A stretch of 64,000 bases of DNA, taken from the sequence record NC_042098.1; one strand, given 5' to 3'. Numbering within the stretch: the stretch's first letter is position 1; each line of letters opens with the position of its first letter. The notes under the pieces were generated by a model. The model searched no databases. It was not told the origin of the DNA and saw nothing but the letters and a program-made list of their open reading frames with translations. A program made the translations under genes and the position numbers. Positions 1 through 64,000 of this stretch are shown here, in pieces.

Positions 1-2
1 CA

Positions 3-782
3 ACCGGTCGCTATGCTGCCCCTGAGATGAAACTGGCTCTGGATGCAGCGTTAACCGTCTGTTCAGCAAAACGCCAACTGCATACGGTGCGGGATGTGCG
101 CTTTAATGAAAGCATTGCGATTAAAGTGGTCCGTCAGATCTCGAAGTTCTATGCGACACATGACAGTGACAACTTTGCGGGTAAGTTAGGGTTACTGCGT
201 AAGAACATTGCTGGGGCAAAACATCCGTGGACCGGTCGTTGTGTGATTACCTCGCACACGGGCGACCATGACATGGATGAAGTGATCCTACCACGTTGTT
301 TGGCGATCCCGATGTTGAAATACCACATCATCAACAAACTGCGTCGTCGGAACTACACCCCAACACAATGCCTCAAACTGATCCAGGCGGGTATTAAGCA
401 AACCATCCCAGTGATCGATGAGGTGTTAGATGAACTCCTCGCAGAAAGCCCTACAGCGTCGATACGGGTATATGTGCAACGAAACCCAACCCTGCGTTGG
501 TTATCGAACCGCCGGTTCCATTGCCGAACCATCAACCGTGATCCAAATGACATCAGTATCCGTATCAGTACCTTATCTATCAAATCCTCGAATGCGGACT
601 TTGATGGCGATGAACTGAACGTGATGTTACAACTGGATAACGTCTCAGCGAACTATGCGGAAGCGTTCGGTTCACACAACTGTGTGCTGGACATGAACAC
701 CCCGCTGAAGATCTCTGGTGACGTGGGCCTGCCGGGTACATTGATCTCGACCATGAACCGTTGGATGTACAGTAACGACTAA
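3..782 (+). CDS. rpoC: Non-virion RNA polymerase beta' N-terminal subunit (phiKZ gp55/56.1-like), 5'-truncated by the window
   Basis: Catalytic motif NADFDGDELN, plus RKNIAG...GRCVIT and VQRNPTL beta' motifs. The frame is open to the window edge (TGRYAAPEM...), so the ATG at 27 is internal. Confidence 0.93.
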   Translation, partial: TGRYAAPEMKLALDAALTVCSAKRQLHTVRDVRFNESIAIKVVRQISKFYATHDSDNFAGKLGLLRKNIAGAKHPWTGRCVITSHTGDHDMDEVILPRCLAIPMLKYHIINKLRRRNYTPTQCLKLIQAGIKQTIPVIDEVLDELLAESPTASIRVYVQRNPTLRWLSNRRFHCRTINRDPNDISIRISTLSIKSSNADFDGDELNVMLQLDNVSANYAEAFGSHNCVLDMNTPLKISGDVGLPGTLISTMNRWMYSND

Positions 783-788
783 ACTTAT

Positions 789-819
789 GGCCAGGGGTAA
801 TTCCCTGGCCTTATTACCG
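789..819 (+). terminator. Hairpin followed by TTATTACCG (variant of hairpin-TTATGCCG element)
   Basis: GGCCAGGG-gtaatt-CCCTGGCC directly after the RNAP stop codon. Confidence 0.6.
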
Positions 820-833
820 ACGGGATATTTTTT

Positions 834-1481
834 ATGGATAATTTGCTCGAAAGGGGACGGTTTCTTCTTGAGAACACCGCAGCCGCCATGAACCCTTATC
901 CTTACACGATCATTTTCGTCACCACCCCAATGGATTGGGATGCCGTGGTCACTGCCATGCATGCTAATGATCCTGCAGCAAACATCATTAAACATAAAGG
1001 ACAGTTCACGACCCAACGTGATTACCAATATGTCATTTATCGAGATGAACATTGGTATATCGCTGCCGCGAACATGGGAAGTCTACCTTACAACCATTAC
1101 TACACCGGTGCGATGCTCGGCATTGCCATGGACCTGGGGCATGAGATTATTATCGATATCAGCAACCGCATCGGGAATGACGCGACTGCGGCCCCAGCGA
1201 TAACGGCGATCATGCACGATTGGTTTATGGTTAACTGGCGGGAAGCTGTGTGCGTGACCCACGAGAACTACCTGGCGTTTATTCCGGACGATGATTACTT
1301 GTACTTGAGTAACAACAAAAAGATACTCGGGCAGGTGATTCGCGCACAAGAACAACTGGGATCACCTTTAGCATTGACGTCGGCGTTACAGCGTGAGTGT
1401 CAACGTCTGATGAACACCCAGGTGGTGATCGCACCCACAGGCTGGAACGCTACTACGTATTACAGCGGAGGTGAGGTATGA
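834..1481 (+). CDS. HExxH-family paralog 1 (degenerate metal site)
   Basis: Shares IFV..WD.V, GQFTT and the C-terminal RE..LxN..V..xGW..TTY motif with the next two ORFs. HEIIID replaces HExxH. Confidence 0.75.
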   Translation: MDNLLERGRFLLENTAAAMNPYPYTIIFVTTPMDWDAVVTAMHANDPAANIIKHKGQFTTQRDYQYVIYRDEHWYIAAANMGSLPYNHYYTGAMLGIAMDLGHEIIIDISNRIGNDATAAPAITAIMHDWFMVNWREAVCVTHENYLAFIPDDDYLYLSNNKKILGQVIRAQEQLGSPLALTSALQRECQRLMNTQVVIAPTGWNATTYYSGGEV

Positions 1482-2155
1482 CGTTTGCTGAAGCTGAACA
1501 GTATATTTACAGTCTCAGTCAAGACGGCGGGGTCTATAAACAAGGGTTCATCTTTGTGTTTGATCCCGAGTCGTGGGATAAGGTGAACAGGGCGTTGGAT
1601 ATCCTGGACAATAACCGCGGGATCTGGGGGAAGAACGTTGGACAGTTCACCACCGCCGGCATGACGTCCTACGGGCCGGTGTCAGCGAGGCTTAAAGGGT
1701 ATATCGTTATTGCCGTCCATTTCACGGGTGAGCGTAAGCTGTTCAATCCAGGGTATCTGCAGCATGTGTTGAATACCGCCACCCATGAGTTGGTCCATGC
1801 TGCTCAGTTCGCTGTTCGGGCGCAGAGCTACCATGATCCGTTGATTGCTGTAGAACCACTGGCTTACCTGACCGGTTGGTTAATGGAGAAATGGATTTAT
1901 GCAGTGTGGGAGAAGTTTAACGTCACCATCTCAGTAACCCCTGCTACTACCGGTCCACTGTCGTACAACATCCTGTTTGACCTGTTGTATCGGTTCAATG
2001 AACAGCGGCTGGCGCACCGGATGGGTGATCTCACCATGACACAGATTCAGAGTGCTTTAGTTAGGGAGTCGATTAACAGCTTGAATAACGTGGCAGTGGT
2101 AAACGATATCGGTTGGTCATCAACGACGTATCTTGATGGAGTTAACAAGAAATGA
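1478..2155 (+). CDS. HExxH putative zinc metallopeptidase, paralog 2
   Basis: TATHELVHAA followed by EPLAYLTGW. 4-nt overlap with the upstream gene. Confidence 0.75.
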   Translation: MTFAEAEQYIYSLSQDGGVYKQGFIFVFDPESWDKVNRALDILDNNRGIWGKNVGQFTTAGMTSYGPVSARLKGYIVIAVHFTGERKLFNPGYLQHVLNTATHELVHAAQFAVRAQSYHDPLIAVEPLAYLTGWLMEKWIYAVWEKFNVTISVTPATTGPLSYNILFDLLYRFNEQRLAHRMGDLTMTQIQSALVRESINSLNNVAVVNDIGWSSTTYLDGVNKK

Positions 2156-2778
2156 AGATGCCGGTCAGTCAGTATGTAGATAAGTTTCTATTAAGGCTGT
2201 TCCCTTATCCGCGGCATTTTATCTTTGTCACCAGTGTTGCGGATTTTGATGCGGTGGTTACCGAACTGGCACGTCGGCAGACTGCGGCTGGGATTAGCAA
2301 TAAATGGCTGAGTCACAGAGGGCATTTCAAAGGGAATGGGATTTGTGCTTCGGGGAATCAGATCTGTGTATTAGGTGCGCTTTATGATACCGGCACGCAG
2401 CTCAGCCCAGCTAACATCGCCGGGACGATCGGTACCATGCAGCATGAAATCCAACACATGTTACTGCATACCTGTGCGCAGATTGGTTATAACCCGATGC
2501 GCGAACACGAACCGTTTACGTATTTAACGAAGTGGGTGTTTGAGTTGTTCCTGGCGTTTATGCGTAATTACCACGGCGTGATGATCACCGATGTGCAGCG
2601 GCAAGATACTGGTATGCTGAGTCGGTTGCAGAAGGGAGGGGCTTTTGAGTTACTGCACGCCCTGCCCGTTGAAAATGTTCGAGATTCATTAGCAAGAGAA
2701 TCCCGTGCATTATTAAACAACGCGGTGGTCGTCAGCCCTATTGGCGCATCCCGTTCCACAACCTATTTCGAATTATAA
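2152..2778 (+). CDS. HExxH putative zinc metallopeptidase, paralog 3
   Basis: MQHEIQHML followed by EPFTYLTKW. ATGA overlap with the upstream gene. Confidence 0.75.
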   Translation: MKMPVSQYVDKFLLRLFPYPRHFIFVTSVADFDAVVTELARRQTAAGISNKWLSHRGHFKGNGICASGNQICVLGALYDTGTQLSPANIAGTIGTMQHEIQHMLLHTCAQIGYNPMREHEPFTYLTKWVFELFLAFMRNYHGVMITDVQRQDTGMLSRLQKGGAFELLHALPVENVRDSLARESRALLNNAVVVSPIGASRSTTYFEL

Positions 2779-2785
2779 TTAACCC

Positions 2786-2811
2786 GGCCAGGGAAACCTG
2801 GCCTGTATGTC
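2786..2811 (+). terminator. GAAA-loop hairpin after the paralog triplet
   Basis: GGCCAGG-gaaa-CCTGGCC followed by TGTATGTC. Confidence 0.55.
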
Positions 2812-2826
2812 AAAAAGGAAAGTAAC

Positions 2827-3528
2827 ATGGGTATGTATACCGGCGTCTCATTTCGTTTGAAGGTCAGAAAAAATGCACCCTTGCCGGTGTTAGAATTCAT
2901 GGATAAGTTCTTCATGGAAGGTGAAACACTGCAAGCAGTGAAAGACCTACAGAAAGAAACGGGTATCCAGTTCCAATCCACAGCCATTGCATTACCGGGT
3001 GATCAGTTTCATTACAGTGAAATTGCCGATATGGTCATGATGGTTCGCGGGCACTCTTCCAGTTTTGAAAGCTGGTACTGGCGTGTTAAAGAAGATAAGG
3101 GCGATTACTGGTTGTATGAAACCCGCGCCAATACCAAACGCCCTCACCATGACCTGGCCGCCAACCTTATCCAGGCATTATTACCATGTCTGGTTATCGA
3201 AGAAGGTGAGGTGGTGCTGCGCTCCATTTATGAAGACAGCGCCCAAGAACGCGTTCTGGCATTGGTAAATGGCAAGATTATTGAGGGACGTGGTTATGAG
3301 TACGAGGATGAATACAATAGCCCGTGGAATGAAAAGGCGCCGATAGATTATGTCAAGGGTGATTTTGGTGCAATTGCACATATCCGCATCACGGAAGAAG
3401 AAGAGTTCACACCACCTTGGACTTTACAGGAACTGCGGGCCGGTGAAGAAAAAGCACGGTTAGAGAAAGAAGCTGAGCACGAACGGATACGGGCAGAAGG
3501 CGGTGGTTTCGGTTTCGGTGGTTGGTAG
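2827..3528 (+). CDS. Hypothetical phage protein (MGMYT-start type)
   Basis: 233 aa ORF with an AAGGA SD. No recognisable catalytic motif. Confidence 0.8.
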   Translation: MGMYTGVSFRLKVRKNAPLPVLEFMDKFFMEGETLQAVKDLQKETGIQFQSTAIALPGDQFHYSEIADMVMMVRGHSSSFESWYWRVKEDKGDYWLYETRANTKRPHHDLAANLIQALLPCLVIEEGEVVLRSIYEDSAQERVLALVNGKIIEGRGYEYEDEYNSPWNEKAPIDYVKGDFGAIAHIRITEEEEFTPPWTLQELRAGEEKARLEKEAEHERIRAEGGGFGFGGW

Positions 3529-3593
3529 TTTTAATTAATTTAACCTGACGTACAACACAGCAAACAATAACACAGATTAATTGAGGGTAGTTT

Positions 3594-4295
3594 ATGAACG
3601 GTATGAAGATGATGATTGGTTCCCTGCCACTGAGCAGCATGATGGGTGGTAGTCGTTCAGACGCGGGGACTTTCAATCCTGCACCGCACGCTGTCCCTTT
3701 CCGCGCAGTTGGTGAGTACATCGCGGATGCGGCATTTGAGGATCGTGGGGTGTTGGTTTCTGCAGACGGGATCGTTGCTACTGTGCGCGCCAAAAAGATG
3801 ACCTTCCAGGAAGCTGCAGATGCCCGCGGTGCAGCCACCGGACTGTATGCCATTATGTTCCCAGTCACTAACGGGGCAAAAGACGATACTGTCGTGATCA
3901 CCACTACCAGTCAGGCTGTGTTGTTTAACTTACTGGCAGTTGAAGATCTCCCTGATGAACTGTTTGTGCAGTTTGGTCTGGCAACGAATGCCGCGACGGT
4001 GAAAGCCATGACCAATGACAACAACGACCATATCCGGGTACTGGCCAATGCCGGCGGTATCGCCCCAAGCAATACCTCACCGTCCCATTTGATTGTGGAT
4101 AAGCAGCGCAATCTGATTATTGGTCATATTGTAAAAGAAGGTGATGATCAAGCAGACTTCAGTATCTTCGCCACCTCACGTAAATCCAAATCATCACAGG
4201 ACTACATTATCAACGTGAGTACCGATGATAGTGATATCATCAAGCATATCGTCCAGGCTACAGTGGAAGAGATTGCACTGGGAGACGCTGTCTAG
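3594..4295 (+). CDS. Hypothetical protein
   Basis: 233 aa ORF with a GAGG SD. Confidence 0.8.
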   Translation: MNGMKMMIGSLPLSSMMGGSRSDAGTFNPAPHAVPFRAVGEYIADAAFEDRGVLVSADGIVATVRAKKMTFQEAADARGAATGLYAIMFPVTNGAKDDTVVITTTSQAVLFNLLAVEDLPDELFVQFGLATNAATVKAMTNDNNDHIRVLANAGGIAPSNTSPSHLIVDKQRNLIIGHIVKEGDDQADFSIFATSRKSKSSQDYIINVSTDDSDIIKHIVQATVEEIALGDAV

Positions 4296-4363
4296 TCTGT
4301 AATTGCAGACAAAACCGGCGGATGATATAGCACCAGAAATTAACCGGAAGTAGGAGTAAAAGA

Positions 4364-5011
4364 ATGTCAGTCATGACAGGTGGTTTTGGCGCAATCAATG
4401 CGCTAATGTCCAACGGCCGCCCGACTCAGGGTGCCATGGAGTATTTTAACAATCAGTATCAGGGCATGCTGCAAGCAGCGCAGCAGGTGGGTAGTGTAGC
4501 GATGCAGCAGATCTATCAGATCGCAACACACACCTATGAAAACCTGATGCAGACCCGTCCGTGGGAACTGGCAGAAGCAGCGTTGCGTCAAACAGTGCAC
4601 ATGTTTGACCCGAACACGGTTCGTCAGCTTCTCAACCTGGCTGATATGCAAACCGCCAAACCGATCATGCAGCGGTGGGTGATGGCGCAACCGGATATCC
4701 GTCAGATGTATCATCAGCAGCGTATCGATGGTTACAGCGAAACGTATGAAGATGCCCAACCAGGGATGGTAGGTGCAGACCATTATGATTATCGTCGTGC
4801 AGCAAACGGCATGTTGCAGTTTGCACACACTGAAGAGGTGCCGATGGCGTCTTGGCAGGCGACGACCTATTATGAGCGTCTGGTAGAAGGTGATAACGAA
4901 CTGTCGTTCCATGAGAAGCGTGACATCCATGTAACCTGGGATGCGTGTCTGAATCTGATGAACACACAGGCGTATGATCCGACCTCCATCTTCAACATGA
5001 AGCTGGCGTAA
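4364..5011 (+). CDS. Conserved jumbo-phage protein, probable phiKZ gp59 (Imp3) position orthologue
   Basis: MQRWVMAQP..R..Y..Q..DGYS..Y.D..PG.VG..HYDYRR motif, recalled from phiKZ-like core genes. Lies between beta'N and the gp61/62-like genes. The gp59 assignment rests on synteny. Confidence 0.55.
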   Translation: MSVMTGGFGAINALMSNGRPTQGAMEYFNNQYQGMLQAAQQVGSVAMQQIYQIATHTYENLMQTRPWELAEAALRQTVHMFDPNTVRQLLNLADMQTAKPIMQRWVMAQPDIRQMYHQQRIDGYSETYEDAQPGMVGADHYDYRRAANGMLQFAHTEEVPMASWQATTYYERLVEGDNELSFHEKRDIHVTWDACLNLMNTQAYDPTSIFNMKLA

Positions 5012-5019
5012 GTTAATCG

Positions 5020-5047
5020 GAGGAGGGGCAGCCCTCCTCTTATGCCG
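5020..5047 (+). terminator. Hairpin + TTATGCCG element
   Basis: GAGGAGGG-gcag-CCCTCCTC followed by TTATGCCG (5040-5047). Confidence 0.7.
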
Positions 5048-5059
5048 TTTGGGGGTAGC

Positions 5060-5284
5060 ATGGCAAAAAAGGAACTCACGATGAAGCGACTTCAGATAGA
5101 CATCTCTGAACAGGGCTTTAGCAAACTCAATGCACTCAAGGTGAAAATGGAAACCACCGCCATGGGTAGCGTTGTCAGCCGCGCCTTATCGATTACCGAT
5201 CGTTTGTTCACCGCCAAGGAAAAAGGCAGTAAGATCCTGATCGTGGATAAAGACGGCAACGTCACCGAAATCGAATTACTGTAG
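5060..5284 (+). CDS. Ribbon-helix-helix (CopG-like) DNA-binding protein
   Basis: RLQIDISEQGFSKLNALK...GSVVSRAL fits a beta-strand + two-helix pattern. The track start at 5042 is the ATG inside TTATGCCG and is probably spurious. Confidence 0.6.
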   Translation: MAKKELTMKRLQIDISEQGFSKLNALKVKMETTAMGSVVSRALSITDRLFTAKEKGSKILIVDKDGNVTEIELL

Positions 5285-5292
5285 AGGTTAAC

Positions 5293-5520
5293 ATGGCTTG
5301 GTCTAAACGCCGTGCAAAGAAACGCATTATTCATCTACGCGGTTTTCATTATCGGGTTGAATCACGCAGTATCGCAATCTGGGAGCAGTATCGCGAATAT
5401 CATCAGCATCGCCCGCTTGGATCTGGCATTGGTCTGTTAATGTTACTTGATCCTGAAACTGGTAAACCAATCGGAGCATCCAATGGCCTTAAGCAAAACA
5501 AAAATAAAGCGTCGTACTAA
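5293..5520 (+). CDS. Small basic hypothetical protein
   Basis: GAGGT SD; N-terminus MAWSKRRAKKR. Confidence 0.65.
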   Translation: MAWSKRRAKKRIIHLRGFHYRVESRSIAIWEQYREYHQHRPLGSGIGLLMLLDPETGKPIGASNGLKQNKNKASY

Positions 5521-5767
5521 CGCGTACCATAACTACAAAACGCTGGTTGAACGCATTAGCTATAAATGCATGATAGCGCACATCGATGCTCAGGGCATCA
5601 AGCTTGAAATGAACCGCACGGGTTCGTCAATTAAAAGCGAAGACGTCCCTGCTGCAAACGAAGCCCGTCTTGCATTGAAACGTGAAATCGTCCGTCTGCG
5701 AAATATCCAGGGCCGGCGTCGTATCGTGAACGCCGGTAAGATCAAAGCGGCAATCAGCCAGTATTAA
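5483..5767 (+). CDS. Small basic hypothetical protein
   Basis: GGAG SD before the ATG at 5483 (MALSKTKIKRR). Confidence 0.65.
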   Translation: MALSKTKIKRRTNAYHNYKTLVERISYKCMIAHIDAQGIKLEMNRTGSSIKSEDVPAANEARLALKREIVRLRNIQGRRRIVNAGKIKAAISQY

Positions 5768-5770
5768 TAG

Positions 5771-5799
5771 AAGGGGTTTCGGCCCCTTTATTTTTTTTT
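5771..5799 (+). terminator. Intrinsic terminator
   Basis: AAGGGG-t-ttcg-g-CCCCTT followed by a T-tract. Confidence 0.85.
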
Positions 5800-5829
5800 G
5801 TCTTGAATAGTGAGATTTTTAAGCTGTAT

Positions 5830-5860
5830 AAAATCTCAGACCTATATAACGGCCCTGATA
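5830..5860 (+). promoter_or_regulatory. Candidate early phage promoter, copy 1
   Basis: AAAATCTCAGACCTATATaACggcccTGATA. The same motif occurs at 6436 and 28619. Confidence 0.7.
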
Positions 5861-5890
5861 GAGTAATCTAAATTAACTTGTGGAGTCGTC

Positions 5891-6421
5891 ATGAAAAACA
5901 CTACTTTTCTAATTGAAACCCTGAAACGTACCTTGGAAGAGCTGGATCAGACAACGTTATCAACTGAAGAAAAAATTGAATTAACCACCATGGTTGAGAA
6001 AGAACATTTCGCTAAGCTGTTCGGTATCCGTGCAGAAGAAACCACTCAGTTAAGTGAGCGCGATTTCTCTAAACTGACCGGTTATCAGTACAACAGTGTT
6101 TACGCGGGGTTAGATTTGGTTGGTAATTTTGACTGGGTGATCACGGCGGATGGCGCAGTCGTAACAAGAGAAATGCCTCATCACGGCAGTAACCATTGGC
6201 TGCCACCACGCAGACAATTTATATTCAGACTGATCGATGAAGGTCGTGAAATATTTAATGAAGGCACTAGACTGCTTGTTATCAGAATTGAGAACACCAT
6301 CACCAAAGAGGTCTTTTCAATTAACTTTGAAGTTGCTGATATTCAAATCGGCAGTGCGGTTGTTAAAATGGTTGAGCGTTATCTGTTCGATTATTACAGG
6401 GTCAGCGTCAAGAAACTGTAA
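5891..6421 (+). CDS. Hypothetical protein (putative early gene)
   Basis: GGAG SD; directly downstream of the promoter motif. Confidence 0.8.
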   Translation: MKNTTFLIETLKRTLEELDQTTLSTEEKIELTTMVEKEHFAKLFGIRAEETTQLSERDFSKLTGYQYNSVYAGLDLVGNFDWVITADGAVVTREMPHHGSNHWLPPRRQFIFRLIDEGREIFNEGTRLLVIRIENTITKEVFSINFEVADIQIGSAVVKMVERYLFDYYRVSVKKL

Positions 6422-6435
6422 AATATGAGTTGCAG

Positions 6436-6466
6436 AAAATCTCAGACCTATATGACTGGGGTGATA
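6436..6466 (+). promoter_or_regulatory. Candidate early phage promoter, copy 2
   Basis: AAAATCTCAGACCTATATgACtggggTGATA. Confidence 0.7.
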
Positions 6467-6524
6467 AAGAGTAGTGAATACTCTTAACCCCTAACCCAAT
6501 TAACCTTAAGTATGGAGTAGTATC

Positions 6525-6815
6525 ATGACTGTAACTTTCTCTCAGCAAATGCAGGTTGTCGAATCTATCGCTGTGATGCAGGAAAAAGCAATGGAACTGC
6601 AAGTTGCTACCAAAGCGTGTTACGACGAAGTCACCCGACTGGCCAACCGACTGGCTGACATCAACGATCCACTCGGCTTTCAGAAAGCCTATGAAGAATA
6701 TCGTGCCAAGCTGGCAGAAGCGGATGTATTAGCCGATGCTACTCGCCTGGCTTACAACATGTCAGACGCTGCACTGAAAACCATCCTGGGTGAAGCTAAC
6801 CCAACCTTTCATTAA
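6525..6815 (+). CDS. Small helical hypothetical protein (putative early gene)
   Basis: GGAG SD; Ala/Glu-rich amphipathic helices. Confidence 0.75.
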   Translation: MTVTFSQQMQVVESIAVMQEKAMELQVATKACYDEVTRLANRLADINDPLGFQKAYEEYRAKLAEADVLADATRLAYNMSDAALKTILGEANPTFH

Positions 6816-6854
6816 TAGTTAATTACTCATCGTCATTACGCCTCGGAGAAACTC

Positions 6855-7064
6855 ATGAGCGATTTTATTAGCAACCTGTTCGAAATCGCTATTGCAGTTT
6901 CTTCTGTAGTGGCGATGGTTAAATTGATTAAATCTGATAATGCCTATATTGCAGAAACAGTTCGTATCATCGATGCCTGCGCTTCTTTACAGGAAGGGCA
7001 AGTAATTCAGGGCGAAGTGGTTAACACCAAAGCCCACACAACCAACTTATACATCACCCATTAA
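6855..7064 (+). CDS. Small putative membrane protein
   Basis: GGAG SD; hydrophobic segment LFEIAIAVSSVVAMV. Confidence 0.65.
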   Translation: MSDFISNLFEIAIAVSSVVAMVKLIKSDNAYIAETVRIIDACASLQEGQVIQGEVVNTKAHTTNLYITH

Positions 7065-7086
7065 TCTACTTGTAAGGAATACACCT

Positions 7087-7548
7087 ATGTCAAACTCTAT
7101 GTTCATCTGCCTGTCACTGTTAGCGGTTATCTCTGTCTCTGGTGGTATCGCCTTTGCCAAGAGCCTGTCACCGACCCATGCCATGATGACCGCCTTTGCT
7201 TACTTACGTGAGCAACTCGGTGATGACGCAGCACAGTACGAATACGATAAACGCTCACACCTTCTTTGCATGACAAACCTGGTGGAAACTAACTATGCCC
7301 TGGTCTGCGGTAAGCACTTTGAACGCGCAGAACAAAAACGTGCATGGTTAGTTAAGGAAGCAGAAGAGATCCAGCTCACCCCGCGTCAACAACTGATGCT
7401 ACTGGACTCCTTACTGAACCTGAACACCCGTCCTGAACAAGCAAAGAAAATTGTTAAAGTACGTTCAACCAAAGAGATCGTTGACTTGGCTGCGCAGTAT
7501 GCGAGCGACAACCGTCGTATCGAAGCTCCGCTGGCCTTGTTCCGCTAA
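7087..7548 (+). CDS. Hypothetical protein with N-terminal signal/TM segment
   Basis: AAGGA SD; MFICLSLLAVISVSGGIAFA. Confidence 0.7.
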   Translation: MSNSMFICLSLLAVISVSGGIAFAKSLSPTHAMMTAFAYLREQLGDDAAQYEYDKRSHLLCMTNLVETNYALVCGKHFERAEQKRAWLVKEAEEIQLTPRQQLMLLDSLLNLNTRPEQAKKIVKVRSTKEIVDLAAQYASDNRRIEAPLALFR

Positions 7549-7582
7549 TGTAAGCTGTAGTGTATTGGTCACCTCATGACCG

Positions 7583-7616
7583 GAGCTCACCCTAACCGGT
7601 GGGCTCTTTTTTTTTT
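7583..7616 (+). terminator. Intrinsic terminator
   Basis: GAGCTCACC-ctaacc-GGTGGGCTC followed by T10. Confidence 0.85.
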
Positions 7617-7638
7617 GTCTTCTTTTTTTTGTTCGGGG

Positions 7639-7649
7639 ATTATATGTAG
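7639..7649 (+). promoter_or_regulatory. Candidate late promoter (TATG core)
   Basis: ATTATATGTAG upstream of a probable virion gene. phiKZ late promoters have a TATG core, and similar sites occur at 62834 and 34005 (minus strand). Confidence 0.4.
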
Positions 7650-7672
7650 TCCATATTAGCTAAGAGGACATT

Positions 7673-8077
7673 ATGGCAGAGCGTGTAGTTCCAACCATGT
7701 CCGTAACCGGGTACGTAACCGGCGTGACTGAAACCATTGACCGGATGTTTGCCTACTGGCTGACCGCACAATACTCTCAAACGTATCTTGCGCGCGGTAA
7801 CATCCACTCCCTTCAATATTTGATCCAGCAGTATGACGGTAACCCAGAACGTCTGTGTGATGCGGTGGTGAAAGACCTCAAGAACTATTTTACGGGTCCG
7901 TTTGATGCCGCCACGGTTACCTGTAATCCACGCTATGCAACCAGTGAGCGTGATGAGAAGTTCTATATGCTGGAGATCGATATCAAAGTCTCCAATGGTG
8001 ATATCGGTTATGATGTTGGTCGCCGTCTGCTAGAGATTGAAGACGGTATCTTTAAACGCATTGTAGGTACTCTGTAA
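7673..8077 (+). CDS. Conserved jumbo-phage protein (phiKZ gp61-like; possible gp25-like baseplate wedge)
   Basis: P.MS..G...YSQ....GNI.SL.YLIQ.Y..D motif and synteny. The gp25 fold is an inference. Confidence 0.5.
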   Translation: MAERVVPTMSVTGYVTGVTETIDRMFAYWLTAQYSQTYLARGNIHSLQYLIQQYDGNPERLCDAVVKDLKNYFTGPFDAATVTCNPRYATSERDEKFYMLEIDIKVSNGDIGYDVGRRLLEIEDGIFKRIVGTL

Positions 8078-8679
8078 TGGCACAAACCGAACACGATAAA
8101 ATGATGCACCAACGGGCAGGGTCGATTGAGCGCCGACTGGCACAGGCCGCCCAGCATGAACGTAATCCCCAGATCCAGGAAGCGGAGTTCACCCGGGTAT
8201 TCCTGCCGATGTTTGTTGGCGGGGGCGAATACATTAATCAGGATGCCTGGGTAGCGGTTGCCGGTTCTGTTAATAATGAAGTCGATGTCTTCCGCGGGCA
8301 AGAGTATCTTTATACCCTGCCGGCCTTAGCCATCCCGATTCGCTCTGAGATCTCCAGTCGTAGCCAGAACGGTCGCATGGGTGATAACTGGATGGGCACA
8401 GGCTTAAACGCCGCAGACGATCCAGGGTCAATTGAGAGCGTGATGTCGATTGATGCCAAGGGTAAGCAGGTTGCGTTAGCCAGTACTGCTGAGGAGCACA
8501 TGGCGCGCTGGGATGAGGTGTTCAAACGCTACGGGCTGGACTACCGTGTAATCCGTGCTGACCTCCATGAACGTAAAACAGGTCAGAAAGTTAATCCCAA
8601 CATTATCGATCAATCAGATAAGGCATTAGCGACTAAACAGGTTGAGCTCGATGACAACGGTGATTACGAAGACTACTAA
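8077..8679 (+). CDS. Conserved jumbo-phage protein (phiKZ gp62-like)
   Basis: F...FLP.F.G...W..VAG....EV.V motif and synteny. TAATG coupling to the upstream gene. Confidence 0.5.
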   Translation: MAQTEHDKMMHQRAGSIERRLAQAAQHERNPQIQEAEFTRVFLPMFVGGGEYINQDAWVAVAGSVNNEVDVFRGQEYLYTLPALAIPIRSEISSRSQNGRMGDNWMGTGLNAADDPGSIESVMSIDAKGKQVALASTAEEHMARWDEVFKRYGLDYRVIRADLHERKTGQKVNPNIIDQSDKALATKQVELDDNGDYEDY

Positions 8680-8689
8680 AAAACCTGGC

Positions 8690-9796
8690 ATGGTACGGAT
8701 CATTCAGACAGGCGATATTCACCTCTGTCATAAACGCACCCCGACTGCGAACATTATCCGTACACTGAACTACATCTTCTATGAAAACGAATCCTTGGCT
8801 GAAACCGACCTTATCATCCTTGCCGGGGATGTCTGGGATACTCTGGTGACCATGCCTAATGACGATGCATTATTAGCTCGTCAATGGATTCGTAAGTTTG
8901 TCGAAGATTGCGCATATTACAATGTGATCTTAGATGTGTTAGAAGGCACTCCTGACCATGATTGGGAGCAGTCTTCTGAGTTCACCCTCTTTGAAACCAG
9001 TTGTGAAGTGCGCTACATCAAAACCCTGCAGATTGTCCGTCATGAGCACTTGGATTTAAATATCCTTTATGTGCCCGATGAATGGCGCCCAACCATTGAA
9101 GCGATCTGGGAAGATGTGTGTGTGGCGATGACTGAAGCCGGACTGGATAAGGTGGATGTCGCAGTGGTGCACGGGGGATTTGATTTTAACTTCCCGCCGG
9201 AGTACAACATCAAAGGCCACAGCGCTGAGCGCTTTAGCAGTATTGTCAAACATGCGGTGTTTGCTAACCACATCCACAAAGCCCAGAGCTTTATGAAAGT
9301 GCACGGTCCAGGTTCACCGGATCGATTAGCACAGGGTGAGGAAGGGGACAAAGGTTACCATCGGGTGGTGATTGATCAGAAGACCGATCAGATGCGCATC
9401 CAGTGGATTAAGAACCCACATGCCTGGACCCATATCGCACTCAACGTTGCAGATATGTCGGTTGAGGAGATCGTCGCCAAAGCCAAAGCGATCGCAGCAC
9501 CACTAAGAGCCGGCAGTTATCTGCGTTTTGATAACGGTGATCCCTTAGTGGTGAAAGCGGTACTGTGGGCATTGAAAGCAGAAATCCCGCATGTGATCTT
9601 GGAGTACAAAAACAAGAAGCAAGCAGGGATCACGCAAACGCACCAAACTTATGCCAAGAAGTTTTCTGGCACCCACATTAACCGCAACAATGCCAAAGAG
9701 TCGATCGTCGGCTGGTTGCAGGGTAAGGGGTTAACGGACGACTCACAGGGTCAGTATTTAAGTGATATCTTACAGCGCGCCATGGCGCTGAAGTAG
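8690..9796 (+). CDS. Mre11/SbcD-like metallophosphoesterase nuclease
   Basis: Phosphoesterase motifs GDIH, AGDVWD, GTPDHD, VHG and NHIH. Start could be at 8651 or 8690. Confidence 0.85.
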   Translation: MVRIIQTGDIHLCHKRTPTANIIRTLNYIFYENESLAETDLIILAGDVWDTLVTMPNDDALLARQWIRKFVEDCAYYNVILDVLEGTPDHDWEQSSEFTLFETSCEVRYIKTLQIVRHEHLDLNILYVPDEWRPTIEAIWEDVCVAMTEAGLDKVDVAVVHGGFDFNFPPEYNIKGHSAERFSSIVKHAVFANHIHKAQSFMKVHGPGSPDRLAQGEEGDKGYHRVVIDQKTDQMRIQWIKNPHAWTHIALNVADMSVEEIVAKAKAIAAPLRAGSYLRFDNGDPLVVKAVLWALKAEIPHVILEYKNKKQAGITQTHQTYAKKFSGTHINRNNAKESIVGWLQGKGLTDDSQGQYLSDILQRAMALK

Positions 9797-9806
9797 TGAG
9801 GGTGTT

Positions 9807-10607
9807 ATGGCTGACAGGACCATGGGGATCTTGCCGATGTCAGTCGGCACCTCCCTTTCATTTGAAGCATTAATGGCAAAACCCATTGAACCGATTGAAA
9901 CCTTGGTGTTGAACATCGGGACCATCTTTCGTAATGTCTATCAGGCGTATGATACCGATGACCGCGATCGCTTAGGGATTGATAAGTTGCATGACGATAT
10001 GATTGCAGACATGTCAGCGATTTATGACATCTTAAAAGACATCGGGAAAGCGGGCGTGCCAGATTACAAACTGTATCACGGGCGTTATGAACGGTTAGCT
10101 TCCGCCTTTCCACTGGCGAAGATCTGGGAGCCTTCTTCGGATATTCAGAAGACGTACGCACGACTTGAACGTAACGTCCTGGAGAAGGTGATCAAGACAA
10201 TGCGGGGGTTAGTGCAAGAGGTGGATCACACCTTACCGATTTCCGTAAAGAATACCTATGTGATGACCCATCACATCGTAGACCTGGTTGTGCCGGCTGG
10301 TTACGGTGAGATTACGTTGGTGGAATCCCATACAGGTGCCTTGAAGAAGAAACCGTTATGGCACACCAAACTCACCAACGGGCGTTCGCTTGAGCGTATT
10401 CCGTTTAACCGACTGACCTTGCAGGTGTTCGGTGATAACTCTGTGAACTTCAAAGCCAACAGCTTTAAATACAAAGCGGCACTGATGAAGCTTGCAGAGG
10501 AGAACAAGTGGACACCCATGGCAACCCGTGATCGTATCAAGCTTGGCATTGAAACGTTAAAGGACGCGCAGCTGAAAGCGGACTTGTCAAAAATGCTCAG
10601 TGTATAA
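9807..10607 (+). CDS. Conserved jumbo-phage protein (phiKZ gp66-like; possibly nuclease-fold)
   Basis: LNIGTIFRN motif; lies between the SbcD-like and ChmC-like genes. Function is inferred only. Confidence 0.5.
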   Translation: MADRTMGILPMSVGTSLSFEALMAKPIEPIETLVLNIGTIFRNVYQAYDTDDRDRLGIDKLHDDMIADMSAIYDILKDIGKAGVPDYKLYHGRYERLASAFPLAKIWEPSSDIQKTYARLERNVLEKVIKTMRGLVQEVDHTLPISVKNTYVMTHHIVDLVVPAGYGEITLVESHTGALKKKPLWHTKLTNGRSLERIPFNRLTLQVFGDNSVNFKANSFKYKAALMKLAEENKWTPMATRDRIKLGIETLKDAQLKADLSKMLSV

Positions 10608-10670
10608 ATCAACATAACTGCTCTAACTTTATAGAGCAGTATAACTAATTAGTCCTAAAAGGAGCAACAC

Positions 10671-11441
10671 ATGGCTGGTCCACAGCGTCAATTTAAAGCT
10701 CGTGAAAAATCTTACTTGAGCGAGTACTCGATGAACCTTCAGGGCCCGGTGCAAGCTGGCGCTCAGTTCCCTGCTGAATTCCGCATGGCCTTTGCAGCCA
10801 ACAAAGTGGCCATTCAGGTTGAAACCAAAAACCGCGATAACAAAAATAACGGTCGCTTTGAAATCGTTGTTCCTTATCTGGGCGCTATCGGTGTGCTGAA
10901 TACGATCGACAAGCTTATTCAGGACAAAGCACGCAGTAAGCTGCAATACAAAGTGAAAGACTTCGTTTACTTCGGTAAAGGTAACAAGTCTGACTCACCA
11001 ATGATCAAAGGCACCCTGACTGTAGGGCGTGATAACGAAGGCTGTCTCTATATCGGCATGTCCGGTAAAGACATCACCCCAATCAAATTCATCTTCGCCC
11101 TGCCGGCGCATGATGAACTGTGCGATGACTCAGGTCAGCGTCTGGGTGATGCTGAGCACTCTGAGTTTGCTGCGAAGAACTTCGTGGTCGGTTACCTGGG
11201 TCTGCTGCCAGTGGTGATGGGTATTCACTATACTCCACCTGAGCCGAAGAACCCAGATGGCGGTAATGGCGGTGGCGGTGGTCAAGGTGGTGGCGGCTGG
11301 GGCGGTAATGGCGGCGGGAACCGTGGCGGTGGTAATGGCGGGGGAAACCAGTACAACCAAGGCGGCAATCAGGGCGGTGGGAACGCCTCTGGTTCTGGTA
11401 GCAGCGGCGGCGGTGACTTCGCAGATGACCTGCCTTTCTAA
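10671..11441 (+). CDS. ChmC-like nucleic-acid-binding protein (phiKZ gp67 position) with G/N-rich disordered tail
   Basis: Folded N-terminal ~195 aa, then a GGN/GGQ low-complexity tail ending DFADDLPF. Lies just upstream of the gp68-like gene. Confidence 0.65.
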   Translation: MAGPQRQFKAREKSYLSEYSMNLQGPVQAGAQFPAEFRMAFAANKVAIQVETKNRDNKNNGRFEIVVPYLGAIGVLNTIDKLIQDKARSKLQYKVKDFVYFGKGNKSDSPMIKGTLTVGRDNEGCLYIGMSGKDITPIKFIFALPAHDELCDDSGQRLGDAEHSEFAAKNFVVGYLGLLPVVMGIHYTPPEPKNPDGGNGGGGGQGGGGWGGNGGGNRGGGNGGGNQYNQGGNQGGGNASGSGSSGGGDFADDLPF

Positions 11442-11493
11442 ATAGACAGGACGATGAATTCAGCATAAGTCATTGTCTGGGTTCATCCACAAC

Positions 11494-11524
11494 AGAGGAG
11501 GGTGAAAACCCTCCTCTTGTGCCG
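11494..11524 (+). terminator. Hairpin + TTGTGCCG (variant element)
   Basis: AGAGGAGGG-tgaaaa-CCCTCCTCT followed by TGTGCCG. A CAGCATAA copy lies at 11461. Confidence 0.6.
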
Positions 11525-11842
11525 TCCACGGACTGGGCTATAGCTCACGCTTACTCCCCAGGGTATGGGCGATTCAAACGCCGACATTTCAGGAAGAATA
11601 CGCGCAAGCGACCCCCACGGCCATGTAAGAATAAAAGTAAGTTGATGAAGGTGGCTCAGAGTAAGTTGGGTTATGCGATCATGACAGGCAGGGTAATCAG
11701 GCAGGCAGTATGTGATGAGTGTGAGGCGGATGAACGTATCGAGCCTTTGCAAGTCAATTATGCTAAGCCGTATATCGTGCTGTGGCTTTGTCCACGTTGT
11801 CATGCTGACTGGTACCTGACAAATGAGCCGGCGTACAGCTGA
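11519..11842 (+). CDS. Degenerate His-Me-finger/HNH-like Zn-binding protein (start uncertain)
   Basis: AI.TG...RQ.VCDEC.....NYAKPY.VLWLCPRCH matches the phage RxPCExCG..HHxDYSKPLxVxWLCxxCH family but lacks the HH residues. Confidence 0.55.
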   Translation: MPSTDWAIAHAYSPGYGRFKRRHFRKNTRKRPPRPCKNKSKLMKVAQSKLGYAIMTGRVIRQAVCDECEADERIEPLQVNYAKPYIVLWLCPRCHADWYLTNEPAYS

Positions 11843-11864
11843 GGGTTTCGGCCCTCCTTTATGA
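11841..11864 (+). terminator. TTCG-loop hairpin followed by TTTATG
   Basis: GAGGGT-ttcg-GCCCTC-CTTTATGA. Confidence 0.5.
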
Positions 11865-11873
11865 TACCAAGAG

Positions 11874-12272
11874 GTGACAATGTTTGAAGAACCGACACAT
11901 GTTCGTTATGCATTGGTAACCCGCCCTCAACACGACGAGAAAGTTATTTTGACACCCTGTGATAATCTGATCGAAGCGGTACACAAACAAGACCGCTACG
12001 ATTCGATTGCTTCTGTGGTGATCTGTGATGACTTCAAAGCGCAGGCGGTGGATGTCCGGTTACACTTTATCACGGGTCCGGATGACTCGGCGTACCGTGC
12101 AAAGGAAATGTTACTGGCTTCTTTTATACGCCAGAACAATGGCTGGATTCCCCGTCATGTTACGGGTTGTATGATAGACGCTTTTGATGACGAGACCCTT
12201 ACCTTCATCCAAAGCCTCCTATCTTTCTTTGATTCACACAGAACCAATTTCGCCCGTTCGCTTGCTTCGTAA
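11874..12272 (+). CDS. Hypothetical protein
   Basis: 132 aa ORF with a GAGG SD. Start is the GTG at 11874 or the ATG at 11880. Confidence 0.7.
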   Translation: MTMFEEPTHVRYALVTRPQHDEKVILTPCDNLIEAVHKQDRYDSIASVVICDDFKAQAVDVRLHFITGPDDSAYRAKEMLLASFIRQNNGWIPRHVTGCMIDAFDDETLTFIQSLLSFFDSHRTNFARSLAS

Positions 12273-12280
12273 TTTTTATT

Positions 12281-12316
12281 GCTGGATGCGGTAAACCCGC
12301 TCCAGCCCTTATGCCG
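12281..12316 (+). terminator. Hairpin + TTATGCCG element
   Basis: GCTGGA-t-GCGG-taaac-CCGC-TCCAGC, then CC-TTATGCCG (12309-12316). Confidence 0.7.
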
Positions 12317-12377
12317 CCTGTAATATCGTACATTATTCTACTATCTATTAGAGGAACAAATAATCTTAAATATTTAC

Positions 12378-12390
12378 AAGCCTACATTAT
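12378..12390 (+). promoter_or_regulatory. Candidate early promoter for nvRNAP genes
   Basis: AAGCCTACATTAT; near-identical sites at 17519 and 36284. Confidence 0.55.
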
Positions 12391-12449
12391 CAACATGTCA
12401 TAGCAGTATGTGATTTAACCTACCGTGTGATCACCGGGAGCAGCCACCA

Positions 12450-13994
12450 ATGATGTTTAAGTACACCACCAAATCGACCTCTGAGAAGGTATGGTTAAAC
12501 ACAATCATAGTTGTCAGTCGTCATGGCGAAGAGATTGTGTTTAACGAAAACAACTTCTTCAAGTCGGAAGAGAAGGACCACAAAGGAACCTTCGACGAAC
12601 TGAATCTCTATCTCTTGCGTTGCCTGAGTAACGAGCAACGTGACCGGATGTTTGAGTTCTATAAGCAAATCAGCTATATCCTGAAAACGGAACTGTCGGT
12701 CACGAAGGTCCTTCTGCCAAAGTTGCAGCCTTTGGTTAAAGGGATCTACGACCTGGTTAGCTTAAGCGACCTGAACGTCTTCATGTATGAAAACAAACTG
12801 ACGCACATCCCGAACAGCGTACTGGATACCATCCCGTCCTCGAAAGAGTACCCGACGATGACCACGTATGTGAAAGCGGATTACGTCAAGCTGGTTAACC
12901 TGTCGGTATTGTTGCATCTGATGGCGCCGATCATTGCGGACTATGTCAGCAAGGTCAGTGAGTCAACCGGCAAGCAGTTTAAAGAACACGCCGCCTTACC
13001 GTTACTGGAATACACCAACATCATGTATTCTGATGAGATGGTCAAGCTGCGTAACTTCGTGACCGCCAACTGCAGTAAAAAGCCAGTGCCGTTATCAGCC
13101 ACCTTAGAAGGGATGTCAGAAGAGTCGTTCCCGGATTGGATGCTGGCTTCGGTCATTGCACGTAAGCTGTGTATCAACCATGTACGGCGTGGGGATGAAA
13201 ACGGACACCTGGTTGCTGCGGTGTTTGCGTACATCAACTACAACATCAAACTGGATGGTAAGTTTGGTGGTGGGGTCATGCCAAAGAAAGAGCGTCGGGG
13301 TCTGGGAGAAGATGAGCGCGAGAAAGCGGTCATTGATAACTGGAAGATGAAAGAGGATGTGGACAAGATCGATATCTTAGCCTGTGCTGTTGGCTTTGAT
13401 GATCCGGTTGCCGCGGCCAAGTTCATTGAGCCTGACATCGATCCAAACATGGTGATCCGTTGCCTGAATGCGATTCCACAAGCCTGGAACTTCAGCATGA
13501 CTCGTCATCAGAGCATTCTGTTGCAGTGGGTAGTGGGTGAGCTTCTGCCGCATATCGGTGATACGTATGTGCCGCCGTTGACCGTTGAGTATTACGATTA
13601 CGATGTCTGCGTGAAGTTGGTCGGGATTGCACAAGCGGTACTGTGGCATCGGGGTTATCCGAAGCTTGCAGTGTTTGCTGCGACTTATCCGTCTGAAGTG
13701 GATGCCGGCGGGATGCCGAATGCCGTGATGCCATTAGAACTGAAAGTGATGGCAGAGCTGGAAGCGTATTACGGTAATGTGCGTCTGGGTAAACGTCAGG
13801 ACAGCAGCGATGGCTTGGTGCATAAAACCATCAACACCATGGTTACCTCATTGTTAGAAGATGATTATCAGGTCGTAGGCCCTGATGAATTGTTAGCGTT
13901 ATCTGGGGTGGTAGATTTCGAACGTCGAATCGTCATTCCTGAAAGCCTATATTACGATATTGCTGGCTACATTCGTTTCTTAGCCACTCGTTAA
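12450..13994 (+). CDS. nvRNAP promoter-specificity (sigma-like) subunit, phiKZ gp68-like
   Basis: 514 aa; size and position fit the gp68-gp69-gp70-beta-beta' block. No diagnostic motif was read directly. Confidence 0.6.
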   Translation: MMFKYTTKSTSEKVWLNTIIVVSRHGEEIVFNENNFFKSEEKDHKGTFDELNLYLLRCLSNEQRDRMFEFYKQISYILKTELSVTKVLLPKLQPLVKGIYDLVSLSDLNVFMYENKLTHIPNSVLDTIPSSKEYPTMTTYVKADYVKLVNLSVLLHLMAPIIADYVSKVSESTGKQFKEHAALPLLEYTNIMYSDEMVKLRNFVTANCSKKPVPLSATLEGMSEESFPDWMLASVIARKLCINHVRRGDENGHLVAAVFAYINYNIKLDGKFGGGVMPKKERRGLGEDEREKAVIDNWKMKEDVDKIDILACAVGFDDPVAAAKFIEPDIDPNMVIRCLNAIPQAWNFSMTRHQSILLQWVVGELLPHIGDTYVPPLTVEYYDYDVCVKLVGIAQAVLWHRGYPKLAVFAATYPSEVDAGGMPNAVMPLELKVMAELEAYYGNVRLGKRQDSSDGLVHKTINTMVTSLLEDDYQVVGPDELLALSGVVDFERRIVIPESLYYDIAGYIRFLATR

Positions 13995-14029
13995 CTTAAT
14001 TTAATCTACACCGTTAGGAGTCACCCAAG

Positions 14030-15547
14030 ATGTTACCTACCCAAAACATTCAGTTCGAAGGCTATGTTGAGAAAGCTGCTATCTGCCGTACACCAGCTTA
14101 TCAGGACATGTACCGTCGACCGTACAGCATGAATATCAGTCAGGACACCGCATCCGTTATTGGTAACATGAGTGCCGGTGTGGATTATTCTCGTGAGCGT
14201 TTAGCGCCGATTGCCGCATCGGTCATTGCGCCACAGACTTACGTTGAATCGGTTTGTAACGTACCAGAGGGCTGGGGTTCTGAGCGTTGTCTCTTCATTC
14301 TGAAGATCGTTCACGGTCGTCCGGGTGACCAGGGTCTGAACAAACGTGTGCAGTATCTGACCGGCTACACCAGTCACATGGGCATGATGCCAAGTCAGAT
14401 GCGTGCGAATGATGTTGTTGTTGATGACAACATGCGTCTGTTCTTTAACACCAGTATGCTGTTTAACGAAACCAGCCATATCGATGGTTATGGTCGTAAG
14501 CTCGTCACCGCCATGCCGTTGATGGCAAGTCAGTTGGTAATGGGTCAGCACGGTGGGGTGCATGGTCATAACGATCGTACGTTGCGTCCTGAAGATGTTT
14601 ACTCAGCAATCAATGTTGGACAGCTGATTCAGCAGAACAACCAGTATGATCAAAGCCGTGGTACCAATGGTCCGATTGGTCAGCTGTATGATGGTCGTAC
14701 TGCTTTCCAACCTGGTCAGCCGTATAAGCTTTCTCAGCTGAATAACCTGGTGCCTTCAAACTACCTCAGTAAAGTGCTGACCGGTGCAGCCACCGAACAG
14801 CTGACCTTAGGTGGTCAACGTGCAAACCCAGCGGATACCAGCAATCAGATCGCAACTGGCCTGAACGAAGGTTATCTGTCTAACGACCTGACCCTGCAGC
14901 ACATCCTGGATCGCACCGGTCTGCGTGAAAACTGCTCAATCACATTTGGTGAATTGCGTCGTATTCTGCCGAACATTGATGCACCGGGTATTTTGACCAA
15001 AGCGGGTATGGAAGGTGTCGGTACTGGTCAGGTTGCCGGTGCAGTAGGTGGTGCTGGTTCTGAACATCATCAGGGTTCGAACTATGAAACCGTGATTGCC
15101 AACATGCTGAACAATGTGACCACTGCACTGATGATGGATCTGATGATCGGTGAGATTCATTGTAATGGCGGTAACATGACCGTAGCCGATGTGGCGACTG
15201 GTACAATGAGCGGTCAGTTCCTGTTGAACACGCCGTACGCAACTTCCTTCGTGGATGGTCGTGATGCGGTGGCGCTGTGTGAATCGTTTAAGCTGCGTCT
15301 GGTGCGTGAGTTCCTGTCAAGCTTTACCGGCCACAACCACGTGCCAATCGGTTTTGCAATCCATGCAAGTCTGATGGCCGAAACGGTTATTGATGTCTCT
15401 TACAATAACCAACCGAAGATTCGCTTCGTGTTCCCGGTCTTTGCGAACGCGTCGTATACCCCGATTATCACTGGCGATCAGAACACTCTGAACTCCATTG
15501 CCGTACACACACGTGAACTGGTCCAGCAGCTGACCAACGTCTTTTAA
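14030..15547 (+). CDS. PicA/Imp1-like phage-nucleus protein import factor (phiKZ gp69 position)
   Basis: 505 aa with an AGGAG SD, between the gp68-like and gp70-like genes. Assigned from synteny and size. Confidence 0.55.
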   Translation: MLPTQNIQFEGYVEKAAICRTPAYQDMYRRPYSMNISQDTASVIGNMSAGVDYSRERLAPIAASVIAPQTYVESVCNVPEGWGSERCLFILKIVHGRPGDQGLNKRVQYLTGYTSHMGMMPSQMRANDVVVDDNMRLFFNTSMLFNETSHIDGYGRKLVTAMPLMASQLVMGQHGGVHGHNDRTLRPEDVYSAINVGQLIQQNNQYDQSRGTNGPIGQLYDGRTAFQPGQPYKLSQLNNLVPSNYLSKVLTGAATEQLTLGGQRANPADTSNQIATGLNEGYLSNDLTLQHILDRTGLRENCSITFGELRRILPNIDAPGILTKAGMEGVGTGQVAGAVGGAGSEHHQGSNYETVIANMLNNVTTALMMDLMIGEIHCNGGNMTVADVATGTMSGQFLLNTPYATSFVDGRDAVALCESFKLRLVREFLSSFTGHNHVPIGFAIHASLMAETVIDVSYNNQPKIRFVFPVFANASYTPIITGDQNTLNSIAVHTRELVQQLTNVF

Positions 15548-15561
15548 GGAAAAGATAAACC

Positions 15562-17106
15562 ATGACAACTCCACTTATTAACTATTACACGGGCTTCCTG
15601 GAATCGACGGGCGCTGTGATTGATCAGTCCACCGGTGTGGTGAGCTATGAACGTTCCACCGGTTTAAAGCCGGTGTTAATCGATGGCAAAGAGCTGATCC
15701 TGCCCATCCGTGCGTTTCAGGATAAGCCGGACTGGACGCGTTATGTGCCATTCCATCCGCTGTCTGAATCGATTGCTCGTGGTGAATCGGAAGTGCTGCA
15801 GAAAGCCAAAGAGCTTATCAGTCTGAAGCTGTTCCTGAAATATGCGGAACTGTCTGAAGCGCTGCTGATGCTGGCAGTGAACTCTGAATCGCAGGCGAAG
15901 CTCACCCCTACCCAGATGAAGTTCCTGGAAGGGCTGGGTGATGCGGATGAGAAAACGGTTGAGAACTTCTCAAAGATCCTGGCGAAATCCAAAGCGACCT
16001 TTGAAGGTGGTGAGAACCGTTGTCTGGTGTCGTTGTTCCTGAAACGTGGCGGTACACTCAACGGGCAGAAGTTTGCCCGTCTGTGTGTTGTAGCGTTCCC
16101 GTACTACGAAGCGCTGTGTAAGATCGAAAACGAACCTGCGGATAAGCGCGTGGTGTTTGGTGTGCCATTGCGTGCCAAAGACATCAAAGTGCTGAAGCGT
16201 CTGCATGAAGTGATCGTACCGAACAGCGATGACGGGATCTACTCGATCGGGACTAACGTACAGACTGCGCCGTACTGGGGTGCATTGATGATGACTTACG
16301 TCAACATCCTGAACCAGTTCAACAGCGTAATCAAACCGTTCTCGAAAGTGATCAAATCGCTGAAGGCGGTTGATACCTCGTGGGATGTGGGTGATGAGTT
16401 GCAACAGTTCCGTGCTGAGATTCCACCGATGCCGTATAATGAAGGTGCAGATTCCAGCAAACCAGCTGAAACAACCCAGCCTCTGCAGACCCAACAGCAG
16501 CCTGTTGCGACGCAGCCACAAACCATCCCACAGCCAACCGGTAATCTGGTACAGCAGCCAGCAACCATCCAGCAGGCGCCGAGCTTTAACGGTAATCAGA
16601 ACCAGTCCAGCACAGTCACCCATCCGCCAGCTCACAACGTTAAACCATCTAACGGTGGCGGTGTGAACTTCGCTGATGCGATGAACAAGTCGGGCATGGG
16701 TATGATGCCACAAATGCAGATGCCGGGTATGATGCCGCAGATGTATCCTCAGCAGGGTTACCCACAGCAGCAGATGCCAATGTATCCGCAACAGCAAATG
16801 TATCCTCAGATGCAGATGCAAATGCCGATGCAGCAGCTTCCAATGCCACCGGTCTCTCAGCCGCAGGGTCAGCAGCAATTCCCGCAGCAGATGTATTATC
16901 AAAATGGTCAGTTGCCAATGCCGCCGGTTAGCCAGCAGCAACAGCAAGGTTACCCACAGCAGGGCATGTATCCTCAGCAGCAGATGATGCAACCTCAAAT
17001 GTACCCGCAGATGCAAATGCCTGGCATGATGCCACAAATGCAGATGCCGGGTATGATGCAACAGGGTTACCCGCAACAGCCACAGATGTTCCAGTTCGGG
17101 CGTTAA
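15562..17106 (+). CDS. phiKZ gp70-like protein with Q/M/P-rich prion-like C-terminal domain
   Basis: Folded N-terminal ~290 aa (F.PLSE...GES, FLKRGG), then ~220 aa of Q/P/M/G/Y low complexity. Confidence 0.7.
   Translation: MTTPLINYYTGFLESTGAVIDQSTGVVSYERSTGLKPVLIDGKELILPIRAFQDKPDWTRYVPFHPLSESIARGESEVLQKAKELISLKLFLKYAELSEALLMLAVNSESQAKLTPTQMKFLEGLGDADEKTVENFSKILAKSKATFEGGENRCLVSLFLKRGGTLNGQKFARLCVVAFPYYEALCKIENEPADKRVVFGVPLRAKDIKVLKRLHEVIVPNSDDGIYSIGTNVQTAPYWGALMMTYVNILNQFNSVIKPFSKVIKSLKAVDTSWDVGDELQQFRAEIPPMPYNEGADSSKPAETTQPLQTQQQPVATQPQTIPQPTGNLVQQPATIQQAPSFNGNQNQSSTVTHPPAHNVKPSNGGGVNFADAMNKSGMGMMPQMQMPGMMPQMYPQQGYPQQQMPMYPQQQMYPQMQMQMPMQQLPMPPVSQPQGQQQFPQQMYYQNGQLPMPPVSQQQQQGYPQQGMYPQQQMMQPQMYPQMQMPGMMPQMQMPGMMQQGYPQQPQMFQFGR
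16702..17059 (+). repeat. 34-bp exact direct repeat within the MPQMQMPGMM coding repeats
   Basis: ATGATGCCACAAATGCAGATGCCGGGTATGATGC at 16702-16735 and 17026-17059. Confidence 0.85.
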
Positions 17107-17120
17107 TCTATAAATCTGAT

Positions 17121-17153
17121 CGGCATAAGGAGAGGCTACGGCCTCTCCTCTTT
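17121..17153. terminator. Bidirectional hairpin with CGGCATAA (TTATGCCG on minus strand)
   Basis: CGGCATAA-GGAGAGGC-tacg-GCCTCTCC-tcttt, between convergent genes. Confidence 0.75.
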
Positions 17154-17158
17154 CAGAG

Positions 17159-17494
17159 TCATTTTTTATTTGAGTTGTAGAGATCTCTAATAGATGACAG
17201 AAGTGAACTGTTTTCATCTATTAGAAGAATGTCCGTTGTAATGACATCCCATTTAAAGGGATTCATGATGTTGTTGATTCGCATAGTTAACCAATGCATG
17301 TGATAAGGAACGCCGTATTCCAGTAGTAGCATGCGAAAGTCACCACGTTCTTCGTACTGTTCAAGAGGGGTAGGGGGAGTAAACTTAGTTGCATTCGCCC
17401 GAAGCAAATCGAGATGATGCACCAGGACCTGACGAAAGCCGTGATCTTGAAACAGCTTATCGGTCGGGTGTTTGATTTCGTTGCTGACTCGCAT
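17159..17494 (-). CDS. Small conserved protein, possibly LysM-like/tail gpX-like virion protein
   Basis: Y..RGDF..LL...GVP...HW.T.R.N....P motif resembles LysM-type baseplate proteins. The fold is an inference. Confidence 0.5.
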   Translation of the reverse strand: MRVSNEIKHPTDKLFQDHGFRQVLVHHLDLLRANATKFTPPTPLEQYEERGDFRMLLLEYGVPYHMHWLTMRINNIMNPFKWDVITTDILLIDENSSLLSSIRDLYNSNKK

Positions 17495-17518
17495 ATGCGT
17501 AAATACCTATACTTGTTT

Positions 17519-17531
17519 AAGCCTATATTAT
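17519..17531 (+). promoter_or_regulatory. Candidate early promoter for nvRNAP beta gene
   Basis: AAGCCTATATTAT, 34 nt upstream of the ATG at 17565. Confidence 0.55.
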
Positions 17532-17564
17532 CTCTTGGCAGTTAGGTTGATAAAAGGAATCATA

Positions 17565-19676
17565 ATGAGTCATATTACCGAGGCAAGTGAACTCTCTGCA
17601 GAGTTGTTAGGCAGTGTGTTATGTTTGAACCCAACCGTACATGGCGATAGCAGCCCACGTTCTGCTATGTTCGGAGGTCATGCAGGACAGGCCGTGACAA
17701 TCGAGGGTAGCACGCCACGTATGTTAAAAACCGGGATCGAGTATGAGTACGGTCAACGGACCTTCAAGATTGAAGCGCCGTGTCAGATGCTCGTGATCGG
17801 TGTGATTAACCGTTTCGTCACCAACCACGTTGGTACTGGGGGTGTGAAAGAGAACCCTGAGAAATATGTGATCTATCAGAACTTAAGTGTAAATACGCCT
17901 ACACCGACGTTCGGCATTCTGTGTATTCCGACCTATCACACACGTAACCACGCATTAGGGTTTAAGTATGTGATGGACAAGAAAGCAATTAACCGTTTGT
18001 ACAGTGTTGATGGTAAGGCGTATATCGAAAAGGGTGTGATCTTTGCCCGTTCCCCTAACTTGACCGAAGGTGGCGATTATAAGTACGGTCGTGAAACCAA
18101 CGTAGCATTTATGTCATTACCGGAAGTCGAACAGGACGGAATGGTGGTAACAGAAAGCTTCGCACAAGCCATGGCCTGTACCAAGATCGAAAGCCGTATC
18201 GCACAGTGGGGCGATGATCAGGTGTTGTTGAACCTGTATGGCGACGATGAGAACTACAAAGCGTTTCCGGATATCGGCGATAAGATTCGTGAAGATGGGA
18301 TGTTGTTTGCGGTACGTAAGATCATGCCAGGTACTGGCATTGTCAATCTGACCCCAAAAGCCCTTCGTACTTACGATCCGAACTTCGACTATCCGCAGTA
18401 TGCTGAAGCCGGTGCCACGGTAGTGAACGTCCAGGTGAACTCGGACCGCATGCGTACAGGACGTACTGATGTGCAGTTCTATGATAAACAAGCTGAACGG
18501 TATGAACGTGCAGCGCGTGAGTTCTCCAAGTCTCTGCGTAAGATCTACGACGACCTCTATCGTACGTATGGTCATGGCATGATTCTGGAGCCTGAGCTCA
18601 ACCGGATGGTCACGGATGCCATCTCGGATACCGGCGGTATGGATCGCAAGATGAATAATCAAGGACAGATTATCAGCGTGGACAAAGGCACACAGGTCTA
18701 TAACAAAGTCCCGATTGGTGACTGGCGTGTGAAGATCACCTTTGTTAAACGGATTGAAGCCGGCGTGCGCTTTAAGATCACCGATACCCATGGCGGTAAA
18801 GGTGTTATCGTAAACGTGATTCCTGACGCAGATGCCCCGACCGATGATTACGGTAACCGGGCGGATGTGATCATGGATGATGTATCGATCACCAAACGCA
18901 TGAACCTGGGTAAGCCAACCGAGCAGTATATCAACGGTGCATCAGTATATGCAGCGAAGATTGCACGCCAGATGGCAGCCAGCGGGGATCTGGATGGTGC
19001 CTGGAATCACCTCATGAGCTATTACCATGCGGCAGCGTATGAGCAATGGGAAATGATGCAATCACCAACGTACCTGGATAACAAACCAAATCGCGATCAT
19101 CATGTGCGTTGGGTGTGTGATCATGGTATTGAGTTGTTTGCACCAACTGACCGTCGCTACTTCGGGGCCGAGCAGGTACGGCGTATCATGAAGGAACATG
19201 ACTTCCCGGTTACACCCGTGACGTATCGTGCACCCGATGGGCGTATGGTCCGTACGCGTGATCCAGTGGTGATTGCACCGATCTATATCATCCTGCTGGA
19301 AAAGATGGGCGAATACTGGGCATCGTGTGCGATTCCAAAACTCACACACTTCGGTACACTCTCATCCTTAACACAGGCGGATAAGTTTGCGTTACCGTGG
19401 CGTAACACTCCAACCCGTTTCGGTGAGTCTGAGTTGCGTCTGTTCTTAGCAGCGTGTCGTGGTTATTATGCGAACCGCTTGCAAAGCATGGCGAACACTC
19501 CGGCGATGCAGAAGGAAGCTGCATTGATGTTCTTGCGTCATGATACACCAATGAACATCCCGAACGTGATTGATGAAACGAAGACACCACTGGGGCGTGC
19601 ACGTCCATTGCAGATGTATAAGCATAACCAGGGCTGTCGTGGTATTGAGTTTGAAACAACCGTGTTAAATAAATAA
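17565..19676 (+). CDS. rpoB: Non-virion RNA polymerase beta C-terminal subunit (phiKZ gp71/73-like), uninterrupted
   Basis: DSSPRSAM, EQDG..V.ES, GDKIR.DG, KITDTHGGKG, RMNLG and RFGESE beta motifs. Start is at 17565 after an AAGGA SD, not at the track start 17472. Confidence 0.92.
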   Translation: MSHITEASELSAELLGSVLCLNPTVHGDSSPRSAMFGGHAGQAVTIEGSTPRMLKTGIEYEYGQRTFKIEAPCQMLVIGVINRFVTNHVGTGGVKENPEKYVIYQNLSVNTPTPTFGILCIPTYHTRNHALGFKYVMDKKAINRLYSVDGKAYIEKGVIFARSPNLTEGGDYKYGRETNVAFMSLPEVEQDGMVVTESFAQAMACTKIESRIAQWGDDQVLLNLYGDDENYKAFPDIGDKIREDGMLFAVRKIMPGTGIVNLTPKALRTYDPNFDYPQYAEAGATVVNVQVNSDRMRTGRTDVQFYDKQAERYERAAREFSKSLRKIYDDLYRTYGHGMILEPELNRMVTDAISDTGGMDRKMNNQGQIISVDKGTQVYNKVPIGDWRVKITFVKRIEAGVRFKITDTHGGKGVIVNVIPDADAPTDDYGNRADVIMDDVSITKRMNLGKPTEQYINGASVYAAKIARQMAASGDLDGAWNHLMSYYHAAAYEQWEMMQSPTYLDNKPNRDHHVRWVCDHGIELFAPTDRRYFGAEQVRRIMKEHDFPVTPVTYRAPDGRMVRTRDPVVIAPIYIILLEKMGEYWASCAIPKLTHFGTLSSLTQADKFALPWRNTPTRFGESELRLFLAACRGYYANRLQSMANTPAMQKEAALMFLRHDTPMNIPNVIDETKTPLGRARPLQMYKHNQGCRGIEFETTVLNK

Positions 19677-19686
19677 GGGGTGTGTG

Positions 19687-21654
19687 ATGCAAAGCTATCA
19701 TTGGCGTGATCTGTTGTCGATGTCTGAGGAGCAGATTTGGCAACTTGATCCTGCAATCAACAACCCAATCATTGAAGTGGTGGCAGAGGATGCCACCTTC
19801 AAGATTCCTGCCCGGCAGGTTATCGGTAGCTGGTATTGCTGGCCGTTTCAAAAGCTCTATCGCAACATGGTGTTGTGTAAGCGTCATTTCATCACAGCGT
19901 TTCGTCTGTCGAACAAAACCATCCTGGGGATCATGACCAACGGTTATCGTGATTATGATGCGATGATGAACGGCACTATCTTAGATGTCGTGGCATTAAA
20001 CAGCTTGATTGCGAAAACGGCGAACCGCATTAACAATGCGTTTGTCACCAAGATCCCGGAGTATGTCACGACCTCGGGCATGAAGCAGTATATTGAAATC
20101 GTGGATGACCCTGAGTTTAAAGCGATTCGTGATGCAATGGAACCTAACCAGAACTCGATTCGTGATGGTTATGATGCGTCACTCAAACTGCTGATGGACC
20201 CGAAGAAGTATGTCGGTAATCAGGTGGCGGAGTATGTGAAGCAAGGATCAGCATCAGCAGGTCAGGCATTACAATGTCTGGTGGTGCGTGGTTATCTGAC
20301 TGACCATAACTCGCGTATCTTTGTTAAGCCGGTCATGGGTAACTATGTCGAAGGGTTGGGTAAGTTCTACGACTCGTTCGTGGAATCACGCTCAGCAACC
20401 AAAGCGGCCTTGTTTACCAAGAAACCACTGGAAGACTCCGAATGGTTTAACCGTAAAATGCAGCTGGTTGCACAAGCGGTGCAGAAGATCCATCTGGGGG
20501 AAGATTGTGGGTCGACGATAACAGTGCCTATTGTTATGCGTCGTGGCTGGGCAAGTGCGATGGCCGGTACGTATTATCTGGATGATGACGGATCGTACAA
20601 AATGATCACGGAAGAGGACAAGCATCTGGAGAACCGGTTACTCAATATCCGCTCTCCGATGTATTGTAATCATCCTGACCGTACCGGTATCTGTGAGCGG
20701 TGTTATGGGAAGTTGGCGGTATCCATTCCGTACTTCAATGTCGAAGGGAAAGTTGGGGATAACCAGGTGATCGTGGGGCACGTCAGTGCAACAGAAATCG
20801 GTGAGGATCTCTCACAGAAGATGCTGTCAACCAAACACCTGGATACGTCCTCGACGGTAGATCCGTTTGCTATTCGTCGTGCCGATGCGTTGTATGTGAA
20901 GCCAGGCTTGCGTGAAAACGCCATTCGCCTGAATCCACGTCTGCGTAATGAAAAGGTCACGATGAAGGTATCTTTCGACAAAACTACCGCATTATCTGAT
21001 ATCGCAGTTGCCGAAAACTTAGATGAAGTAGCAACGCGTGTTTCCGGTTTCAATGAGATCGTGCTGGAGTTTGAGCGTGAAGATGGGGGTAAAGAGTCTA
21101 TCCCAATCAACACCACCCAGGGTTCTCGTCAGGGTCAATTCACTGTCGACTTCCTGCGTTACTTGCAGCGCGTAAGCTGGACGAGTGCGGACAAAGATTA
21201 TATCTCTATCCGTCTGGATCAATTTGAATATGATTGCGATGTGGTTGAATTGCCGTTAGTGCATGAAGACATGATGGCGTATCAGAAGCAGATTGAATCC
21301 TACATCCGTTTCAGTAAGGAATCAGCGAACTGGAAAAACAAGTTTGTCACGCCGGATGAAGTGGGTGTGGTGCTGGATGAGTTCTTCTCATTACTGCGTC
21401 AGCGTTTGGGTGTGAACATTGTTCATGCACAGATCATGCTGTATTCAGTGATGACCATGGACCCAGCCAAAGGCGACTATCGTCTTCCACGGGCGTATGA
21501 ACCACGGCAGTTCTCTTCCTATCACGAATGTATCGAGTACCGTTCTCTCTCGGTCCAGCTCGTGTATCAGGAACAGGCTGCGGTGATGCTGAAGCCGTCC
21601 ACTTTCCTCAATGACAAACGACAACCGCACCCGATGGATGAAATCTTCAAATAA
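19687..21654 (+). CDS. rpoC: Non-virion RNA polymerase beta' C-terminal subunit (phiKZ gp74-like)
   Basis: RGYLTD, SR.ATKA, EDCG, RSP.YC...ICERCYG Zn-site and QKMLSTKH beta' motifs. Confidence 0.9.
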   Translation: MQSYHWRDLLSMSEEQIWQLDPAINNPIIEVVAEDATFKIPARQVIGSWYCWPFQKLYRNMVLCKRHFITAFRLSNKTILGIMTNGYRDYDAMMNGTILDVVALNSLIAKTANRINNAFVTKIPEYVTTSGMKQYIEIVDDPEFKAIRDAMEPNQNSIRDGYDASLKLLMDPKKYVGNQVAEYVKQGSASAGQALQCLVVRGYLTDHNSRIFVKPVMGNYVEGLGKFYDSFVESRSATKAALFTKKPLEDSEWFNRKMQLVAQAVQKIHLGEDCGSTITVPIVMRRGWASAMAGTYYLDDDGSYKMITEEDKHLENRLLNIRSPMYCNHPDRTGICERCYGKLAVSIPYFNVEGKVGDNQVIVGHVSATEIGEDLSQKMLSTKHLDTSSTVDPFAIRRADALYVKPGLRENAIRLNPRLRNEKVTMKVSFDKTTALSDIAVAENLDEVATRVSGFNEIVLEFEREDGGKESIPINTTQGSRQGQFTVDFLRYLQRVSWTSADKDYISIRLDQFEYDCDVVELPLVHEDMMAYQKQIESYIRFSKESANWKNKFVTPDEVGVVLDEFFSLLRQRLGVNIVHAQIMLYSVMTMDPAKGDYRLPRAYEPRQFSSYHECIEYRSLSVQLVYQEQAAVMLKPSTFLNDKRQPHPMDEIFK

Positions 21655-21668
21655 GTAAGAGGTTGGCG

Positions 21669-23216
21669 ATGCGCAATACTGCGACAATCACTATCAATAG
21701 TCACGGCTTTACAGTCTCTGATTATAATAGTGAGTTCTACGAGAAGTTGAAGTTGTATTGCGCTCGTTTTGTCAAAACAAAAATGGTCTCTAAGGTCGTC
21801 CATGGACGGAGGATCTTGGCTAAAGAAAATGACCGTGTTTTTGCGAGCGCTCTAAGCAACCGTCGAGAGATCCGCTTTCACATCAACTGCTATGAAGAGT
21901 TCAAACGTCATATGCAGCAGTGGGGATATAATGTCTCCCGCTTTAAGGAAGTGCGAACACCAATTCCAGAAGGCAAAGATGCTAACTTCGAATTCAAGTT
22001 CGAAGGTGTGCAGCCCCGTGAGCATCAAGTGGAATGGTTGGAGTACCAGTTAAATAAAGACCAGGGTGAAGTCACCACAAAGATCAATACCTTGCAAACC
22101 GGTAAGGGAAAGAGCTTCTGCGGTATTTACAACATGGTCAAGCTGGGAAAAGTAACGGTCATTGTCATCATGCCAAAATACATCAATACGTGGATTGTGG
22201 CGCTGAATGACTTTGTCAAGTTAGGTGAGAAAGATATCATGGTGGTGCAAGGCTCGGGTGAACTCAACGGCTGCATGAAGTTGGCTGAAGAAGGTAAGCT
22301 TGAATCCCGCATCATTATCATCAGTCTCCCCACCTTCCAATATTACATGTCGGAGTATGAAGATAACAACGGCGTGATGACGCATTACAACTACACACCT
22401 GATCAATTCTGGGCGATGATCCAACCCGGGTTTCTCATTGTCGATGAAGGCCATGAGTCAATCCACGCGCTGTTCAAGTTCGACCTTTACACCCATGTCA
22501 AAAATAAACTGGTACTCTCGGCCACCCTTGAGGCGGATGACCAGTTTATTAACGACATGTACTTTGTCATCTACCCGAATAAAATCAGGTTCCGTGGCGG
22601 CGAGTATGATAAGTACATCGAAGCGATTGCCTTGATGTATGGACTGGTGAGTAATAAGAAGGTCAAGACCAAAGGCTTCGGCGGGACGTATAACCACGTC
22701 AAGTTTGAGCAAAGCATCATGAAAGACAAGCAGCTGTTGAAGACGTACCTTACGCTCATCAACAAAGTGTTCTCCTTCTTCTTTATTAAAGTGAAGGAAC
22801 CCGAACAACGCTGCCTCATTTATTGTGCCACGGTCGAGATGTGTTTGTACGTGACGGATTATCTGAGCAGTATTCATGATACCCTGATCGTGCGTAAGTA
22901 TACCCAGGAAGACCCGAAAGAATCGTTGTATGAATCTGACGTGAGTGTTTCGACACTGAAGTCAGCCGGTACCGGTGTGGATATCCCAGGACTCCGCACT
23001 TGCATCATGACGATCGCGATTGGGTCACGGCAAGCCAGTGATCAGGCATTGGGACGACTGCGGCGGTTGAAAGACTACCCGGACACCATCCCGACGTTTG
23101 TTTACTTCGCCTGCACGGGTATCGAAGCACACATGAAATACCACAGCAAGAAACTCGAACTCTTCCCAGTGAAGACGTTGAGTCTGCGTGAGGTGAACAG
23201 CGGCTTCTCGTTATAA
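21669..23216 (+). CDS. Superfamily 2 (DExH) helicase, phiKZ gp75-like
   Basis: Walker A LQTGKGKS, motif II DEGH, motif III LSAT, motif V GTGVDIPGL, motif VI QALGRLRR. Confidence 0.9.
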   Translation: MRNTATITINSHGFTVSDYNSEFYEKLKLYCARFVKTKMVSKVVHGRRILAKENDRVFASALSNRREIRFHINCYEEFKRHMQQWGYNVSRFKEVRTPIPEGKDANFEFKFEGVQPREHQVEWLEYQLNKDQGEVTTKINTLQTGKGKSFCGIYNMVKLGKVTVIVIMPKYINTWIVALNDFVKLGEKDIMVVQGSGELNGCMKLAEEGKLESRIIIISLPTFQYYMSEYEDNNGVMTHYNYTPDQFWAMIQPGFLIVDEGHESIHALFKFDLYTHVKNKLVLSATLEADDQFINDMYFVIYPNKIRFRGGEYDKYIEAIALMYGLVSNKKVKTKGFGGTYNHVKFEQSIMKDKQLLKTYLTLINKVFSFFFIKVKEPEQRCLIYCATVEMCLYVTDYLSSIHDTLIVRKYTQEDPKESLYESDVSVSTLKSAGTGVDIPGLRTCIMTIAIGSRQASDQALGRLRRLKDYPDTIPTFVYFACTGIEAHMKYHSKKLELFPVKTLSLREVNSGFSL

Positions 23217-23227
23217 ACTGACTGTGT

Positions 23228-23263
23228 AAAAGACCAGGGGGCTTACTCCTTGGTCTTTTATGC
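23228..23263 (+). terminator. Hairpin followed by TTATGC
   Basis: AAAAGACCA-GGGGG-ctta-CTCCT-TGGTCTTTT-ATGC. Confidence 0.65.
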
Positions 23264-23300
23264 TTTCTTTCCTTTTCTTTTTGTTAAGGATACACAGCTT

Positions 23301-23627
23301 ATGAATGGTAACCGGCCAGTAATGGTGATTGGCGGCATGGGGTTGAGTCCTGCATTGATTGAGCGCTTACGACAGTTAGACGACCTGGAGATCAAATTGG
23401 TGGCCGATGTGGCAATCAGCGATATCCTGGAGTTTGAACCGGGTTATGCTCGCGGATTGGTTCAGGCGATTCAGCATCAGCAACAACGTGAGTGGAATCC
23501 CTTCCGGGAAAGCTACTGGGATAACTTCATTACCCTGCGACGTAAAGAAGTCAACGGACATACCCGCATTCCTCCCAAGAAAGCCACCTGCAGCTCCCGT
23601 CGTAAGGGACGGAGGTTCAAGGGATGA
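23301..23627 (+). CDS. Hypothetical protein with basic C-terminal tail
   Basis: AAGGA SD; ends SSRRKGRRFKG. Confidence 0.7.
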   Translation: MNGNRPVMVIGGMGLSPALIERLRQLDDLEIKLVADVAISDILEFEPGYARGLVQAIQHQQQREWNPFRESYWDNFITLRRKEVNGHTRIPPKKATCSSRRKGRRFKG

Positions 23628-23947
23628 GTGAGATCGATTATCGTGCATTGAAGTATTGTGTTACCAAGGTTAGTCGGCGTATCCGCGACGGGGATTCCCG
23701 TAACGCGTCACGTTGCCTCTTCCAGTATGTTGAGACGCACGCCGCATTACAAGACATGGCCGCCATTGATCGTCTTTTAGCACAGTGCCGAGAAAATAAG
23801 GTACCCCTAAAAGAGATCAACAAAGTCTCGTTACTGCGTGCATGCTCATGTTTACGCCCCCACCTTACAGAGTATCAGTCGTGCATGGACCTGTGGCGCC
23901 AGGACATTAAAGCGGCGGGTATGGAAAACTTATTAATAGGATTGTGA
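23624..23947 (+). CDS. Hypothetical protein
   Basis: ATGA-coupled to the upstream gene; 107 aa. Confidence 0.7.
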   Translation: MSEIDYRALKYCVTKVSRRIRDGDSRNASRCLFQYVETHAALQDMAAIDRLLAQCRENKVPLKEINKVSLLRACSCLRPHLTEYQSCMDLWRQDIKAAGMENLLIGL

Positions 23948-23948
23948 T

Positions 23949-24311
23949 ATGTCTGATTATTGTGCGGATATCTTTAAAGCGATCAGTTGCAAAACCCCCA
24001 CCAAAGGCAGTGAACTCTACATCGATGATTTCGGTGATCTGTGGATGTTGATTCCCAAGCTTAACCGCTTCGGTGAGCAGTCAGTGTTTCGTCAGTATGC
24101 TGGTAACCTTGCGTTGATGGCTGACCGCGGGCAGATGTATCAGGGTCAGTTATATGTGTGTGAGTTGATCCCGGGATATCACTTGGTGTTAACCAACCAA
24201 GCCGTGATGGTCAACCAATACAGCCTGGTGCAGTATGTGAAGACCCGTGCTGCGAAAGTGGAAGCGCGCTACCGTAAGAAACCCAAGCCGATGAGCCGAG
24301 CTTACGCGTAA
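23949..24311 (+). CDS. Hypothetical protein with basic C-terminal tail
   Basis: Ends ARYRKKPKPMSRAYA. Confidence 0.7.
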   Translation: MSDYCADIFKAISCKTPTKGSELYIDDFGDLWMLIPKLNRFGEQSVFRQYAGNLALMADRGQMYQGQLYVCELIPGYHLVLTNQAVMVNQYSLVQYVKTRAAKVEARYRKKPKPMSRAYA

Positions 24312-24341
24312 GCAACCTGATTGACAAGAAAGGATAGACCT

Positions 24342-24851
24342 ATGTTCGAATGGTTCTCTGTGTTATTGATGAAGTGGTTGACCCGAAAGGAAAAGAAACA
24401 CAACAGGACAGTGCGGGTAGAACCGGTGGTGTTTGAACCGCAACTCAAACCCACCCCGCAGCCGTTGAGCAACGCGTTAAAAGAAGAAGCGCAGCAGATT
24501 CGGGATACCCTGCTGTTTGAGTCGCCGTTGAATAAATCCCGACCGATCCCGACCAAACCCACCTTACGGGTAGTAAGACCCAGTACAAGCTCCTCACGCC
24601 CACACGGTAAGGCGAACGATGACAGCATGCTAACACATGCCTTATTGATGCAGCAGGTGTTAGCAGACGATACAGCGCCGTCTGATCGTCATCATCGTAC
24701 CCATGCCCCTCAGGATAACCACCGCCATGAAGACCGACCCTCGTACCATTCCACGCCCACTCATCATAGCAGCCCTGGTAGTAGTCGCGATGATGATAAC
24801 GGGAGTAATGATTACAGTAGCGGACCTAGTGACAGCGGTTCGTCTGATTAA
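24342..24851 (+). CDS. Hypothetical protein with His/Ser/Asp low-complexity C-terminus
   Basis: AAGGA SD; ends ...DYSSGPSDSGSSD. Confidence 0.7.
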   Translation: MFEWFSVLLMKWLTRKEKKHNRTVRVEPVVFEPQLKPTPQPLSNALKEEAQQIRDTLLFESPLNKSRPIPTKPTLRVVRPSTSSSRPHGKANDDSMLTHALLMQQVLADDTAPSDRHHRTHAPQDNHRHEDRPSYHSTPTHHSSPGSSRDDDNGSNDYSSGPSDSGSSD

Positions 24852-24890
24852 CACCTTCGATTAACCTTACGTAATAAGGAACGCCTCACC

Positions 24891-25130
24891 ATGACAGATC
24901 CCCACCCCATTCTCGCCGCAGCCATCGGAGAGCCCCAGGATGACGATTACTGGGACTTTCCGGGCGAGACTGTTGTTGGTCACGGTGATCTGATGTACAC
25001 CAATATCCATAAACCCCAAGCATTATGGAACGGTGTTATTCGGTCACTGCAAAAACGTTTCCTTACCGAACCACCGAACACCCAAAAGGAACAGCATCAT
25101 GTCGCACAAGAACCGCGCCCCTCAAATTAA
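24891..25130 (+). CDS. Small hypothetical protein
   Basis: AAGGA SD; 79 aa. Confidence 0.6.
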   Translation: MTDPHPILAAAIGEPQDDDYWDFPGETVVGHGDLMYTNIHKPQALWNGVIRSLQKRFLTEPPNTQKEQHHVAQEPRPSN

Positions 25131-25893
25131 GTTAACCGGCATCAGAGATGGCGAAAATGACGTCTATATCCCCGTGGCTGGATTAGGTATTGCTAATGCC
25201 GCTGGAATTACGTACGACCCCACCGCAATTAGTAGTGCGCTGGATAAGCTTCGAACTGACAGGCGTTATTTCGATAATTTGCAAAGCCATCCGTATTATC
25301 AGCAGAACCTGTTTACGAAATACATTGGTCTGATACCTGATGACGCTGATTATCGCGGCACACCTGTTCAACGCCATCCGTTCATGCGTGAGATGGCATT
25401 GCGGTTTGGCATCGCGCTGGAATCAGTCAGACTCAACTCCCATCGTCAGACCGGTAAATCGAATTTCATGTACTACCGCATGGTGCAGTTCCACAACCAT
25501 TATCTGCAGGAAATGACCGATATAAAGGCAAGCAAGCCGATCCCTATTGACCTTACCCGTTACCTGAAATTAATAACCGGTAAGGATTTCTGGGAGAAGC
25601 CTGGCGTGGGTGCATGGGGTAGTGAGTTTACCGAACTCTATTTTCATAGACACCAGGCAGGTAGTGGTGGTAAGTCAATGTTCTACAACATGCTGCCGAG
25701 AATCAAACTGCATCTGGCTGGTATTCACGCAACTCTCGGTGGTCGACCGTGGATCTACCACAATGTTGTCAGTCGTGGTCCTGCAGGTTTCTGGCCAGCC
25801 ACAATAGAGTACGGTATGGCAAGCAACGGCCCGGCTATGACTGCTCAGCTTAACCGTGAGCGTATGATCAAACCTAAGAAAGGGAGAGCATAA
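25099..25893 (+). CDS. Hypothetical protein
   Basis: AAGGA SD before the ATG at 25099. Contains HRQTGKS and ends KPKKGRA. Confidence 0.7.
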   Translation: MSHKNRAPQIKLTGIRDGENDVYIPVAGLGIANAAGITYDPTAISSALDKLRTDRRYFDNLQSHPYYQQNLFTKYIGLIPDDADYRGTPVQRHPFMREMALRFGIALESVRLNSHRQTGKSNFMYYRMVQFHNHYLQEMTDIKASKPIPIDLTRYLKLITGKDFWEKPGVGAWGSEFTELYFHRHQAGSGGKSMFYNMLPRIKLHLAGIHATLGGRPWIYHNVVSRGPAGFWPATIEYGMASNGPAMTAQLNRERMIKPKKGRA

Positions 25894-26795
25894 TGGCTTT
25901 AGATCAAGAGTATTACGAAAAGGCATTAGCGGTGCTCGCTTCCAAAGGTTTCCCTGATAAGGAAGCAGACGAAATTGCCACAACCCTTTCTGTCTATCTG
26001 CCTATGCGATTCATCAAGGCTGGTGAATGGGCGCTGTTGTCACAGGACGTGACACCCGTTAACTCGTTGGCGCTCAAGCACCTGGAGTTACTCGAAAGAA
26101 TTCCTGAGTTAAAGAAGCCCATGATTCTTAAGATGCCGACCGATTTCACCTACACAACCTACGGTCAGGAGTATTGTCCAGGTGCCGATGCACCCGTATA
26201 CAAAACTGGCCCTGATGGTTACACACATCACCCGGTAGGCTGGGAAAGTGGAATTACTGGTGTGACGGGTATTTCTGGCGAGGATGGTGTTGAAATTGGC
26301 GGTGTTAAACCTGTACGTCATGATTTCAAATACGCGTTACCACCCGAGCTCGGTTTACCGAAGGGTGTAACACCGGAACAAGCTAATTATCTGAAGCTTC
26401 ATGACCTCAGTGATATCGAGGGGATCAAGCGGGCTTATCCAGATATAGATGAAGAGACTGCTCAAAGTCTGTCGGCTATGCAGCGTAAGATCGACCAACG
26501 TTTAGGGCGTGCACATCGTGAAACACGCAACTCTGAAATGCTTGGTCAGCGGGCTCAGCAGCAGTATCGTGGTAGCTTGTTTGAGAAGTTCTTGATTGAC
26601 GAACCGATCGGTGAACCTAAAGGCATGACCGTCAAGATCATGACGCACTCCATTCGCAACTTCGGCCACGGGTTACAAATCAGCACACCGTTGTTTGGCC
26701 AGAGTCATAAATCTCCAACGGGCCCACAAACTATGCCGGGTCTTGAAAAGGGACGTAATGGCCACGGCAAGCGTAAAAAGAAAGGTAAACGATGA
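25893..26795 (+). CDS. Hypothetical protein with basic C-terminal tail
   Basis: TAATG-coupled; ends GHGKRKKKGKR. Confidence 0.75.
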   Translation: MALDQEYYEKALAVLASKGFPDKEADEIATTLSVYLPMRFIKAGEWALLSQDVTPVNSLALKHLELLERIPELKKPMILKMPTDFTYTTYGQEYCPGADAPVYKTGPDGYTHHPVGWESGITGVTGISGEDGVEIGGVKPVRHDFKYALPPELGLPKGVTPEQANYLKLHDLSDIEGIKRAYPDIDEETAQSLSAMQRKIDQRLGRAHRETRNSEMLGQRAQQQYRGSLFEKFLIDEPIGEPKGMTVKIMTHSIRNFGHGLQISTPLFGQSHKSPTGPQTMPGLEKGRNGHGKRKKKGKR

Positions 26796-27574
26796 TTAAC
26801 GGTAACACTGAGGGGTCATGGGAATCCCTCCTTAAATGGCATTGGTTTGAAGAGCGGTCAGCCCGACGGGAGCCAATGCATTTCGTGGTTGTCGATTACG
26901 ATACGGGTAGTGAAGCCAAGGCGTTTCAGCAGCTGACTGAACTGGCAGAGAAATTGGACTATGTCTCTGTTGAACGTATTGCGGCGGCTGACTTCACCCC
27001 TGCTCGTACCAGAGCGCTGAACGAGCGTGAAGGCGGGTGGCATTATTGTCATCTGATGGGGGAGTGTCGGTATGGCCGAGGTGGGATCATCATTGGTGAG
27101 GGTGGTGGTTGGACAGGCGCGCACGGTGGTGCCGGTGATGTCGGGATGGCTGCAACCCCTAATGATGGATCGATACTATACCAAACCGATTGCAATGATC
27201 CTGTGGTTGGCAGGCGTAAGTTTAAGACGGTGCGGGATGTCATGGAAAAGGCCAGTCCTTACGATTGGCCGGTAGAAATCTGTGTAGTGGGTAACCGGCG
27301 TGACCCAGAAGTCGTGGCATTATCCCAAGCTGTGTTCAAATCGGTGGGTAGTCGCAATATCAAAGTCACTGCCAAAACCCATCAGGAAATGATGTTTAAC
27401 CAGCGCACACACCAGGTGGTTAATATCACGCCGGCGAAGTATCAAGCGGAGTTTGAAGCGGCTTACCAGGAAGCTTACATCAACGCTAACACGGTCTCGA
27501 CCATGCCGGTACGCCTTGGCCCACGTGGACCGTTGCATTCGGTCTTGGCAACCCAACGCAAGAAACACTTTTAA
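26792..27574 (+). CDS. Hypothetical protein
   Basis: ATGA-coupled; Gly-rich centre; ends TQRKKHF. Confidence 0.75.
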   Translation: MINGNTEGSWESLLKWHWFEERSARREPMHFVVVDYDTGSEAKAFQQLTELAEKLDYVSVERIAAADFTPARTRALNEREGGWHYCHLMGECRYGRGGIIIGEGGGWTGAHGGAGDVGMAATPNDGSILYQTDCNDPVVGRRKFKTVRDVMEKASPYDWPVEICVVGNRRDPEVVALSQAVFKSVGSRNIKVTAKTHQEMMFNQRTHQVVNITPAKYQAEFEAAYQEAYINANTVSTMPVRLGPRGPLHSVLATQRKKHF

Positions 27575-27601
27575 TCAGTTCCCCTCAACAGGAGAGTAAC
27601 C

Positions 27602-27907
27602 ATGTGTAACATGCGATCGGATTGGTTTGTAGAAGACGAACCATCCATGCAGGAAAGTGATCCGCATTTCGATAACCACGCGATGGATGGCTTGATGGCA
27701 AAGATCCGTGACTTTGTTAAAGAGAGCGATGCAGCGACGTATGTGCCTCAGGCACTGTTTGGCGAAGCGGGTAAAGTCAACTTATCCAAAGTGGCAGCAG
27801 TAACCCGTCCGGTCGATCACCTCATTACCCTGAACCCAGTGGCCAATGACGGTGATGTGTATCTGGACTTCGCGCGAGGGAAGCGGCGTGGATACAAACC
27901 CCACTGA
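27602..27907 (+). CDS. Hypothetical protein
   Basis: AGGAG SD; ends RGKRRGYKPH. Confidence 0.7.
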   Translation: MCNMRSDWFVEDEPSMQESDPHFDNHAMDGLMAKIRDFVKESDAATYVPQALFGEAGKVNLSKVAAVTRPVDHLITLNPVANDGDVYLDFARGKRRGYKPH

Positions 27908-28118
27908 AGTTAACATCGAGCAGGCCAATCGTTATGAGGGGTCTACCGATGATTTGGTCCAGCAAGCTAATGATCGTGGTTTTCTCCAGGGGATTCGTAT
28001 CACTTCTGGCGAGGACATCGATCCAAGCATTTGGACACCTGAGAAGATCGAAAAGTTGAAAGCTGCACTTCGACATATTCGTGACTCAGAACAACGCATC
28101 AAAGGTAGCCAGGGGTAA
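27888..28118 (+). CDS. Small hypothetical protein
   Basis: GTG at 27888 preceded by GAGGGA; overlaps the upstream stop region. Confidence 0.5.
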   Translation: MDTNPTEVNIEQANRYEGSTDDLVQQANDRGFLQGIRITSGEDIDPSIWTPEKIEKLKAALRHIRDSEQRIKGSQG

Positions 28119-28136
28119 CACCCTGGCTTTATGCCG
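28107..28136 (+). terminator. Hairpin + TTATGCCG element
   Basis: AGCCAGGG-gtaaca-CCCTGGCT followed by TTATGCCG (28129-28136). Confidence 0.7.
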
Positions 28137-28156
28137 GTTTAACGAGGACGTGTAAC

Positions 28157-28612
28157 ATGGAATCGAGCGGTTTGATTACGCTGGCAATGGTCTTTTTAAC
28201 CTTCGTCATTGGGTTATGTTGTTGGCTGACGCGTTTCATACGCTATCACACCAACCGCTACACCGTTGACACCAAGAAGGCGTTAAAGCAATTTGCCTGT
28301 AAGCTTGAAAGAGTACTGGATGTCCCGCAGCCGTATTCGCTGGCACAAAGCGAAATGACAAGGCTGGATAATGAACTGAACGCTTCTCTCTTCCTCTTTG
28401 AAGAGATCACAGGGAAGATCCACGATGAAACCAGTCGACTGTACCTGGAGTCAAGTTTCATGGTGGTGCGCGGCACTCAACACGATACCCCGATTCGTAT
28501 CTGTGTGGCGAACACAATCTTCAGCCTGTCAACGACTAACCACAATCACCACAGCGTCATGAAGGTCATCAACGACTTTAATAACCGCTTGGCTAAAATT
28601 GTAGAAAGTTAA
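28157..28612 (+). CDS. Putative membrane-anchored protein
   Basis: GAGGA SD; N-terminal TM segment GLITLAMVFLTFVIGLCCWL. Confidence 0.7.
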   Translation: MESSGLITLAMVFLTFVIGLCCWLTRFIRYHTNRYTVDTKKALKQFACKLERVLDVPQPYSLAQSEMTRLDNELNASLFLFEEITGKIHDETSRLYLESSFMVVRGTQHDTPIRICVANTIFSLSTTNHNHHSVMKVINDFNNRLAKIVES

Positions 28613-28618
28613 GCACAG

Positions 28619-28649
28619 AAAAACTCAGACCTATATCACGCCCGTGATA
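28619..28649 (+). promoter_or_regulatory. Candidate early phage promoter, copy 3
   Basis: AAAAACTCAGACCTATATcACgcccgTGATA. Confidence 0.7.
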
Positions 28650-28687
28650 GACCCCTCAACCCCCATTAATCTTAAGTGAGTTCAATC

Positions 28688-29128
28688 ATGAAATACGTTT
28701 ACACTATTATCGCTGTTCTTGGTTTCTCTTTTGTGTCTGTTGCAGTTGCTGCAGATCAAACCAAAGTGGTGAAAGGCTGGTACGCCGAATACAACACGGC
28801 TTCGGTCCTGTATTCTGCTGGGCCAAAGAAAGGACAAGAATTGACTATGGAATGTGTATTAGGTGGTTGGACGTTTGCGTATGCAGACAAGATGGGCGAG
28901 GAAGTAAACTCGGTCGATGATGACATGACAATCCTGGTCGACGGTGCAGCGTTTGCTGTGCCGAAGACGCAGAGTCAACGTGAGAAGTTATACGCCGCCA
29001 TTCAGCATGCTAAGAGTGGTATTCAATACAAAACCCACGCCTATGGTGCGTCGGTAGTATTCCCAGTGGATGGCTTGGCCGAGATGTTTCGTGACCTGCC
29101 GTTTGAAGTCAGCCCGTGCATGAGCTAA
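28688..29128 (+). CDS. Putative Sec-exported (periplasmic) protein
   Basis: MKYVYTIIAVLGFSFVSVAVAA: basic n-region, hydrophobic h-region and an AxA cleavage site. Confidence 0.7.
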   Translation: MKYVYTIIAVLGFSFVSVAVAADQTKVVKGWYAEYNTASVLYSAGPKKGQELTMECVLGGWTFAYADKMGEEVNSVDDDMTILVDGAAFAVPKTQSQREKLYAAIQHAKSGIQYKTHAYGASVVFPVDGLAEMFRDLPFEVSPCMS

Positions 29129-29141
29129 AAGGAAAACAATT

Positions 29142-29843
29142 GTGATGGCCCCTACCAAACAAATTAAACGCAGCTACCGTCTGATCAAAGTGACTGCCGA
29201 TGTAACACGGGATAACTGGGTCGGGAAAGATATCGACTTCATTGTTCAGCCCAATAAAGACATGATCGACGACACCACACGTGGTGGGCCTAATCGCCTG
29301 CTCGCGACATACATCGTGCTGGGTAACCGTATTCCTGTAACCGTTAACAGCCATGCGACCATTACCCGGGAAGAAGGCTTGCAGGATCTGCAGGTCAGTA
29401 TTGTCGATGGTCAGTCAAACTACATTGACATCAGTAATGTGCGTTACGTCGTGTCGTGTGAGTTAGAAGAGCACTTCACCTACACTCCACCAAAAGAACC
29501 TTCGCTACTTGATCAGCTGGTTGGCGGACCAATGGGTGACCCAACCCATATGTTCATTATCGATGAAAACTATAACGTCTTTGTCGGCACAACGAACGAT
29601 TCACAGGAAGATTATACCTTGGCTGGTCGTCTGGTCAGTAACCTCGGTTCTCATGATGCTGAAGTTAATGATTTGGAGATTATCGGCAGTTATCCTGATG
29701 ACCAAGGTGACCACTACTACGTCTCCATTGACTGGAACAAGTCATTTATTTCCGGGATTTCCAACAACGAGAAATGCGAATGGTTTAACCAACTCGATGC
29801 ACTGGTAGCAATGTTGCTGGAAAAGATTAAAGTTACAGTGTAA
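29142..29843 (+). CDS. Hypothetical protein
   Basis: AAGGA SD; 233 aa. Confidence 0.75.
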   Translation: MMAPTKQIKRSYRLIKVTADVTRDNWVGKDIDFIVQPNKDMIDDTTRGGPNRLLATYIVLGNRIPVTVNSHATITREEGLQDLQVSIVDGQSNYIDISNVRYVVSCELEEHFTYTPPKEPSLLDQLVGGPMGDPTHMFIIDENYNVFVGTTNDSQEDYTLAGRLVSNLGSHDAEVNDLEIIGSYPDDQGDHYYVSIDWNKSFISGISNNEKCEWFNQLDALVAMLLEKIKVTV

Positions 29844-29851
29844 GTAATATC

Positions 29852-29884
29852 AGGCAGGGGGACTACTCTCTGCCTTTATTTTTT
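29852..29884 (+). terminator. Intrinsic terminator
   Basis: AGGCAGGGG-gactac-TCTCTGCCT followed by TTATTTTTT. Confidence 0.7.
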
Positions 29885-29955
29885 GTGGTATTCTGCCACA
29901 GAAAACTACTGGCCATACTACCAGTGGTATTCACTCAATAGACTGCGAGGAATAA

Positions 29956-30516
29956 ATGATGTTTGATAAAATTGAAGGATTGGCTGATGTGATCGAGCTG
30001 AAGTACGGCTTGCTTGATATCACCTATCACCGCGATAACGACAAAGACCTCTATGTCGATGTCTTTTATAAAGACACACGCTTGTCAAGCCGGCGTGACC
30101 TGACCGATGCCCTGGACTACGCTTATATCGGTGTGCGGTTGTGTAACCCTCAGTTCGGTGCCTGGTGTTACGGTGCTGAGCGTGAGTTGGTCATGTCGCA
30201 TTTAATGGACGCATTGAGAATGGTGGGTAAGCCTGCACCCAGGGCGGTTGAAGACTCACGGTTAAAGACAGGGATTCATCGTACCATTCAGCTGCTTGCC
30301 GAGAACGGTAACCTGCATCCGAAAGAGGATGATATCCGCATCACGATCCATCGTGCAGCACGAGTGGACTACGGTTCAACAGATACCATCGAAACAACCA
30401 TCAGCATGACCAACCACGATATTACTATTAGTAAGCGACGGATTGAGTGTGTCAGTGGTGAGATGCGGGATTTACAAGCATGGGCGCGTAAGTTATATGC
30501 GAGACACTTTGAATAA
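29956..30516 (+). CDS. Hypothetical protein
   Basis: GAGGA SD; 186 aa. Confidence 0.75.
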   Translation: MMFDKIEGLADVIELKYGLLDITYHRDNDKDLYVDVFYKDTRLSSRRDLTDALDYAYIGVRLCNPQFGAWCYGAERELVMSHLMDALRMVGKPAPRAVEDSRLKTGIHRTIQLLAENGNLHPKEDDIRITIHRAARVDYGSTDTIETTISMTNHDITISKRRIECVSGEMRDLQAWARKLYARHFE

Positions 30517-30526
30517 CGAGGTAGCT

Positions 30527-30928
30527 ATGGGTAGTGCGTACTGTAAGGTTGTGGCAATCCACAGCATCTATGTACACAGTGCAGCGATGGAAGCGGTATC
30601 CGCTAAATACAGGAGCTGTTTTCGTTTGGCGTATAACTTTGTGAATGCTACGCAGTTAGCCCAACAGCTACGGCTTGCCGTGAAGAACAGCGAAATCCTG
30701 ATTGTCGATACCAGTGACTTTACTCGCCGGGCACTTAACAATCTTAATGAGCAGTTCTACTGCATCTATCCGGGTGAGGAACAACATTCCGATATGTCAA
30801 TCAAGCATCAGCGTAACTGTCGCATGACGCCTGACTGTATTCATATCGAAATTCAAAACCTCAGCGACTTTGAGCGCTTAAACTGGGAAGTTCGACCCGA
30901 TGCAGGGTTAAGGATATCACGCCGTTAG
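30527..30928 (+). CDS. Hypothetical protein
   Basis: GAGGT SD before the ATG at 30527. Confidence 0.65.
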   Translation: MGSAYCKVVAIHSIYVHSAAMEAVSAKYRSCFRLAYNFVNATQLAQQLRLAVKNSEILIVDTSDFTRRALNNLNEQFYCIYPGEEQHSDMSIKHQRNCRMTPDCIHIEIQNLSDFERLNWEVRPDAGLRISRR

Positions 30929-30930
30929 AA

Positions 30931-30969
30931 CGGCATATAGGCCCTCCGTAATGGAGGGCCTTTTATGAC
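30931..30969. terminator. Bidirectional hairpin with CGGCATAT (variant element)
   Basis: CGGCATAT-a-GGCCCTCC-gtaat-GGAGGGCC-TTTTATGAC, between convergent genes. Confidence 0.7.
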
Positions 30970-30992
30970 ATCTTTTTTTTTGGTTTACAGCG

Positions 30993-31439
30993 TTATACCA
31001 GGCGCTGAGTTAACTGCGAACTATATTGAATAGCGTGATAGGTCGCAGGTTTCTCAAGCTGCTCGGTGCAGCGGTAGACTGGGGTCTTCATAAAAGGACA
31101 ACCGGCATTCATTAATGCCTCACGGTTGCTGGGTGACTCATCAACGCGAATCACCACATCCGTGGACTGGAAGCCAAAGACTTCCCGCTTCGTTGCAGTA
31201 TATTCTGCATCCAGCACCACGATCTTACGGTTGATCACCAGCTTCACGGCCACCGGGTATTTGATTACCAGGTCTGACCCTAAGCCCGCCAAGACAAACT
31301 TAATGACAAACTTCTTAAGTCCATTTAGCAACTGACTCTCACTGGCCCAACTTTTAACAATCTGCAGCATGTGTGTATTTCCACTCATATAAGGGGAAGT
31401 TAAGAAAAGCAACCTGAGGGTCCGTCCGTGATCCCTCAT
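30993..31439 (-). CDS. Hypothetical protein, last gene of the minus-strand late operon
   Basis: 148 aa; starts 7 nt after the upstream stop. Confidence 0.6.
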   Translation of the reverse strand: MRDHGRTLRLLFLTSPYMSGNTHMLQIVKSWASESQLLNGLKKFVIKFVLAGLGSDLVIKYPVAVKLVINRKIVVLDAEYTATKREVFGFQSTDVVIRVDESPSNREALMNAGCPFMKTPVYRCTEQLEKPATYHAIQYSSQLTQRLV

Positions 31440-31445
31440 AATGTA

Positions 31446-31917
31446 TTACTTCATACCGTCCAACTGCTTTTGAAGTTCCTTTAACTGACGGCTTGCATCC
31501 GGCGTCTCGGCGTCATGATCTCTGATCGCTTCAATAAACGACTTTCGTTTGCAATAAGGATACTTCATCCATTTATCAAATGACAAACCAAATTTGCCCA
31601 AGATATCCGCACGCAGATATTCGAGCTCATACTTTCGATACCCAACTAACGCCAGCGAGTCTTCCTGCTCGACCTGTAAGATTAACGAGAGCGGCGAGGT
31701 TTCCACGTTATGGTCAATAATCCCAAACGTGTCATCGTAAAGCTCTGTTAATCGAATTAGTGGATACTCCCAGTTCTCGGTAAGAAACGTGGGGTTTTCT
31801 AACGCGACATCCCAGGCATCGGACCGATCACTTTCGGACAGACCGAAATCCCAATGGATTAGATGTCGGCTTGATCGAACGTCTGATTCAGTGTATTCGT
31901 CATTAGGGTAAAAAAAA
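31446..31917 (-). CDS. -1 frame extension of the upstream chaperone-like gene (GT-like / gp51-like C-terminal part)
   Basis: Open -1 frame with no ATG until near its end, beginning at a T8 run. The C-terminal KFGLSFDKWMKYPY...FIE resembles chaperone-extension or gp51-type helices. Confidence 0.65.
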
Positions 31918-33478
31918 CCCGTGCTACGTTCAGCGGGGTGTACGCAGGGAAGGTGTTGCTCACCAGTGGTTGGCGCGCCTGGCAGTTCGGGCATTTCCAA
32001 CGCGGTACTGCGACCACACCGACTGTTACCCGGTTGATGAACTTGTTCAGCTCTTCAAAGAACGGTTTACGCATATCCGGGGTTGCACTGAATTGCTTCA
32101 GCAGCAGCGCCACGTCATCGGCCGACTCAACATAGTTGCCGTCGTTGAACTCGATCTTGGTCACCCAGTGGGCGTAACCGCGCATGGAGGACAGCGCTGC
32201 CTGTTTGTTGATGTGCTGCTCACGCTGCTCACGCGTCATGCTGTCGTTGAAGCTGTCGGTGATCGCTTGTTGAATGCCGTTGATCCAGGCATAACCCGCT
32301 GCATTCTTATCTTCGAGTGATGGCACCCGCAGATAGAACTTCACATCTTTCACAGTGATGACATTGTCTTTCATCACTTCAAAGCCGGTCTGATAGGCAA
32401 TGACCTGCTCGACGGTACGGCCGCTGAAGTGAGACATGTGCGCACGCTGGGTTGGTGACAGACGATTGTTGTCAATGATCGACAGACGAGAGACGTTAAC
32501 TTTCGCTGCTTCAACATGCACACACTTCTTCGGATCGGCGGCACAGGCAGTAACCATGTGGTAGCCAGACTTAAAGCGTGCGCCCAGGTAGGCGTTAGCG
32601 ATCAGATCGAGATCCTGCTCTTTGATTAACGGCAGCAGGGTTTTCTTATCGGAGACACCGATGCTGCTGTCAGTAACCATACCCAGCAGGAAGTCGGTCA
32701 TGTGCTTACGCACCACGACATCCAGGTTGTTAAACACCAGACCGTTGGTACGACGACCGAGGATCGCTTTCTCAGCCATGATGGCGGTTTGCATATCCAC
32801 AAACTCATCATCGCCGGCAATCAGCAACGTAACCCAGATACCAGAATGTGGCAGCGGCAGATGGACATAGTCACCCATGTTCATCACACCACGTGCCCGC
32901 ATCACTGCCTGTGGACCGGTCAGCAGTTTAGTGCCTTCGGTACTGCGCTTCACTGGCGGACGAGAAACACCCTGCACTTTGTTGCTGTCAAGCAGAATAC
33001 CCTGCAGCCACTGCGCGCCATCTTGACGAATGGTCAGGTTCAGACCAGAACGGTACGACAGGTTGGTGATGGCGTTACTGGCCAGGGATAGCCAGATCAT
33101 CGCTTTATCAGCACCGTACAGACTGACGATCTCTTTTAAGATCTTCTTGTCTTCGGTGTTGGTGTCGATCTCATTGATCAGCGCCGTCGCTGCATCGTAA
33201 TCCTGATGCATAATAGACAGCACACCTTCCGTGCCGACATCCTCCATGGAATTCAGCTTTTCAATGATCGGGTTCTGATAGAGCGGATCGAACGCCTGCT
33301 CAACGGCTTCAACTTCAGGTGCTTCAGCTTCACCCTGCTGGCCGGTTTCTGCTGGCTCGGGATCGGTGCCGATAGTACCAGTAGTCGCCGGACGACCTGG
33401 ATCAACTTCAGGGATACCAGAGTGGTTTTCTTCAACAGGCTCTTGCTGTGACAGAATGGATGGGTTATCACCGGACAT
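31859..33478 (-). CDS. Putative tail/baseplate assembly chaperone (phiKZ gp77 position; T4 gp26-like CxxC pattern)
   Basis: 539 aa with an acidic N-terminus, C..DP.KC and WKCPNC Zn-type motifs, and an AAGGA SD. Function is inferred. Confidence 0.55.
   Translation of the reverse strand: MSGDNPSILSQQEPVEENHSGIPEVDPGRPATTGTIGTDPEPAETGQQGEAEAPEVEAVEQAFDPLYQNPIIEKLNSMEDVGTEGVLSIMHQDYDAATALINEIDTNTEDKKILKEIVSLYGADKAMIWLSLASNAITNLSYRSGLNLTIRQDGAQWLQGILLDSNKVQGVSRPPVKRSTEGTKLLTGPQAVMRARGVMNMGDYVHLPLPHSGIWVTLLIAGDDEFVDMQTAIMAEKAILGRRTNGLVFNNLDVVVRKHMTDFLLGMVTDSSIGVSDKKTLLPLIKEQDLDLIANAYLGARFKSGYHMVTACAADPKKCVHVEAAKVNVSRLSIIDNNRLSPTQRAHMSHFSGRTVEQVIAYQTGFEVMKDNVITVKDVKFYLRVPSLEDKNAAGYAWINGIQQAITDSFNDSMTREQREQHINKQAALSSMRGYAHWVTKIEFNDGNYVESADDVALLLKQFSATPDMRKPFFEELNKFINRVTVGVVAVPRWKCPNCQARQPLVSNTFPAYTPLNVARVFFTLMTNTLNQTFDQADI
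31910..31917 (-). other. Candidate -1 ribosomal frameshift site (T TTT TTT)
   Basis: Minus strand reads CGG GTT TTT TTT ACC. The -1 frame reads TTT TTT TAC CCT and stays open for 154 codons. Confidence 0.7.
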
Positions 33479-33495
33479 TATGCTTATCCTTACCT

Positions 33496-33963
33496 TTACT
33501 TTTTAGTGGGGTCGACCTGAACCGGGTCATTGAGTTTGCTTACTGCGCCAGCGGCAACCGCGTTAGCATGGGCGCTGTCTGACATGGTCAGAATGGCAGC
33601 ACCGTGACGCTGCATCGCATCCAGCAATTTACTTTGCAGGACGATGTATTGTTCGTGCACACTGAGGAAGTCAGCGATGGTGCTGTCATGCAAGGCATAA
33701 CCGGTTTTGCCTTGATGCTGCTGCTTGATCATCGGCAGTGTTTCATCGATCTCTTTGACTACAGCCAGCGCCGCTTCGATGTGCGAGCTTAACGCAGAGG
33801 GGTTTGGCTGAAAGCGAATGATGTTGGTGTTGACGGCCATGAGGCAAGTATTGCTCAGCTCATTGCGCAAATTAATCGTATAAGTTGCCGCAGAATCCAG
33901 GTACTCCCAGAACTGATCGGGCTGATGGACCTCTGGTGCGAGAGGCGGTTCATTGGTTGACAT
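33496..33963 (-). CDS. Hypothetical protein, first gene of the minus-strand late operon
   Basis: AAGGA SD; 155 aa, helical. Confidence 0.75.
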   Translation of the reverse strand: MSTNEPPLAPEVHQPDQFWEYLDSAATYTINLRNELSNTCLMAVNTNIIRFQPNPSALSSHIEAALAVVKEIDETLPMIKQQHQGKTGYALHDSTIADFLSVHEQYIVLQSKLLDAMQRHGAAILTMSDSAHANAVAAGAVSKLNDPVQVDPTKK

Positions 33964-33993
33964 AACGGGTCCTTGAGGTGATTTATCTTGTGG

Positions 33994-34005
33994 CTTACAT
34001 ATATT
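33994..34005 (-). promoter_or_regulatory. Candidate late promoter (TATG core)
   Basis: Minus strand AATATATGTAAG, about 35 nt upstream of the start at 33963. Confidence 0.4.
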
Positions 34006-34055
34006 GACACTACTAATGTCAACAATTACAACGTTTATACGGAAAAGGCACGGTC

Positions 34056-34967
34056 ATGAGTGATTTTACTGACTTAACGAAATTGAAGACCGAATTACCA
34101 CAAAACATCCAAAAGATTGATGAGCAGGATGATGTGGGTGACTTCAGCGATCTTAACGACTACCTCATGACCATCATTCCGGATGAACGGCGTGAGCGCT
34201 TGATCGCGATCTGTCAAAACTTGAGTACCCTGCAGTATCATCAAGTCCAGCCCGATGTGGATCGGTTACTAATGATGGCTAACGACGGTGAAGCGCCGTC
34301 GGTGCTCGATGACTTGACCCGGTTGTTATTTGAACACGCTTATGACTTAACGAAAAACATGGGTTTTAACTGGGCCGATGAGATTGAGTTTGATCAGCTG
34401 TTCCTGCTCGGTGATGTAATCGAAGGTGCCATGTTGATTGATGGCATGGAAGACTACGGCGACCTCTCAGCGATCCTGGATGGGGATGACTCAGTTGAAG
34501 AGAAGGTGGTGGATATCTGGGGCCAGGTGCTCGACAAAGACATGCACCATCTCTTTGAACAGATCCAGTCCATCGAACCGGCGGTGATCAGCGGGATCAA
34601 ACAAGTCACGACCCGACCGTATGCCGAAGACGATTATGCAGATGTGCAGCGTCCACTTGAGTTTGTGGTTGAGCGGTTGGTGAAAGTCCGTGAAATGATG
34701 AAGACCGATGGCGTTGCTTACCAGCATGTGGCCAAGGGCGGGGCATTAGGCGTTGAGCTCGATTCACTGATCACGCTCTACACCCCTGAGTTGAATGCCG
34801 TGACCGATCCGATCGAACTGACCGACCTGCTGGTTGCCTTTACCCTGATCAGCAACACCCCAGATGGTTTGGTGAAATCCACCGCATCCCGGCTGGCAGA
34901 AAAATGGATTGATGATATCGAAGTCATCAATGTGGTAGGTAAACATATCGACAGGTATCCCGTGTGA
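34056..34967 (+). CDS. Conserved acidic protein (phiKZ gp79 position)
   Basis: 303 aa; 4-nt overlap with the vRNAP gene. Assigned from synteny. Confidence 0.6.
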   Translation: MSDFTDLTKLKTELPQNIQKIDEQDDVGDFSDLNDYLMTIIPDERRERLIAICQNLSTLQYHQVQPDVDRLLMMANDGEAPSVLDDLTRLLFEHAYDLTKNMGFNWADEIEFDQLFLLGDVIEGAMLIDGMEDYGDLSAILDGDDSVEEKVVDIWGQVLDKDMHHLFEQIQSIEPAVISGIKQVTTRPYAEDDYADVQRPLEFVVERLVKVREMMKTDGVAYQHVAKGGALGVELDSLITLYTPELNAVTDPIELTDLLVAFTLISNTPDGLVKSTASRLAEKWIDDIEVINVVGKHIDRYPV

Positions 34968-36274
34968 ATATTCGCGACTATTTAATCATGGCCTTTCGGG
35001 CAGGGGCTTACAAGCAACGCCAGTGGGTGTTGAGTGTCATGAGTATCACCCAGACCCCGGATGGTAAATCCGTAGCAGACAGTATGATCCCGTATCAGGC
35101 ACACCGCATCAACATCGGTGCGACACTCGACTGGGCTTACTGGGATGACTTCAACAAAACCTTTGTGCCGATTGAGGGAGTGGATGTTAACTTCCCGTTG
35201 TTTCGACCCGAGGATCAATACACACTACAACCTGGGGATTTCGCCAATGTCACTGAAGAAGTTACTACTACTTTCGGCCGTATTCTGGCTAACCATTATT
35301 ATTTTATCGATGTGGTCGGTGAACGTGTCCCCTTTCAGAACGTAGAATTCAACCGCGGGATGCTGGAGAAGATCTACAAGGCCCGGGTATTAGAAGACGC
35401 CCAGGACTTGCGGCGTTCTGATCCGTTCTACCTGACCGTCGATGAATTCAAACGCTCCGTGGATAATGGCTTTGCCTTGGGTGGGTTGTCGAAACTTTGT
35501 GTACCGACTGCCTGTCCGGAAACCATGTATCCGCCGAAGTTCATCATCGAGATGCGTGACCGTCTGTTTGAAGAACACAAGGATGAGCTCAACAACCCGG
35601 TCGTCATGGGGCGTATTCAGGATGAGCTGTTAAAGCACTACCGTGAGTTCCTGATGTCCACCCCGTCAGCCAAGTTCTTTGTGATCAAGAAGACCATCGA
35701 CCAGGCCTTCAACAACATGTTCCTGACCGGCGGTATTGCGGGGGCTTTTGGCGGTAACACTGTTATTACCAACTCGCTGTACGAAGGCTGGAACCTGAAG
35801 AACTTCCCGGCGTTAGTGAATGGCTCTATCGAAGCTTCCTTTGACCGTGGTGCGGCTACAGCCGACGGTGGTGAGAAAGTGAAGATGTTGATCCGTGCCA
35901 CGCAGAACATCCGTATCACCGATGATGATTGCGGCACCCAGCTCGGGGTACCGTGGGTGATTGAAGATGCCGGCAAGGCACGCTTCATTAACTCTTACAT
36001 ACTGGATAAGGGTGTGACGATTCTGTTAACTCCGGAGAACATTGATAAGTTCGTCGGTAAGCCGGTCATGACCCGTTCACCCAGCTTCTGTAAGAAATCC
36101 CATGGCGACTCCTGTAAGTTCTGCGTCGGTGCGCATAACGCCACCAACCCACGCGGGATGTCTTCCGGTACCTCGAAGATCGGTTCTACCCTGATGTTGT
36201 TATCGATGAAAGCGATGCATAAAGGCAGTAAGATCGATCTGATCGAGTATAACCTTGATGAGGTCTTTAACTGA
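34964..36274 (+). CDS. rpoC: Virion RNA polymerase beta' C-terminal subunit (phiKZ gp80-like)
   Basis: RGA.TADGG..VK, DDCGT, RSPSFCK....CKFC.G and GS.LML.SMKAMH beta' bridge-helix, Zn and trigger-loop motifs. Confidence 0.88.
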   Translation: MNIRDYLIMAFRAGAYKQRQWVLSVMSITQTPDGKSVADSMIPYQAHRINIGATLDWAYWDDFNKTFVPIEGVDVNFPLFRPEDQYTLQPGDFANVTEEVTTTFGRILANHYYFIDVVGERVPFQNVEFNRGMLEKIYKARVLEDAQDLRRSDPFYLTVDEFKRSVDNGFALGGLSKLCVPTACPETMYPPKFIIEMRDRLFEEHKDELNNPVVMGRIQDELLKHYREFLMSTPSAKFFVIKKTIDQAFNNMFLTGGIAGAFGGNTVITNSLYEGWNLKNFPALVNGSIEASFDRGAATADGGEKVKMLIRATQNIRITDDDCGTQLGVPWVIEDAGKARFINSYILDKGVTILLTPENIDKFVGKPVMTRSPSFCKKSHGDSCKFCVGAHNATNPRGMSSGTSKIGSTLMLLSMKAMHKGSKIDLIEYNLDEVFN

Positions 36275-36283
36275 GGATATCTG

Positions 36284-36296
36284 AAACCTACATTAT
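36284..36296 (+). promoter_or_regulatory. Candidate early promoter
   Basis: AAACCTACATTAT at the start of an accessory cluster. Confidence 0.5.
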
Positions 36297-36328
36297 AAGA
36301 GGGAGATAACTTTTATAAGGAACGTACC

Positions 36329-37045
36329 ATGTATGGTTTATTAATCCTCGCCTTGCCTCAGTCACCGTACGTCCACATGAGTGCGATGACTGCGGACAGG
36401 TTTACTGAACTGCTCCCACAACTCCAGAAAGAGCTCGATGCAGATATCTTTCCTAATGTGTGTTTCCAGGGTGCATTCAATGTCAGTAATACCCGTACGG
36501 TCACTCAGCTGTTTATTCCGTGTAGCGGATTGGTGGCGGCACGGGAGTTGGGGTATGAACAGATCCGCAATATTCTCGCCAACCCAGAGAAGGAAGTCCA
36601 GCATGTCACCAACATCGGTGATTGGCTGGGTATTCCTGGTAAGGTGATGTTTGATAATGCGGATGGATCTGTGGATGAGGTCGTTGTGACTGACATGTAC
36701 AAATATCTGGTACATGAAAGAAGAGAGCGCTCTGTCTTTCGGTTCAGTCCTATTGATCTTAGTATAACCGATACCGAACCATTACCAACTCACCTCTACC
36801 CACGTGATCATTTCTACGACCAGGTCTACCTCGACAAAGACGGCGAGCGTGCTTTCCTGTCTTACGGGTCGTGCGGTGAGGAAGGCTGTGTCATAGAACC
36901 CAGAGAAGAGAAACCCGTGCAAGTGTACGGCGTTACCTACTCGTCACTGGATGAAGTGGCCCGATGCTATAACCTGCCTGAACAGTACGTGAAAGAACGC
37001 GTTGAGTCTGACAGCCTTGAATGGCTGGAGTGGTCATATTTGTAA
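36329..37045 (+). CDS. Homing-endonuclease-derived protein, paralog A
   Basis: C-terminal G.TYSSL.EVAR.YN......R..S...EW.Y (NUMOD1/IENR1-like). Shares TNIGDWL with the ORF at 40594. Confidence 0.55.
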   Translation: MYGLLILALPQSPYVHMSAMTADRFTELLPQLQKELDADIFPNVCFQGAFNVSNTRTVTQLFIPCSGLVAARELGYEQIRNILANPEKEVQHVTNIGDWLGIPGKVMFDNADGSVDEVVVTDMYKYLVHERRERSVFRFSPIDLSITDTEPLPTHLYPRDHFYDQVYLDKDGERAFLSYGSCGEEGCVIEPREEKPVQVYGVTYSSLDEVARCYNLPEQYVKERVESDSLEWLEWSYL

Positions 37046-37173
37046 AAGTATTTGGGGATGAGACGCAGAGCTGATTCCCATCTACGGTAAGTTGTTCAAG
37101 GAAGCAGCAAACCGGTTATAAAAAATGAAAGGGTTTTCGTAAGATAGTCAGTGCTCCGTACCCGAGACAATAC

Positions 37174-37371
37174 ATGACCACAAACCCGCAGTTTATTTTC
37201 GTGGCTCAGAATTCTGATGCTACACACAGCGTAGAGAAACTGGAAGTAGGACGCGATACCGATGCCCAGAAGAACCTCACGGAACTTCGTAAAGGTTTGC
37301 CGTTCGACTTCTCGTTTATCATGTCTGAAGAGGCGATCTATCAACTTCGACAGGCAGGGCACATCAACTAA
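37174..37371 (+). CDS. Small hypothetical protein
   Basis: 65 aa; fills the gap before the DUF2829 gene. Confidence 0.55.
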   Translation: MTTNPQFIFVAQNSDATHSVEKLEVGRDTDAQKNLTELRKGLPFDFSFIMSEEAIYQLRQAGHIN

Positions 37372-37386
37372 ACTGCTGAGGTAGTC

Positions 37387-37839
37387 ATGACGAACAAATC
37401 GGAGATCTCACACGGTGGTGGCGATCAGCCTATGGAAAAAGAGCAAAGCAACTTATCCGTACTGGTGAACTACTCCACAGGTGTGATGGAAGGTGACCGT
37501 TTTAATTACTCGGTTGCATTGGCGCTGTTGAAAGACGGCATCAAAGTGAAACGCGAAGACTGGAAGAACGCTTTCCTGGTGTTCGTCCCGGGTAGTCAGA
37601 ATGTTGAACTGCCAAAAGGGTCGCCGTATGAAGTCGCACTCCACGGTAAGAAGTCCGTTGCCAATATTCGTCCGCACATCGATCTGTACACGGAGTACGG
37701 TGAATTCGAAGTCGGTTGGACAGCCAACCAGGAAGACACTAACGCCGATGACTGGATGATTGTCTTAGACAAGAACACCAATCAAGACGACAGTGCCGAC
37801 GAAGAGAAAGAGTCCTCAAACGACGACTCGAAGTCATAA
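37387..37839 (+). CDS. DUF2829 / Tad2-family protein (putative nucleotide-signal sponge, anti-defence)
   Basis: AL.LLK.G.KV.R..W...FLVFVPGS...RPHID..T..G...W.ANQ.D..ADDW.IV matches the DUF2829 pattern. Confidence 0.8.
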   Translation: MTNKSEISHGGGDQPMEKEQSNLSVLVNYSTGVMEGDRFNYSVALALLKDGIKVKREDWKNAFLVFVPGSQNVELPKGSPYEVALHGKKSVANIRPHIDLYTEYGEFEVGWTANQEDTNADDWMIVLDKNTNQDDSADEEKESSNDDSKS

Positions 37840-37844
37840 ACTCC

Positions 37845-37873
37845 AGGAGAGCTTCGGCTCTCCTTTTATGCCC
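37845..37873 (+). terminator. TTCG-loop hairpin + TTTTATGCCC (variant element)
   Basis: AGGAGAGC-ttcg-GCTCTCCT-TTTATGCCC. Confidence 0.7.
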
Positions 37874-37888
37874 ATTAAGGAACATGTA

Positions 37889-38248
37889 ATGAGTGAAAAG
37901 AAAGCGTTTGAAGTGGTATTGGATAGCCGTCATGAACCGTACGAGGCTTACCAGTTATTAGTGGCTCGCATCAATACCTTATTGCGCACCGGTCAAGGCT
38001 ACCATGAAGTGAAACTCACGAAGTGGCAGCTTTACGATAACGGTCTTCTTATCAAGGGAGATGATGATGTGCATATCTCCTTGTTGCGTCATTTCTATTA
38101 CGATAAGCAACGCAATACGTTTGGTGGTGGCTTCATGGCCTTTGAGATCCTGGAAGATTTGGGTCGTTACTACAAAGTGCACGATATCACAGAAGGGATG
38201 AGCGAGAATGTTGGCCTCGTCTTCACGATCACGGTAACCACACCATAA
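37889..38248 (+). CDS. Tandem paralog array member 1
   Basis: AAGGA SD; F...DSR...LL..RI...V.LT.WQLY.N...GDD. Confidence 0.75.
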   Translation: MSEKKAFEVVLDSRHEPYEAYQLLVARINTLLRTGQGYHEVKLTKWQLYDNGLLIKGDDDVHISLLRHFYYDKQRNTFGGGFMAFEILEDLGRYYKVHDITEGMSENVGLVFTITVTTP

Positions 38249-38257
38249 GAGGTTTAG

Positions 38258-38623
38258 ATGAAACCACTCTTCGCCATGAAGTTCGATACCCGTGATGCGT
38301 CATTTACCAGTCAGCTGGATTTACTGCAATCCCGTATCAAGAGCTTCTCTAAACGTGGCACAACGATTAAGGATGTGGTAGTCACTAGTTGGCAGCTGTT
38401 TTCAAACAACATGGTGGTGGCTGGCGACGACCCCGCCTACGTCACCATCATCCACAACTACCAGTATGACATTGAACAGCAGTGTGTAGTTGGTGGCGCC
38501 AGCGCGGTAGATACTCTCAGAGAGATCTGGTCGGCATATGGTCCTGACTCGACACTCCCACGTTACGGGTCTGTGCCGGGTGCTATCGATATTCAATACA
38601 CGATTACTGTGTTCACTATTTAA
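38258..38623 (+). CDS. Tandem paralog array member 2
   Basis: GAGGT SD; F...DTR...LL..RI...V..T.WQLF.N...GDD. Confidence 0.75.
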   Translation: MKPLFAMKFDTRDASFTSQLDLLQSRIKSFSKRGTTIKDVVVTSWQLFSNNMVVAGDDPAYVTIIHNYQYDIEQQCVVGGASAVDTLREIWSAYGPDSTLPRYGSVPGAIDIQYTITVFTI

Positions 38624-38636
38624 AGGAGATACCCGC

Positions 38637-39029
38637 ATGGGAGTTTCTACTGCTGCTGCTCGTCGTTCTAAAGAAGGGGTGTTTACCCGGAGTATTGAAG
38701 TGCGTCATGATCACTGGAAACGGGATATCACTGATTTAGGACTGGATGTCCATAACCTGGTGCTGTGTAAGCAGGAGATCGTGTCAGTGACCCTCACTGC
38801 CTGGCGGGCGTATGACGAGTGCGGTGTATTGCGCGGCAGTGCCAAAGAGTTGAAGTTAGACATTACGGAATGGTTCCTCGGTGACAAAGGCCCGGTCATT
38901 AATGATGCGATCAAACCTCTCACGTTTGCCTTCATCATTAATCAACAACGCAGCCAACGCACGCCCTGGGTAAAAGATGTCCGCTTAGGGCTTAACCTGT
39001 CCATTGTCTACAAGAGGATTCAGCAATAA
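38637..39029 (+). CDS. Tandem paralog array member 3
   Basis: AAGGAG SD; VSVTLTAWRAYD..G.LRG. Confidence 0.65.
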   Translation: MGVSTAAARRSKEGVFTRSIEVRHDHWKRDITDLGLDVHNLVLCKQEIVSVTLTAWRAYDECGVLRGSAKELKLDITEWFLGDKGPVINDAIKPLTFAFIINQQRSQRTPWVKDVRLGLNLSIVYKRIQQ

Positions 39030-39373
39030 TGGAAATTGTCCACCAACTCGATCTTAGCCACGGCTGGGAACCCTTCAACCGCCTGAAAGCCGCCTTTGCC
39101 AAGAAACCCCCGGAGGCGATCCACATCACTGCCTGGGTCGCTCATGGCTATAAAGGAAACCTCATCGGCGATGAGCAAGTGGTGAAAGGGTCGTGCCAGG
39201 AGTGTCGGATTGATGTGACCCACATCTTCTTTCCCAGTCGGCCTGAGATCTTGATTGGTTTGTCGAGCTTCATTAACGCCATTAATCGTGACGGGCCGGT
39301 GAAGATCCCGGCCTGGACCGGATCGATTACTCTTTGTCTTGAATTAGCGATAAGTTATACAGATAGAATTTAA
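39029..39373 (+). CDS. Tandem paralog array member 4
   Basis: TAATG-coupled; IHITAW......G.LIGDE. Confidence 0.6.
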   Translation: MEIVHQLDLSHGWEPFNRLKAAFAKKPPEAIHITAWVAHGYKGNLIGDEQVVKGSCQECRIDVTHIFFPSRPEILIGLSSFINAINRDGPVKIPAWTGSITLCLELAISYTDRI

Positions 39374-39480
39374 TCGGCATATATTCTGTCTCGTTAGCGT
39401 AAGCTCGCTAAAAACCCTTTTAAAGTTTTGTATAACAAACTATCAACTTTGTAGAAAGAAACAAATAGGAAATTAATCTC

Positions 39481-40191
39481 ATGTTGCATGAAAACTTTGA
39501 AGCCTTAGTGGCGAACATCGCCAACCAAATCAATCAGCTGGAACCAGAGGATCTGCCGTCACTGATCCTGACCAAGAGCGAGGTCTACATCAACGACAAG
39601 CGACACGATCGCACGCGTCTACTGCTGAACCTGTTTACCCCACAACCCGGGCACACGCACGACGTGACCTTCGATCAAGAGCTGCAGGATGCTTTCGCTC
39701 ACAACAACCTGGAGTTTATCAAAGTCGGCGAGGGGATCGCCTACGGACTACTGCGTACCAGTATCGTTAACAACGAACCCGCGGTGTTCTGGATTCACGC
39801 CGATGTCTCCGATGATGCATCATTACTGAAGCAAGCCTGGGACATCATCACCGACCTGAAGAAGAATGCGGGTTACCCCCAGGCGTTTAACATTGACGTG
39901 CTCGACGTAAGCTGGCATGCGTTAAGCTGGGCACAACTGCTGGGGACTTTGCTTGACCGCACTGACCCGACCCGCCGGTTCCGTTTGGCAACTAACCCCG
40001 ATTACGATTTTGTGTTATCCCAGAAAGCCATCACGTACTACCAGGAGACGTTGAGTAAACGTCCGATGGCACCGGTTGCTTACCTCGATGACACTAACCT
40101 GTTTAATGGTGGCGACTTTAACGACAGTGATCGCAACTGGGCAATCGCCCCGAACGACAGCACCCGCCCTATCGTGAAGGTGTATGTTTAA
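39481..40191 (+). CDS. Hypothetical protein
   Basis: AGGA SD; 236 aa. Confidence 0.75.
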   Translation: MLHENFEALVANIANQINQLEPEDLPSLILTKSEVYINDKRHDRTRLLLNLFTPQPGHTHDVTFDQELQDAFAHNNLEFIKVGEGIAYGLLRTSIVNNEPAVFWIHADVSDDASLLKQAWDIITDLKKNAGYPQAFNIDVLDVSWHALSWAQLLGTLLDRTDPTRRFRLATNPDYDFVLSQKAITYYQETLSKRPMAPVAYLDDTNLFNGGDFNDSDRNWAIAPNDSTRPIVKVYV

Positions 40192-40249
40192 ATAAACACA
40201 AGCTCCAGATGGTATACTTGGAAACATTTATTGATCTGGAGCCCCAATC

Positions 40250-40549
40250 ATGCAAAACAATGACGATGTGGTGCCGATGCACTATAACCACAACGTGGAC
40301 ATGAACAACCCGCTCGACGTGGATGAAGAGGCGTTAAAGGTTCGCTTCGCCGCGCGCCTGTGCAGCTTCCTTGATCTTGCCGAGCAACTGAATAAGGATG
40401 ACTTAACCCAAAACGATATCAGTCAGTTCACCGTCGGTATCGTAAACTTAGTGTGTGACTCAATGGGCAGTAGTCCCAAACGAGACCTTTACAGGAGACA
40501 GATGGTTGACAAACTTGAACCTGTTCTGTCGAGGCATCTGATTAAATAG
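40250..40549 (+). CDS. Hypothetical protein
   Basis: GGAG SD; 99 aa. Confidence 0.7.
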   Translation: MQNNDDVVPMHYNHNVDMNNPLDVDEEALKVRFAARLCSFLDLAEQLNKDDLTQNDISQFTVGIVNLVCDSMGSSPKRDLYRRQMVDKLEPVLSRHLIK

Positions 40550-40593
40550 TCGGAGGCGTGACGGAACGCGACTACATTGCAGTATAAAAGGAT

Positions 40594-41376
40594 ATGGCTA
40601 TGACGTTCGAAAAAGAAGGGGACACGTTGCACATTGTGCGACTGAGAACCAAAGGCTGGTACCACATGACGGTAACCAGCGATCCTGATGCGAGTATGGA
40701 TATCGTTAACACGAACTTACGTCAGGGCACTTTTACTGATCCACTTTTACAACACCAGTACGACATCTGTAAAAAAGAGATGGGGCAAGATCCCAATCCA
40801 AATGACATCGTTTTCCACCAGTTCGTGACCACGCCAGACCAGACCGGGTATCAGTCTGGCCACTGGATGATTCGTGATCACATTCGCCACGGCTATTCAC
40901 TGAAGTGCCTGACTAACATCGGTGACTGGCTTTCAACCGCAGCCTATCTTTATATCCCAGACCCTGATGATAAAGAGGGTGGTGAGAGAAAATACAAAGT
41001 AACTGACTTAGGTAAGTATCTCGACAAGGAAGAGTTGTTGGGTCACTCCGACCACCTGCCGATGTATTTCTTGCCTGATGAGGAACCGGGTGACAGCTAT
41101 GATGAGTTGATTGAAACCCATCGTCTTCCGCAACCTGACAAAGGTTACTCTTGTGTGGCCATCAAGAACGGTATGTCGTTTAGTTTGCTGACGTACAACA
41201 ACTCCAAGCGGGTGCTTTCAGAAGAGGAAGAACTGCAAACCACAACCGTCCCAGTCAGGGCAGATGGTTTGCTGTACAGCTCCGTCTTAGAGTTGGCTAT
41301 GGCTAAGAACGCCCCAGTCTGGTTTGTCTTGGAGATGCTAACCTCCGAAACCGACCCAAACTGGCATTTCGTCTAA
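40594..41376 (+). CDS. Homing-endonuclease-derived protein, paralog B
   Basis: TNIGDWL...VTD..KYL shared with the ORF at 36329. C-terminal DG..YSSV.E.A......W NUMOD1-like domain. Confidence 0.55.
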   Translation: MAMTFEKEGDTLHIVRLRTKGWYHMTVTSDPDASMDIVNTNLRQGTFTDPLLQHQYDICKKEMGQDPNPNDIVFHQFVTTPDQTGYQSGHWMIRDHIRHGYSLKCLTNIGDWLSTAAYLYIPDPDDKEGGERKYKVTDLGKYLDKEELLGHSDHLPMYFLPDEEPGDSYDELIETHRLPQPDKGYSCVAIKNGMSFSLLTYNNSKRVLSEEEELQTTTVPVRADGLLYSSVLELAMAKNAPVWFVLEMLTSETDPNWHFV

Positions 41377-41464
41377 CCGAGATTGGCTGTGGGGAATCCT
41401 ATGCAATTGCAAAGTGTAGAGAGAACCACGGCCAATCGTAAGCTGTATCATAAGGAGAGAGATT

Positions 41465-43045
41465 GTGAGTGAAGCTAACCAGAACATCGTAGAAAGCTAC
41501 GACGACCTGCCGAAGAACGCGCAGAAAGGTGATCGCTATACCGTGCGTGAAGACGCGATCGTTTACGAACTCCAGGAAGATGGTTCTTGGAAAGACGTAG
41601 ACATCAACGAACAGGTTGATCAGGAAAACGAAGAGCAGGCGCAGACCGAAGATGGTCAGCAGTCTGACACCGGCGCAACTGATCAACCTGCCTCTGATGA
41701 AGAGGGCGATGCTGATTCGTCTAAAACTGCAGCTACCGATGAAGAAGACCAGGTAGATGACAACGGCGATGACAAGCAGACTCCGGCTGAAGAGAAGCAG
41801 GAAGAAGCAGCGCAGGCGGTTGATGAAACCCAACCACGTGATGACCCTTACGTACGAGGAGCGAACAGCGATGCCAATCCGGCACAACCTGAAGATGCGA
41901 ATCAAACGCAAGATCAGACTGACGAAGCAGGACAAACTCCTGATTCTTCTGACGATACCAACGCGCAGCAGGAAAGCACTGATGGCGTTGCGACGCAGGA
42001 TGCGAAAGAGCAGGCTAACATCCCGGAAGGGGTAGATCCTGAAGAAGCGCAACCTGACAACCAGCCACTGGCAGTAGCGCCGGTTGAACAACCCCCTGTC
42101 CAGCACGAAGCGGTCGCGGTTGATCCTAACGCTGACCAACCATCACCTGAAGCGCGTCCAGACAGCAAGATCGAAGAAGCAGCTGAACTGAACGCACAGA
42201 AAGAAGATGCGGCTCGTGATGAGATCGCTGAAGCCGGTGCCGATGCGCAAGCTGCGACCTCTGCTGAGCAGACTGACGCTGGCAAAGCCAAAGAAGACGC
42301 ACAGGCTGAAGGCCAGTTGCCGAACGATGGCGCTGCTGATGATGTCGCCGCTGGTAAACCACGTAATGACCAGACCTACACCGAAGATCAGAAAGCAGCG
42401 AACACGCCAGCTCCTGAAATCGTGCAGGCTCAGGAAAACCATACGTCAGAGCCTGATCCGGTAGTCAGCCAGGAAGAGACCCATGTGCAGAATGCCACGG
42501 ACCCTGACCAGCCGACTATTATCCCGCAGGAAGCGAAGTCTGAATCACTGGCGCATCAAGCTGCTGATCCAACGCAGGAAACTGTGTTTGTTAAGCAGGA
42601 TGAAAACCTGGACCCGGAAGTGCGCGTACTGCAACAGCGCATTGAAGAGTACATCGGCAACATGGGTGTGAACGGTAAGCACGATCGCCGTGACGGTCCG
42701 AAGTATCAGGCTCGCCTGTACAAAGACCTGCACTCCATCATGGCGCTGGAGCCAGTGAAGTTCAAGCAAGTGATGGACTACCTGCTGAACCGTGTGTATG
42801 AAGAACGTGCCGGTGCTTTCTCCGACACCTATACGCGCCGTTACTTCGATCAGCTGTCACCGATGCACATGCAGACCGATCGCGTGCGTGAGTTTGACAA
42901 CATCCTGTCGCTGGTAACCACTGTGGGTCATTCCAAAAACCGCAGTCGTGCCCTGCAGCAGGTTGATCTGCAACGCGCCCTGAAGAACATTCAGGATGCC
43001 GGTAAGCAGCAGCGTATGGCAGCGTACTTTGATGCTCTGCGTTAA
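41465..43045 (+). CDS. Highly acidic protein with long D/E/Q/A disordered linker and folded C-terminal domain
   Basis: AAGGAG SD and GTG start; ~330 aa of acidic low complexity between short N- and C-terminal folded regions. Confidence 0.8.
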   Translation: MSEANQNIVESYDDLPKNAQKGDRYTVREDAIVYELQEDGSWKDVDINEQVDQENEEQAQTEDGQQSDTGATDQPASDEEGDADSSKTAATDEEDQVDDNGDDKQTPAEEKQEEAAQAVDETQPRDDPYVRGANSDANPAQPEDANQTQDQTDEAGQTPDSSDDTNAQQESTDGVATQDAKEQANIPEGVDPEEAQPDNQPLAVAPVEQPPVQHEAVAVDPNADQPSPEARPDSKIEEAAELNAQKEDAARDEIAEAGADAQAATSAEQTDAGKAKEDAQAEGQLPNDGAADDVAAGKPRNDQTYTEDQKAANTPAPEIVQAQENHTSEPDPVVSQEETHVQNATDPDQPTIIPQEAKSESLAHQAADPTQETVFVKQDENLDPEVRVLQQRIEEYIGNMGVNGKHDRRDGPKYQARLYKDLHSIMALEPVKFKQVMDYLLNRVYEERAGAFSDTYTRRYFDQLSPMHMQTDRVREFDNILSLVTTVGHSKNRSRALQQVDLQRALKNIQDAGKQQRMAAYFDALR

Positions 43046-43058
43046 TTGATCATTTGAT

Positions 43059-43110
43059 CAGCATAAGGAGAGGCCTCGCGCCTCTCCTGTTTATGCCGTC
43101 TTTTTTTTTT
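43059..43110. terminator. Bidirectional hairpin flanked by CAGCATAA and TTATGCCG
   Basis: CAGCATAA-GGAGAGGC-ctcgc-GCCTCTCCT-GT-TTATGCCG followed by a T-tract, between convergent genes. Confidence 0.8.
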
Positions 43111-43612
43111 ACACTAAAATACCGTTAAAAGCCACCGGGTCATTAGCCAGGAATGGGTTGTACCGAACCACGGACTCTAACGTGTAATCGTAATAGATGA
43201 AATCCAAGCATTGCGCACCCTGGTAGGTAGTCCATGACTTTGATAGATAACCATTGCGGTCTAACGCAACGTAAGCTGGGCGGCTTGACAACGGAGTAAA
43301 CTTCATCAACACTTGTGGCTGGTTGTTGAGGTTGTTTGTAAATACAGGCAGGGAAGGATGAGCATGCCTTGCAATGGAGCACAACCAAGAGTCGTAGGTA
43401 AACCACTCTTTATACGGTGTGCCGTACATGTTGTTGGATGTGTTCAATGTAGTATTAACATATTTACCGGCATTGGCGGACATGCTGGTACTCGCGTTCG
43501 CTACCTTTGTATATTTGGCTGTATTGGCCGCAAGCCACGCCTCGAATTGCGCATAGGTCATCTTAGTACCTATCTGTGGCTGTGACTTACTGCCCATTAA
43601 CATCTCTAACAT
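43109..43612 (-). CDS. Putative virion protein with LCCL-like domain, paralog 1
   Basis: MYGTPY..TYDS..IARHA ... AY..LDRNGY.S.SW..Y. MLEML N-terminus. Confidence 0.65.
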   Translation of the reverse strand: MLEMLMGSKSQPQIGTKMTYAQFEAWLAANTAKYTKVANASTSMSANAGKYVNTTLNTSNNMYGTPYKEWFTYDSWLCSIARHAHPSLPVFTNNLNNQPQVLMKFTPLSSRPAYVALDRNGYLSKSWTTYQGAQCLDFIYYDYTLESVVRYNPFLANDPVAFNGILV

Positions 43613-43624
43613 GGTAACTCCTGA

Positions 43625-44134
43625 TTAGATCAACACCCCGTTAAACGGTACCGGTGTGCCGCCATTTAACGGAGTCCACCGCATCACAACACCCTGGGTA
43701 TTGTCGTAGTAAATAAAGTCAAGCACAGTACGACCGTTAAATGATCCGTAAGACAAGCTGGTGTAACCGTTACGATTGAGGCCTGAATAGGCACTTTTGG
43801 TAACATAAGGTCCAAGCTTCATTAAACAAAACTGTTTATTCGCCAACATGTAATCAAACATCGTTTGTGCCGGACACGCATGTCGTGCGATCCTTGCCCA
43901 AGTTGAATCGTGAGTACAGGAGTTTAAATAGGGCGTGCCCCACATGTTACCGCCATCACCCGTCATGGAGATCCTGGCATAGCCGTTCGTAAACGTGGTG
44001 GACGAAGGGGTGCCTGTATTCGACGCTGCACTGACCGCACTGTACTTAGTGGTATTGGTATTTAACCAAGTAACAAAATCCGCATAGCTCATCTTTACAG
44101 TTTTCTTGCCAGCGTACATTAATAACTCGAGCAT
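43625..44134 (-). CDS. Putative virion protein with LCCL-like domain, paralog 2
   Basis: MWGTPY..THDS..IARHA ... AYSGLNRNGYTSLSYGSF. MLELL N-terminus. Confidence 0.65.
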   Translation of the reverse strand: MLELLMYAGKKTVKMSYADFVTWLNTNTTKYSAVSAASNTGTPSSTTFTNGYARISMTGDGGNMWGTPYLNSCTHDSTWARIARHACPAQTMFDYMLANKQFCLMKLGPYVTKSAYSGLNRNGYTSLSYGSFNGRTVLDFIYYDNTQGVVMRWTPLNGGTPVPFNGVLI

Positions 44135-44205
44135 AACTCCACCTCAAAATAAAATCCCGTTAGCAAGGGTTCTGGTTCTCTAATACATGACTTATAGGAT
44201 TTAGC

Positions 44206-44235
44206 CGGCATAACGGAGCAGGCAACGCCTACTCC
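44206..44235 (-). terminator. Hairpin + TTATGCCG element (minus strand)
   Basis: Minus strand GGAGTAGGC-gtt-GCCTGCTCC-G-TTATGCCG. Confidence 0.7.
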
Positions 44236-44275
44236 TGAATCCTGGTGTGAATAACGGTTGGTCGATTGGGGTATT

Positions 44276-45253
44276 TTAACCCGCTGTAGTTTGATCTGGG
44301 TAACCTCGACCTGTCCCCCAGACAATACGAACAATACCATCAGCACCACTACCTAACAAACTGGTGCCGTCACTCTTGTACTGACTTGCCCCGCCGCCTC
44401 CTGCGCCCCCGCCTGGAATCGCGGTAGGTATCCCCGCCCCTGATCCTGGCATATCCTTGATACGTCCTGTCGATTTAATTCCCCCGCCACCTCGACCAGT
44501 ATAGATCTTGGTAGTGCCTTGCGTCGTCAGGGTAACATTCCCGCCATAACCCGCTCCCGTATCCGCAGGGTTAGTGGGGGTTGCACCATAAGCACATCCT
44601 GTGCCGCCATCGCCCATGTAACCGCCTGCACCGCCACCGCCGACCGCACGTGTCGTTAATGACCCGGTGCCACCCTTTCCACCTGTACCACCCCCAACAA
44701 TAGGTTTGGTAGCAGGGTTCTGGATAGGGTTGTTCGCGATCCCGGCTAACACACCGCCGACGACATTTAACAGCCCGCCGACCAAACCGCCTACTAATCC
44801 CCCTACTATATCCACCAATACCAGATCCAGGAGATTACCGGAAAGTCCATTCGACTGCGGCATGACGGTAACTGCCGTGTTACCGGATGCGTCCTCCCCG
44901 CCACCCACTGCTTTTAACAGATAGGTGCCATTACGCGCTATTCCGGAGAAAGACCCTTTATTCGCTGTGAAGGCGGTTTTAACGGGTGTTGGTGTACCAA
45001 CCCCACCTTGCCCTACCACAACCGTCATCTTCTCACCAGGGGTCACAGGGATCGCATTACGGTAACGTAACGTTCCGCCATTCCCGCCGGTATGTACAAG
45101 GGTAGTGCTACTGGCTGATTGACCGCCACCTACTGCGACGGCACTCATACTTGTTGCCCCTTCTGGCACAATCAGTTCATACACCCCCGCCTTTGTGAAG
45201 AGCGTCTCCAAGGGTAACTTAATGTGTGTCTTGTTTAACAATAACCCAATCAT
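44276..45253 (-). CDS. Glycine-rich putative tail/virion protein
   Basis: VP.G...AVAVGGG, GGNGG.L.Y.N.I.VTPGE...VVVG.GG and GA.G.VRIVWG....P pattern of phage Gly-rich virion domains. Confidence 0.75.
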   Translation of the reverse strand: MIGLLLNKTHIKLPLETLFTKAGVYELIVPEGATSMSAVAVGGGQSASSTTLVHTGGNGGTLRYRNAIPVTPGEKMTVVVGQGGVGTPTPVKTAFTANKGSFSGIARNGTYLLKAVGGGEDASGNTAVTVMPQSNGLSGNLLDLVLVDIVGGLVGGLVGGLLNVVGGVLAGIANNPIQNPATKPIVGGGTGGKGGTGSLTTRAVGGGGAGGYMGDGGTGCAYGATPTNPADTGAGYGGNVTLTTQGTTKIYTGRGGGGIKSTGRIKDMPGSGAGIPTAIPGGGAGGGGASQYKSDGTSLLGSGADGIVRIVWGTGRGYPDQTTAG

Positions 45254-45310
45254 GCATCATCCTTCTAGAATGAGTACCTTGACGACCTACTCGCGTCATA
45301 GCATTCCAAC

Positions 45311-45354
45311 CGGCATAAGGGAGTGGATACCCTGACCGTAGCCAAGGCATCCAC
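45311..45354 (-). terminator. Hairpin + TTATGCCG element (minus strand) after the DNA polymerase gene
   Basis: CGGCATAA at 45311-45318, adjacent to a GTGGAT...ATCCAC stem. Confidence 0.6.
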
Positions 45355-45362
45355 GTGGTGCG

Positions 45363-47084
45363 TCAAGCCGCAGCCATGAAATCGATCTCGATATGTTTTT
45401 CTACCATGAAGTCTTTCAGTAACGTAATGGTCTCAGGTGCTTTGTACAACTTACGTGCAAGTTCACCGGCATTGTTCATACCACCGGCTGCCAGGTTAAC
45501 TGCTACCTGGCGATATTCCGTATCATCCAATCCTTCGATCTGGGTCATCTCAATCCAGGTGGTTTGTTTCCCCACATTCATGATGACCGTACCGGTCGGA
45601 TATGCCCCTTCTACGTCGATGTCGTTCGTACCTGTACGGACATAGGACTTGACGTTCGGCAGTTCTTTAAACATCGCTTTGCCGTTTAAGGCAACCAGCT
45701 CTGTTGGGAGCATAACGATCCAACCACCCAATCCCTGAATGTGATCATCCAGTTCGGTACGCATCTGATCCGATGTAGTACCCCAGATATACCCTTCTTT
45801 CATTACATCGTAATGCATCGCCTCAGCGATACGTGTCGGCTGCGATATAAAGTTACGGTAGTCTGACACCCCGCAGAACGTTGGAACCGCTACAGAGAGA
45901 TCTGAGGTCTTCTCGTCCATCATTTCAACCACGATGCAGTCGAAGATGTTATACATCACATATTCGTACTTGTAGTTGCTCTGCATGAACTCATGCCAGT
46001 CTGCCCCGTGGTACCCTTCAGCTTCACTGAACTTCATCTTGGTCACACCGAGTACTTTCTCAGCGATGTTATCCAGTTTGTAGTTCAGCTCTTTACCGTT
46101 CATGGTACGCAGGTAGTAATAGGCTGACATCGATTCAGCCCAACGGAACGACGCAGGGGCATTGACGTAAGGCCACTTCTCATAGTTAGCTAATGATGTC
46201 TTGGTGACTTCTTTGCCATCATTTTTTACTTTGTGGGTTTTGCCCTCGTAGTAATAAACGTTACGGTACTCTTGGGGTACCGAGGGATCGCAAATAACGT
46301 CAGCAGGGTTGATGCCGGCATTAGTTAATGTTTGGGTGAGAACCTTGTAGTCGAACTCGAGCACGTTCCAGCCAGTGATGAAATCGGGCATCCACTCATG
46401 GGCGCGTTCAAACAGTTTGACAAAGCCATCTGCAGCGCTGTCAACCAACACGAACTCTGGGTTGGTGATGCTGCGTTTGGTTGCCCACTCGCCCAGGTAT
46501 TTATCCCAGGCCAGTTTCAGCTTCTGATGAATACGTTCATCCGCTTCCCCGCCAAAGTAGCGACGGATCACAAAGGTAAAGGTGCGTTCTTTAAAGGTTA
46601 AGGATGCCATGATCGGCTCACCCTTATACCGCTCGTCTACCATTTCGGTTTCGATATCGAACACACTGATTTTGTACGGAGTAAAGGTATCAGGAAACTT
46701 CGCTTCGTACATCGCTTTGACAATCGAGGAGGGTTCGATGTCAGCGCCATACACGTACGGACTGCGACATACCCGACGCAGTTGCTGATCGGTGGCACCT
46801 TTTCCCAACATCTTTGAGATGTGGTTAGGAAGATCCCACTGCGGGCAACTGAACTTCTGCAGCTTGGACAGCTCTTCGTAATCTTTCTTATCCTGGTGAT
46901 TGCGGTACGCCGGTTTGGTGAGGTAGTAATCACGCTTCATGTCTTTGATGATGCGGGTGTGGGGTTTGCTGTTCCCGTTCTCGTCAATCACATTCTCTTT
47001 CACGAAGATGATGTCTGATTTGCCGCGCAGAGAAAGGGTATAGATCGCGTGCTTGCATTCGAAACGAAGGTTATTGCTGCTCAT
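45363..47084 (-). CDS. Family-B DNA polymerase, exonuclease/N-terminal half of the split phiKZ-type polymerase (gp82-like)
   Basis: ExoI FDIETE, ExoII TGWNVLEFD, ExoIII YNIFD and motif A DVEGAYP. The ORF ends before motifs B/C. Confidence 0.88.
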   Translation of the reverse strand: MSSNNLRFECKHAIYTLSLRGKSDIIFVKENVIDENGNSKPHTRIIKDMKRDYYLTKPAYRNHQDKKDYEELSKLQKFSCPQWDLPNHISKMLGKGATDQQLRRVCRSPYVYGADIEPSSIVKAMYEAKFPDTFTPYKISVFDIETEMVDERYKGEPIMASLTFKERTFTFVIRRYFGGEADERIHQKLKLAWDKYLGEWATKRSITNPEFVLVDSAADGFVKLFERAHEWMPDFITGWNVLEFDYKVLTQTLTNAGINPADVICDPSVPQEYRNVYYYEGKTHKVKNDGKEVTKTSLANYEKWPYVNAPASFRWAESMSAYYYLRTMNGKELNYKLDNIAEKVLGVTKMKFSEAEGYHGADWHEFMQSNYKYEYVMYNIFDCIVVEMMDEKTSDLSVAVPTFCGVSDYRNFISQPTRIAEAMHYDVMKEGYIWGTTSDQMRTELDDHIQGLGGWIVMLPTELVALNGKAMFKELPNVKSYVRTGTNDIDVEGAYPTGTVIMNVGKQTTWIEMTQIEGLDDTEYRQVAVNLAAGGMNNAGELARKLYKAPETITLLKDFMVEKHIEIDFMAAA

Positions 47085-47184
47085 GATGAATGATAATCCT
47101 ATGTCAAAACACTACAAAGTGCACCAGTGTTTAATACGCGTTATAACATCAGGCGTGCAACTACATTTATACAAAGGAGATCAC

Positions 47185-48447
47185 ATGATCCTATCTAGCG
47201 GTCTGGAAGCGATTAGCTTTCAAAAGAATCCGCTCTTTTACAAACAGCTGGTTGTCGAATTCGGCCGTCTGATGGAACTTGCTAAAGCCAATGGTAAGAA
47301 GCGCTTGACCGAAGAGATGATGGCGCAGTCTAACCTGGCAAAAATCACCATGGCGAACACCGGCATCAAAGTCTCGCCTGGGGTGGATACCCGCATGCAG
47401 TGTAATGCGTACGTTATGATTCCGAGCATCAACTCCTATCACGTCTTCAATGACCGCATGCGTCAGATCTTCTCAGGGTATGCCGAATCGTTTGAGCAGT
47501 TTCGTAAAGCCAACGATGTGTTGATTGGGTTGGTTGATCTGCAGAACTCCAAAGTGGGCGGGGTCTTCTCGACTATTGATCACCGCATCTGTCTGTCGTA
47601 CGATATGATGACCGACTATGACATGACCCCGGGTGAAGTCGCAGCCATTTACATGCATGAAGTCGGCCATGCCTTTACCTTCCTGGAGATGCTGCATTAT
47701 ACCGCTACCACCAACCTGGTGCTGACCGCTGGCATTGAAGCGATCATCAAATCAGAAACTTCTCGTAAGCATGTCATCTTAAGTGATATCGAAAACTCCT
47801 TAGGGATTAAGATTGATAATAAAGATGAACTGGTCGCTTACGACAAGTATGAAGATTATGCTGTCACGATCCTGTCGAAGTACAATCGCACCTTAGCTGC
47901 GGCCCTGGGTTCACCGGCACACGATGAATCGATGTCTGAGCAGATGGCAGATATGTTTGCCACCCGACATGGCGCGGGATTGGATCTGGCGCGGGGATTG
48001 TCCCGTATTCACAAATATTACAATTCACCGAAGTTTAAGTTTGCCCGCTATCTGGAGATCTTTGTCGGCATCCTGCAGACCATGGGCTTGTCCCTGGTGT
48101 TCGATGTGTTGGGAGTAATCGTTGTCCTGACTGTCGGTAACTTCTTTGGTGGGACGTATGACCGGGCGAAAGACCGTTTCATCCGCATGCGTAACGAAAT
48201 CGTGGTCGGCCTGAAAGATGAAGAGATCAGTGCAGCTGACCGCAAACTCTTGATCAGTCATATCGCCGAGCTGGACAAGATCATTGCCCAGGCCAAAAAC
48301 GAAAGCTCCTTTGTCGAGCAGTTGTCTCTGGTGGTGCGCGCCAGCCAGCGTGAGCGTTATGCCAGCAAGTACCTGCAAAAGGATCTTGAAGCCCTTCTTA
48401 ATAATCCGCTCTATGTCAGTGCGGCCAAACTGAAAACATTGCAATAA
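47185..48447 (+). CDS. Virion protein with HExxH/M48-like metallopeptidase motif (phiKZ gp84 position)
   Basis: AAGGAG SD before the ATG at 47185. N-terminal SGLE maturation site, YMHEVGH and EQMAD.FA. Confidence 0.7.
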   Translation: MILSSGLEAISFQKNPLFYKQLVVEFGRLMELAKANGKKRLTEEMMAQSNLAKITMANTGIKVSPGVDTRMQCNAYVMIPSINSYHVFNDRMRQIFSGYAESFEQFRKANDVLIGLVDLQNSKVGGVFSTIDHRICLSYDMMTDYDMTPGEVAAIYMHEVGHAFTFLEMLHYTATTNLVLTAGIEAIIKSETSRKHVILSDIENSLGIKIDNKDELVAYDKYEDYAVTILSKYNRTLAAALGSPAHDESMSEQMADMFATRHGAGLDLARGLSRIHKYYNSPKFKFARYLEIFVGILQTMGLSLVFDVLGVIVVLTVGNFFGGTYDRAKDRFIRMRNEIVVGLKDEEISAADRKLLISHIAELDKIIAQAKNESSFVEQLSLVVRASQRERYASKYLQKDLEALLNNPLYVSAAKLKTLQ

Positions 48448-48460
48448 GGATTCATCAGAA

Positions 48461-48967
48461 ATGATTATTGACGTAGCAGAATTAAAGAAACAGATCGTGT
48501 CGGTGCGTTCTATTGCAGAGATCCCAACTACCCTGCGTACTAAACTGATTGAAACCGGTCTGGCCCGTGCGGTAGCTTATGGTGTTGATCTGCCAAAAGA
48601 GCTGGTCGGCAACCCGGTCTCCTATTTCGCCAGCAACGCCACTGATGCTAAGCAGGCACTGGCGGTGATCAACGAAACCAACGTGATCAACATCTCCCGT
48701 ATCCTGTCACTCGCCACCATCATCTGGCAGGCACGCTACAACATGGTTTATCTGCCAGCCACTCGCGAGTCCATGGAGTTGACTCATCAGGTGTTGTCCG
48801 ATCAACGCGAATGGTTGTTCGATGCAGAGCAGCAGGATTTCCTGTCGGCGACCATTGGTGACGGCACGGTGCAAGACAGCCTGAAGCTGGCTCTGTTAAA
48901 CTTCACCTGCCCGGCTGTGATCAACCCTAACCAGGTAGCACCAGTCACCACCGCTGACGAGGAGTAA
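48461..48967 (+). CDS. Putative virion protein
   Basis: AAGGA SD; lies within the virion operon. Confidence 0.7.
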   Translation: MIIDVAELKKQIVSVRSIAEIPTTLRTKLIETGLARAVAYGVDLPKELVGNPVSYFASNATDAKQALAVINETNVINISRILSLATIIWQARYNMVYLPATRESMELTHQVLSDQREWLFDAEQQDFLSATIGDGTVQDSLKLALLNFTCPAVINPNQVAPVTTADEE

Positions 48968-48969
48968 TC

Positions 48970-50436
48970 ATGTCTATTGATCTGATCGCTTCCTTTATCG
49001 ACGATTCGGGCAATGTCCCGATGACGGCGCTGACCGTGGTAAAGAAAGAGAACGACGAAGCCAACGCACAACTGCCGAAACAGGTAGCGATGCTGAAAGC
49101 CTCTAACGAACGTATCGTTGAACTTCAGTCTGTGATTGAACGTGTGCGCCGTGAAGGCATGAGCCGTGAAGTCGCCGCGATTGTTGCCTCGATTGCACCC
49201 GAAGCGTTGCCGGTTGGCTACGGTGCTGAAGGTTTCACTGAGCAACCCTCAAAGCTTGGGATGGCTGCTGGTCTGGAATCGATCACCGCCTATGTGATTG
49301 ATGGTATCAAACGTCTGATCGCATTCCTGATTGATAAGGCCAAGAAAGCCGCTGCCTTTATTGTGGATCAGTATCGTCGTCTGACGGGCATTGCTCCCAC
49401 TGCGTACAAGATCGATCGGCGTGCTGCTTATCTTACGGCGATGTCTGCCCGGTTTGCTCAGCATTTCGGTACGGATCTGGCGACCCTGTTAGAGCAGGAT
49501 ATCAATGCCGGCTTTACCAGTATCGAAAGCACCCGCATGGTATTAAGCGGTATGTTTGCTGATGCGGAAGTGCTGCAGGCGGATCTGTCTAAATATGGCA
49601 AGCACATCAATGTCATGTCCAAACAGATCGAAGCGTTACTGGCAGATGCGCCAGCACGTGTGGTGCGGGTCAATGCGATTGTTAATGATGTCACGGTATC
49701 GCGCAATGGCAGCAACGATCGCAGTGCAGAGATCCTGCGTCTGATCGACACCCGTAACCTCGATGCCCTGGTCAGTACGTTGCGCAGCGTCAGTAAGTTA
49801 CTGGTCAGCAGCCCGATGTACAAATCCACTGGCACCGGTAAAGACGGCAAAATCAAACAGACTATCCTTGAGCAGTTAAACAGCGATGGTTTCCGTGAGA
49901 TGATGTCCGGCCTTTCCATGGCTGCTAATGCTGGCATGACCCACACCATGGACATGACCGATGCCTCGGCGATCATTCGTTCACGTAATCTGGCTGAGGC
50001 TGTTAAAGAGCTCACCAATTACGAAGAAGTGAAGAAGCGTTCATTGGATGACCTCAAGTCTGCTACTGGTTCGATCAACAGCAACAAATATGTGCAGGCC
50101 GCTGAACAGTCACCGGGTGATGACCCGACCATGGCAGCTGTGGTGCAGTTTAACCAATACTGGGATGATGTCACGACCGCCGTAAAAGTGGCACAGGACA
50201 TCACCACCGCCTACGCGGAGACGGTATTCAAACTGCAGCTGTTCTCGGTGCGTTGTCAAGACCTGGCGCTGGTACAGTGGTCCGCTAACCCAGCCAATGC
50301 CGGTCTGGCAGAAGCCAATGCGGCGACTGAACGTCTGCAGGCGGTGGTCAAGCAGTATCTGGATAAGGTCGTGAAGAACACCACGGGCTTGAAAGGTGCG
50401 CTGGATGACCTCGGCAAACTGGTCAATCAACTGTAA
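48970..50436 (+). CDS. Putative processed head protein
   Basis: GGAG SD; pro-region GMSREVA...GFTEQPS...AGLES. Confidence 0.7.
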   Translation: MSIDLIASFIDDSGNVPMTALTVVKKENDEANAQLPKQVAMLKASNERIVELQSVIERVRREGMSREVAAIVASIAPEALPVGYGAEGFTEQPSKLGMAAGLESITAYVIDGIKRLIAFLIDKAKKAAAFIVDQYRRLTGIAPTAYKIDRRAAYLTAMSARFAQHFGTDLATLLEQDINAGFTSIESTRMVLSGMFADAEVLQADLSKYGKHINVMSKQIEALLADAPARVVRVNAIVNDVTVSRNGSNDRSAEILRLIDTRNLDALVSTLRSVSKLLVSSPMYKSTGTGKDGKIKQTILEQLNSDGFREMMSGLSMAANAGMTHTMDMTDASAIIRSRNLAEAVKELTNYEEVKKRSLDDLKSATGSINSNKYVQAAEQSPGDDPTMAAVVQFNQYWDDVTTAVKVAQDITTAYAETVFKLQLFSVRCQDLALVQWSANPANAGLAEANAATERLQAVVKQYLDKVVKNTTGLKGALDDLGKLVNQL

Positions 50437-50445
50437 GGAAATCGC

Positions 50446-51702
50446 ATGGAATCCACATTACTTCAAACGATCAATGAAACCACGGAGTTGTGTGACTCTT
50501 TGATTTCGTTGTCACAACGTCTTGAGATGTTGGGTCCCATTGCTGCTGAGTCTGTTAACTTCGCAAAGATCCATGAATCGATTAACCTGAAGGTGGCGAA
50601 GATTGCTGCTTCGATGGAGTCGATTGAAGCTAACGGCATCAACCAGGAGGCAGTGTTAGAAATCAATACTGCCATGCCTGGTATCATTCCCAACACCATC
50701 CCTCTTAATGGATACACCAAAGCCCGCAGTCAGATGAATGTGGGGTTTGCCTTAGAGTCGTTGGAGTCAGGTAAAGCAGCAATGATCTCCGGTTCAGTAA
50801 CAGGGATCGTGGCCGTGATCGTCAAACTGTTTCGTTGGGTGGTCATGACCATCAAGCAGTATGTCAAATCACGCCGTGATGCGAACCGTCTCGGTGTCTC
50901 TGTGACACAAGCGCTGCAACGTGCGGGGACGATCAACGAATACCTGTTAGAACAGTTGGCGAAAACCCCTGAAGCCAAAGCCGCCCGTCCGGGCTTTGAA
51001 TGGTTGGTATCGATCTGGCGTCCGCAGGCTGGGATCTTTAAGTTCAATGAAGATGCACTGGTGCAGTGGTGGCCAGAGCTCGTCAATGAACTGGAGTACG
51101 AATACAACCAGATCAGCAAGGCGTTTGAAACACTGCGTGGCGGTGGGTCGTTTGTCCCGAACATTGCGAAAGCGCATCAGTCACCCTCCATGAAGCGTTT
51201 CTTTGAAGCCTTACCGCAAGGGACGGATCGTCAAGGGAATATCGTTGAGGTAGAGCTGGCGAAGAAGCAGTTCCAGGAGAACCCACAGCGTGCGTTGTTC
51301 CAACTGGCTGAGCGTCTGCGCTACATGATCATGCGTGAGCCTAAATCAAAAGGTACTGACTTTGGGCAAGAGCTGATCTCAGTAGGTCGCAGTATTGAAG
51401 CTTACACCAATGTGGATCGTCTGGTGTTTGATCAGCTGAATACCTACGACACCAACAACCGATTAGGGAAACTGGAAGAGGCGTTTGGTGCGTTGTATAA
51501 GCAAGTCCAAGCCACACGCTACACTGCAGACAAAGCCCTGGTTGATGAGTTCGTGGGTTACCTGAACCGTTATTCAGAAAAGCTTAACTGTTTCGTGCAA
51601 CTGATCACCATTGTGAGTTACCTGGATAGCTGTAGTTTCCAGATCCTTGACAATGTCTCCAAAGCCACCATGAAGTACGTTGATATTGCTGCCAGTAATT
51701 AA
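50446..51702 (+). CDS. Putative processed head protein
   Basis: AAGGA SD; pro-region ASME..GINQEA...GYT..RS...FALES. Confidence 0.7.
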   Translation: MESTLLQTINETTELCDSLISLSQRLEMLGPIAAESVNFAKIHESINLKVAKIAASMESIEANGINQEAVLEINTAMPGIIPNTIPLNGYTKARSQMNVGFALESLESGKAAMISGSVTGIVAVIVKLFRWVVMTIKQYVKSRRDANRLGVSVTQALQRAGTINEYLLEQLAKTPEAKAARPGFEWLVSIWRPQAGIFKFNEDALVQWWPELVNELEYEYNQISKAFETLRGGGSFVPNIAKAHQSPSMKRFFEALPQGTDRQGNIVEVELAKKQFQENPQRALFQLAERLRYMIMREPKSKGTDFGQELISVGRSIEAYTNVDRLVFDQLNTYDTNNRLGKLEEAFGALYKQVQATRYTADKALVDEFVGYLNRYSEKLNCFVQLITIVSYLDSCSFQILDNVSKATMKYVDIAASN

Positions 51703-51704
51703 AT

Positions 51705-51756
51705 CGGCATAAAGGCCTGGCCTTCCTTGCGGAGGGCCAGAGCCTTGCTTATGCCG
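51705..51756. terminator. Long bidirectional hairpin flanked by CGGCATAA and TTATGCCG
   Basis: CGGCATAA-AGGC-CTGGCCTTCC-ttgc-GGAGGGCCAG-a-GCCTT-GC-TTATGCCG. The right motif includes the stop codon of the convergent gene. Confidence 0.8.
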
Positions 51757-54706
51757 TTAAGCTTGACTTCGCTGAGGTATGTTTCAGGAAGGTGATGGAG
51801 ATGTCTTCTTTCACCGTTAAGGTTTCATCCGACGCCACATCTACCCGTTTCTTGATGGCACACCGCATGGTGTCATCTAATGCGGTCATGACTTTGATGT
51901 CACCGTTCACCCCGAGTGCTTTAAACTCGATATCAACCACATCCGACGTTCGATACGGTTTCAGCGCATCAACCAGATCTGTCAGACCAAAGGTTGCCCG
52001 GGCAATTACTGCGGCAATCGCTGGACTCACTTTCGCTGACAGGTTGTCACGCAATGAGGTGTTCTTGTAACCGTTGTCGGTCATGTAGAAGGTTACGTCA
52101 AAACCAATCGCGGCGGAGATCTGACGAGACTCTCGTGCATTGGCAATCACATCGATCAAGCCCAGGGTTTGTTTCGGTCGCAACGACACCGTGGTCTTCT
52201 CAAGCAACTGCCGCTTCACCGTGACCATGTCCTCTGTCACCCAATCAACCAGATCAGAGATCACATCGGTGATGTATGTCTTGTCCAGCGGATTACCAGT
52301 AAAGTAGTAGACACCATCCAGACCCACCACATCGATCTCACGCACCACCACACGTTCATTAAGCGGGATAGGGTTACCTTGCTCATCCGACTTAATGTCA
52401 CCCACCCGATAACGATAGATGATGTTGTTATCAGCGTCATACATGATGTCGCCTTTGGCATGCAGGATGATCGGTTGGTTGTTGCTGTCAAACACCAATT
52501 GGTTAGTGACCGCATCGCGCTGATACACTGTCTCTGCATAACGCCACGGCACATCGACATCGTACTTCTGATACTCGATGTCAGACACCACTGAACGTGA
52601 CCGCTGATACAGATAGGTCAGGGCTTTACCCATCACCACGTCGTAGGACTGTTCCGTCACCACCACGAACTGCTGATCCAGGTAGAAACTCCCCAACTTC
52701 TTATCGCTGTCGCTGTACACCACGTCGTTCGGTGATTTGGCCACCGCAATACAGTTCAGCAGGATGAAGTTCTTTTCCAGTACCGAGCGCAACTTAGATG
52801 CCGCATTACCAAACTGACCAAAGGAGGTCAGGATGATCTCATCCTCGTTAGTGATGTCGAGATTACTGTCAATGTCGAACTGCCAGACACGTTCACGGGT
52901 TGCTGTCCGACCGATCATCACGCCATTGAGGTAGCCGTAGTTGCTTTCCCCCTCCGGCATGAATAACAACTGACACGCCACATCGCTGTCTGCCAGGTCT
53001 TTGTAGTAATCACCTGAACTCGTCACCACGGTTGCTCTAAAGCCATTGGTGGTTTTGGTAAAGGTAAAACTGTCCGCCACAAGTTCAACGCCGATGGAGT
53101 TGTTCTCATAGCTGAATACCCGACCTGCCACAGAAGGACGATCCAGATCATAGACCCGAGTGGTAAACGCATCGTTATTCGCATCCAGCACCATATAGAA
53201 AGGTGAGAACATGAACACGTTGTTGTTGACCGTCAAGGCACGACTGTCTAATCCCGCGCCGTTGATCGTGGCCAGTTCCGCATCCGATACCATGTTGTAG
53301 ATACCGTTAACCAACCGGTATAAGGCGGTCGGGGTAATGGTGATGCGATTGCCGTTATCACGCACTGCGGTATTACTGACCAACTGCAACATCGATGACT
53401 GCAGGGTAATGATCCCGGTACCGGCCGGCGTGTTGATACCAGACTTGTTGGTCTGCGGATTCAGTGACCGTGTCGCATGGTAAATACGTTGCGTCACTGT
53501 GTCTTCTGATTTCAATGCCCCGTAGCCTAAATCGACCAGGGTTTGTGAGACCTGCGCTTCAGTAATCGGTAAGACCGTTTTATTGGCCGAATAGATCACC
53601 GCTTCCCGCAACGCTTCAACACTGAGACCGTTCACCCCACCGCTGACACCGCTGCTGATCGACATGGTCTTTTCATTAAAGACGGTCAATGGGGTAGAGT
53701 ACTTATCCAACACCCGATCTTCGTAATTGAAGTCACGGTAGACCGCACTGATCGAAGAAGACTGCAGCGCCAGCGTTTCGATAACCAGGTTACCTTTACT
53801 GGTGTAGACATCTGCCCGCACCTGACGACCCACTGCCAGATTGTTGGAGATGTAGATTTCCGGTAGCACAACCTTCACTGAGTCTTCTAACACCTGGGCG
53901 ACGAAGGTCAGCTTGGTGTTGTCATAGACCAGGTCATCATGGGTGACGTACGCCTCTTCCCACTCATCAGTCACATTCGCCCGTGTAAAGACACGCAGGT
54001 AATAGAACTGGTCACCTTTTAATGGATAGGTATTGCGATACCCACTCATGCTGGTAATCTGACCGTAATAAGGCTGGGCTTTGAACTGACGTAAAGGTAC
54101 TGTGATGTAGAGTAGCTCAACCCCGTTGAAGATCGCAGTCCGCCAGGTTAACTGGTTGGTTTCCACCGTCAGTAACGGACTGGGTTGCGACACATCGTAC
54201 ACCACCACAAAGCCGCCATGTTTCATCACCCGGATTTCAATCGGATACTCCAGACTGAAGGTGACGTCCATCACCGTGATTTCCGTGTTGCGTGGAATCA
54301 CCATCTTCGAGTAGATGCTGTCGATGTCATCGTTGCCACTGCTGTCGAGCTGCACTGCACGCGCCCGAATCTCATCGGCATTGAAAATGAAGTTGGTGGT
54401 GATACGTGACGGGGTACAGAAACGGTTCTTGTAATCCTCATCACTCATGTTGCGATACAGATCTTCATACGTCCGCGCCATCTTCGGGTAGTACGCCGTA
54501 TAAAGGTCTTCATGGTTTTGCATCACCGCTGAACCGGTCAGAGCAACCAGCTCAAAAGCAAACATCGCGGGGTTGGTGGCATTCATGATATCAATCGTGC
54601 CGTCCATGTTTTGGTCTAACAGATCGAGTGTGTAGTCCATCATCAACGATGGATCATTACGCAGGTCGATCATTTTCTGTTTACGTACGTCGATGCTGTC
54701 GCTCAT
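51749..54706 (-). CDS. Large virion structural protein, probable baseplate component (phiKZ gp87 position)
   Basis: 985 aa with a GAGG SD. GG.NGLS.E.LR..VI resembles baseplate-wedge proteins. Assigned mainly from synteny. Confidence 0.6.
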   Translation of the reverse strand: MSDSIDVRKQKMIDLRNDPSLMMDYTLDLLDQNMDGTIDIMNATNPAMFAFELVALTGSAVMQNHEDLYTAYYPKMARTYEDLYRNMSDEDYKNRFCTPSRITTNFIFNADEIRARAVQLDSSGNDDIDSIYSKMVIPRNTEITVMDVTFSLEYPIEIRVMKHGGFVVVYDVSQPSPLLTVETNQLTWRTAIFNGVELLYITVPLRQFKAQPYYGQITSMSGYRNTYPLKGDQFYYLRVFTRANVTDEWEEAYVTHDDLVYDNTKLTFVAQVLEDSVKVVLPEIYISNNLAVGRQVRADVYTSKGNLVIETLALQSSSISAVYRDFNYEDRVLDKYSTPLTVFNEKTMSISSGVSGGVNGLSVEALREAVIYSANKTVLPITEAQVSQTLVDLGYGALKSEDTVTQRIYHATRSLNPQTNKSGINTPAGTGIITLQSSMLQLVSNTAVRDNGNRITITPTALYRLVNGIYNMVSDAELATINGAGLDSRALTVNNNVFMFSPFYMVLDANNDAFTTRVYDLDRPSVAGRVFSYENNSIGVELVADSFTFTKTTNGFRATVVTSSGDYYKDLADSDVACQLLFMPEGESNYGYLNGVMIGRTATRERVWQFDIDSNLDITNEDEIILTSFGQFGNAASKLRSVLEKNFILLNCIAVAKSPNDVVYSDSDKKLGSFYLDQQFVVVTEQSYDVVMGKALTYLYQRSRSVVSDIEYQKYDVDVPWRYAETVYQRDAVTNQLVFDSNNQPIILHAKGDIMYDADNNIIYRYRVGDIKSDEQGNPIPLNERVVVREIDVVGLDGVYYFTGNPLDKTYITDVISDLVDWVTEDMVTVKRQLLEKTTVSLRPKQTLGLIDVIANARESRQISAAIGFDVTFYMTDNGYKNTSLRDNLSAKVSPAIAAVIARATFGLTDLVDALKPYRTSDVVDIEFKALGVNGDIKVMTALDDTMRCAIKKRVDVASDETLTVKEDISITFLKHTSAKSSLTA

Positions 54707-54715
54707 CGTAGCCTC

Positions 54716-55741
54716 TTATTTTTGATCCTTCGGAACCCACCACTGGAATTCGTTCGTCATCACGTCGATATAAGGATAACCAATAAAGTTGTAGCGCTGC
54801 ATTTCACCCGGGGAGATTTTGCGGAAGAACGTGTTACGGTTCGCGGCTTTCATCTGCGGGTTAAATAACTCGACACAACTGTTGAAATCCAGGATCAGGG
54901 ATTGCGTGTTATAGCGCCAGCCCACACACTGCCAGTTACAACTGATTTGGTTATTGTTCTTGATCAGTGGGGTGTCTTTGGTGGTGCCAAAGTCAAACGC
55001 ATTACCAATCGGGTTGGTGGTGCAGATTGCTGCGTAGGGTGCACCGATCTTTGTCACATAGCGTGAAGTCTGATCCAGAATGATGCGATAGAAGCGCATG
55101 GTGTAATCAATATAGTTGTTAACAATGGCGTCCCAATAGGGAACCATGTCACCAAGGTATACCGATGAGCTGTACGTTTGCAGCAGATCCAGGATCATGG
55201 TGATCGGGTCACCTGAGATGTTGGTGTGCGTTGACGTCACCTGATAGGCTTCATTAAACTCCGACTGACCATCAACCATCGACCAGGTTTCTTTACGTGA
55301 ACCTGGTGGTGCCGTAAAGGTATCGATCACGATATCGGGAAAACCGGTCATCGATTCCAGGGTGTTTGATAAAATGGACACGAAGGCCTGTTGGTTATCA
55401 AACAGTCTGGAGTAGCTTTTTCGATCAATTGTACCGGTCGCATCAAACATCGAACGGATCGCACCTGGGATCGTATCAGCGTTGTTTGAAGCAAGCGAAA
55501 GCAGCTTTTCTTGTCGATTCAGATTATCGTATGACAGGTTAAGGATTGGGCGTGTGAAAAAGGTATACCCCATGACGTCTTTGTTGATGGGTAGAAAGGC
55601 GCTACGGTTACTGAATTTGTTCAAACCCCAATAGTTATGCGCAAGCGATGAGGTTACACTACCATACCCGGACTCCCTTGCAGCCGAGTCAATACTCTCG
55701 GTCCACAACCCAGGATTGTAGTCGTCATTGTCATTGGCCAT
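54716..55741 (-). CDS. Virion structural protein, probable tail-tube/baseplate-hub-like (phiKZ gp88 position)
   Basis: G.TFFTRP.LNL motif, LSN....TGFPD and beta-rich composition. Synteny. Confidence 0.55.
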   Translation of the reverse strand: MANDNDDYNPGLWTESIDSAARESGYGSVTSSLAHNYWGLNKFSNRSAFLPINKDVMGYTFFTRPILNLSYDNLNRQEKLLSLASNNADTIPGAIRSMFDATGTIDRKSYSRLFDNQQAFVSILSNTLESMTGFPDIVIDTFTAPPGSRKETWSMVDGQSEFNEAYQVTSTHTNISGDPITMILDLLQTYSSSVYLGDMVPYWDAIVNNYIDYTMRFYRIILDQTSRYVTKIGAPYAAICTTNPIGNAFDFGTTKDTPLIKNNNQISCNWQCVGWRYNTQSLILDFNSCVELFNPQMKAANRNTFFRKISPGEMQRYNFIGYPYIDVMTNEFQWWVPKDQK

Positions 55742-55794
55742 TACTCATCACCTCTTTGAAATAGAATATCCGTTGAATCCATAGGAGTACTTTT

Positions 55795-56961
55795 ATGTTA
55801 CCATTAGTTACGGGGGCGATTACACTGGCCAGTTCGCTTGCGCTTGTCGCCGAACGTATTCTGGCAGCCAAGAAAGCTGCTGGTGAAGTCGCTGGTACTG
55901 TTGACAATACGTTGGCCACGTTAGGCCAGATGGGCACACGTGATTTGGTAACCTTTACCAAAGTGACCCGCATGGAGCCTCTGGTGTTGTTAGATGATCG
56001 TTTGAAGTTTGATCCTTCGACCCCGGAGATCCTGCAAGTACTGACCAGTTTGATTGCCGGCTACTATACCCAGGCGTTTGCCCTGCTGGGCCAGGTCGAC
56101 GGTATTGACGTCATTGGCACCCTGGATAAGCTGAACCCGTCACGTACTGGTATTGGTCTGAACAACTTTGAAGGTGATCTTGAGAAAGACGGCCTCCATA
56201 AATTTAGTAACCAGTCAAATACCCCTCTCTATAGTATCGGGCTGGAAGCACTGACTGAAGTGCAGAGCGCCGAGAACAAGCCGGTTAAAATCCAGACCGA
56301 TAAAAATGTCGTGGCTGATATTTCGGCACCGACTAACCTGGCGCTGGGCAAGATGATCAAGGTGACCTTGTCAGCTAATGGCAATACCATCGAGATCCCA
56401 ATCACCATCCGTGTGAAACCTGTCACCACCGGTAGCGATGCCGTTACGGCGATTCTGGCTATCGGTACCACGAAGAACACCGTGGCTGAGCGCTGGAACC
56501 GTTTCAAAGCTGGTGAGCTGACCTTCACTAACCTGGCCACCGGTGATGACGTGATTCGTCAACACAAGAAGATCCTGGTGCAGGATACCTCTGGCTTCTA
56601 TGCCGAGATCACCCGCCGTGCCCGTGGTAATGCGAAGAAAGGTGCCCTGTCCGGTAACCTGTCGCTGGCTACGGATTCGAACGTGGTAATGATCTCTTCA
56701 GCCACGGCGCTGGATGTGGGTCGTGAGCTTGGTGGTGAGTTGTCTAACTTCCGTATCCGTGAAGCGATGTTCGCCAAGGTGTACTCTAACATGCTGATCA
56801 TCGTGGATGACCTGCGTGGCATGGTCTCCTTCTACTACCGCGGTGAGTCATTACCAAACGTGCTGTCGCTGCAGGATATCAAACTGTATAACAAAGGCAG
56901 CGGCCCAGACATCATGTCGATCTTCAGTGCGTTTGCTGAAAACAAAATCCCTTCCCTTTAA
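55795..56961 (+). CDS. Virion head protein (phiKZ gp89 position)
   Basis: AGGAG SD; internal IGLE maturation-type site; synteny. Confidence 0.6.
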   Translation: MLPLVTGAITLASSLALVAERILAAKKAAGEVAGTVDNTLATLGQMGTRDLVTFTKVTRMEPLVLLDDRLKFDPSTPEILQVLTSLIAGYYTQAFALLGQVDGIDVIGTLDKLNPSRTGIGLNNFEGDLEKDGLHKFSNQSNTPLYSIGLEALTEVQSAENKPVKIQTDKNVVADISAPTNLALGKMIKVTLSANGNTIEIPITIRVKPVTTGSDAVTAILAIGTTKNTVAERWNRFKAGELTFTNLATGDDVIRQHKKILVQDTSGFYAEITRRARGNAKKGALSGNLSLATDSNVVMISSATALDVGRELGGELSNFRIREAMFAKVYSNMLIIVDDLRGMVSFYYRGESLPNVLSLQDIKLYNKGSGPDIMSIFSAFAENKIPSL

Positions 56962-56973
56962 GGATCTCGTTCG

Positions 56974-57867
56974 ATGAACATTTTTAACTACGTCAAAGGC
57001 CTGATTGGTACGGTTGACAAACGCGATGTCCTAAGCGAGATCGATGCCCTGCGTGATGAGCTCACCCGGTTCACCATTAACAACTATGCGAAAGCCATGG
57101 ATGTTAATGTCAACACCGACGGCAGTAATTACTACGTAAAACAGATCAGTCGTGAATTCGCGAAAGTGAAACAGGTTGAAGGTTTACGTGGTCAGAACCT
57201 GATCGCTCAAACGTACATCTCCTTAAAGCAGCTAACCCTGACCCTGGAGTGGATGCGCAAACAGGTTGAGCGTGAGTACGGCGGTCGTATTGCCCGTGAA
57301 GCTGTTGACTTTAAACAAGCCAACTTCCTGCGTTATATCGACTCGATCGACTTCTACCTGCGTTACGCTCGCTCCATGCTGCTCGTGGTGACGTCCCTGA
57401 ATGCTAACCCATCAGCGGATATCACCAAAGGCTTCACGGTGCATGAGATCCGCTTCCTGACCGATACTGCTGTACACTTCATCTACCTGACCTCGCTGTT
57501 CTCACAGCCGGTGAGTGTGACTGAGAAAGTGTTCGATGCGGTGCCATCAGTGGTGGTCTCCGATGCCGACCAGCAAGCGATCGAAGCGGTACTGGGTAAC
57601 AAGACCGATGTGGCGAGGTCTAACTTCATCCCACTGGGCTACAACCCGTTCTTCCTGATTGGTCGTCTGCGTGCTGAACGTCGTGTGAAACGCCTGCGGG
57701 CAGCTGAAGCGGCAGCCATTGCCACTGAACTGACCTTGAGCAAGCTCATGGACAAACAAGCAGGCGGGACAGAAGACCCCACCATTCAGAAACAAATTGA
57801 TCATTATCAGAATCAGTTGAACCGACTGAACTTTGAGATCGATCAGATCAAATCCGAAGTCGAGTAA
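56974..57867 (+). CDS. Virion head/inner-body protein (phiKZ gp90 position)
   Basis: AAGGA SD; 297 aa with a C-terminal coiled coil; synteny. Confidence 0.6.
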   Translation: MNIFNYVKGLIGTVDKRDVLSEIDALRDELTRFTINNYAKAMDVNVNTDGSNYYVKQISREFAKVKQVEGLRGQNLIAQTYISLKQLTLTLEWMRKQVEREYGGRIAREAVDFKQANFLRYIDSIDFYLRYARSMLLVVTSLNANPSADITKGFTVHEIRFLTDTAVHFIYLTSLFSQPVSVTEKVFDAVPSVVVSDADQQAIEAVLGNKTDVARSNFIPLGYNPFFLIGRLRAERRVKRLRAAEAAAIATELTLSKLMDKQAGGTEDPTIQKQIDHYQNQLNRLNFEIDQIKSEVE

Positions 57868-57877
57868 GGAGTCCGTC

Positions 57878-58417
57878 ATGGCAGATCGTGTTAGTACTGG
57901 TGCAGAGATTATCTACGGCACCGGCTTTACCTCCCATGGCGGCCCAGGACAGCAAGGCGTAAAGATCAACGTCGACAACAACGTCATTGATCTTTACCAG
58001 CGTTTGGCAGGCAACATCACGCTCGCCGGTAACTTTAACTTCCGAAAAGAAGTGTGTGTTACTGCTGCACGACTGTTACTGCCATTGCCAAACTGGCTCC
58101 TGGCCACCCGTAGTAATTACCTGCACTCCAAACACGCGCTGTTGTTCGCCCGTGACCTGGGGTTGATTGCGATGGGTAAGAGTCCGGACATGAGTGTGAT
58201 GACGCGCATGCGTCTGTTTTCACCCAGTTCTGTGAAGTCCAACCCGGGTGAGCTGAATGCGTCGAATTACGATGCACTCTCGTTGATCCCTAATAAGTTC
58301 ATTGATGAGCTGCGTACCTATTCCAATGGTGCACAGCTGGCTAACCTGACCCGCGACGCACAGCATGTGAAAGACCTGGTCACGTCATTATATGTCATGT
58401 TTGGTTCTGTTGAATAA
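57878..58417 (+). CDS. Putative virion protein
   Basis: AAGGAG SD before the ATG at 57878. Confidence 0.7.
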   Translation: MADRVSTGAEIIYGTGFTSHGGPGQQGVKINVDNNVIDLYQRLAGNITLAGNFNFRKEVCVTAARLLLPLPNWLLATRSNYLHSKHALLFARDLGLIAMGKSPDMSVMTRMRLFSPSSVKSNPGELNASNYDALSLIPNKFIDELRTYSNGAQLANLTRDAQHVKDLVTSLYVMFGSVE

Positions 58418-58454
58418 CAGGCCTCAAAATCGGAATGTAGAGGATACGTAAAAA

Positions 58455-60044
58455 ATGAGTAAAGCATACCTCCATACCCTGCTGACTGCAGGTAATGAAG
58501 CGTTTGATGCAGCCGGCGAACCAGTGGGTGTGACTGTGGTTGATGCCCCGATCGAAGTGCCTGTTGTTGCAGACCCAGCAGTTGAGCCAGAAGCCCCAGC
58601 GGTAACTGATGCGCCAGTGGTTACGCAGGACCCGGTTGAGCCTGATCCAGAACCAGCAGCGGTCGTCGTTGCCATCAACGAAGATGAGAAAGAGCTGGTC
58701 ATTGCGTCTACTGAAGCGGCTGCGGCCGAAGTGGTTGTGATCGAATCTGATTGCGCGCTGGAAGAAGTCGAAGACCTGCTGGACGACCAGATCCAGGTTG
58801 TGGCGGAAACTGAAAACATCGTCGCCTCTATGGAATCGTTCGTCGGTTCTGCGATGACCATGCAGGATGCGCAAGCCCTGCAGCAGTGGGTGCATAACGC
58901 CACCCGTGGTCAATATGACCAAGCTAAAGTTGTCGGCTCTCTGGAAGCGTTCGGTAACGACGTCTCTACCGATGATGCGCTGAACGCTGGCCTGGAAGGG
59001 ATCGGCGAGTTCCTGAAAGCTGCCCGTAATAAAGCAGCTGATCTGCGTAAAGTCATGGTTGCGCGCTGGAACGCTTTCTTCAAAGATGTGTTCGTGGGCT
59101 TTGATAAAGTTGCACGTCGTGCTGATGCGCTGGGTAAACTGGCGAAAGGTACTTCAGGCGAATCCAACTCCTCTACTATTCAGCTGCCGCTGGATACGGC
59201 CTGGCGTCTGGTGAAAGATGGTAAGGTTTCTCAGAACCTGCCGAAAGATCTGGGTGACCTGGGTAAATTTGCCAAGGCGGTCTTTAAAGACAACCCGGAA
59301 GCGCTGCTGGTGCATCGTAAGAAACTGGTTGACATCGCTGTTCGTCTGTCTACTGCTGACTATGACGACGCACTGAAGATCGGCAAAGAGCTGGTGAACT
59401 TCGAACTGCCAAGCGTTGGCGTGTGCAAAACCAAAGTGGTCAACAACTCCAACACGGTTGATGTGTATCGCTCTGATGAGTTCCTGGGTGCGCTGTCTAT
59501 TTTCTATTGCAAGCCTGTTGACAAAATCAATGCGCAGTTACCACTGCCGCGTCAGCTGTCTGACAAGTTCAACTCCATCATCGCGATCGATGTGAGCGTG
59601 TCTGAAACCGGTAAGAAAACACCGAAGCTGGATGTCTCTATTGATACTCTGCAGCCGGCTGAAATCGCCAAAGTGGCTGATGATGTTAACGCTATCCTGG
59701 GTGACATCCGTCAGTACCGCACCAACTACGGCGAGTGGTATGCGGCCAACAGCGATCTGGATCGTGTGATCGGTATCCTGGCGAACGTACCATGGTCTGG
59801 CGATGCTGGCACCACTACTGTCGACAGCACCACTGATGCCGAGGGTAATACCTCAACCATCGTGAACATCATCGGTCTGAACCGCGACCTGGCGGATGTG
59901 ATTGAAGGCATGCATGACATGTATAGCTACCTGTCTGTAAGCCCGATCCGTGTCCTGTCTGCTGAACTGCTGCCAATCCTGAACCGTGCACTGGAAGTGG
60001 GTGAGCGTTCTCTGGCAACCTACAGCGACAACAACCTGGCGTAA
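58455..60044 (+). CDS. Internal head protein paralog 1 (phiKZ gp93-97 / SPN3US gp53-54 type)
   Basis: Acidic A/V/E/P pro-region with AGNE, ASME, GSLE and AGLE sites. Confidence 0.75.
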   Translation: MSKAYLHTLLTAGNEAFDAAGEPVGVTVVDAPIEVPVVADPAVEPEAPAVTDAPVVTQDPVEPDPEPAAVVVAINEDEKELVIASTEAAAAEVVVIESDCALEEVEDLLDDQIQVVAETENIVASMESFVGSAMTMQDAQALQQWVHNATRGQYDQAKVVGSLEAFGNDVSTDDALNAGLEGIGEFLKAARNKAADLRKVMVARWNAFFKDVFVGFDKVARRADALGKLAKGTSGESNSSTIQLPLDTAWRLVKDGKVSQNLPKDLGDLGKFAKAVFKDNPEALLVHRKKLVDIAVRLSTADYDDALKIGKELVNFELPSVGVCKTKVVNNSNTVDVYRSDEFLGALSIFYCKPVDKINAQLPLPRQLSDKFNSIIAIDVSVSETGKKTPKLDVSIDTLQPAEIAKVADDVNAILGDIRQYRTNYGEWYAANSDLDRVIGILANVPWSGDAGTTTVDSTTDAEGNTSTIVNIIGLNRDLADVIEGMHDMYSYLSVSPIRVLSAELLPILNRALEVGERSLATYSDNNLA

Positions 60045-60062
60045 CCGTCATAAGGCAAAGAG

Positions 60063-61448
60063 ATGTCTTTACATCAAAAGCTCCTCTCTGCCGGGCTGGA
60101 GGCGTTTGATGCGCCTCCGGCTGCTCCGGTAGTAGCGGCAGTAGTACCTGCTCCATTTGATAACAACGCCCCGGTTAGCGAAGACCCGGAACTGATTCGT
60201 GAAGAGACTGCTGCCCGTTTAGCGCTCGTGTCGATCATCGAAGCGGAACGTGACGAAGAAGACTCGCGGTCAGCGGTTTATGAACTGCGTCGTCTGTCTG
60301 ATGGTTTGGAAGGGTTGATGGTTGAGATTCAAAACGTCAACAACCCAGAAGAACCGACTGAAGACGAAATGGCGATGTTGAAAGCCACCGCCCAGCAAGT
60401 ACGTAAAGAGCTGCTGGAAGATGGTGAGCAAGAACTCGTCATCAATGTCGAAAACGGCATTCTGGTCGGTTCACAGGAAGGTCTGGCTGATGCCCTCAGT
60501 AATGTGGCGAAGAAGATCGGTTTTGCATTAGGTAATGCAGCGAAAGGTTTACTGAGCAAAGGCGAGCAGGCGAAAGCGCCGTTGTCTTATAACCGTAAAC
60601 TGGCGGCTGAACTGAAAGCGAAAATCGATAAGCTCGGCACGACAGAATTTGACTTTACCATGCCAGCTGATCTGGTCCGTCAGATTCGTGTGAGCGATAC
60701 CGGTCCGGTTGATGCACTCAAAGCAGTAGCAGACTTCCCGGCAGCACTTGATGCCTGGTATCTGACCCCTGCTGATGCAGCAATGAACCTGTTTGAAAAA
60801 CACGCCAACATCGTGCAGGCGATTGCCGGTAGCAAGACTCTCGAAGAGTTCAACACGAACTATGCGAAACTGAGCTCACTGGCACCACCGCTACCTGCAG
60901 GCGCTAAACGCCTTGATCCGATTAACACGCGGGATTATATCTTCGATGTTAATGAACATCACCCAAGTATGGGTCGTGTGGCTCGCTACTATTATGTTGC
61001 GCGTCCGGATGTGGGTAAAACGCCTGAAGATAAAGCGCTGGATAATGTCATTGCTTTGGCGCAGTATTCGACCGGGATCTATCCGTTCGATAAGATCTCT
61101 AAACGCAAAGCAACTGATGAGCAGGTGAAGTTCAGCGCGGCTGAAGTCAAAGGCTTGCTGGATGACATGCTGAAAGCGTGTGACGTGGTTGATAAGTACC
61201 TTTCACGTCTTGCAGTCGCCAGCACAATGGATAAGCGCTACAACGCTCTGGTTGATTTACTCAATAGCGACTTGCGTAAACAAGAGTGGTGTTCCACAGA
61301 AGTCAACCGCATGGCACGCGTTGCGTTGATCTCAATGGATGCGTATTATTCATACGGGTTTGCTTATACCAGTCGTGCTTACGAGCTGATGGAGGTGATC
61401 GTCAAGTTGGTGAAGAAAGCCGTGTATAAATCTGACCTCAGTAAGTAA
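60063..61448 (+). CDS. Internal head protein paralog 2
   Basis: LLSAGLEAFD N-terminus; DGLE and GSQE sites. Confidence 0.75.
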   Translation: MSLHQKLLSAGLEAFDAPPAAPVVAAVVPAPFDNNAPVSEDPELIREETAARLALVSIIEAERDEEDSRSAVYELRRLSDGLEGLMVEIQNVNNPEEPTEDEMAMLKATAQQVRKELLEDGEQELVINVENGILVGSQEGLADALSNVAKKIGFALGNAAKGLLSKGEQAKAPLSYNRKLAAELKAKIDKLGTTEFDFTMPADLVRQIRVSDTGPVDALKAVADFPAALDAWYLTPADAAMNLFEKHANIVQAIAGSKTLEEFNTNYAKLSSLAPPLPAGAKRLDPINTRDYIFDVNEHHPSMGRVARYYYVARPDVGKTPEDKALDNVIALAQYSTGIYPFDKISKRKATDEQVKFSAAEVKGLLDDMLKACDVVDKYLSRLAVASTMDKRYNALVDLLNSDLRKQEWCSTEVNRMARVALISMDAYYSYGFAYTSRAYELMEVIVKLVKKAVYKSDLSK

Positions 61449-61459
61449 ACGGAGAAAAC

Positions 61460-62830
61460 ATGTCCGCGATTAATGACTTTCTATTTACTGCGGGCATGGA
61501 GGGGTTTAACGACCCCTCCTCTATACCGCCCGTTGGTATAGTTGTGCCCTTTTTTGGTGTTGAGGAGTTCGCCGAAGCGGATGCTGAACAATCTGTACGT
61601 ATGACAGAGATGAACCAGCAAGCCGAAGCAATTCAACGCCTGCAACAAACGCTGGTCTACATCAACGCTCACCGTCCGACCTTTGACCGTGAGAATGCTG
61701 CCGTCGTGCAGCAAGCACTGGGTGAAGTGCAGGTACTGATGCCCGACATGGAAGACCCGGTCACCATCATGGGGTCGCTGGAGCATTATACGCCGGCTTA
61801 CACCAACCACCTGCTTGCGCACGGTATTGAAGGCATTGGTGATAAGATCCTGAGCGTGGTCAAGAAGATCATCGAACTCTTGAAGAAAGGTTATGCCTTC
61901 TTGAGTAAAGCCATCCAGGCAAAGGGTGTGGTCTTCGGTAAACAGAAGCGCGAACTCGATGACCTCAATGCGTGGTTTAAAGAGCAACGCAAAAGCAACG
62001 ATAAGCCCGCTACCACCACCGGTAATGAACCTAAGGTTGTTACGGTCACTGCCCCGACCTATCTGTACACCGTCGACAGTAACAAACCGTTAGCGGCAGA
62101 TCGCTTAGCAAGCGAAGTGGCAAAGTACAATAAATTCCTGCAGGCCTTCTCGGTTGATTTCATCCGGGCGCATATTACCCTGGGTGATCTCTATATTCGT
62201 GCACTGGGTAGTCTGGATATTGCCAGCACCAGTAACGAAGAGTTGTTCACCAAGATGTTTAAGGGCCAGTTTAAATACCAGGCCTCGGGTGCATCGCTGT
62301 ACACCAAACGCAACGGCGAGATGTGTGATATCGAAACAGTTGGGTTGATTGGCGGGATTGGCTTTAAAGCCTCCATCGCGAATATCCTGGTCGCACCGCT
62401 TGAGATGACTGCAGACGGTTCTAACCAGCGTAAGTTCTTCAAGCAGATGAACGGGTTATACAACTACAGTTTTGTCTCCAAAATAAAAATGGATGGCAGT
62501 ACGGTAGGGAATACCCCAATCTATGCTTGCAGTCTCGCTGACGCTGAGCGGTTGGTGAATCAACTTGATATGTTGACCAACTGGATGATTAACAGTCAAC
62601 ACGACGAAGAGATCCGTGACTTTAATAAGCGGGTGACTGAGTGTGTGGATAAGCTGGCTGATCGTGCCGGTCGTCTGGGTAATGACCGCAGTGATTTTAT
62701 CACTACTGTGATCAACGCCTTGTCTGGTATCTCCAGTGGTCTGGAAAATGTGTCTCGTGGCATGAATCAGCAAACGAACACATTGATCAACAACTTGCGT
62801 GAGTACGTTACCAAATCCACGAAAGCGTAA
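61460..62830 (+). CDS. Internal head protein paralog 3
   Basis: LFTAGMEGFN N-terminus; GSLE and HGIE sites. Confidence 0.75.
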   Translation: MSAINDFLFTAGMEGFNDPSSIPPVGIVVPFFGVEEFAEADAEQSVRMTEMNQQAEAIQRLQQTLVYINAHRPTFDRENAAVVQQALGEVQVLMPDMEDPVTIMGSLEHYTPAYTNHLLAHGIEGIGDKILSVVKKIIELLKKGYAFLSKAIQAKGVVFGKQKRELDDLNAWFKEQRKSNDKPATTTGNEPKVVTVTAPTYLYTVDSNKPLAADRLASEVAKYNKFLQAFSVDFIRAHITLGDLYIRALGSLDIASTSNEELFTKMFKGQFKYQASGASLYTKRNGEMCDIETVGLIGGIGFKASIANILVAPLEMTADGSNQRKFFKQMNGLYNYSFVSKIKMDGSTVGNTPIYACSLADAERLVNQLDMLTNWMINSQHDEEIRDFNKRVTECVDKLADRAGRLGNDRSDFITTVINALSGISSGLENVSRGMNQQTNTLINNLREYVTKSTKA

Positions 62831-62833
62831 ATT

Positions 62834-62843
62834 ATTATATGTG
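62834..62843 (+). promoter_or_regulatory. Candidate late promoter (TATG core)
   Basis: ATTATATGTG upstream of a head-protein gene. Confidence 0.4.
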
Positions 62844-62848
62844 TTAAC

Positions 62849-62876
62849 GGCCCTGCAGGAAACGCGGGGCCTTATC
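62849..62876 (+). terminator. Hairpin followed by TTATC
   Basis: GGCCCTGC-aggaaac-GCGGGGCC-TTATC. Could instead be a 5'-leader hairpin of the next gene. Confidence 0.45.
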
Positions 62877-62878
62877 AC

Positions 62879-62909
62879 AATACGATCGTATTTAATTTCA
62901 TGAAATTAA
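62879..62909. repeat. Two abutting perfect palindromes (14 bp and 18 bp)
   Basis: AATACGATCGTATT (62879-62892) and TTAATTTCATGAAATTAA (62892-62909). Confidence 0.9.
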
Positions 62910-62923
62910 GGTAGAGACTCACT

Positions 62924-64000
62924 ATGTCTATTCAAGCATTTTTAAACCTCGGCGCCGAGGCTTTCGAAGACGCACCGGTTGTTGAAGAAGCACCGGTTGT
63001 AGTTGTTGCACCAGTACCAGAAGAAGTGATCGAGCTGATTGCCGAGCGTGATGATTCGAACATCGCCCTGGCTATTGCTCAGGATGCGGCGGCAATGTCT
63101 GCTGCTGAGCGTCAGGTGGAAGAGTTTGCTTCCGCAATCGAGCGCGTTGAAAATGTCCAGGCATCAATGGAGCACTTCATCGAAGCGGGCCTGTCGCAGA
63201 AATCAGCAATGATGCTGCATCGCCAGATCTCAACAGTTATGGCATCTGTCGGCAAGGATGGCAGCGCCATCGGTGGCGGTCTGGAAAACTTCGACAACGA
63301 AGAAGCCAGCATTGCACTGCTGACCGCTGGTCTGGAAGCACTGGATGCCGAGAAAGCCGATCTGTCCTCCCGTGCCGGTGCATCTATTGCCGGTATCGCT
63401 GGTAACATTAAAAGCTTTCTGGGCAACATCAGTACTCAGGCCGGTCGTTATAAACTGCGTGCTGAAGCGATCGTTAAATCTGCTGACGGCGCTGAAGCCA
63501 AGTCCGGTACTGTTGAAGTAAAAGATAAACACCTGGTTGTAAAAGGTGGCAATCCATCAACTAACCTGAAAGGCGATCTGGGTAACTTCAGCAAGCTGGT
63601 TGGTGCGGCAATCGCTACCTTCATCGAAGGCGATATCGTTAAAGAAGGCAGCGCCCTGGCAAAAGCTGGCGAGACCATCATTAAAGCGACTACCGCTGAT
63701 GTGGCAGTGAAAGCTGCAATGGGTGTGAAACACAATCCATTCCCGGGCGCAACCATCGCAGTGCAGGACAAAGACACCTTCAGTATCAAACGTACTGAAG
63801 TGGTTCTCGGCGGCTATGCGGTATTCGATCTGCAATATAAAGCCACCGGCGGCGAAGGTGCTGAAGCAGCTGTTGCGCATCTGAATGCACTGAGCAAAAA
63901 CCGCGTTACTCTTCGTCAGGCTCCAGTTGAAGCTGGTAGCGAGAAAGTATTCTCTGCCACTATGTCTCCGGCCGATGGCGCAGCACTGGCGAAAGATGTT
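62924..64000 (+). CDS. Internal head protein paralog 4, 3'-truncated by the window (absent from the ORF track)
   Basis: Translated by hand from the ATG at 62924 after AAGGTAG: MSIQAFLNLGAEAFEDAPVVEEAP...ASMEHF...GGLENF...TAGLEAL. Confidence 0.8.
   Translation, partial: MSIQAFLNLGAEAFEDAPVVEEAPVVVVAPVPEEVIELIAERDDSNIALAIAQDAAAMSAAERQVEEFASAIERVENVQASMEHFIEAGLSQKSAMMLHRQISTVMASVGKDGSAIGGGLENFDNEEASIALLTAGLEALDAEKADLSSRAGASIAGIAGNIKSFLGNISTQAGRYKLRAEAIVKSADGAEAKSGTVEVKDKHLVVKGGNPSTNLKGDLGNFSKLVGAAIATFIEGDIVKEGSALAKAGETIIKATTADVAVKAAMGVKHNPFPGATIAVQDKDTFSIKRTEVVLGGYAVFDLQYKATGGEGAEAAVAHLNALSKNRVTLRQAPVEAGSEKVFSATMSPADGAALAKDV

Follow-up and report, generated by a model that had tools for sequence, protein, structure and literature searches.

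A hairpin followed by a conserved box recurs at gene ends of Erwinia phage vB_EamM_Desertfox and resembles mapped phiKZ-type terminators

What is the function of a short motif that recurs beside hairpins at the gene ends of a large phage genome? The window analysed here, a 64-kb stretch spanning bases 186001-250000 of Erwinia phage vB_EamM_Desertfox (whole genome 272 kb, GC 50%), contains nine exact copies of TTATGCCG over both strands, at 5040+, 12309+, 17121-, 28129+, 43091+, 44206-, 45311-, 51705- and 51749+, all of them as listed in an earlier sequence-only reading. In 100 dinucleotide-preserving shuffles of the window the motif occurred on average 1.65 times and at most 6 times, and none of the 100 reached nine. 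As that reading had also noted, each copy adjoins a GC-rich hairpin at a gene end: a stable hairpin, with dG from -16 to -38 kcal/mol and z from -3.3 to -6.7 relative to shuffled sequence, ends 0-4 nt before all nine, and all nine lie outside genes by the deposited annotation, the copy at 51749 overlapping the stop codon of gp292 only. The box lies 3' of its hairpin on the transcribed strand in all five copies between same-strand genes, and the remaining four sit at three convergent junctions. The six variants that had been listed (811, 11517, 23258, 30931, 37866 and 43059) are each preceded by a hairpin, and the two convergent sites with the motif on both flanks (43059-43098 and 51705-51756) are both bidirectional elements. 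Most copies were correctly said to lack a U-tract; a scan of 36000-55999 for hairpins followed by T-runs recovered none of the motif sites there, and such structures were not enriched in that interval (20 found vs 16.2 expected).

In a 12-kb comparison, Desertfox shared 98.6% identity with RAY, a characterised nucleus-forming phage. Multisubunit RNA polymerase subunits, the presumed readers of the signal, are encoded by gp249 and gp250, which have homologues 25-33% identical in distant jumbo contigs; further phage RNA polymerase subunit genes are annotated at 1-782 and 34964-36274. The features of the window are as follows.

789-819, + strand: variant element after gp223 (RNA polymerase subunit gene); hairpin 789-810, then TTATTACCG from 811; from the sequence and annotated gene ends
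5019-5047, + strand: putative terminator, gp229/gp230; hairpin 5019-5039, box TTATGCCG 5040-5047; dG -17.7, z -3.3
11495-11524, + strand: variant element after gp241; hairpin 11495-11516, box TTGTGCCG 11517-11524; upstream fold -18.9 kcal/mol
12281-12316, + strand: putative terminator, gp243/gp244; hairpin 12281-12306, 2-nt gap, box 12309-12316; dG -16.8, z -4.3
17121-17150, - strand: putative terminator after gp247, convergent gp246 and gp247; hairpin 17129-17150, box 17128-17121; dG -18.3, z -4.2
17565-21654, + strand: gp249 and gp250, multisubunit RNA polymerase subunit genes (deposited annotation)
23232-23265, + strand: weak variant after gp251; hairpin and TTATGCTT (23258), then a T-rich tract
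28107-28136, + strand: putative terminator, gp261/gp262; hairpin 28107-28128, box 28129-28136; dG -19.3, z -3.8
30931-30970, both strands: bidirectional element, convergent gp266 and gp267; ATATGCCG (-) 30931-30938, hairpin 30939-30961, TTATGACA (+) 30963-30970, T-run
37845-37873, + strand: variant element, gp275/gp276; UUCG-loop hairpin, box TTATGCCC 37866-37873
43059-43109, both strands: bidirectional element, convergent gp283 and gp284; TTATGCTG (-) 43059-43066, hairpin 43067-43087, TTATGCCG (+) 43091-43098, T10; dG -25.6, z -5.4
44206-44235, - strand: putative terminator, gp286/gp285 (both minus); hairpin 44215-44235, box 44213-44206; dG -16.1, z -4.5
45311-45354, - strand: putative terminator, gp287 (DNA polymerase)/gp286; 14-bp hairpin 45323-45354, 4-nt gap, box 45318-45311; dG -25.4, z -4.4
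51705-51756, both strands: bidirectional element, convergent gp291 and gp292; CGGCATAA 51705-51712, hairpin 51713-51748, TTATGCCG 51749-51756; dG -37.7 / -35.1, z -6.7 / -6.6

The same arrangement holds throughout the 272-kb genome, where a count of coding against intergenic copies, suggested by the earlier reading, found 40 exact copies, 36 of them intergenic with a hairpin and three inside genes without one. Allowing one mismatch raised the number to 66 elements, under a strict hairpin test that random positions pass at 3.7%. Elements stand at 17 of 18 convergent junctions and at none of the 18 divergent (promoter) junctions (hypergeometric P ~2e-9, by hand arithmetic). Within runs of same-strand genes, 37 elements point in the direction of transcription and 4 against it (binomial P ~5e-8); three of these four are one-mismatch matches inside genes, and an exact copy at record position 11341, minus strand, opposes local transcription.

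Typically the hairpin is GC-rich, with about 9 bp and a stable tetraloop, and purines predominate in its 5' arm in 51 of the 66 elements. The conserved box, TTATGCYG, begins 0-2 nt beyond the hairpin, with the largest gap, 4 nt, at 45311; box positions 5-8 are near-invariant. The most frequent k-mers after perfect stems were TATGC (51 observed vs 1.8 expected) and TTATG (39 vs 1.9), and with a hairpin plus TTAT as the sole anchor the next four bases were GCCG 34 times and GCTG 8 times. The hairpin sequences are distinct in 64 of 66 cases.

Comparison with phage AH06, which is 80% identical to Desertfox, showed boxes kept and stems altered by compensatory substitutions. At eight orthologous sites the exact box is retained in five, and two more have a one-base variant, namely TTATGCCA in AH06 at the counterpart of the 28129 element and TTATGCCC in both phages at 37866. 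The box at 23258 is lost, and because it is not kept in AH06 the element at 23232-23265 may be an ordinary U-tract terminator. In the element at 30931-30970 the stem has undergone a compensatory C-G to T-A change with the box unchanged, at 44206 the box is retained in a strongly diverged spacer, and at 51705-51756 the stem apex (inner pairs and loop) is inverted with both boxes kept. The hairpin-box element also occurs in Goslar and in uncultivated contigs of 204-276 kb, with core genes sharing 24-43% identity with those of Desertfox. Samples of SPN3US and EL lacked the GYYG part of the box, and the box is therefore not universal among these phages.

Terminators of this form have been mapped on RNA. 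The phiKZ terminator consensus, derived from ONT-cappable-seq 3' ends, is a hairpin followed by TTATKYYGT, in full 5'-BCCYCCCCHWWDGGGRRGGBYTTATKYYGT-3'; a transcription termination site (TTS) was called only where reads fell by at least 20% across it, and ARNold classed most of the phiKZ examples as intrinsic terminators (Putzeys et al. 2024, PMC10914365). Motif A of phage 201phi2-1 is said to strongly resemble this consensus (PMC11512511). Placing the published 201phi2-1 TTS coordinates on the sequence, we found all eight to lie 8 nt past the stem, inside the box, seven at position 7 of the box, directly before the conserved G, and the eighth one base earlier, although the accuracy of ONT-cappable-seq is about 2 nt (stated for 5' ends) and the reading of position 7 could be offset (PMC11512511). 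Terminators of the same type from 201phi2-1 also stop the host RNA polymerase, as assayed with a reporter trap in uninfected cells (PMC11512511).

From the observed anatomy, distribution, orientation and conservation, and from the match to mapped terminators, we infer, by homology and distribution, that the element is probably the standard transcription terminator of Desertfox, the Agricanvirus form of the phiKZ-type terminator; it is a solid signal, but largely a known one. The earlier proposal that a hairpin with UUAUGCCG marks termination for the phage machinery thus gains support from the genome-wide distribution and from the mapped phiKZ and 201phi2-1 sites. Its description of the signal as phage-specific is too strong, as the 201phi2-1 versions stop host RNA polymerase; their activity in uninfected hosts means that no phage factor is needed, at least in the reporter setting.

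Desertfox RNAs would then end at these elements by hairpin-dependent termination, with the transcribed box standing in for the normal U-tract. If Desertfox behaves as 201phi2-1 does, the RNA end would fall 7-8 nt past the stem, at box position 7, giving the tail UUAUGCC-3' and leaving the conserved G8 as the next, unincorporated base. The polymerase may be held there for long enough by the pyrimidine/G step together with GC-rich DNA in its active site, and the weakness of the UUAU stretch of RNA:DNA hybrid beside the stem may let the completed hairpin pull the transcript out. As the DNA of this nucleus-forming jumbo phage is enclosed in the phage nucleus and infection of the phiKZ type makes no use of the host RNA polymerase, the readers in vivo would be the phage multisubunit RNA polymerases. 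Between convergent genes a single hairpin would serve both directions, and there the two boxes, CGGCATAA and TTATGCCG, pair and lengthen the stem, as they do at 51705-51756.

The weak-hybrid model alone gives no account of the conservation of GCCG in particular. A phage protein might instead recognise UUAUGCCG, in nascent RNA or DNA, by the hairpin and cause termination, or might bind the finished 3' end, the hairpin alone being insufficient for phage polymerases. Conservation of the box far exceeds what a weak hybrid needs and persists across phages whose RNA polymerase beta-like subunit is just 26% identical, and the 201phi2-1 authors raised antitermination factors as a possibility (PMC11512511). 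We nevertheless consider such a factor unlikely, given the 201phi2-1 activity without any phage protein, the canonical 8-nt distance between stem and 3' end and the intrinsic class of most phiKZ examples. Somewhat less probable again is an RNA-processing or 3'-end protection mark, in which polymerases pass the site, the RNA is cut or trimmed back to the box by a nuclease, and the hairpin confers stability on the mRNA. Mapped 3' ends alone cannot separate termination from processing, a 3'-terminal hairpin guards against 3' exonucleases, and every mature mRNA would have the same tail; but exonucleolytic trimming normally leaves fewer than 8 nt beyond the stem base, and a single fixed position in eight of eight cases would not result from it, downstream reporter expression was reduced in the 201phi2-1 trap, and the published sites needed a read drop.

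The earlier suggestion that some sites couple termination with re-initiation, the non-virion RNA polymerase restarting transcription of the next gene at the TATG of the box, is not supported, and we regard it as very improbable. It draws on the phiKZ late promoter, whose core is TATG, with the start at G and the non-template strand read by a pocket of gp123 (Yakunina 2015, PMC4666361; de Martin Garrido 2026, PMC12809450); the orthologue in Desertfox is gp2, identical at 7 of 14 named pocket residues in an alignment read by eye, and five copies in the window have a same-strand gene 21-134 nt downstream. However, the element is equally regular at convergent junctions, where nothing lies downstream, and is absent from divergent ones, which must hold promoters. 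TATGs in promoter regions stand in AT-rich contexts (aTATGt, as in phiKZ P119L), never as TATGCC, and phiKZ promoter strength is dominated by flanks, chiefly downstream of TATG, whereas the TATG of the Desertfox box is clamped by the GC-rich stem and CCG. The many intergenic copies and the few near-identical bidirectional ones (record positions 27539/27570, 155805/155836 and 253032/253063) would also fit a dispersed repeat of mobile or recombination type (REP- or MITE-like), or a protein-binding site in the DNA with no link to transcription. This class of explanation has a negligible chance: it is effectively refuted by orientation that tracks transcription, by hairpin diversity and by compensatory stem change around a fixed box, and divergent spacers of similar or larger size lack the element.

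Among known systems, the class II pause/termination signal of T7 RNA polymerase resembles the Desertfox box in being a short conserved sequence and not a U-tract. The T7 signal is hairpin-independent and serves a single-subunit polymerase, whereas the Desertfox element never lacks its hairpin, whose evolution shows selection for pairing. With canonical intrinsic (rho-independent) terminators the element shares a GC-rich hairpin, a weak rU:dA-rich hybrid by the stem, frequent bidirectional use and, in 201phi2-1, release about 8 nt past the stem; these terminators have a U-tract of 7-9 nt, whereas Desertfox has only 3 U in the 8 nt past the stem and a conserved GCC at the predicted RNA 3' end. 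We take its nearest relatives there to be terminators whose distal U-tract is imperfect and for which forward translocation is the proposed mode of action. In phiKZ as in Desertfox, a GC-rich stem-loop runs straight into TTAT and then K-Y-Y-G-(T), a pattern that TTATGCCG(T) matches exactly. Each of the two phages has its own multisubunit RNA polymerases, and each carries the element at the 3' end of the transcription unit, with bidirectional copies where genes converge; TTATG after hairpins is enriched in a 40-kb piece of phiKZ as well (12 observed vs 0.6 expected). The box is more constrained in Desertfox, with G at position 5, C at 6 and mostly C at 7, whereas TTATGT or TTATT is frequent in phiKZ, and the GC content of the sampled phiKZ piece is 38%. 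The phiKZ terminators were mapped on RNA and those of 201phi2-1 assayed in a host reporter trap, whereas the Desertfox elements are identified from sequence. Stem polarity is reversed, the 5' arm being C-rich in phiKZ (with a G-rich 3' arm) and in 201phi2-1, so the elements are not simply the same sequence. In 201phi2-1 an additional T usually separates the stem from the box. Exact TTATGCCG copies follow hairpins in that phage, with RNA 3' ends mapping within the box, and in its motif A/B combination an upstream complement pairs with the box to elongate the stem (PMC11512511), just as at 43059-43098 and 51705-51756 in Desertfox.

The element, a GC-rich hairpin followed on its 3' side by a box with the consensus TTATGCYG, is represented by the exact 8-mer TTATGCCG at exactly the nine places in the window where the sequence-only reading had found it, against a mean of 1.65 copies and a maximum of 6 in the shuffled window. 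A stable hairpin does adjoin every copy, as that reading had it, ending 0–4 nt upstream in all nine cases, and the sites fold at dG −16 to −38 kcal/mol with z-scores of −3.3 to −6.7. The deposited annotation likewise places all nine at gene ends and outside genes, and the claim that the box lies 3' of the hairpin on the transcribed strand is true for all five copies between same-strand genes, the remaining four being at three convergent junctions; hairpins also precede each of the six variant sites proposed in the same reading.

The window comprises bases 186001–250000 of the record, and a 12-kb piece of it matches Erwinia phage vB_EamM_Desertfox (MG655268.1, genus Agricanvirus) at 100% identity, Ea35-70, RAY and their relatives at 98–99%, and Erwinia phage AH06 at approximately 80%. 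RAY, whose identity to Desertfox over the compared 12 kb is 98.6%, has been characterised experimentally as a nucleus-forming phage, a chimallivirus (PMC10299810). The Desertfox annotation includes several beta/beta' subunit genes for multisubunit RNA polymerases (RNAPs) of the phiKZ type, and the orthologue of phiKZ gp123 is Desertfox gp2 (26% identity, E 3e-52), so that the element is carried by a chimallivirus with phiKZ-like virion and non-virion multisubunit RNAPs. Rfam gave no match within the window.

The rest of the record was fetched as annotated pieces, which were analysed separately, and the comparison of coding with intergenic copies that the sequence-only reading had proposed as a check came out in its favor. 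The genome holds 40 exact copies of TTATGCCG against about 7 expected (scaled from the window shuffles), 36 of them intergenic with a hairpin directly upstream, three gene-internal without a hairpin, and one a second copy just 3' of a CTATGCCG element. For a strict census, sites were required to have at most one mismatch in the box, a hairpin of dG ≤ −12 and no more than 3 nt between stem and box; 3.7% of random positions pass this hairpin test, the first cut-off (dG ≤ −9) having let through 14% before it was tightened. Of the 66 elements in the strict census, 34 match the box exactly and 32 differ from it at one position; false hits should make up about 7 of the total. A hairpin-first census allowing G-U pairs and one mismatch, in which stems ran into the box and 15 of approximately 36 exact sites were recovered, was replaced by this motif-first scan and by a test of k-mers after perfect stems.

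Where transcription units converge terminators are needed and promoters are not, and where they diverge the reverse holds. The element is present at 17 of the 18 convergent junctions, on both strands at 8, and the single convergent junction without it has no spacer; at the 18 divergent junctions it does not occur at all (hypergeometric P about 2e-9, by our own arithmetic). Within tandem regions 37 elements are oriented with transcription and 4 against it, three of the latter being gene-internal hits with one mismatch. The element thus sits at 3' ends, points with transcription and serves both strands between convergent genes, and its placement at convergent but not divergent junctions identifies it as a 3'-end signal and not a promoter. 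One exact hairpin-associated copy opposing local transcription, at record position 11341 on the minus strand between gp7 and gp8 (both plus), might be an antisense transcription stop or the remnant of a bidirectional terminator. At the 5' end of annotated gp299 (window 61499–61549, record 247499–247549), about 40–90 nt inside the coding sequence, a strong hairpin is followed by CTATACCG and then by TTGTGCCC and a T-run, which could be an internal attenuator, a sign of a mis-called start, or chance.

The 66 elements are uniform in construction. The stem, of 9.4 bp on average and closed mainly by stable tetraloops (GAAA, TTCG, AAAC, GTTT), abuts the box directly in 40 cases and is separated from it by 1 nt in 15, 2 nt in 9 and 3 nt in 2. 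Counts at the eight box positions are T59 T63 A65 T66 G63 C65 C58 G57, and pyrimidines follow at positions 10–11. When only a hairpin and TTAT are taken as the anchor, the next four bases are GCCG in 34 cases and GCTG in 8, followed by other GCYN, and an unbiased test of k-mers after perfect stems ranks TATGC at the top (51 observed, 1.8 expected), with TTATG and ATGCC. Purines predominate in the 5' arm of 51 of the 66 (for example GGAGAGG and GAGGAGG) and pyrimidines in the 3' arm, a strong polarity seen across the genome, at the following window sites among others.

Elements with strong arm polarity
window 5019–5039, purine-rich 5' arm and pyrimidine-rich 3' arm
window 17129–17150, the same polarity
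window 43067–43087, the same polarity

Since 64 of the 66 hairpins are distinct sequences, the element is not a copied repeat. Three near-identical bidirectional terminators at convergent junctions, of the form AGCATAA-GGAGAGGGC-loop-GCCCTCTCC-TCTATGCCG, suggest that whole terminator cassettes are occasionally copied.

Near-identical bidirectional terminators
record 27539–27577, both strands (piece L003)
record 155805–155843, both strands (piece L006)
record 253032–253070, both strands (piece L007)

Alignment of eight window sites to their AH06 orthologues showed that the exact box is retained at five. At site 28129 AH06 carries the one-base variant TTATGCCA, at 37866 the one-base variant TTATGCCC is shared by both phages, and at 44206 the box is intact despite a heavily diverged spacer. 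At 30931 T-A replaces a C-G pair in the stem, the box being unchanged, and at 51749 the stem apex (inner pairs and loop) is inverted in AH06 with pairing preserved. Such compensatory changes, together with the diversity of the hairpins, effectively rule out a dispersed repeat of the REP or MITE kind. The weak variant at 23258 has lost its box in AH06 and has a T-rich tract instead. What stands at the ends of transcription units is a hairpin selected for pairing, joined to a fixed box.

The sequence-only reading had also held, correctly, that most copies have no U-tract: a scan of window 36000–55999 for hairpins with a T-run recovers none of the motif sites; hairpins followed by at least 5 T in 8 bases show no excess there (20 found, 16.2 expected). 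Only 8 of 310 post-hairpin flanks, two for each of 155 perfect stems, begin with 8 bases that include 6 T or more, and the element does not have the 7–9 nt U-rich tract directly after the stem that characterizes a canonical intrinsic terminator. A T-run occurs in only 7 of the 66 elements, mainly plus-strand copies at convergent junctions, where it is located after the box; in these seven the box is paired with its upstream complement, giving a long stem and then a true U-tract. Within the same 36000–55999 interval, sigma-70-type promoter-like sites are scarce (10, against 20.2 with sd 4.4 in shuffles), in keeping with a genome that the host RNA polymerase does not transcribe.

Terminators of closely similar design have been mapped in two other phages. 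ONT-cappable-seq of phiKZ located 133 termination sites; in most of the predicted intrinsic terminators a stem-loop precedes TTAT, and the consensus reads BCCYCCCCHWWDGGGRRGGBYTTATKYYGT (PMC10914365). The 201phi2-1 motif 'strongly resembles' that consensus, motif combinations lengthen its stem, and a reporter trap in uninfected cells of P. chlororaphis showed eight terminators of this type to be active (PMC11512511). The Desertfox element has both the GC-rich stem-loop and the TTAT-K-Y-Y-G(-T) box, TTATGCCG(T) being an exact fit to TTATKYYGT; its arms differ, since those of phiKZ and 201phi2-1 run CCYCCCC...GGGRRGG, the reverse of the purine-rich 5' arm of Desertfox. When the literature was searched for the 8-mer, the only hits were primer sequences. 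The termination mark postulated from sequence is therefore borne out both by the distribution over junctions and orientations and by the match to these two phages. We read the sequence at the eight termination sites (TTS) whose coordinates are printed in the 201phi2-1 text (PMC11512511); all eight sit 8 nt after the stem and inside the box, and seven of them fall on box position 7, the base preceding the conserved G.

TTS contexts in 201phi2-1, with the mapped base in brackets
TTATGC[C]G, position 7 (two sites)
TTATGA[C]G, position 7
TTATGT[T]G, position 7
TTATGC[T]G, position 7
TTATAC[C]G, position 7
ATATGT[T]G, position 7
TATATG[C]CG, one base earlier

The box is thus transcribed, leaving an RNA tail UUAUGYY-3' with G as the next base, and the RNA end appears to lie at one fixed position before the conserved G.

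As TATG is also the core of the phiKZ late promoter, the sequence-only reading had allowed that some copies couple termination to re-initiation. Such coupling is unsupported, the element being absent from every divergent junction and present where there is no downstream gene. A late promoter of the phiKZ type, with the G of TATG at +1, would be expected upstream of late genes, where promoters have to be, and in an AT-rich, easily melted context; the element is missing from the divergent junctions, and its TATG is flanked by the GC-rich stem and CCG. The TATG found in divergent spacers of Desertfox (CATA on the minus strand) occurs in AT-rich contexts such as aTATGt and tTATGa, never as TATGCC, and these contexts resemble the phiKZ P119L promoter cTATGtag. 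In phiKZ, a pocket of gp123 binds the TATG of the late promoter core in the non-template strand (PMC12809450). By our reading of the alignment, which is uncertain near gaps, Desertfox gp2 shares 7 of the 14 named pocket residues and has conservative changes at 3 more, against 26% identity overall, and Desertfox probably uses TATG promoters too. At termination, however, the mapped 3' ends put the TATG of the box at about −6 to −3, and not at the promoter register of −3 to +1, so that a non-template TATG held in that register is made unlikely by all eight ends, which lie three bases further on. With the pocket also reported as incomplete in the transcribing complex (PMC12809450), dual use of TATG becomes a possibility of low probability.

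Two features of the divergent spacers may be regarded as candidate promoter elements, namely CCTA(T/C)ATTATC, which recurs upstream of plus-strand genes, and TATG in AT-rich context 30–60 nt upstream of starts; genome-wide, CTAYATTA is not enriched (23 copies, where a random 8-mer with one two-fold position would give roughly 17).

Examples of divergent spacers with these features
window 17495–17564
record 117361–117425
record 158698–158777

Beyond these phages, a post-hairpin TTATG(C/T) is enriched in Desertfox, 201phi2-1, phiKZ and Goslar, and no such enrichment was found in the sampled SPN3US (where TTATT/TTTAT occurs), EL, AR9 and T4; the EL sample has no enriched post-hairpin word. Viral contigs were scanned with a 15-mer consisting of a common 3' arm and the box, which gave 82 stretches, a number that could arise by chance alone in a collection of that size, and 80 were analysed; the count was restricted to the 27 loci that have a proper hairpin and to the large contigs similar at the protein level. 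At least nine contigs of 204–276 kb, without DNA similarity to Desertfox, carry the element with the same purine-rich 5' arm, and their RNAP, helicase and DNA polymerase genes are 24–43% identical to those of Desertfox. The stem polarity of Desertfox is thus common to distant uncultivated relatives.

Infection by phages of the phiKZ type is independent of the host RNA polymerase (PMC4666361; review PMC12908238), and as the phage DNA lies inside the phage nucleus, the in vivo readers of the element are the phage enzymes; the activity of 201phi2-1 terminators in the reporter trap shows that a phage factor is not strictly required. By homology with 201phi2-1, Desertfox RNA would be released 7–8 nt after the stem. 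From what is generally known of multisubunit RNAPs, the rU:dA-rich portion of the hybrid beside the stem may let the hairpin extract the transcript, the pyrimidine at −1 and G at +1 would resemble the consensus elemental pause, and the GC-rich downstream duplex would tend to keep the enzyme at one position. It is conceivable, if improbable, that the box does more than substitute for a U-tract and is a sequence-specific signal with a meaning peculiar to nucleus-forming phages, either through direct reading by the phage multisubunit RNAPs (for example by capture of non-template TATG in the pocket during elongation) or through a role as a tag for mRNA stability or for export from the phage nucleus (for example via ChmC, an RNA-binding protein). 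Positions 5–8 are conserved far beyond the needs of a weak hybrid and the box survives approximately 25% RNAP-subunit identity and a flipped stem polarity, which speak for such readings, but the SPN3US and EL samples, which have no GYYG part, speak against both. Were the first correct, one short word would serve initiation and termination; were the second, nearly every phage mRNA would carry a hairpin-UUAUGCC tail.

Read as a terminator, the element provides a rule that marks the ends of transcription units in Agricanvirus and in many uncultivated jumbo phage genomes, where it is useful because ordinary terminator finders fail. It also flags probable errors in gene starts where an ATG within the box was annotated as the start. 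The box ATG is the annotated start codon of gp56 (record 49541) and gp61 (record 53058), and as these starts lie inside a terminator and at gp56 a better GGAGGGG and ATG are found 19 nt downstream, both were probably mis-called. At window 5042 the box ATG is in frame with the next gene (ORF 5042–5284; gp230 is annotated at 5081). In the same annotation, gp224, gp225 and gp226 (window 834–2778) are adjacent weak paralogues (26–28% identity, E 1e-8 to 2e-12 by BLASTP), no pairwise similarity was seen by BLASTP at E 1e-3 within gp244–246 or gp297–299, runs of similar size that were also suspected to be tandem paralogues, and the deposited sequence has a single N at record 118481 (position 18481 of piece L005).

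For engineering, such elements offer compact, strong terminators, and a terminator box kept across deeply diverged phages (26% identity in a core RNAP subunit) provides a clean system for studying how sigma-less phage multisubunit RNAPs terminate without a U-tract. A further question is whether the shared mRNA 3' tail plays any part once transcription has ended; a recent review of these phages does not discuss termination and lists selection for mRNA export as open (PMC12908238). Several points appear to be unstated in the literature searched, namely that the stem polarity is reversed, that the box is tighter (GCCG), that the RNA ends at a fixed place ahead of the conserved G, that the SPN3US and EL samples lack GYYG, and that the element has spread among uncultivated relatives. 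These are extensions and not a new kind of system, for the element is the Agricanvirus member of the terminator class described in phiKZ and 201phi2-1.

What the first reader, a model, noticed from the sequence alone, without database searches (positions are those of the whole stretch)
31446..33478. Programmed -1 frameshift joining a CxxC chaperone-like ORF to a start-less downstream ORF (lambda G/GT-style recoding in a phiKZ-like phage)
Seen: 16 codons before its stop, the 539 aa minus-strand ORF reads CGG GTT TTT TTT ACC (A8 at 31910-31917 on the plus strand), a perfect X XXY YYZ heptamer U UUU UUU. The -1 frame (checked: 33478 mod 3 = 1, 32000 mod 3 = 2) continues FF-YPNDEYTES... for 154 codons to 31446. 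It has no ATG until near its end, its first GTG is about 45 codons in, and the track's TTG start has no SD. A shift gives a ~677 aa fusion. Hairpins (CCGA..AATCC-attg-GGATT-TCGG; TTCGG-tctgt-CCGAA) lie about 35-70 nt downstream. Known: most long-tailed phages make tail assembly chaperones G and GT by a -1 frameshift, and T4-like phages have separate gp26/gp51 hub chaperones. Inference: this jumbo phage makes short and extended chaperones at a fixed ratio by recoding. Caveat: the locus is not next to a recognisable tube or tape-measure gene. I am not aware of this being annotated in phiKZ-like phages, but could not search.
Basis: partly seen in the sequence, partly recalled or inferred. Interest (0 to 1): 0.85.

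Follow-up and report, generated by a model that had tools for sequence, protein, structure and literature searches.

The report
Conserved -1 frameshift in jumbo-phage core gene
A core gene of the nucleus-forming (phiKZ-like) jumbo phages very probably makes both a 539-residue protein and a rarer, roughly 677-residue version, because some ribosomes slip back one base on a run of U; this goes unnoticed in every genome record I examined.

Summary
The window is Erwinia phage Desertfox. ORF1 (33478-31859, minus strand, 539 aa) carries U UUU UUU in the X XXY YYZ register, 16 codons before its stop. The -1 frame then runs 154 codons to 31446.

Comparison with relatives turns this from a curiosity into a strong case:
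- ORF1 is Chimalliviridae core gene cg18 (phiKZ gp77).
- In 71 non-redundant loci (phiKZ, 201phi2-1, SPN3US, AH06 and many metagenomic contigs, down to about 25% identity), the same Phe codon is always UUU, although UUU makes up only 37% of Phe codons elsewhere in the gene.
- 62 of 71 have a canonical U UUU UUN heptamer and 9 are near-canonical.
- The -1 frame is always open for 149-181 codons.
- It usually has no start codon for 20-85 codons.
- The start-less part shows third-position substitution bias.
- None of the 150 best family representatives has the two parts fused in frame.

This excludes a sequencing error. Run lengths of 5-9 favour ribosomal over transcriptional slippage. The downstream hairpins get no support.

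Function is unknown. The ORF1 fold has no PDB match and only a weak likeness to T4 gp26-type baseplate-hub proteins. I found no published report. No protein-level evidence exists yet.

The parts
31859..33478 (-). ORF1, 0 frame: 539 aa plus TAA. Desertfox gp269; Chimalliviridae core gene cg18 (phiKZ gp77, Goslar gp081, RAY gp267).
   Evidence: AlphaFold model: pLDDT 87.4, pTM 0.87. Invariant C312, C319, C496, C499 and F522 in 96 relatives.
31910..31917 (-). T8 run holding the slippery heptamer U UUU UUU (31916..31910) in the X XXY YYZ register. I treat it as a recoding signal, not as damage.
   Evidence: The same site and register occur in 62 of 71 non-redundant relatives (U UUU UUU/C/G), with near-canonical forms in the other 9. 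The first Phe codon is UUU in 71 of 71, against 37% UUU elsewhere in the gene.
31859..31909 (-). Overlap zone. It holds the last 16 sense codons plus stop of the 0 frame (most of a confident C-terminal helix, residues 518-538) and the first 17 codons of the -1 continuation.
   Evidence: This is the stretch of lowest nucleotide divergence in the locus: 6% against AH06, versus 19-27% downstream.
31446..31910 (-). -1 frame continuation: 154 codons plus stop (31448..31446). It would form the C-terminal part of the long product. GenBank gp268 covers it from a non-conserved upstream ATG at 31994.
   Evidence: PHROG phrog_13274. tblastn homology in distant phages begins at residue 1, immediately after the run.
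31707..31858 (-). Part of the -1 continuation beyond the ORF1 stop that has no ATG/GTG/TTG upstream in frame after the run, yet is the best-conserved part of that frame.
   Evidence: against AH06, 45 of 52 residues identical and nucleotide differences 4/7/19 at codon positions 1/2/3; against L007, 39 of 52 and 11/7/29. The nearly invariant Phe (residue 22 of the -1 piece) lies here.
31833..31870 (-). They are present but not supported as stimulators.
   Evidence: z = -1.25, covariation term +0.18, stems almost invariant because the stretch codes in two frames; they lie 39 nt or more from the heptamer.
31401..31438 (-). Weak hairpin followed by a U-rich tract just 3' of the -1 frame stop. It may mark the end of the transcription unit.
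   Evidence: window z = -1.2; AH06 keeps the hairpin with changed stem bases (z = -1.9); phiKZ has a strong one at the matching place (z = -5.1). No terminator-like site lies between ORF1 and the -1 frame.

Best explanation
ORF1 and the frame downstream form one recoded gene. Most ribosomes translate ORF1 to its stop and make the 539-aa protein. A minority slip back one base when tRNA-Phe occupies the U UUU UUU heptamer 16 codons before the stop. These ribosomes continue for 154 codons in the -1 frame and make a product of about 677 aa. In that product most of the last helix of the short form is replaced by a new C-terminal part: an N-terminal stretch predicted with low confidence, then a small helical domain. 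The two forms are thus made from one mRNA in a ratio set by the site.

Shown here: the signal, its register, the open start-less frame, the coding signature of that frame, and the conservation of all of these across the phiKZ-like family.

Inferred: that the shift happens, that the ribosome rather than the polymerase slips, and that the long form is the minor one.

The job of the protein is not known. The best lead is an assembly role distantly related to T4 gp26-type baseplate-hub proteins.
For: 1. Heptamer in register, followed by a 154-codon -1 frame.
2. The same architecture in AH06, Salmonella SA002, pEa_SNUABM_37, Proteus phage 10, phiKZ gp77, 201phi2-1 gp136, SPN3US gp39 and 94 IMG/VR loci.
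3. In 71 non-redundant loci: 62 canonical U UUU UUN and 9 near-canonical; 0-frame tail of 8-21 codons; -1 extension of 149-181 codons; -1 frame closed within 16 codons upstream in 47 of 71; first possible start 20 or more codons downstream in 67 of 71. Stop codons occur in the -1 frame of the ORF1 body at 0.086 per codon, so an open stretch this long has a chance of about 5e-7 per locus.
4. Selection at the nucleotide level: the first Phe codon is UUU in 71 of 71 loci although UUU is 37% of Phe codons elsewhere; the base before it is U in most loci, against 27% expected; the last base of the heptamer varies freely between U and C, as ribosomal re-pairing predicts.
5. The start-less part of the -1 frame has third-position substitution bias and higher residue identity than the rest. 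tblastn homology starts at residue 1 after the run.
6. None of the 150 best of 1317 family representatives carries an in-frame C-terminal extension. Gene callers give truncated downstream proteins of 101-144 aa.
7. Sixteen separately deposited close relatives keep the same 49-nt offset between the two frames.
8. U-run heptamers are known low-level shifters in E. coli (PMC5009743).
Against: - There is no protein, ribosome-profiling or transcript evidence; everything is comparative.
- No stimulatory element was found. The downstream fold is not significant, shows no covariation, and no conserved Shine-Dalgarno-like block lies upstream.
- U UUU UUU is a weak shifter in E. coli (PMC5009743), so the long form may be very rare.
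- Nine of 71 lineages have only near-canonical sites (G UUU UUY, G GUU UUU, G CUU UUU).
- The two Phe residues are conserved as amino acids as well (F522 invariant), so part of the conservation is owed to the protein.
- In a few lineages (SPN3US type, L095/L096) an ATG lies soon after the ORF1 stop and could serve as an independent start.
Confidence: 0.75

Rival explanations
1. Transcriptional slippage. The phage RNA polymerase stutters on the T run, and a fraction of mRNAs differ in length at that point. Ordinary translation of those mRNAs gives the long product.
For: The window has T8 and some relatives T9. Runs of A or T are known slippage sites (PMC5009743). These genes are transcribed by an unusual phage polymerase whose slippage behaviour is unknown. 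UUUUUUU is avoided in enterobacterial genes in all frames, partly for this reason (PMC4066793).
Against: Run length in 71 lineages: 5 (6 loci), 6 (10), 7 (35), 8 (18), 9 (2). Efficient slippage by bacterial polymerase is described for runs of 9, and none was detectable on a T5C5 tract. What is conserved is the codon register (U UUU UUN with a free last base), not maximal run length. The short-run lineages keep the whole -1 frame.
Confidence: 0.13
2. Two separate genes. The downstream frame is translated on its own, from the annotated upstream ATG or TTG, from an internal GTG/TTG/ATG, or by re-initiation after the ORF1 stop. No trans-frame protein is made.
For: This is how every record I looked at is annotated. 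The window has an in-frame ATG at 31994. SPN3US, L095 and L096 have an ATG 9-15 codons after the ORF1 stop.
Against: The upstream starts are not conserved: the -1 frame is closed within 16 codons upstream of the run in 47 of 71 loci and within 5 codons in 19. The first possible start after the run is a median of 35 codons downstream, yet the stretch before it is the best-conserved and shows a coding pattern of substitutions. No convincing ribosome-binding site precedes the SPN3US or phiKZ internal ATGs. An independent gene would not need UUU at the same codon in 71 of 71 lineages.
Confidence: 0.09
3. Artefact or decay. A miscalled homopolymer length in the assembly splits one gene, or the gene is a pseudogene.
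For: Homopolymers are the commonest site of length errors. The run alone is not rarer than chance in this window.
Against: The same two-frame layout appears in 16 separately deposited close relatives, in AH06, in phiKZ, 201phi2-1 and SPN3US, and in more than 90 metagenomic contigs. No in-frame fused form exists among the 150 best representatives. The 0-frame tail after the run is itself conserved and modelled as a confident helix. Both frames are constrained in the overlap.
Confidence: 0.01

Closest known systems
Lambda G/GT (and P2 E/E+E') tail assembly chaperone frameshift
   Same: A -1 shift on a slippery heptamer a few codons before the stop of the upstream gene. The overlapping downstream frame has no start of its own. 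The short and long forms share an N-terminal part, and the ratio is fixed by the site (30:1 in lambda; PMC5009743). No strong stimulator is known. From my own memory, not checked here: P2 uses a U-run heptamer.
   Different: ORF1 is 539 aa, not about 100-150. It has a different fold with a four-Cys site. It hits no tail-assembly-chaperone family, only sub-threshold Foldseek rows at E > 0.4. It lies beside virion RNA polymerase genes, not between tube and tape-measure genes. No role in tail assembly is shown.
T4 gp26-type baseplate hub protein (Pfam PF12322), called 'hub subunit' or 'hub assembly chaperone' in annotations
   Same: The ORF1 model matches predicted models of such proteins in BFVD: E 3e-6 to 1.6e-4, TM 0.50-0.57 normalised by target. 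One of 69 relatives hits PF12322 at E 1e-3, and one hits phrog_150 'baseplate hub'. The profile-profile alignment covers the Cys region and a following strand (E 1e-3). No chain in the PDB copy matches cg18 or the -1 piece, so neither is known as a virion part.
   Different: hhalign probability is only 21%. ORF1 is more than twice as long. gp26-type genes fetched here end without a -1 continuation, as far as their annotation shows, and are followed by a separate small gp51-type gene. The -1 piece resembles neither gp26-type nor gp51-type proteins.
dnaX-type and IS-element -1 frameshift sites of bacteria
   Same: X XXY YYZ heptamer decoded by a single tRNA species in both sites; two products from one gene.
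   Different: Those sites use A AAA AAG with an upstream Shine-Dalgarno-like element and a downstream stem-loop, and reach high efficiency. Neither element was found here.

Membership tests
Programmed -1 ribosomal frameshift cassette | Slippery heptamer X XXY YYZ in the 0-frame register | tested here: met
   U UUU UUU at 31916..31910. Canonical in 62 of 71 relatives, near-canonical in 9.
Programmed -1 ribosomal frameshift cassette | Long -1 frame that overlaps the end of the upstream gene and lacks its own conserved start | tested here: met
   154 codons here, 149-181 in relatives. First possible start 20 or more codons downstream in 67 of 71; upstream closure within 16 codons in 47 of 71.
Programmed -1 ribosomal frameshift cassette | Signal conserved beyond what the encoded amino acids require | tested here: met
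   UUU in 71 of 71 loci at the first Phe codon, against 37% UUU elsewhere in the gene.
Programmed -1 ribosomal frameshift cassette | Stimulatory element: downstream structure at 5-9 nt, or an upstream Shine-Dalgarno-like block | tested here: not met
   No significant fold (z = -1.25), no covariation, no conserved upstream block. Not obligatory for low-level sites such as lambda G/GT.
Programmed -1 ribosomal frameshift cassette | Trans-frame protein observed | not testable with these tools
   No proteomic or ribosome-profiling data at hand. No paper in the library reports it.
Lambda G/GT-type tail assembly chaperone | Gene pair between the tail tube and tape-measure genes | tested here: not met
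   Neighbours are a virion RNA polymerase subunit gene and proteins of unknown function.
Lambda G/GT-type tail assembly chaperone | Sequence or fold of a known tail-assembly-chaperone family | tested here: not met
   No Pfam hit. Foldseek rows for tail assembly chaperones only at E > 0.4.
Lambda G/GT-type tail assembly chaperone | -1 shift near the 3' end giving a C-terminally extended second product | tested here: met
   Layout as above; the shift itself is inferred.
T4 gp26-type baseplate hub (PF12322) | Match to PF12322 above its gathering score | tested here: not met
   No hit for ORF1. One of 69 relatives at E 1e-3. A true member, the DLP6 gp26 homologue, scores 187 bits.
T4 gp26-type baseplate hub (PF12322) | Profile-profile or fold similarity | tested here: inconclusive
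   hhalign probability 21%, E 1e-3, over 104 columns. Foldseek against BFVD models: E 3e-6 to 1.6e-4, TM 0.50-0.57. No PDB match.
Chimalliviridae core gene cg18 (phiKZ gp77 family) | Orthology with phiKZ gp77 / RAY gp267 / Goslar gp081 | tested here: met
   98% nucleotide identity to RAY at this locus. tblastn hit to PHIKZ077. cg18 row in the supplement of PMC10299810.
Transcriptional slippage site | Homopolymer long enough for polymerase realignment (about 9 A or T for bacterial polymerase) | tested here: not met
   T8 here. In relatives 5-9, with 7 or fewer in 51 of 71. Threshold from PMC5009743. The behaviour of the phage polymerase is unknown.

The most novel reading that the evidence does not exclude
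The frameshift is the jumbo-phage and T4-lineage counterpart of lambda G/GT. In this reading, a gp26-like hub-assembly factor is made in two forms at a fixed ratio. The -1 encoded domain tethers a second partner during assembly of the phiKZ-type baseplate or tail, or of another large structure such as the packaged virion RNA polymerase, whose genes lie next door. That would give the unknown core gene cg18 a mechanism and would extend ratio-setting by recoding to a second, unrelated class of phage assembly factors.
Probability: 0.2. Interest if true: 0.8.

Novelty: new member of a known kind. Interest (0 to 1): 0.62.

Why it matters
Nucleus-forming jumbo phages (phiKZ, 201phi2-1, Goslar, SPN3US, RAY) are model systems and therapy candidates, and cg18 is one of their 68 or so core genes with no known function.

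A family-wide recoding site would mean three things:
- These phages make a hidden protein of about 75 kDa that no annotation lists.
- The small downstream 'genes' (Desertfox gp268, phiKZ gp76.4, 201phi2-1 gp135, SPN3US gp40, AH06 gp283) are mis-called fragments of it.
- The ratio of the two forms is under selection, which is a strong hint of an assembly or stoichiometric role.

It also adds a deep, well-sampled natural series of U-run shift sites without obvious stimulators: more than 1300 family representatives at 50% identity. And it can be tested directly with proteomic or ribosome-profiling data that probably already exist for phiKZ and SPN3US.

Tried and rejected
- Pfam on ORF1 and the -1 piece: nothing. 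Pfam on 56 -1 pieces: only scattered chance hits.
- PDB by sequence, single and profile, for both parts: nothing credible. The Tako8 hit is a repeat artefact.
- Foldseek of the ORF1 model against the PDB: no match at E < 0.3.
- Structure of the -1 piece: pLDDT 62, with only the last 70 or so residues confident; its Foldseek search was empty.
- Downstream RNA structure: not significant, no covariation.
- hhalign of the ORF1 family against one gp26 homologue: negative. Against a 9-sequence gp26 alignment: weak.
- -1 piece against gp51-type and gp26-type proteins: negative.
- PHROGs for five neighbouring genes: all of unknown function.
- The simple terminator scan did not pick up the hairpin after the -1 frame.
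- The search for related loci with the 96-sequence alignment failed for lack of a conserved block. A 16-sequence subset worked.
- Literature: nine searches and several full-text look-ups found no mention of a frameshift in this gene. 'gp77' in the Goslar and PCH45 papers refers to other proteins.
- One script picked the wrong UUU codon in some loci (minimum extension 0). It was redone.
Full report
IDENTITY OF THE WINDOW. The region is 100% identical to Erwinia phage vB_EamM_Desertfox (MG655268, genus Agricanvirus). It is 97.8-99.3% identical to 15 other records of close relatives (Ea35-70, RAY, Special G, Deimos-Minion and others) and 81% identical to Erwinia phage AH06. In GenBank the two frames are gp269 (539 aa) and gp268 (182 aa, from an ATG inside gp269), both 'hypothetical protein'.

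THE OBSERVATION.
- On the minus strand ORF1 runs 33478..31859.
- Sixteen sense codons before its TAA it reads CGG GTT TTT TTT ACC, so U UUU UUU sits in the X XXY YYZ register.
- The -1 frame then stays open for 154 codons, to 31446.
- After the run, the first ATG/GTG/TTG in that frame is a GTG 68 codons on.
- The in-frame TTG (32000) and ATG (31994) upstream of the run lie inside ORF1 and have no ribosome-binding site at a usable distance (read).
- T7 runs as such are not rare in this window: 18 matches against 10.4 +/- 4.7 expected. The case therefore rests on context, not on the run.

HANDLING OF THE SITE. I treat the run as a recoding signal and give its coordinates as a feature. I built no sequence that joins the two frames, searched the two parts separately, and name no change that would merge the frames. 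I flag this in case a reader regards the site as a break.

RELATIVES CARRY THE SAME LAYOUT.
- AH06 has the same T8, the same 16-codon tail and a 153-codon -1 frame. That frame has no ATG/GTG/TTG for 85 codons, and it is closed 13 codons upstream of the run.
- tblastn with the -1 piece finds Salmonella phage SA002, Erwinia phages pEa_SNUABM_37 and pEa_SNUABM_48, and Proteus phage 10 at 40-49% identity. In each the match starts at query residue 1, immediately after a T7 or T8 run, 16 codons before the stop of the ORF1 homologue.
- ORF1 is core gene cg18 of the nucleus-forming phage family: phiKZ gp77, Goslar gp081, RAY gp267, listed as hypothetical (supplement of PMC10299810). tblastn finds it in 221 phage records.
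- phiKZ gp77, 201phi2-1 gp136 and SPN3US gp39 all have U UUU UUU or U UUU UUC at the same place, with a -1 frame of 160-165 codons. The small annotated genes gp76.4, gp135 and gp40 are the distal parts of those frames.
- Ninety-four IMG/VR loci show the same layout.

NUMBERS FOR 71 NON-REDUNDANT LOCI (below 80% crude identity).
- Heptamers: 42 U UUU UUU, 19 U UUU UUC, 1 U UUU UUG, and 9 near-canonical (G UUU UUU, G UUU UUC, G GUU UUU, G CUU UUU).
- 0-frame tail: 8-21 codons.
- -1 extension: 149-181 codons.
- The -1 frame is closed within 16 codons upstream of the site in 47 loci and within 5 codons in 19.
- The first possible start after the site is 20 or more codons away in 67 loci (median 35). 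The first ATG has a median distance of 54 codons.
- Stop codons occur in the -1 frame of the ORF1 body at 0.086 per codon, so an open stretch of about 160 codons has a chance of about 5e-7 per locus.
- The +1 frame is short in nearly all loci.

THE CONSERVATION IS AT THE NUCLEOTIDE LEVEL. The two Phe residues are conserved as amino acids: F522 is invariant and F523 is present in at least 90% of 96 relatives. That does not explain the codons.
- Elsewhere in these genes Phe is UUC 678 times and UUU 405 times (37% UUU). The first Phe codon of the site is UUU in 71 of 71 loci.
- The preceding base is U in most loci, against a third-position U frequency of 27%.
- The last base of the heptamer, which need not re-pair after a ribosomal slip, varies between U and C.

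THE -1 FRAME IS CODING FROM THE RUN ONWARDS.
- Between the ORF1 stop and the first possible start (codons 17-68 of the -1 piece), Desertfox and AH06 share 45 of 52 residues. Their nucleotide differences fall 4/7/19 on codon positions 1/2/3. For locus L007 the figures are 39 of 52 and 11/7/29.
- This start-less part is better conserved than the distal part.
- It holds one of only three nearly invariant residues of the -1 family, a Phe at position 22.
- The overlap itself is the least diverged stretch of the locus (6% against AH06, versus 19-27% downstream). This is what two constrained frames predict.

NO FUSED AND NO CLEANLY SEPARATED FORMS. HMMER against 1.84 billion representatives finds 1317 family members. 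The best 150 all end within about 25 residues of the end of the match, so none has the -1 part fused in frame. Gene callers report downstream proteins of 101-144 aa, shorter than the open frames.

MECHANISM.
- A sequencing error is excluded by the breadth of the pattern. It is also excluded by the identical 49-nt offset between the two frames in 16 separately deposited close relatives.
- Ribosomal versus transcriptional slippage: run length is 5 in 6 loci, 6 in 10, 7 in 35, 8 in 18 and 9 in 2. Efficient slippage by bacterial polymerase is described for runs of 9, and none is detectable on a T5C5 tract (PMC5009743). What is kept is the codon register rather than run length. I therefore favour the ribosome, with the reservation that the phage's own polymerase has not been characterised in this respect.
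- No stimulator was found. The 110 nt after the run fold no better than shuffles (z = -1.25). The consensus fold of seven relatives has a weak, almost invariant hairpin around the ORF1 stop, 39 nt from the heptamer, with no covariation support.
- U UUU UUU is a weak shifter in E. coli (PMC5009743), so the long form is probably a minor species, as in lambda G/GT (30:1, same source). This is inference.

WHAT THE PROTEIN IS.
- ORF1 gives a confident model: pLDDT 87.4, pTM 0.87. The first 60 or so residues are disordered, and a C-terminal helix spans 518-538. The site falls five residues into this helix, so the long form lacks most of it.
- Four Cys residues are invariant: C312, C319 and the CxxC pair C496/C499. 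This suggests a metal site (inference).
- The model has no PDB match.
- In BFVD it matches its own family. It also matches, more weakly, predicted models annotated as T4-like baseplate hub proteins: E 3e-6 to 1.6e-4, TM 0.50-0.57 by target.
- Sequence support is marginal: 1 of 69 relatives hits PF12322 at E 1e-3 and 1 of 69 hits phrog_150 'baseplate hub'.
- I fetched a true gp26-type protein from phage DLP6 (accession from PMC5349666) and eight relatives. The profile-profile comparison gives E 1e-3 but only 21% probability.
- The -1 piece has no family, no PDB relative and only a partly confident helical model. It resembles neither gp26-type nor gp51-type proteins.
- Neighbouring genes are uninformative. 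The Goslar virion paper does not mention gp81, and no PDB chain matches either part.
- A non-virion assembly factor is therefore plausible but unproven.

COMPARISON WITH WHAT IS KNOWN. As a recoding layout this works like lambda G/GT: a slippery heptamer just before the stop, a start-less overlapping frame, and two products sharing an N-terminal body. It is not a member of that family by position, size, sequence or fold. Membership of the gp26-type hub family is inconclusive.

NOVELTY. None of the eight records inspected annotates a joined CDS. Nine literature searches found no report. The library lacks most subscription-journal papers, so an earlier mention cannot be ruled out. I rate it a new member of a known kind (a programmed -1 frameshift in a phage gene). 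It is notable because it sits in a core gene of a much-studied family and is conserved over very deep divergence.

VERDICT. The recoding reading is strongly supported by comparative evidence but is not yet seen at the protein level. The hairpin stimulators are unsupported and the function is open.

Noticed in passing
window 31401-31438 (- strand); L002:7743-7785; L020:4652-4687: A hairpin plus U-rich tract lies directly after the stop of the -1 frame. It is weak in Desertfox, is kept with changed stem bases in AH06, and is strong in phiKZ (z = -5.1). No terminator-like site lies between ORF1 and the -1 frame, which fits one transcription unit covering both.
   Followed up: partly
window 31992-32000 (- strand): The GenBank start of gp268 (ATG 31994) and the TTG at 32000 lie inside ORF1 in the -1 frame. 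They are absent from AH06 and most relatives, so the annotated 182-aa protein is probably an artefact of gene calling.
   Followed up: yes
window 31855-31870 (- strand): A 16-nt block spanning the ORF1 stop is almost invariant from Desertfox to Salmonella phage SA002 and pEa_SNUABM_37, although the proteins are only about 42% identical. It is probably the footprint of two overlapping coding frames, but a role as an RNA signal is not excluded.
   Followed up: partly
window 31859-33478, ORF1 residues 312, 319, 496, 499: Four Cys residues are invariant in 96 relatives at 23-78% identity. They probably form a metal site tying the middle of the protein to the C-terminal region just before the slippery site.
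   Followed up: no
alignment A8 (gp26-type proteins from L103-L111): Most of the gp26-type baseplate hub proteins fetched as comparators end with a Phe-Phe pair one residue before their C-terminus, and F201 of the first sequence is invariant. This recalls the Phe-Phe at the cg18 slippery site. hhalign did not align these ends, so this is a resemblance only.
   Followed up: no
window 5791-5799, 7607-7630, 30973-30981, 43101-43110 (+ strand): There are five other T runs of 8-10 in the window. The one at 30973-30981 lies just after the end of gp266 and may be a terminator tract. Whether any of the others lies inside a gene was not checked.
   Followed up: no
L045-L049, L051, L053 (IMG/VR contigs): One metagenomic lineage has only a T5 run (0-frame CTT TTT ATT) at the site, yet keeps a 178-codon -1 frame that opens three codons before it. 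This would be a natural test case for a minimal U UUU tetramer shift site.
   Followed up: partly
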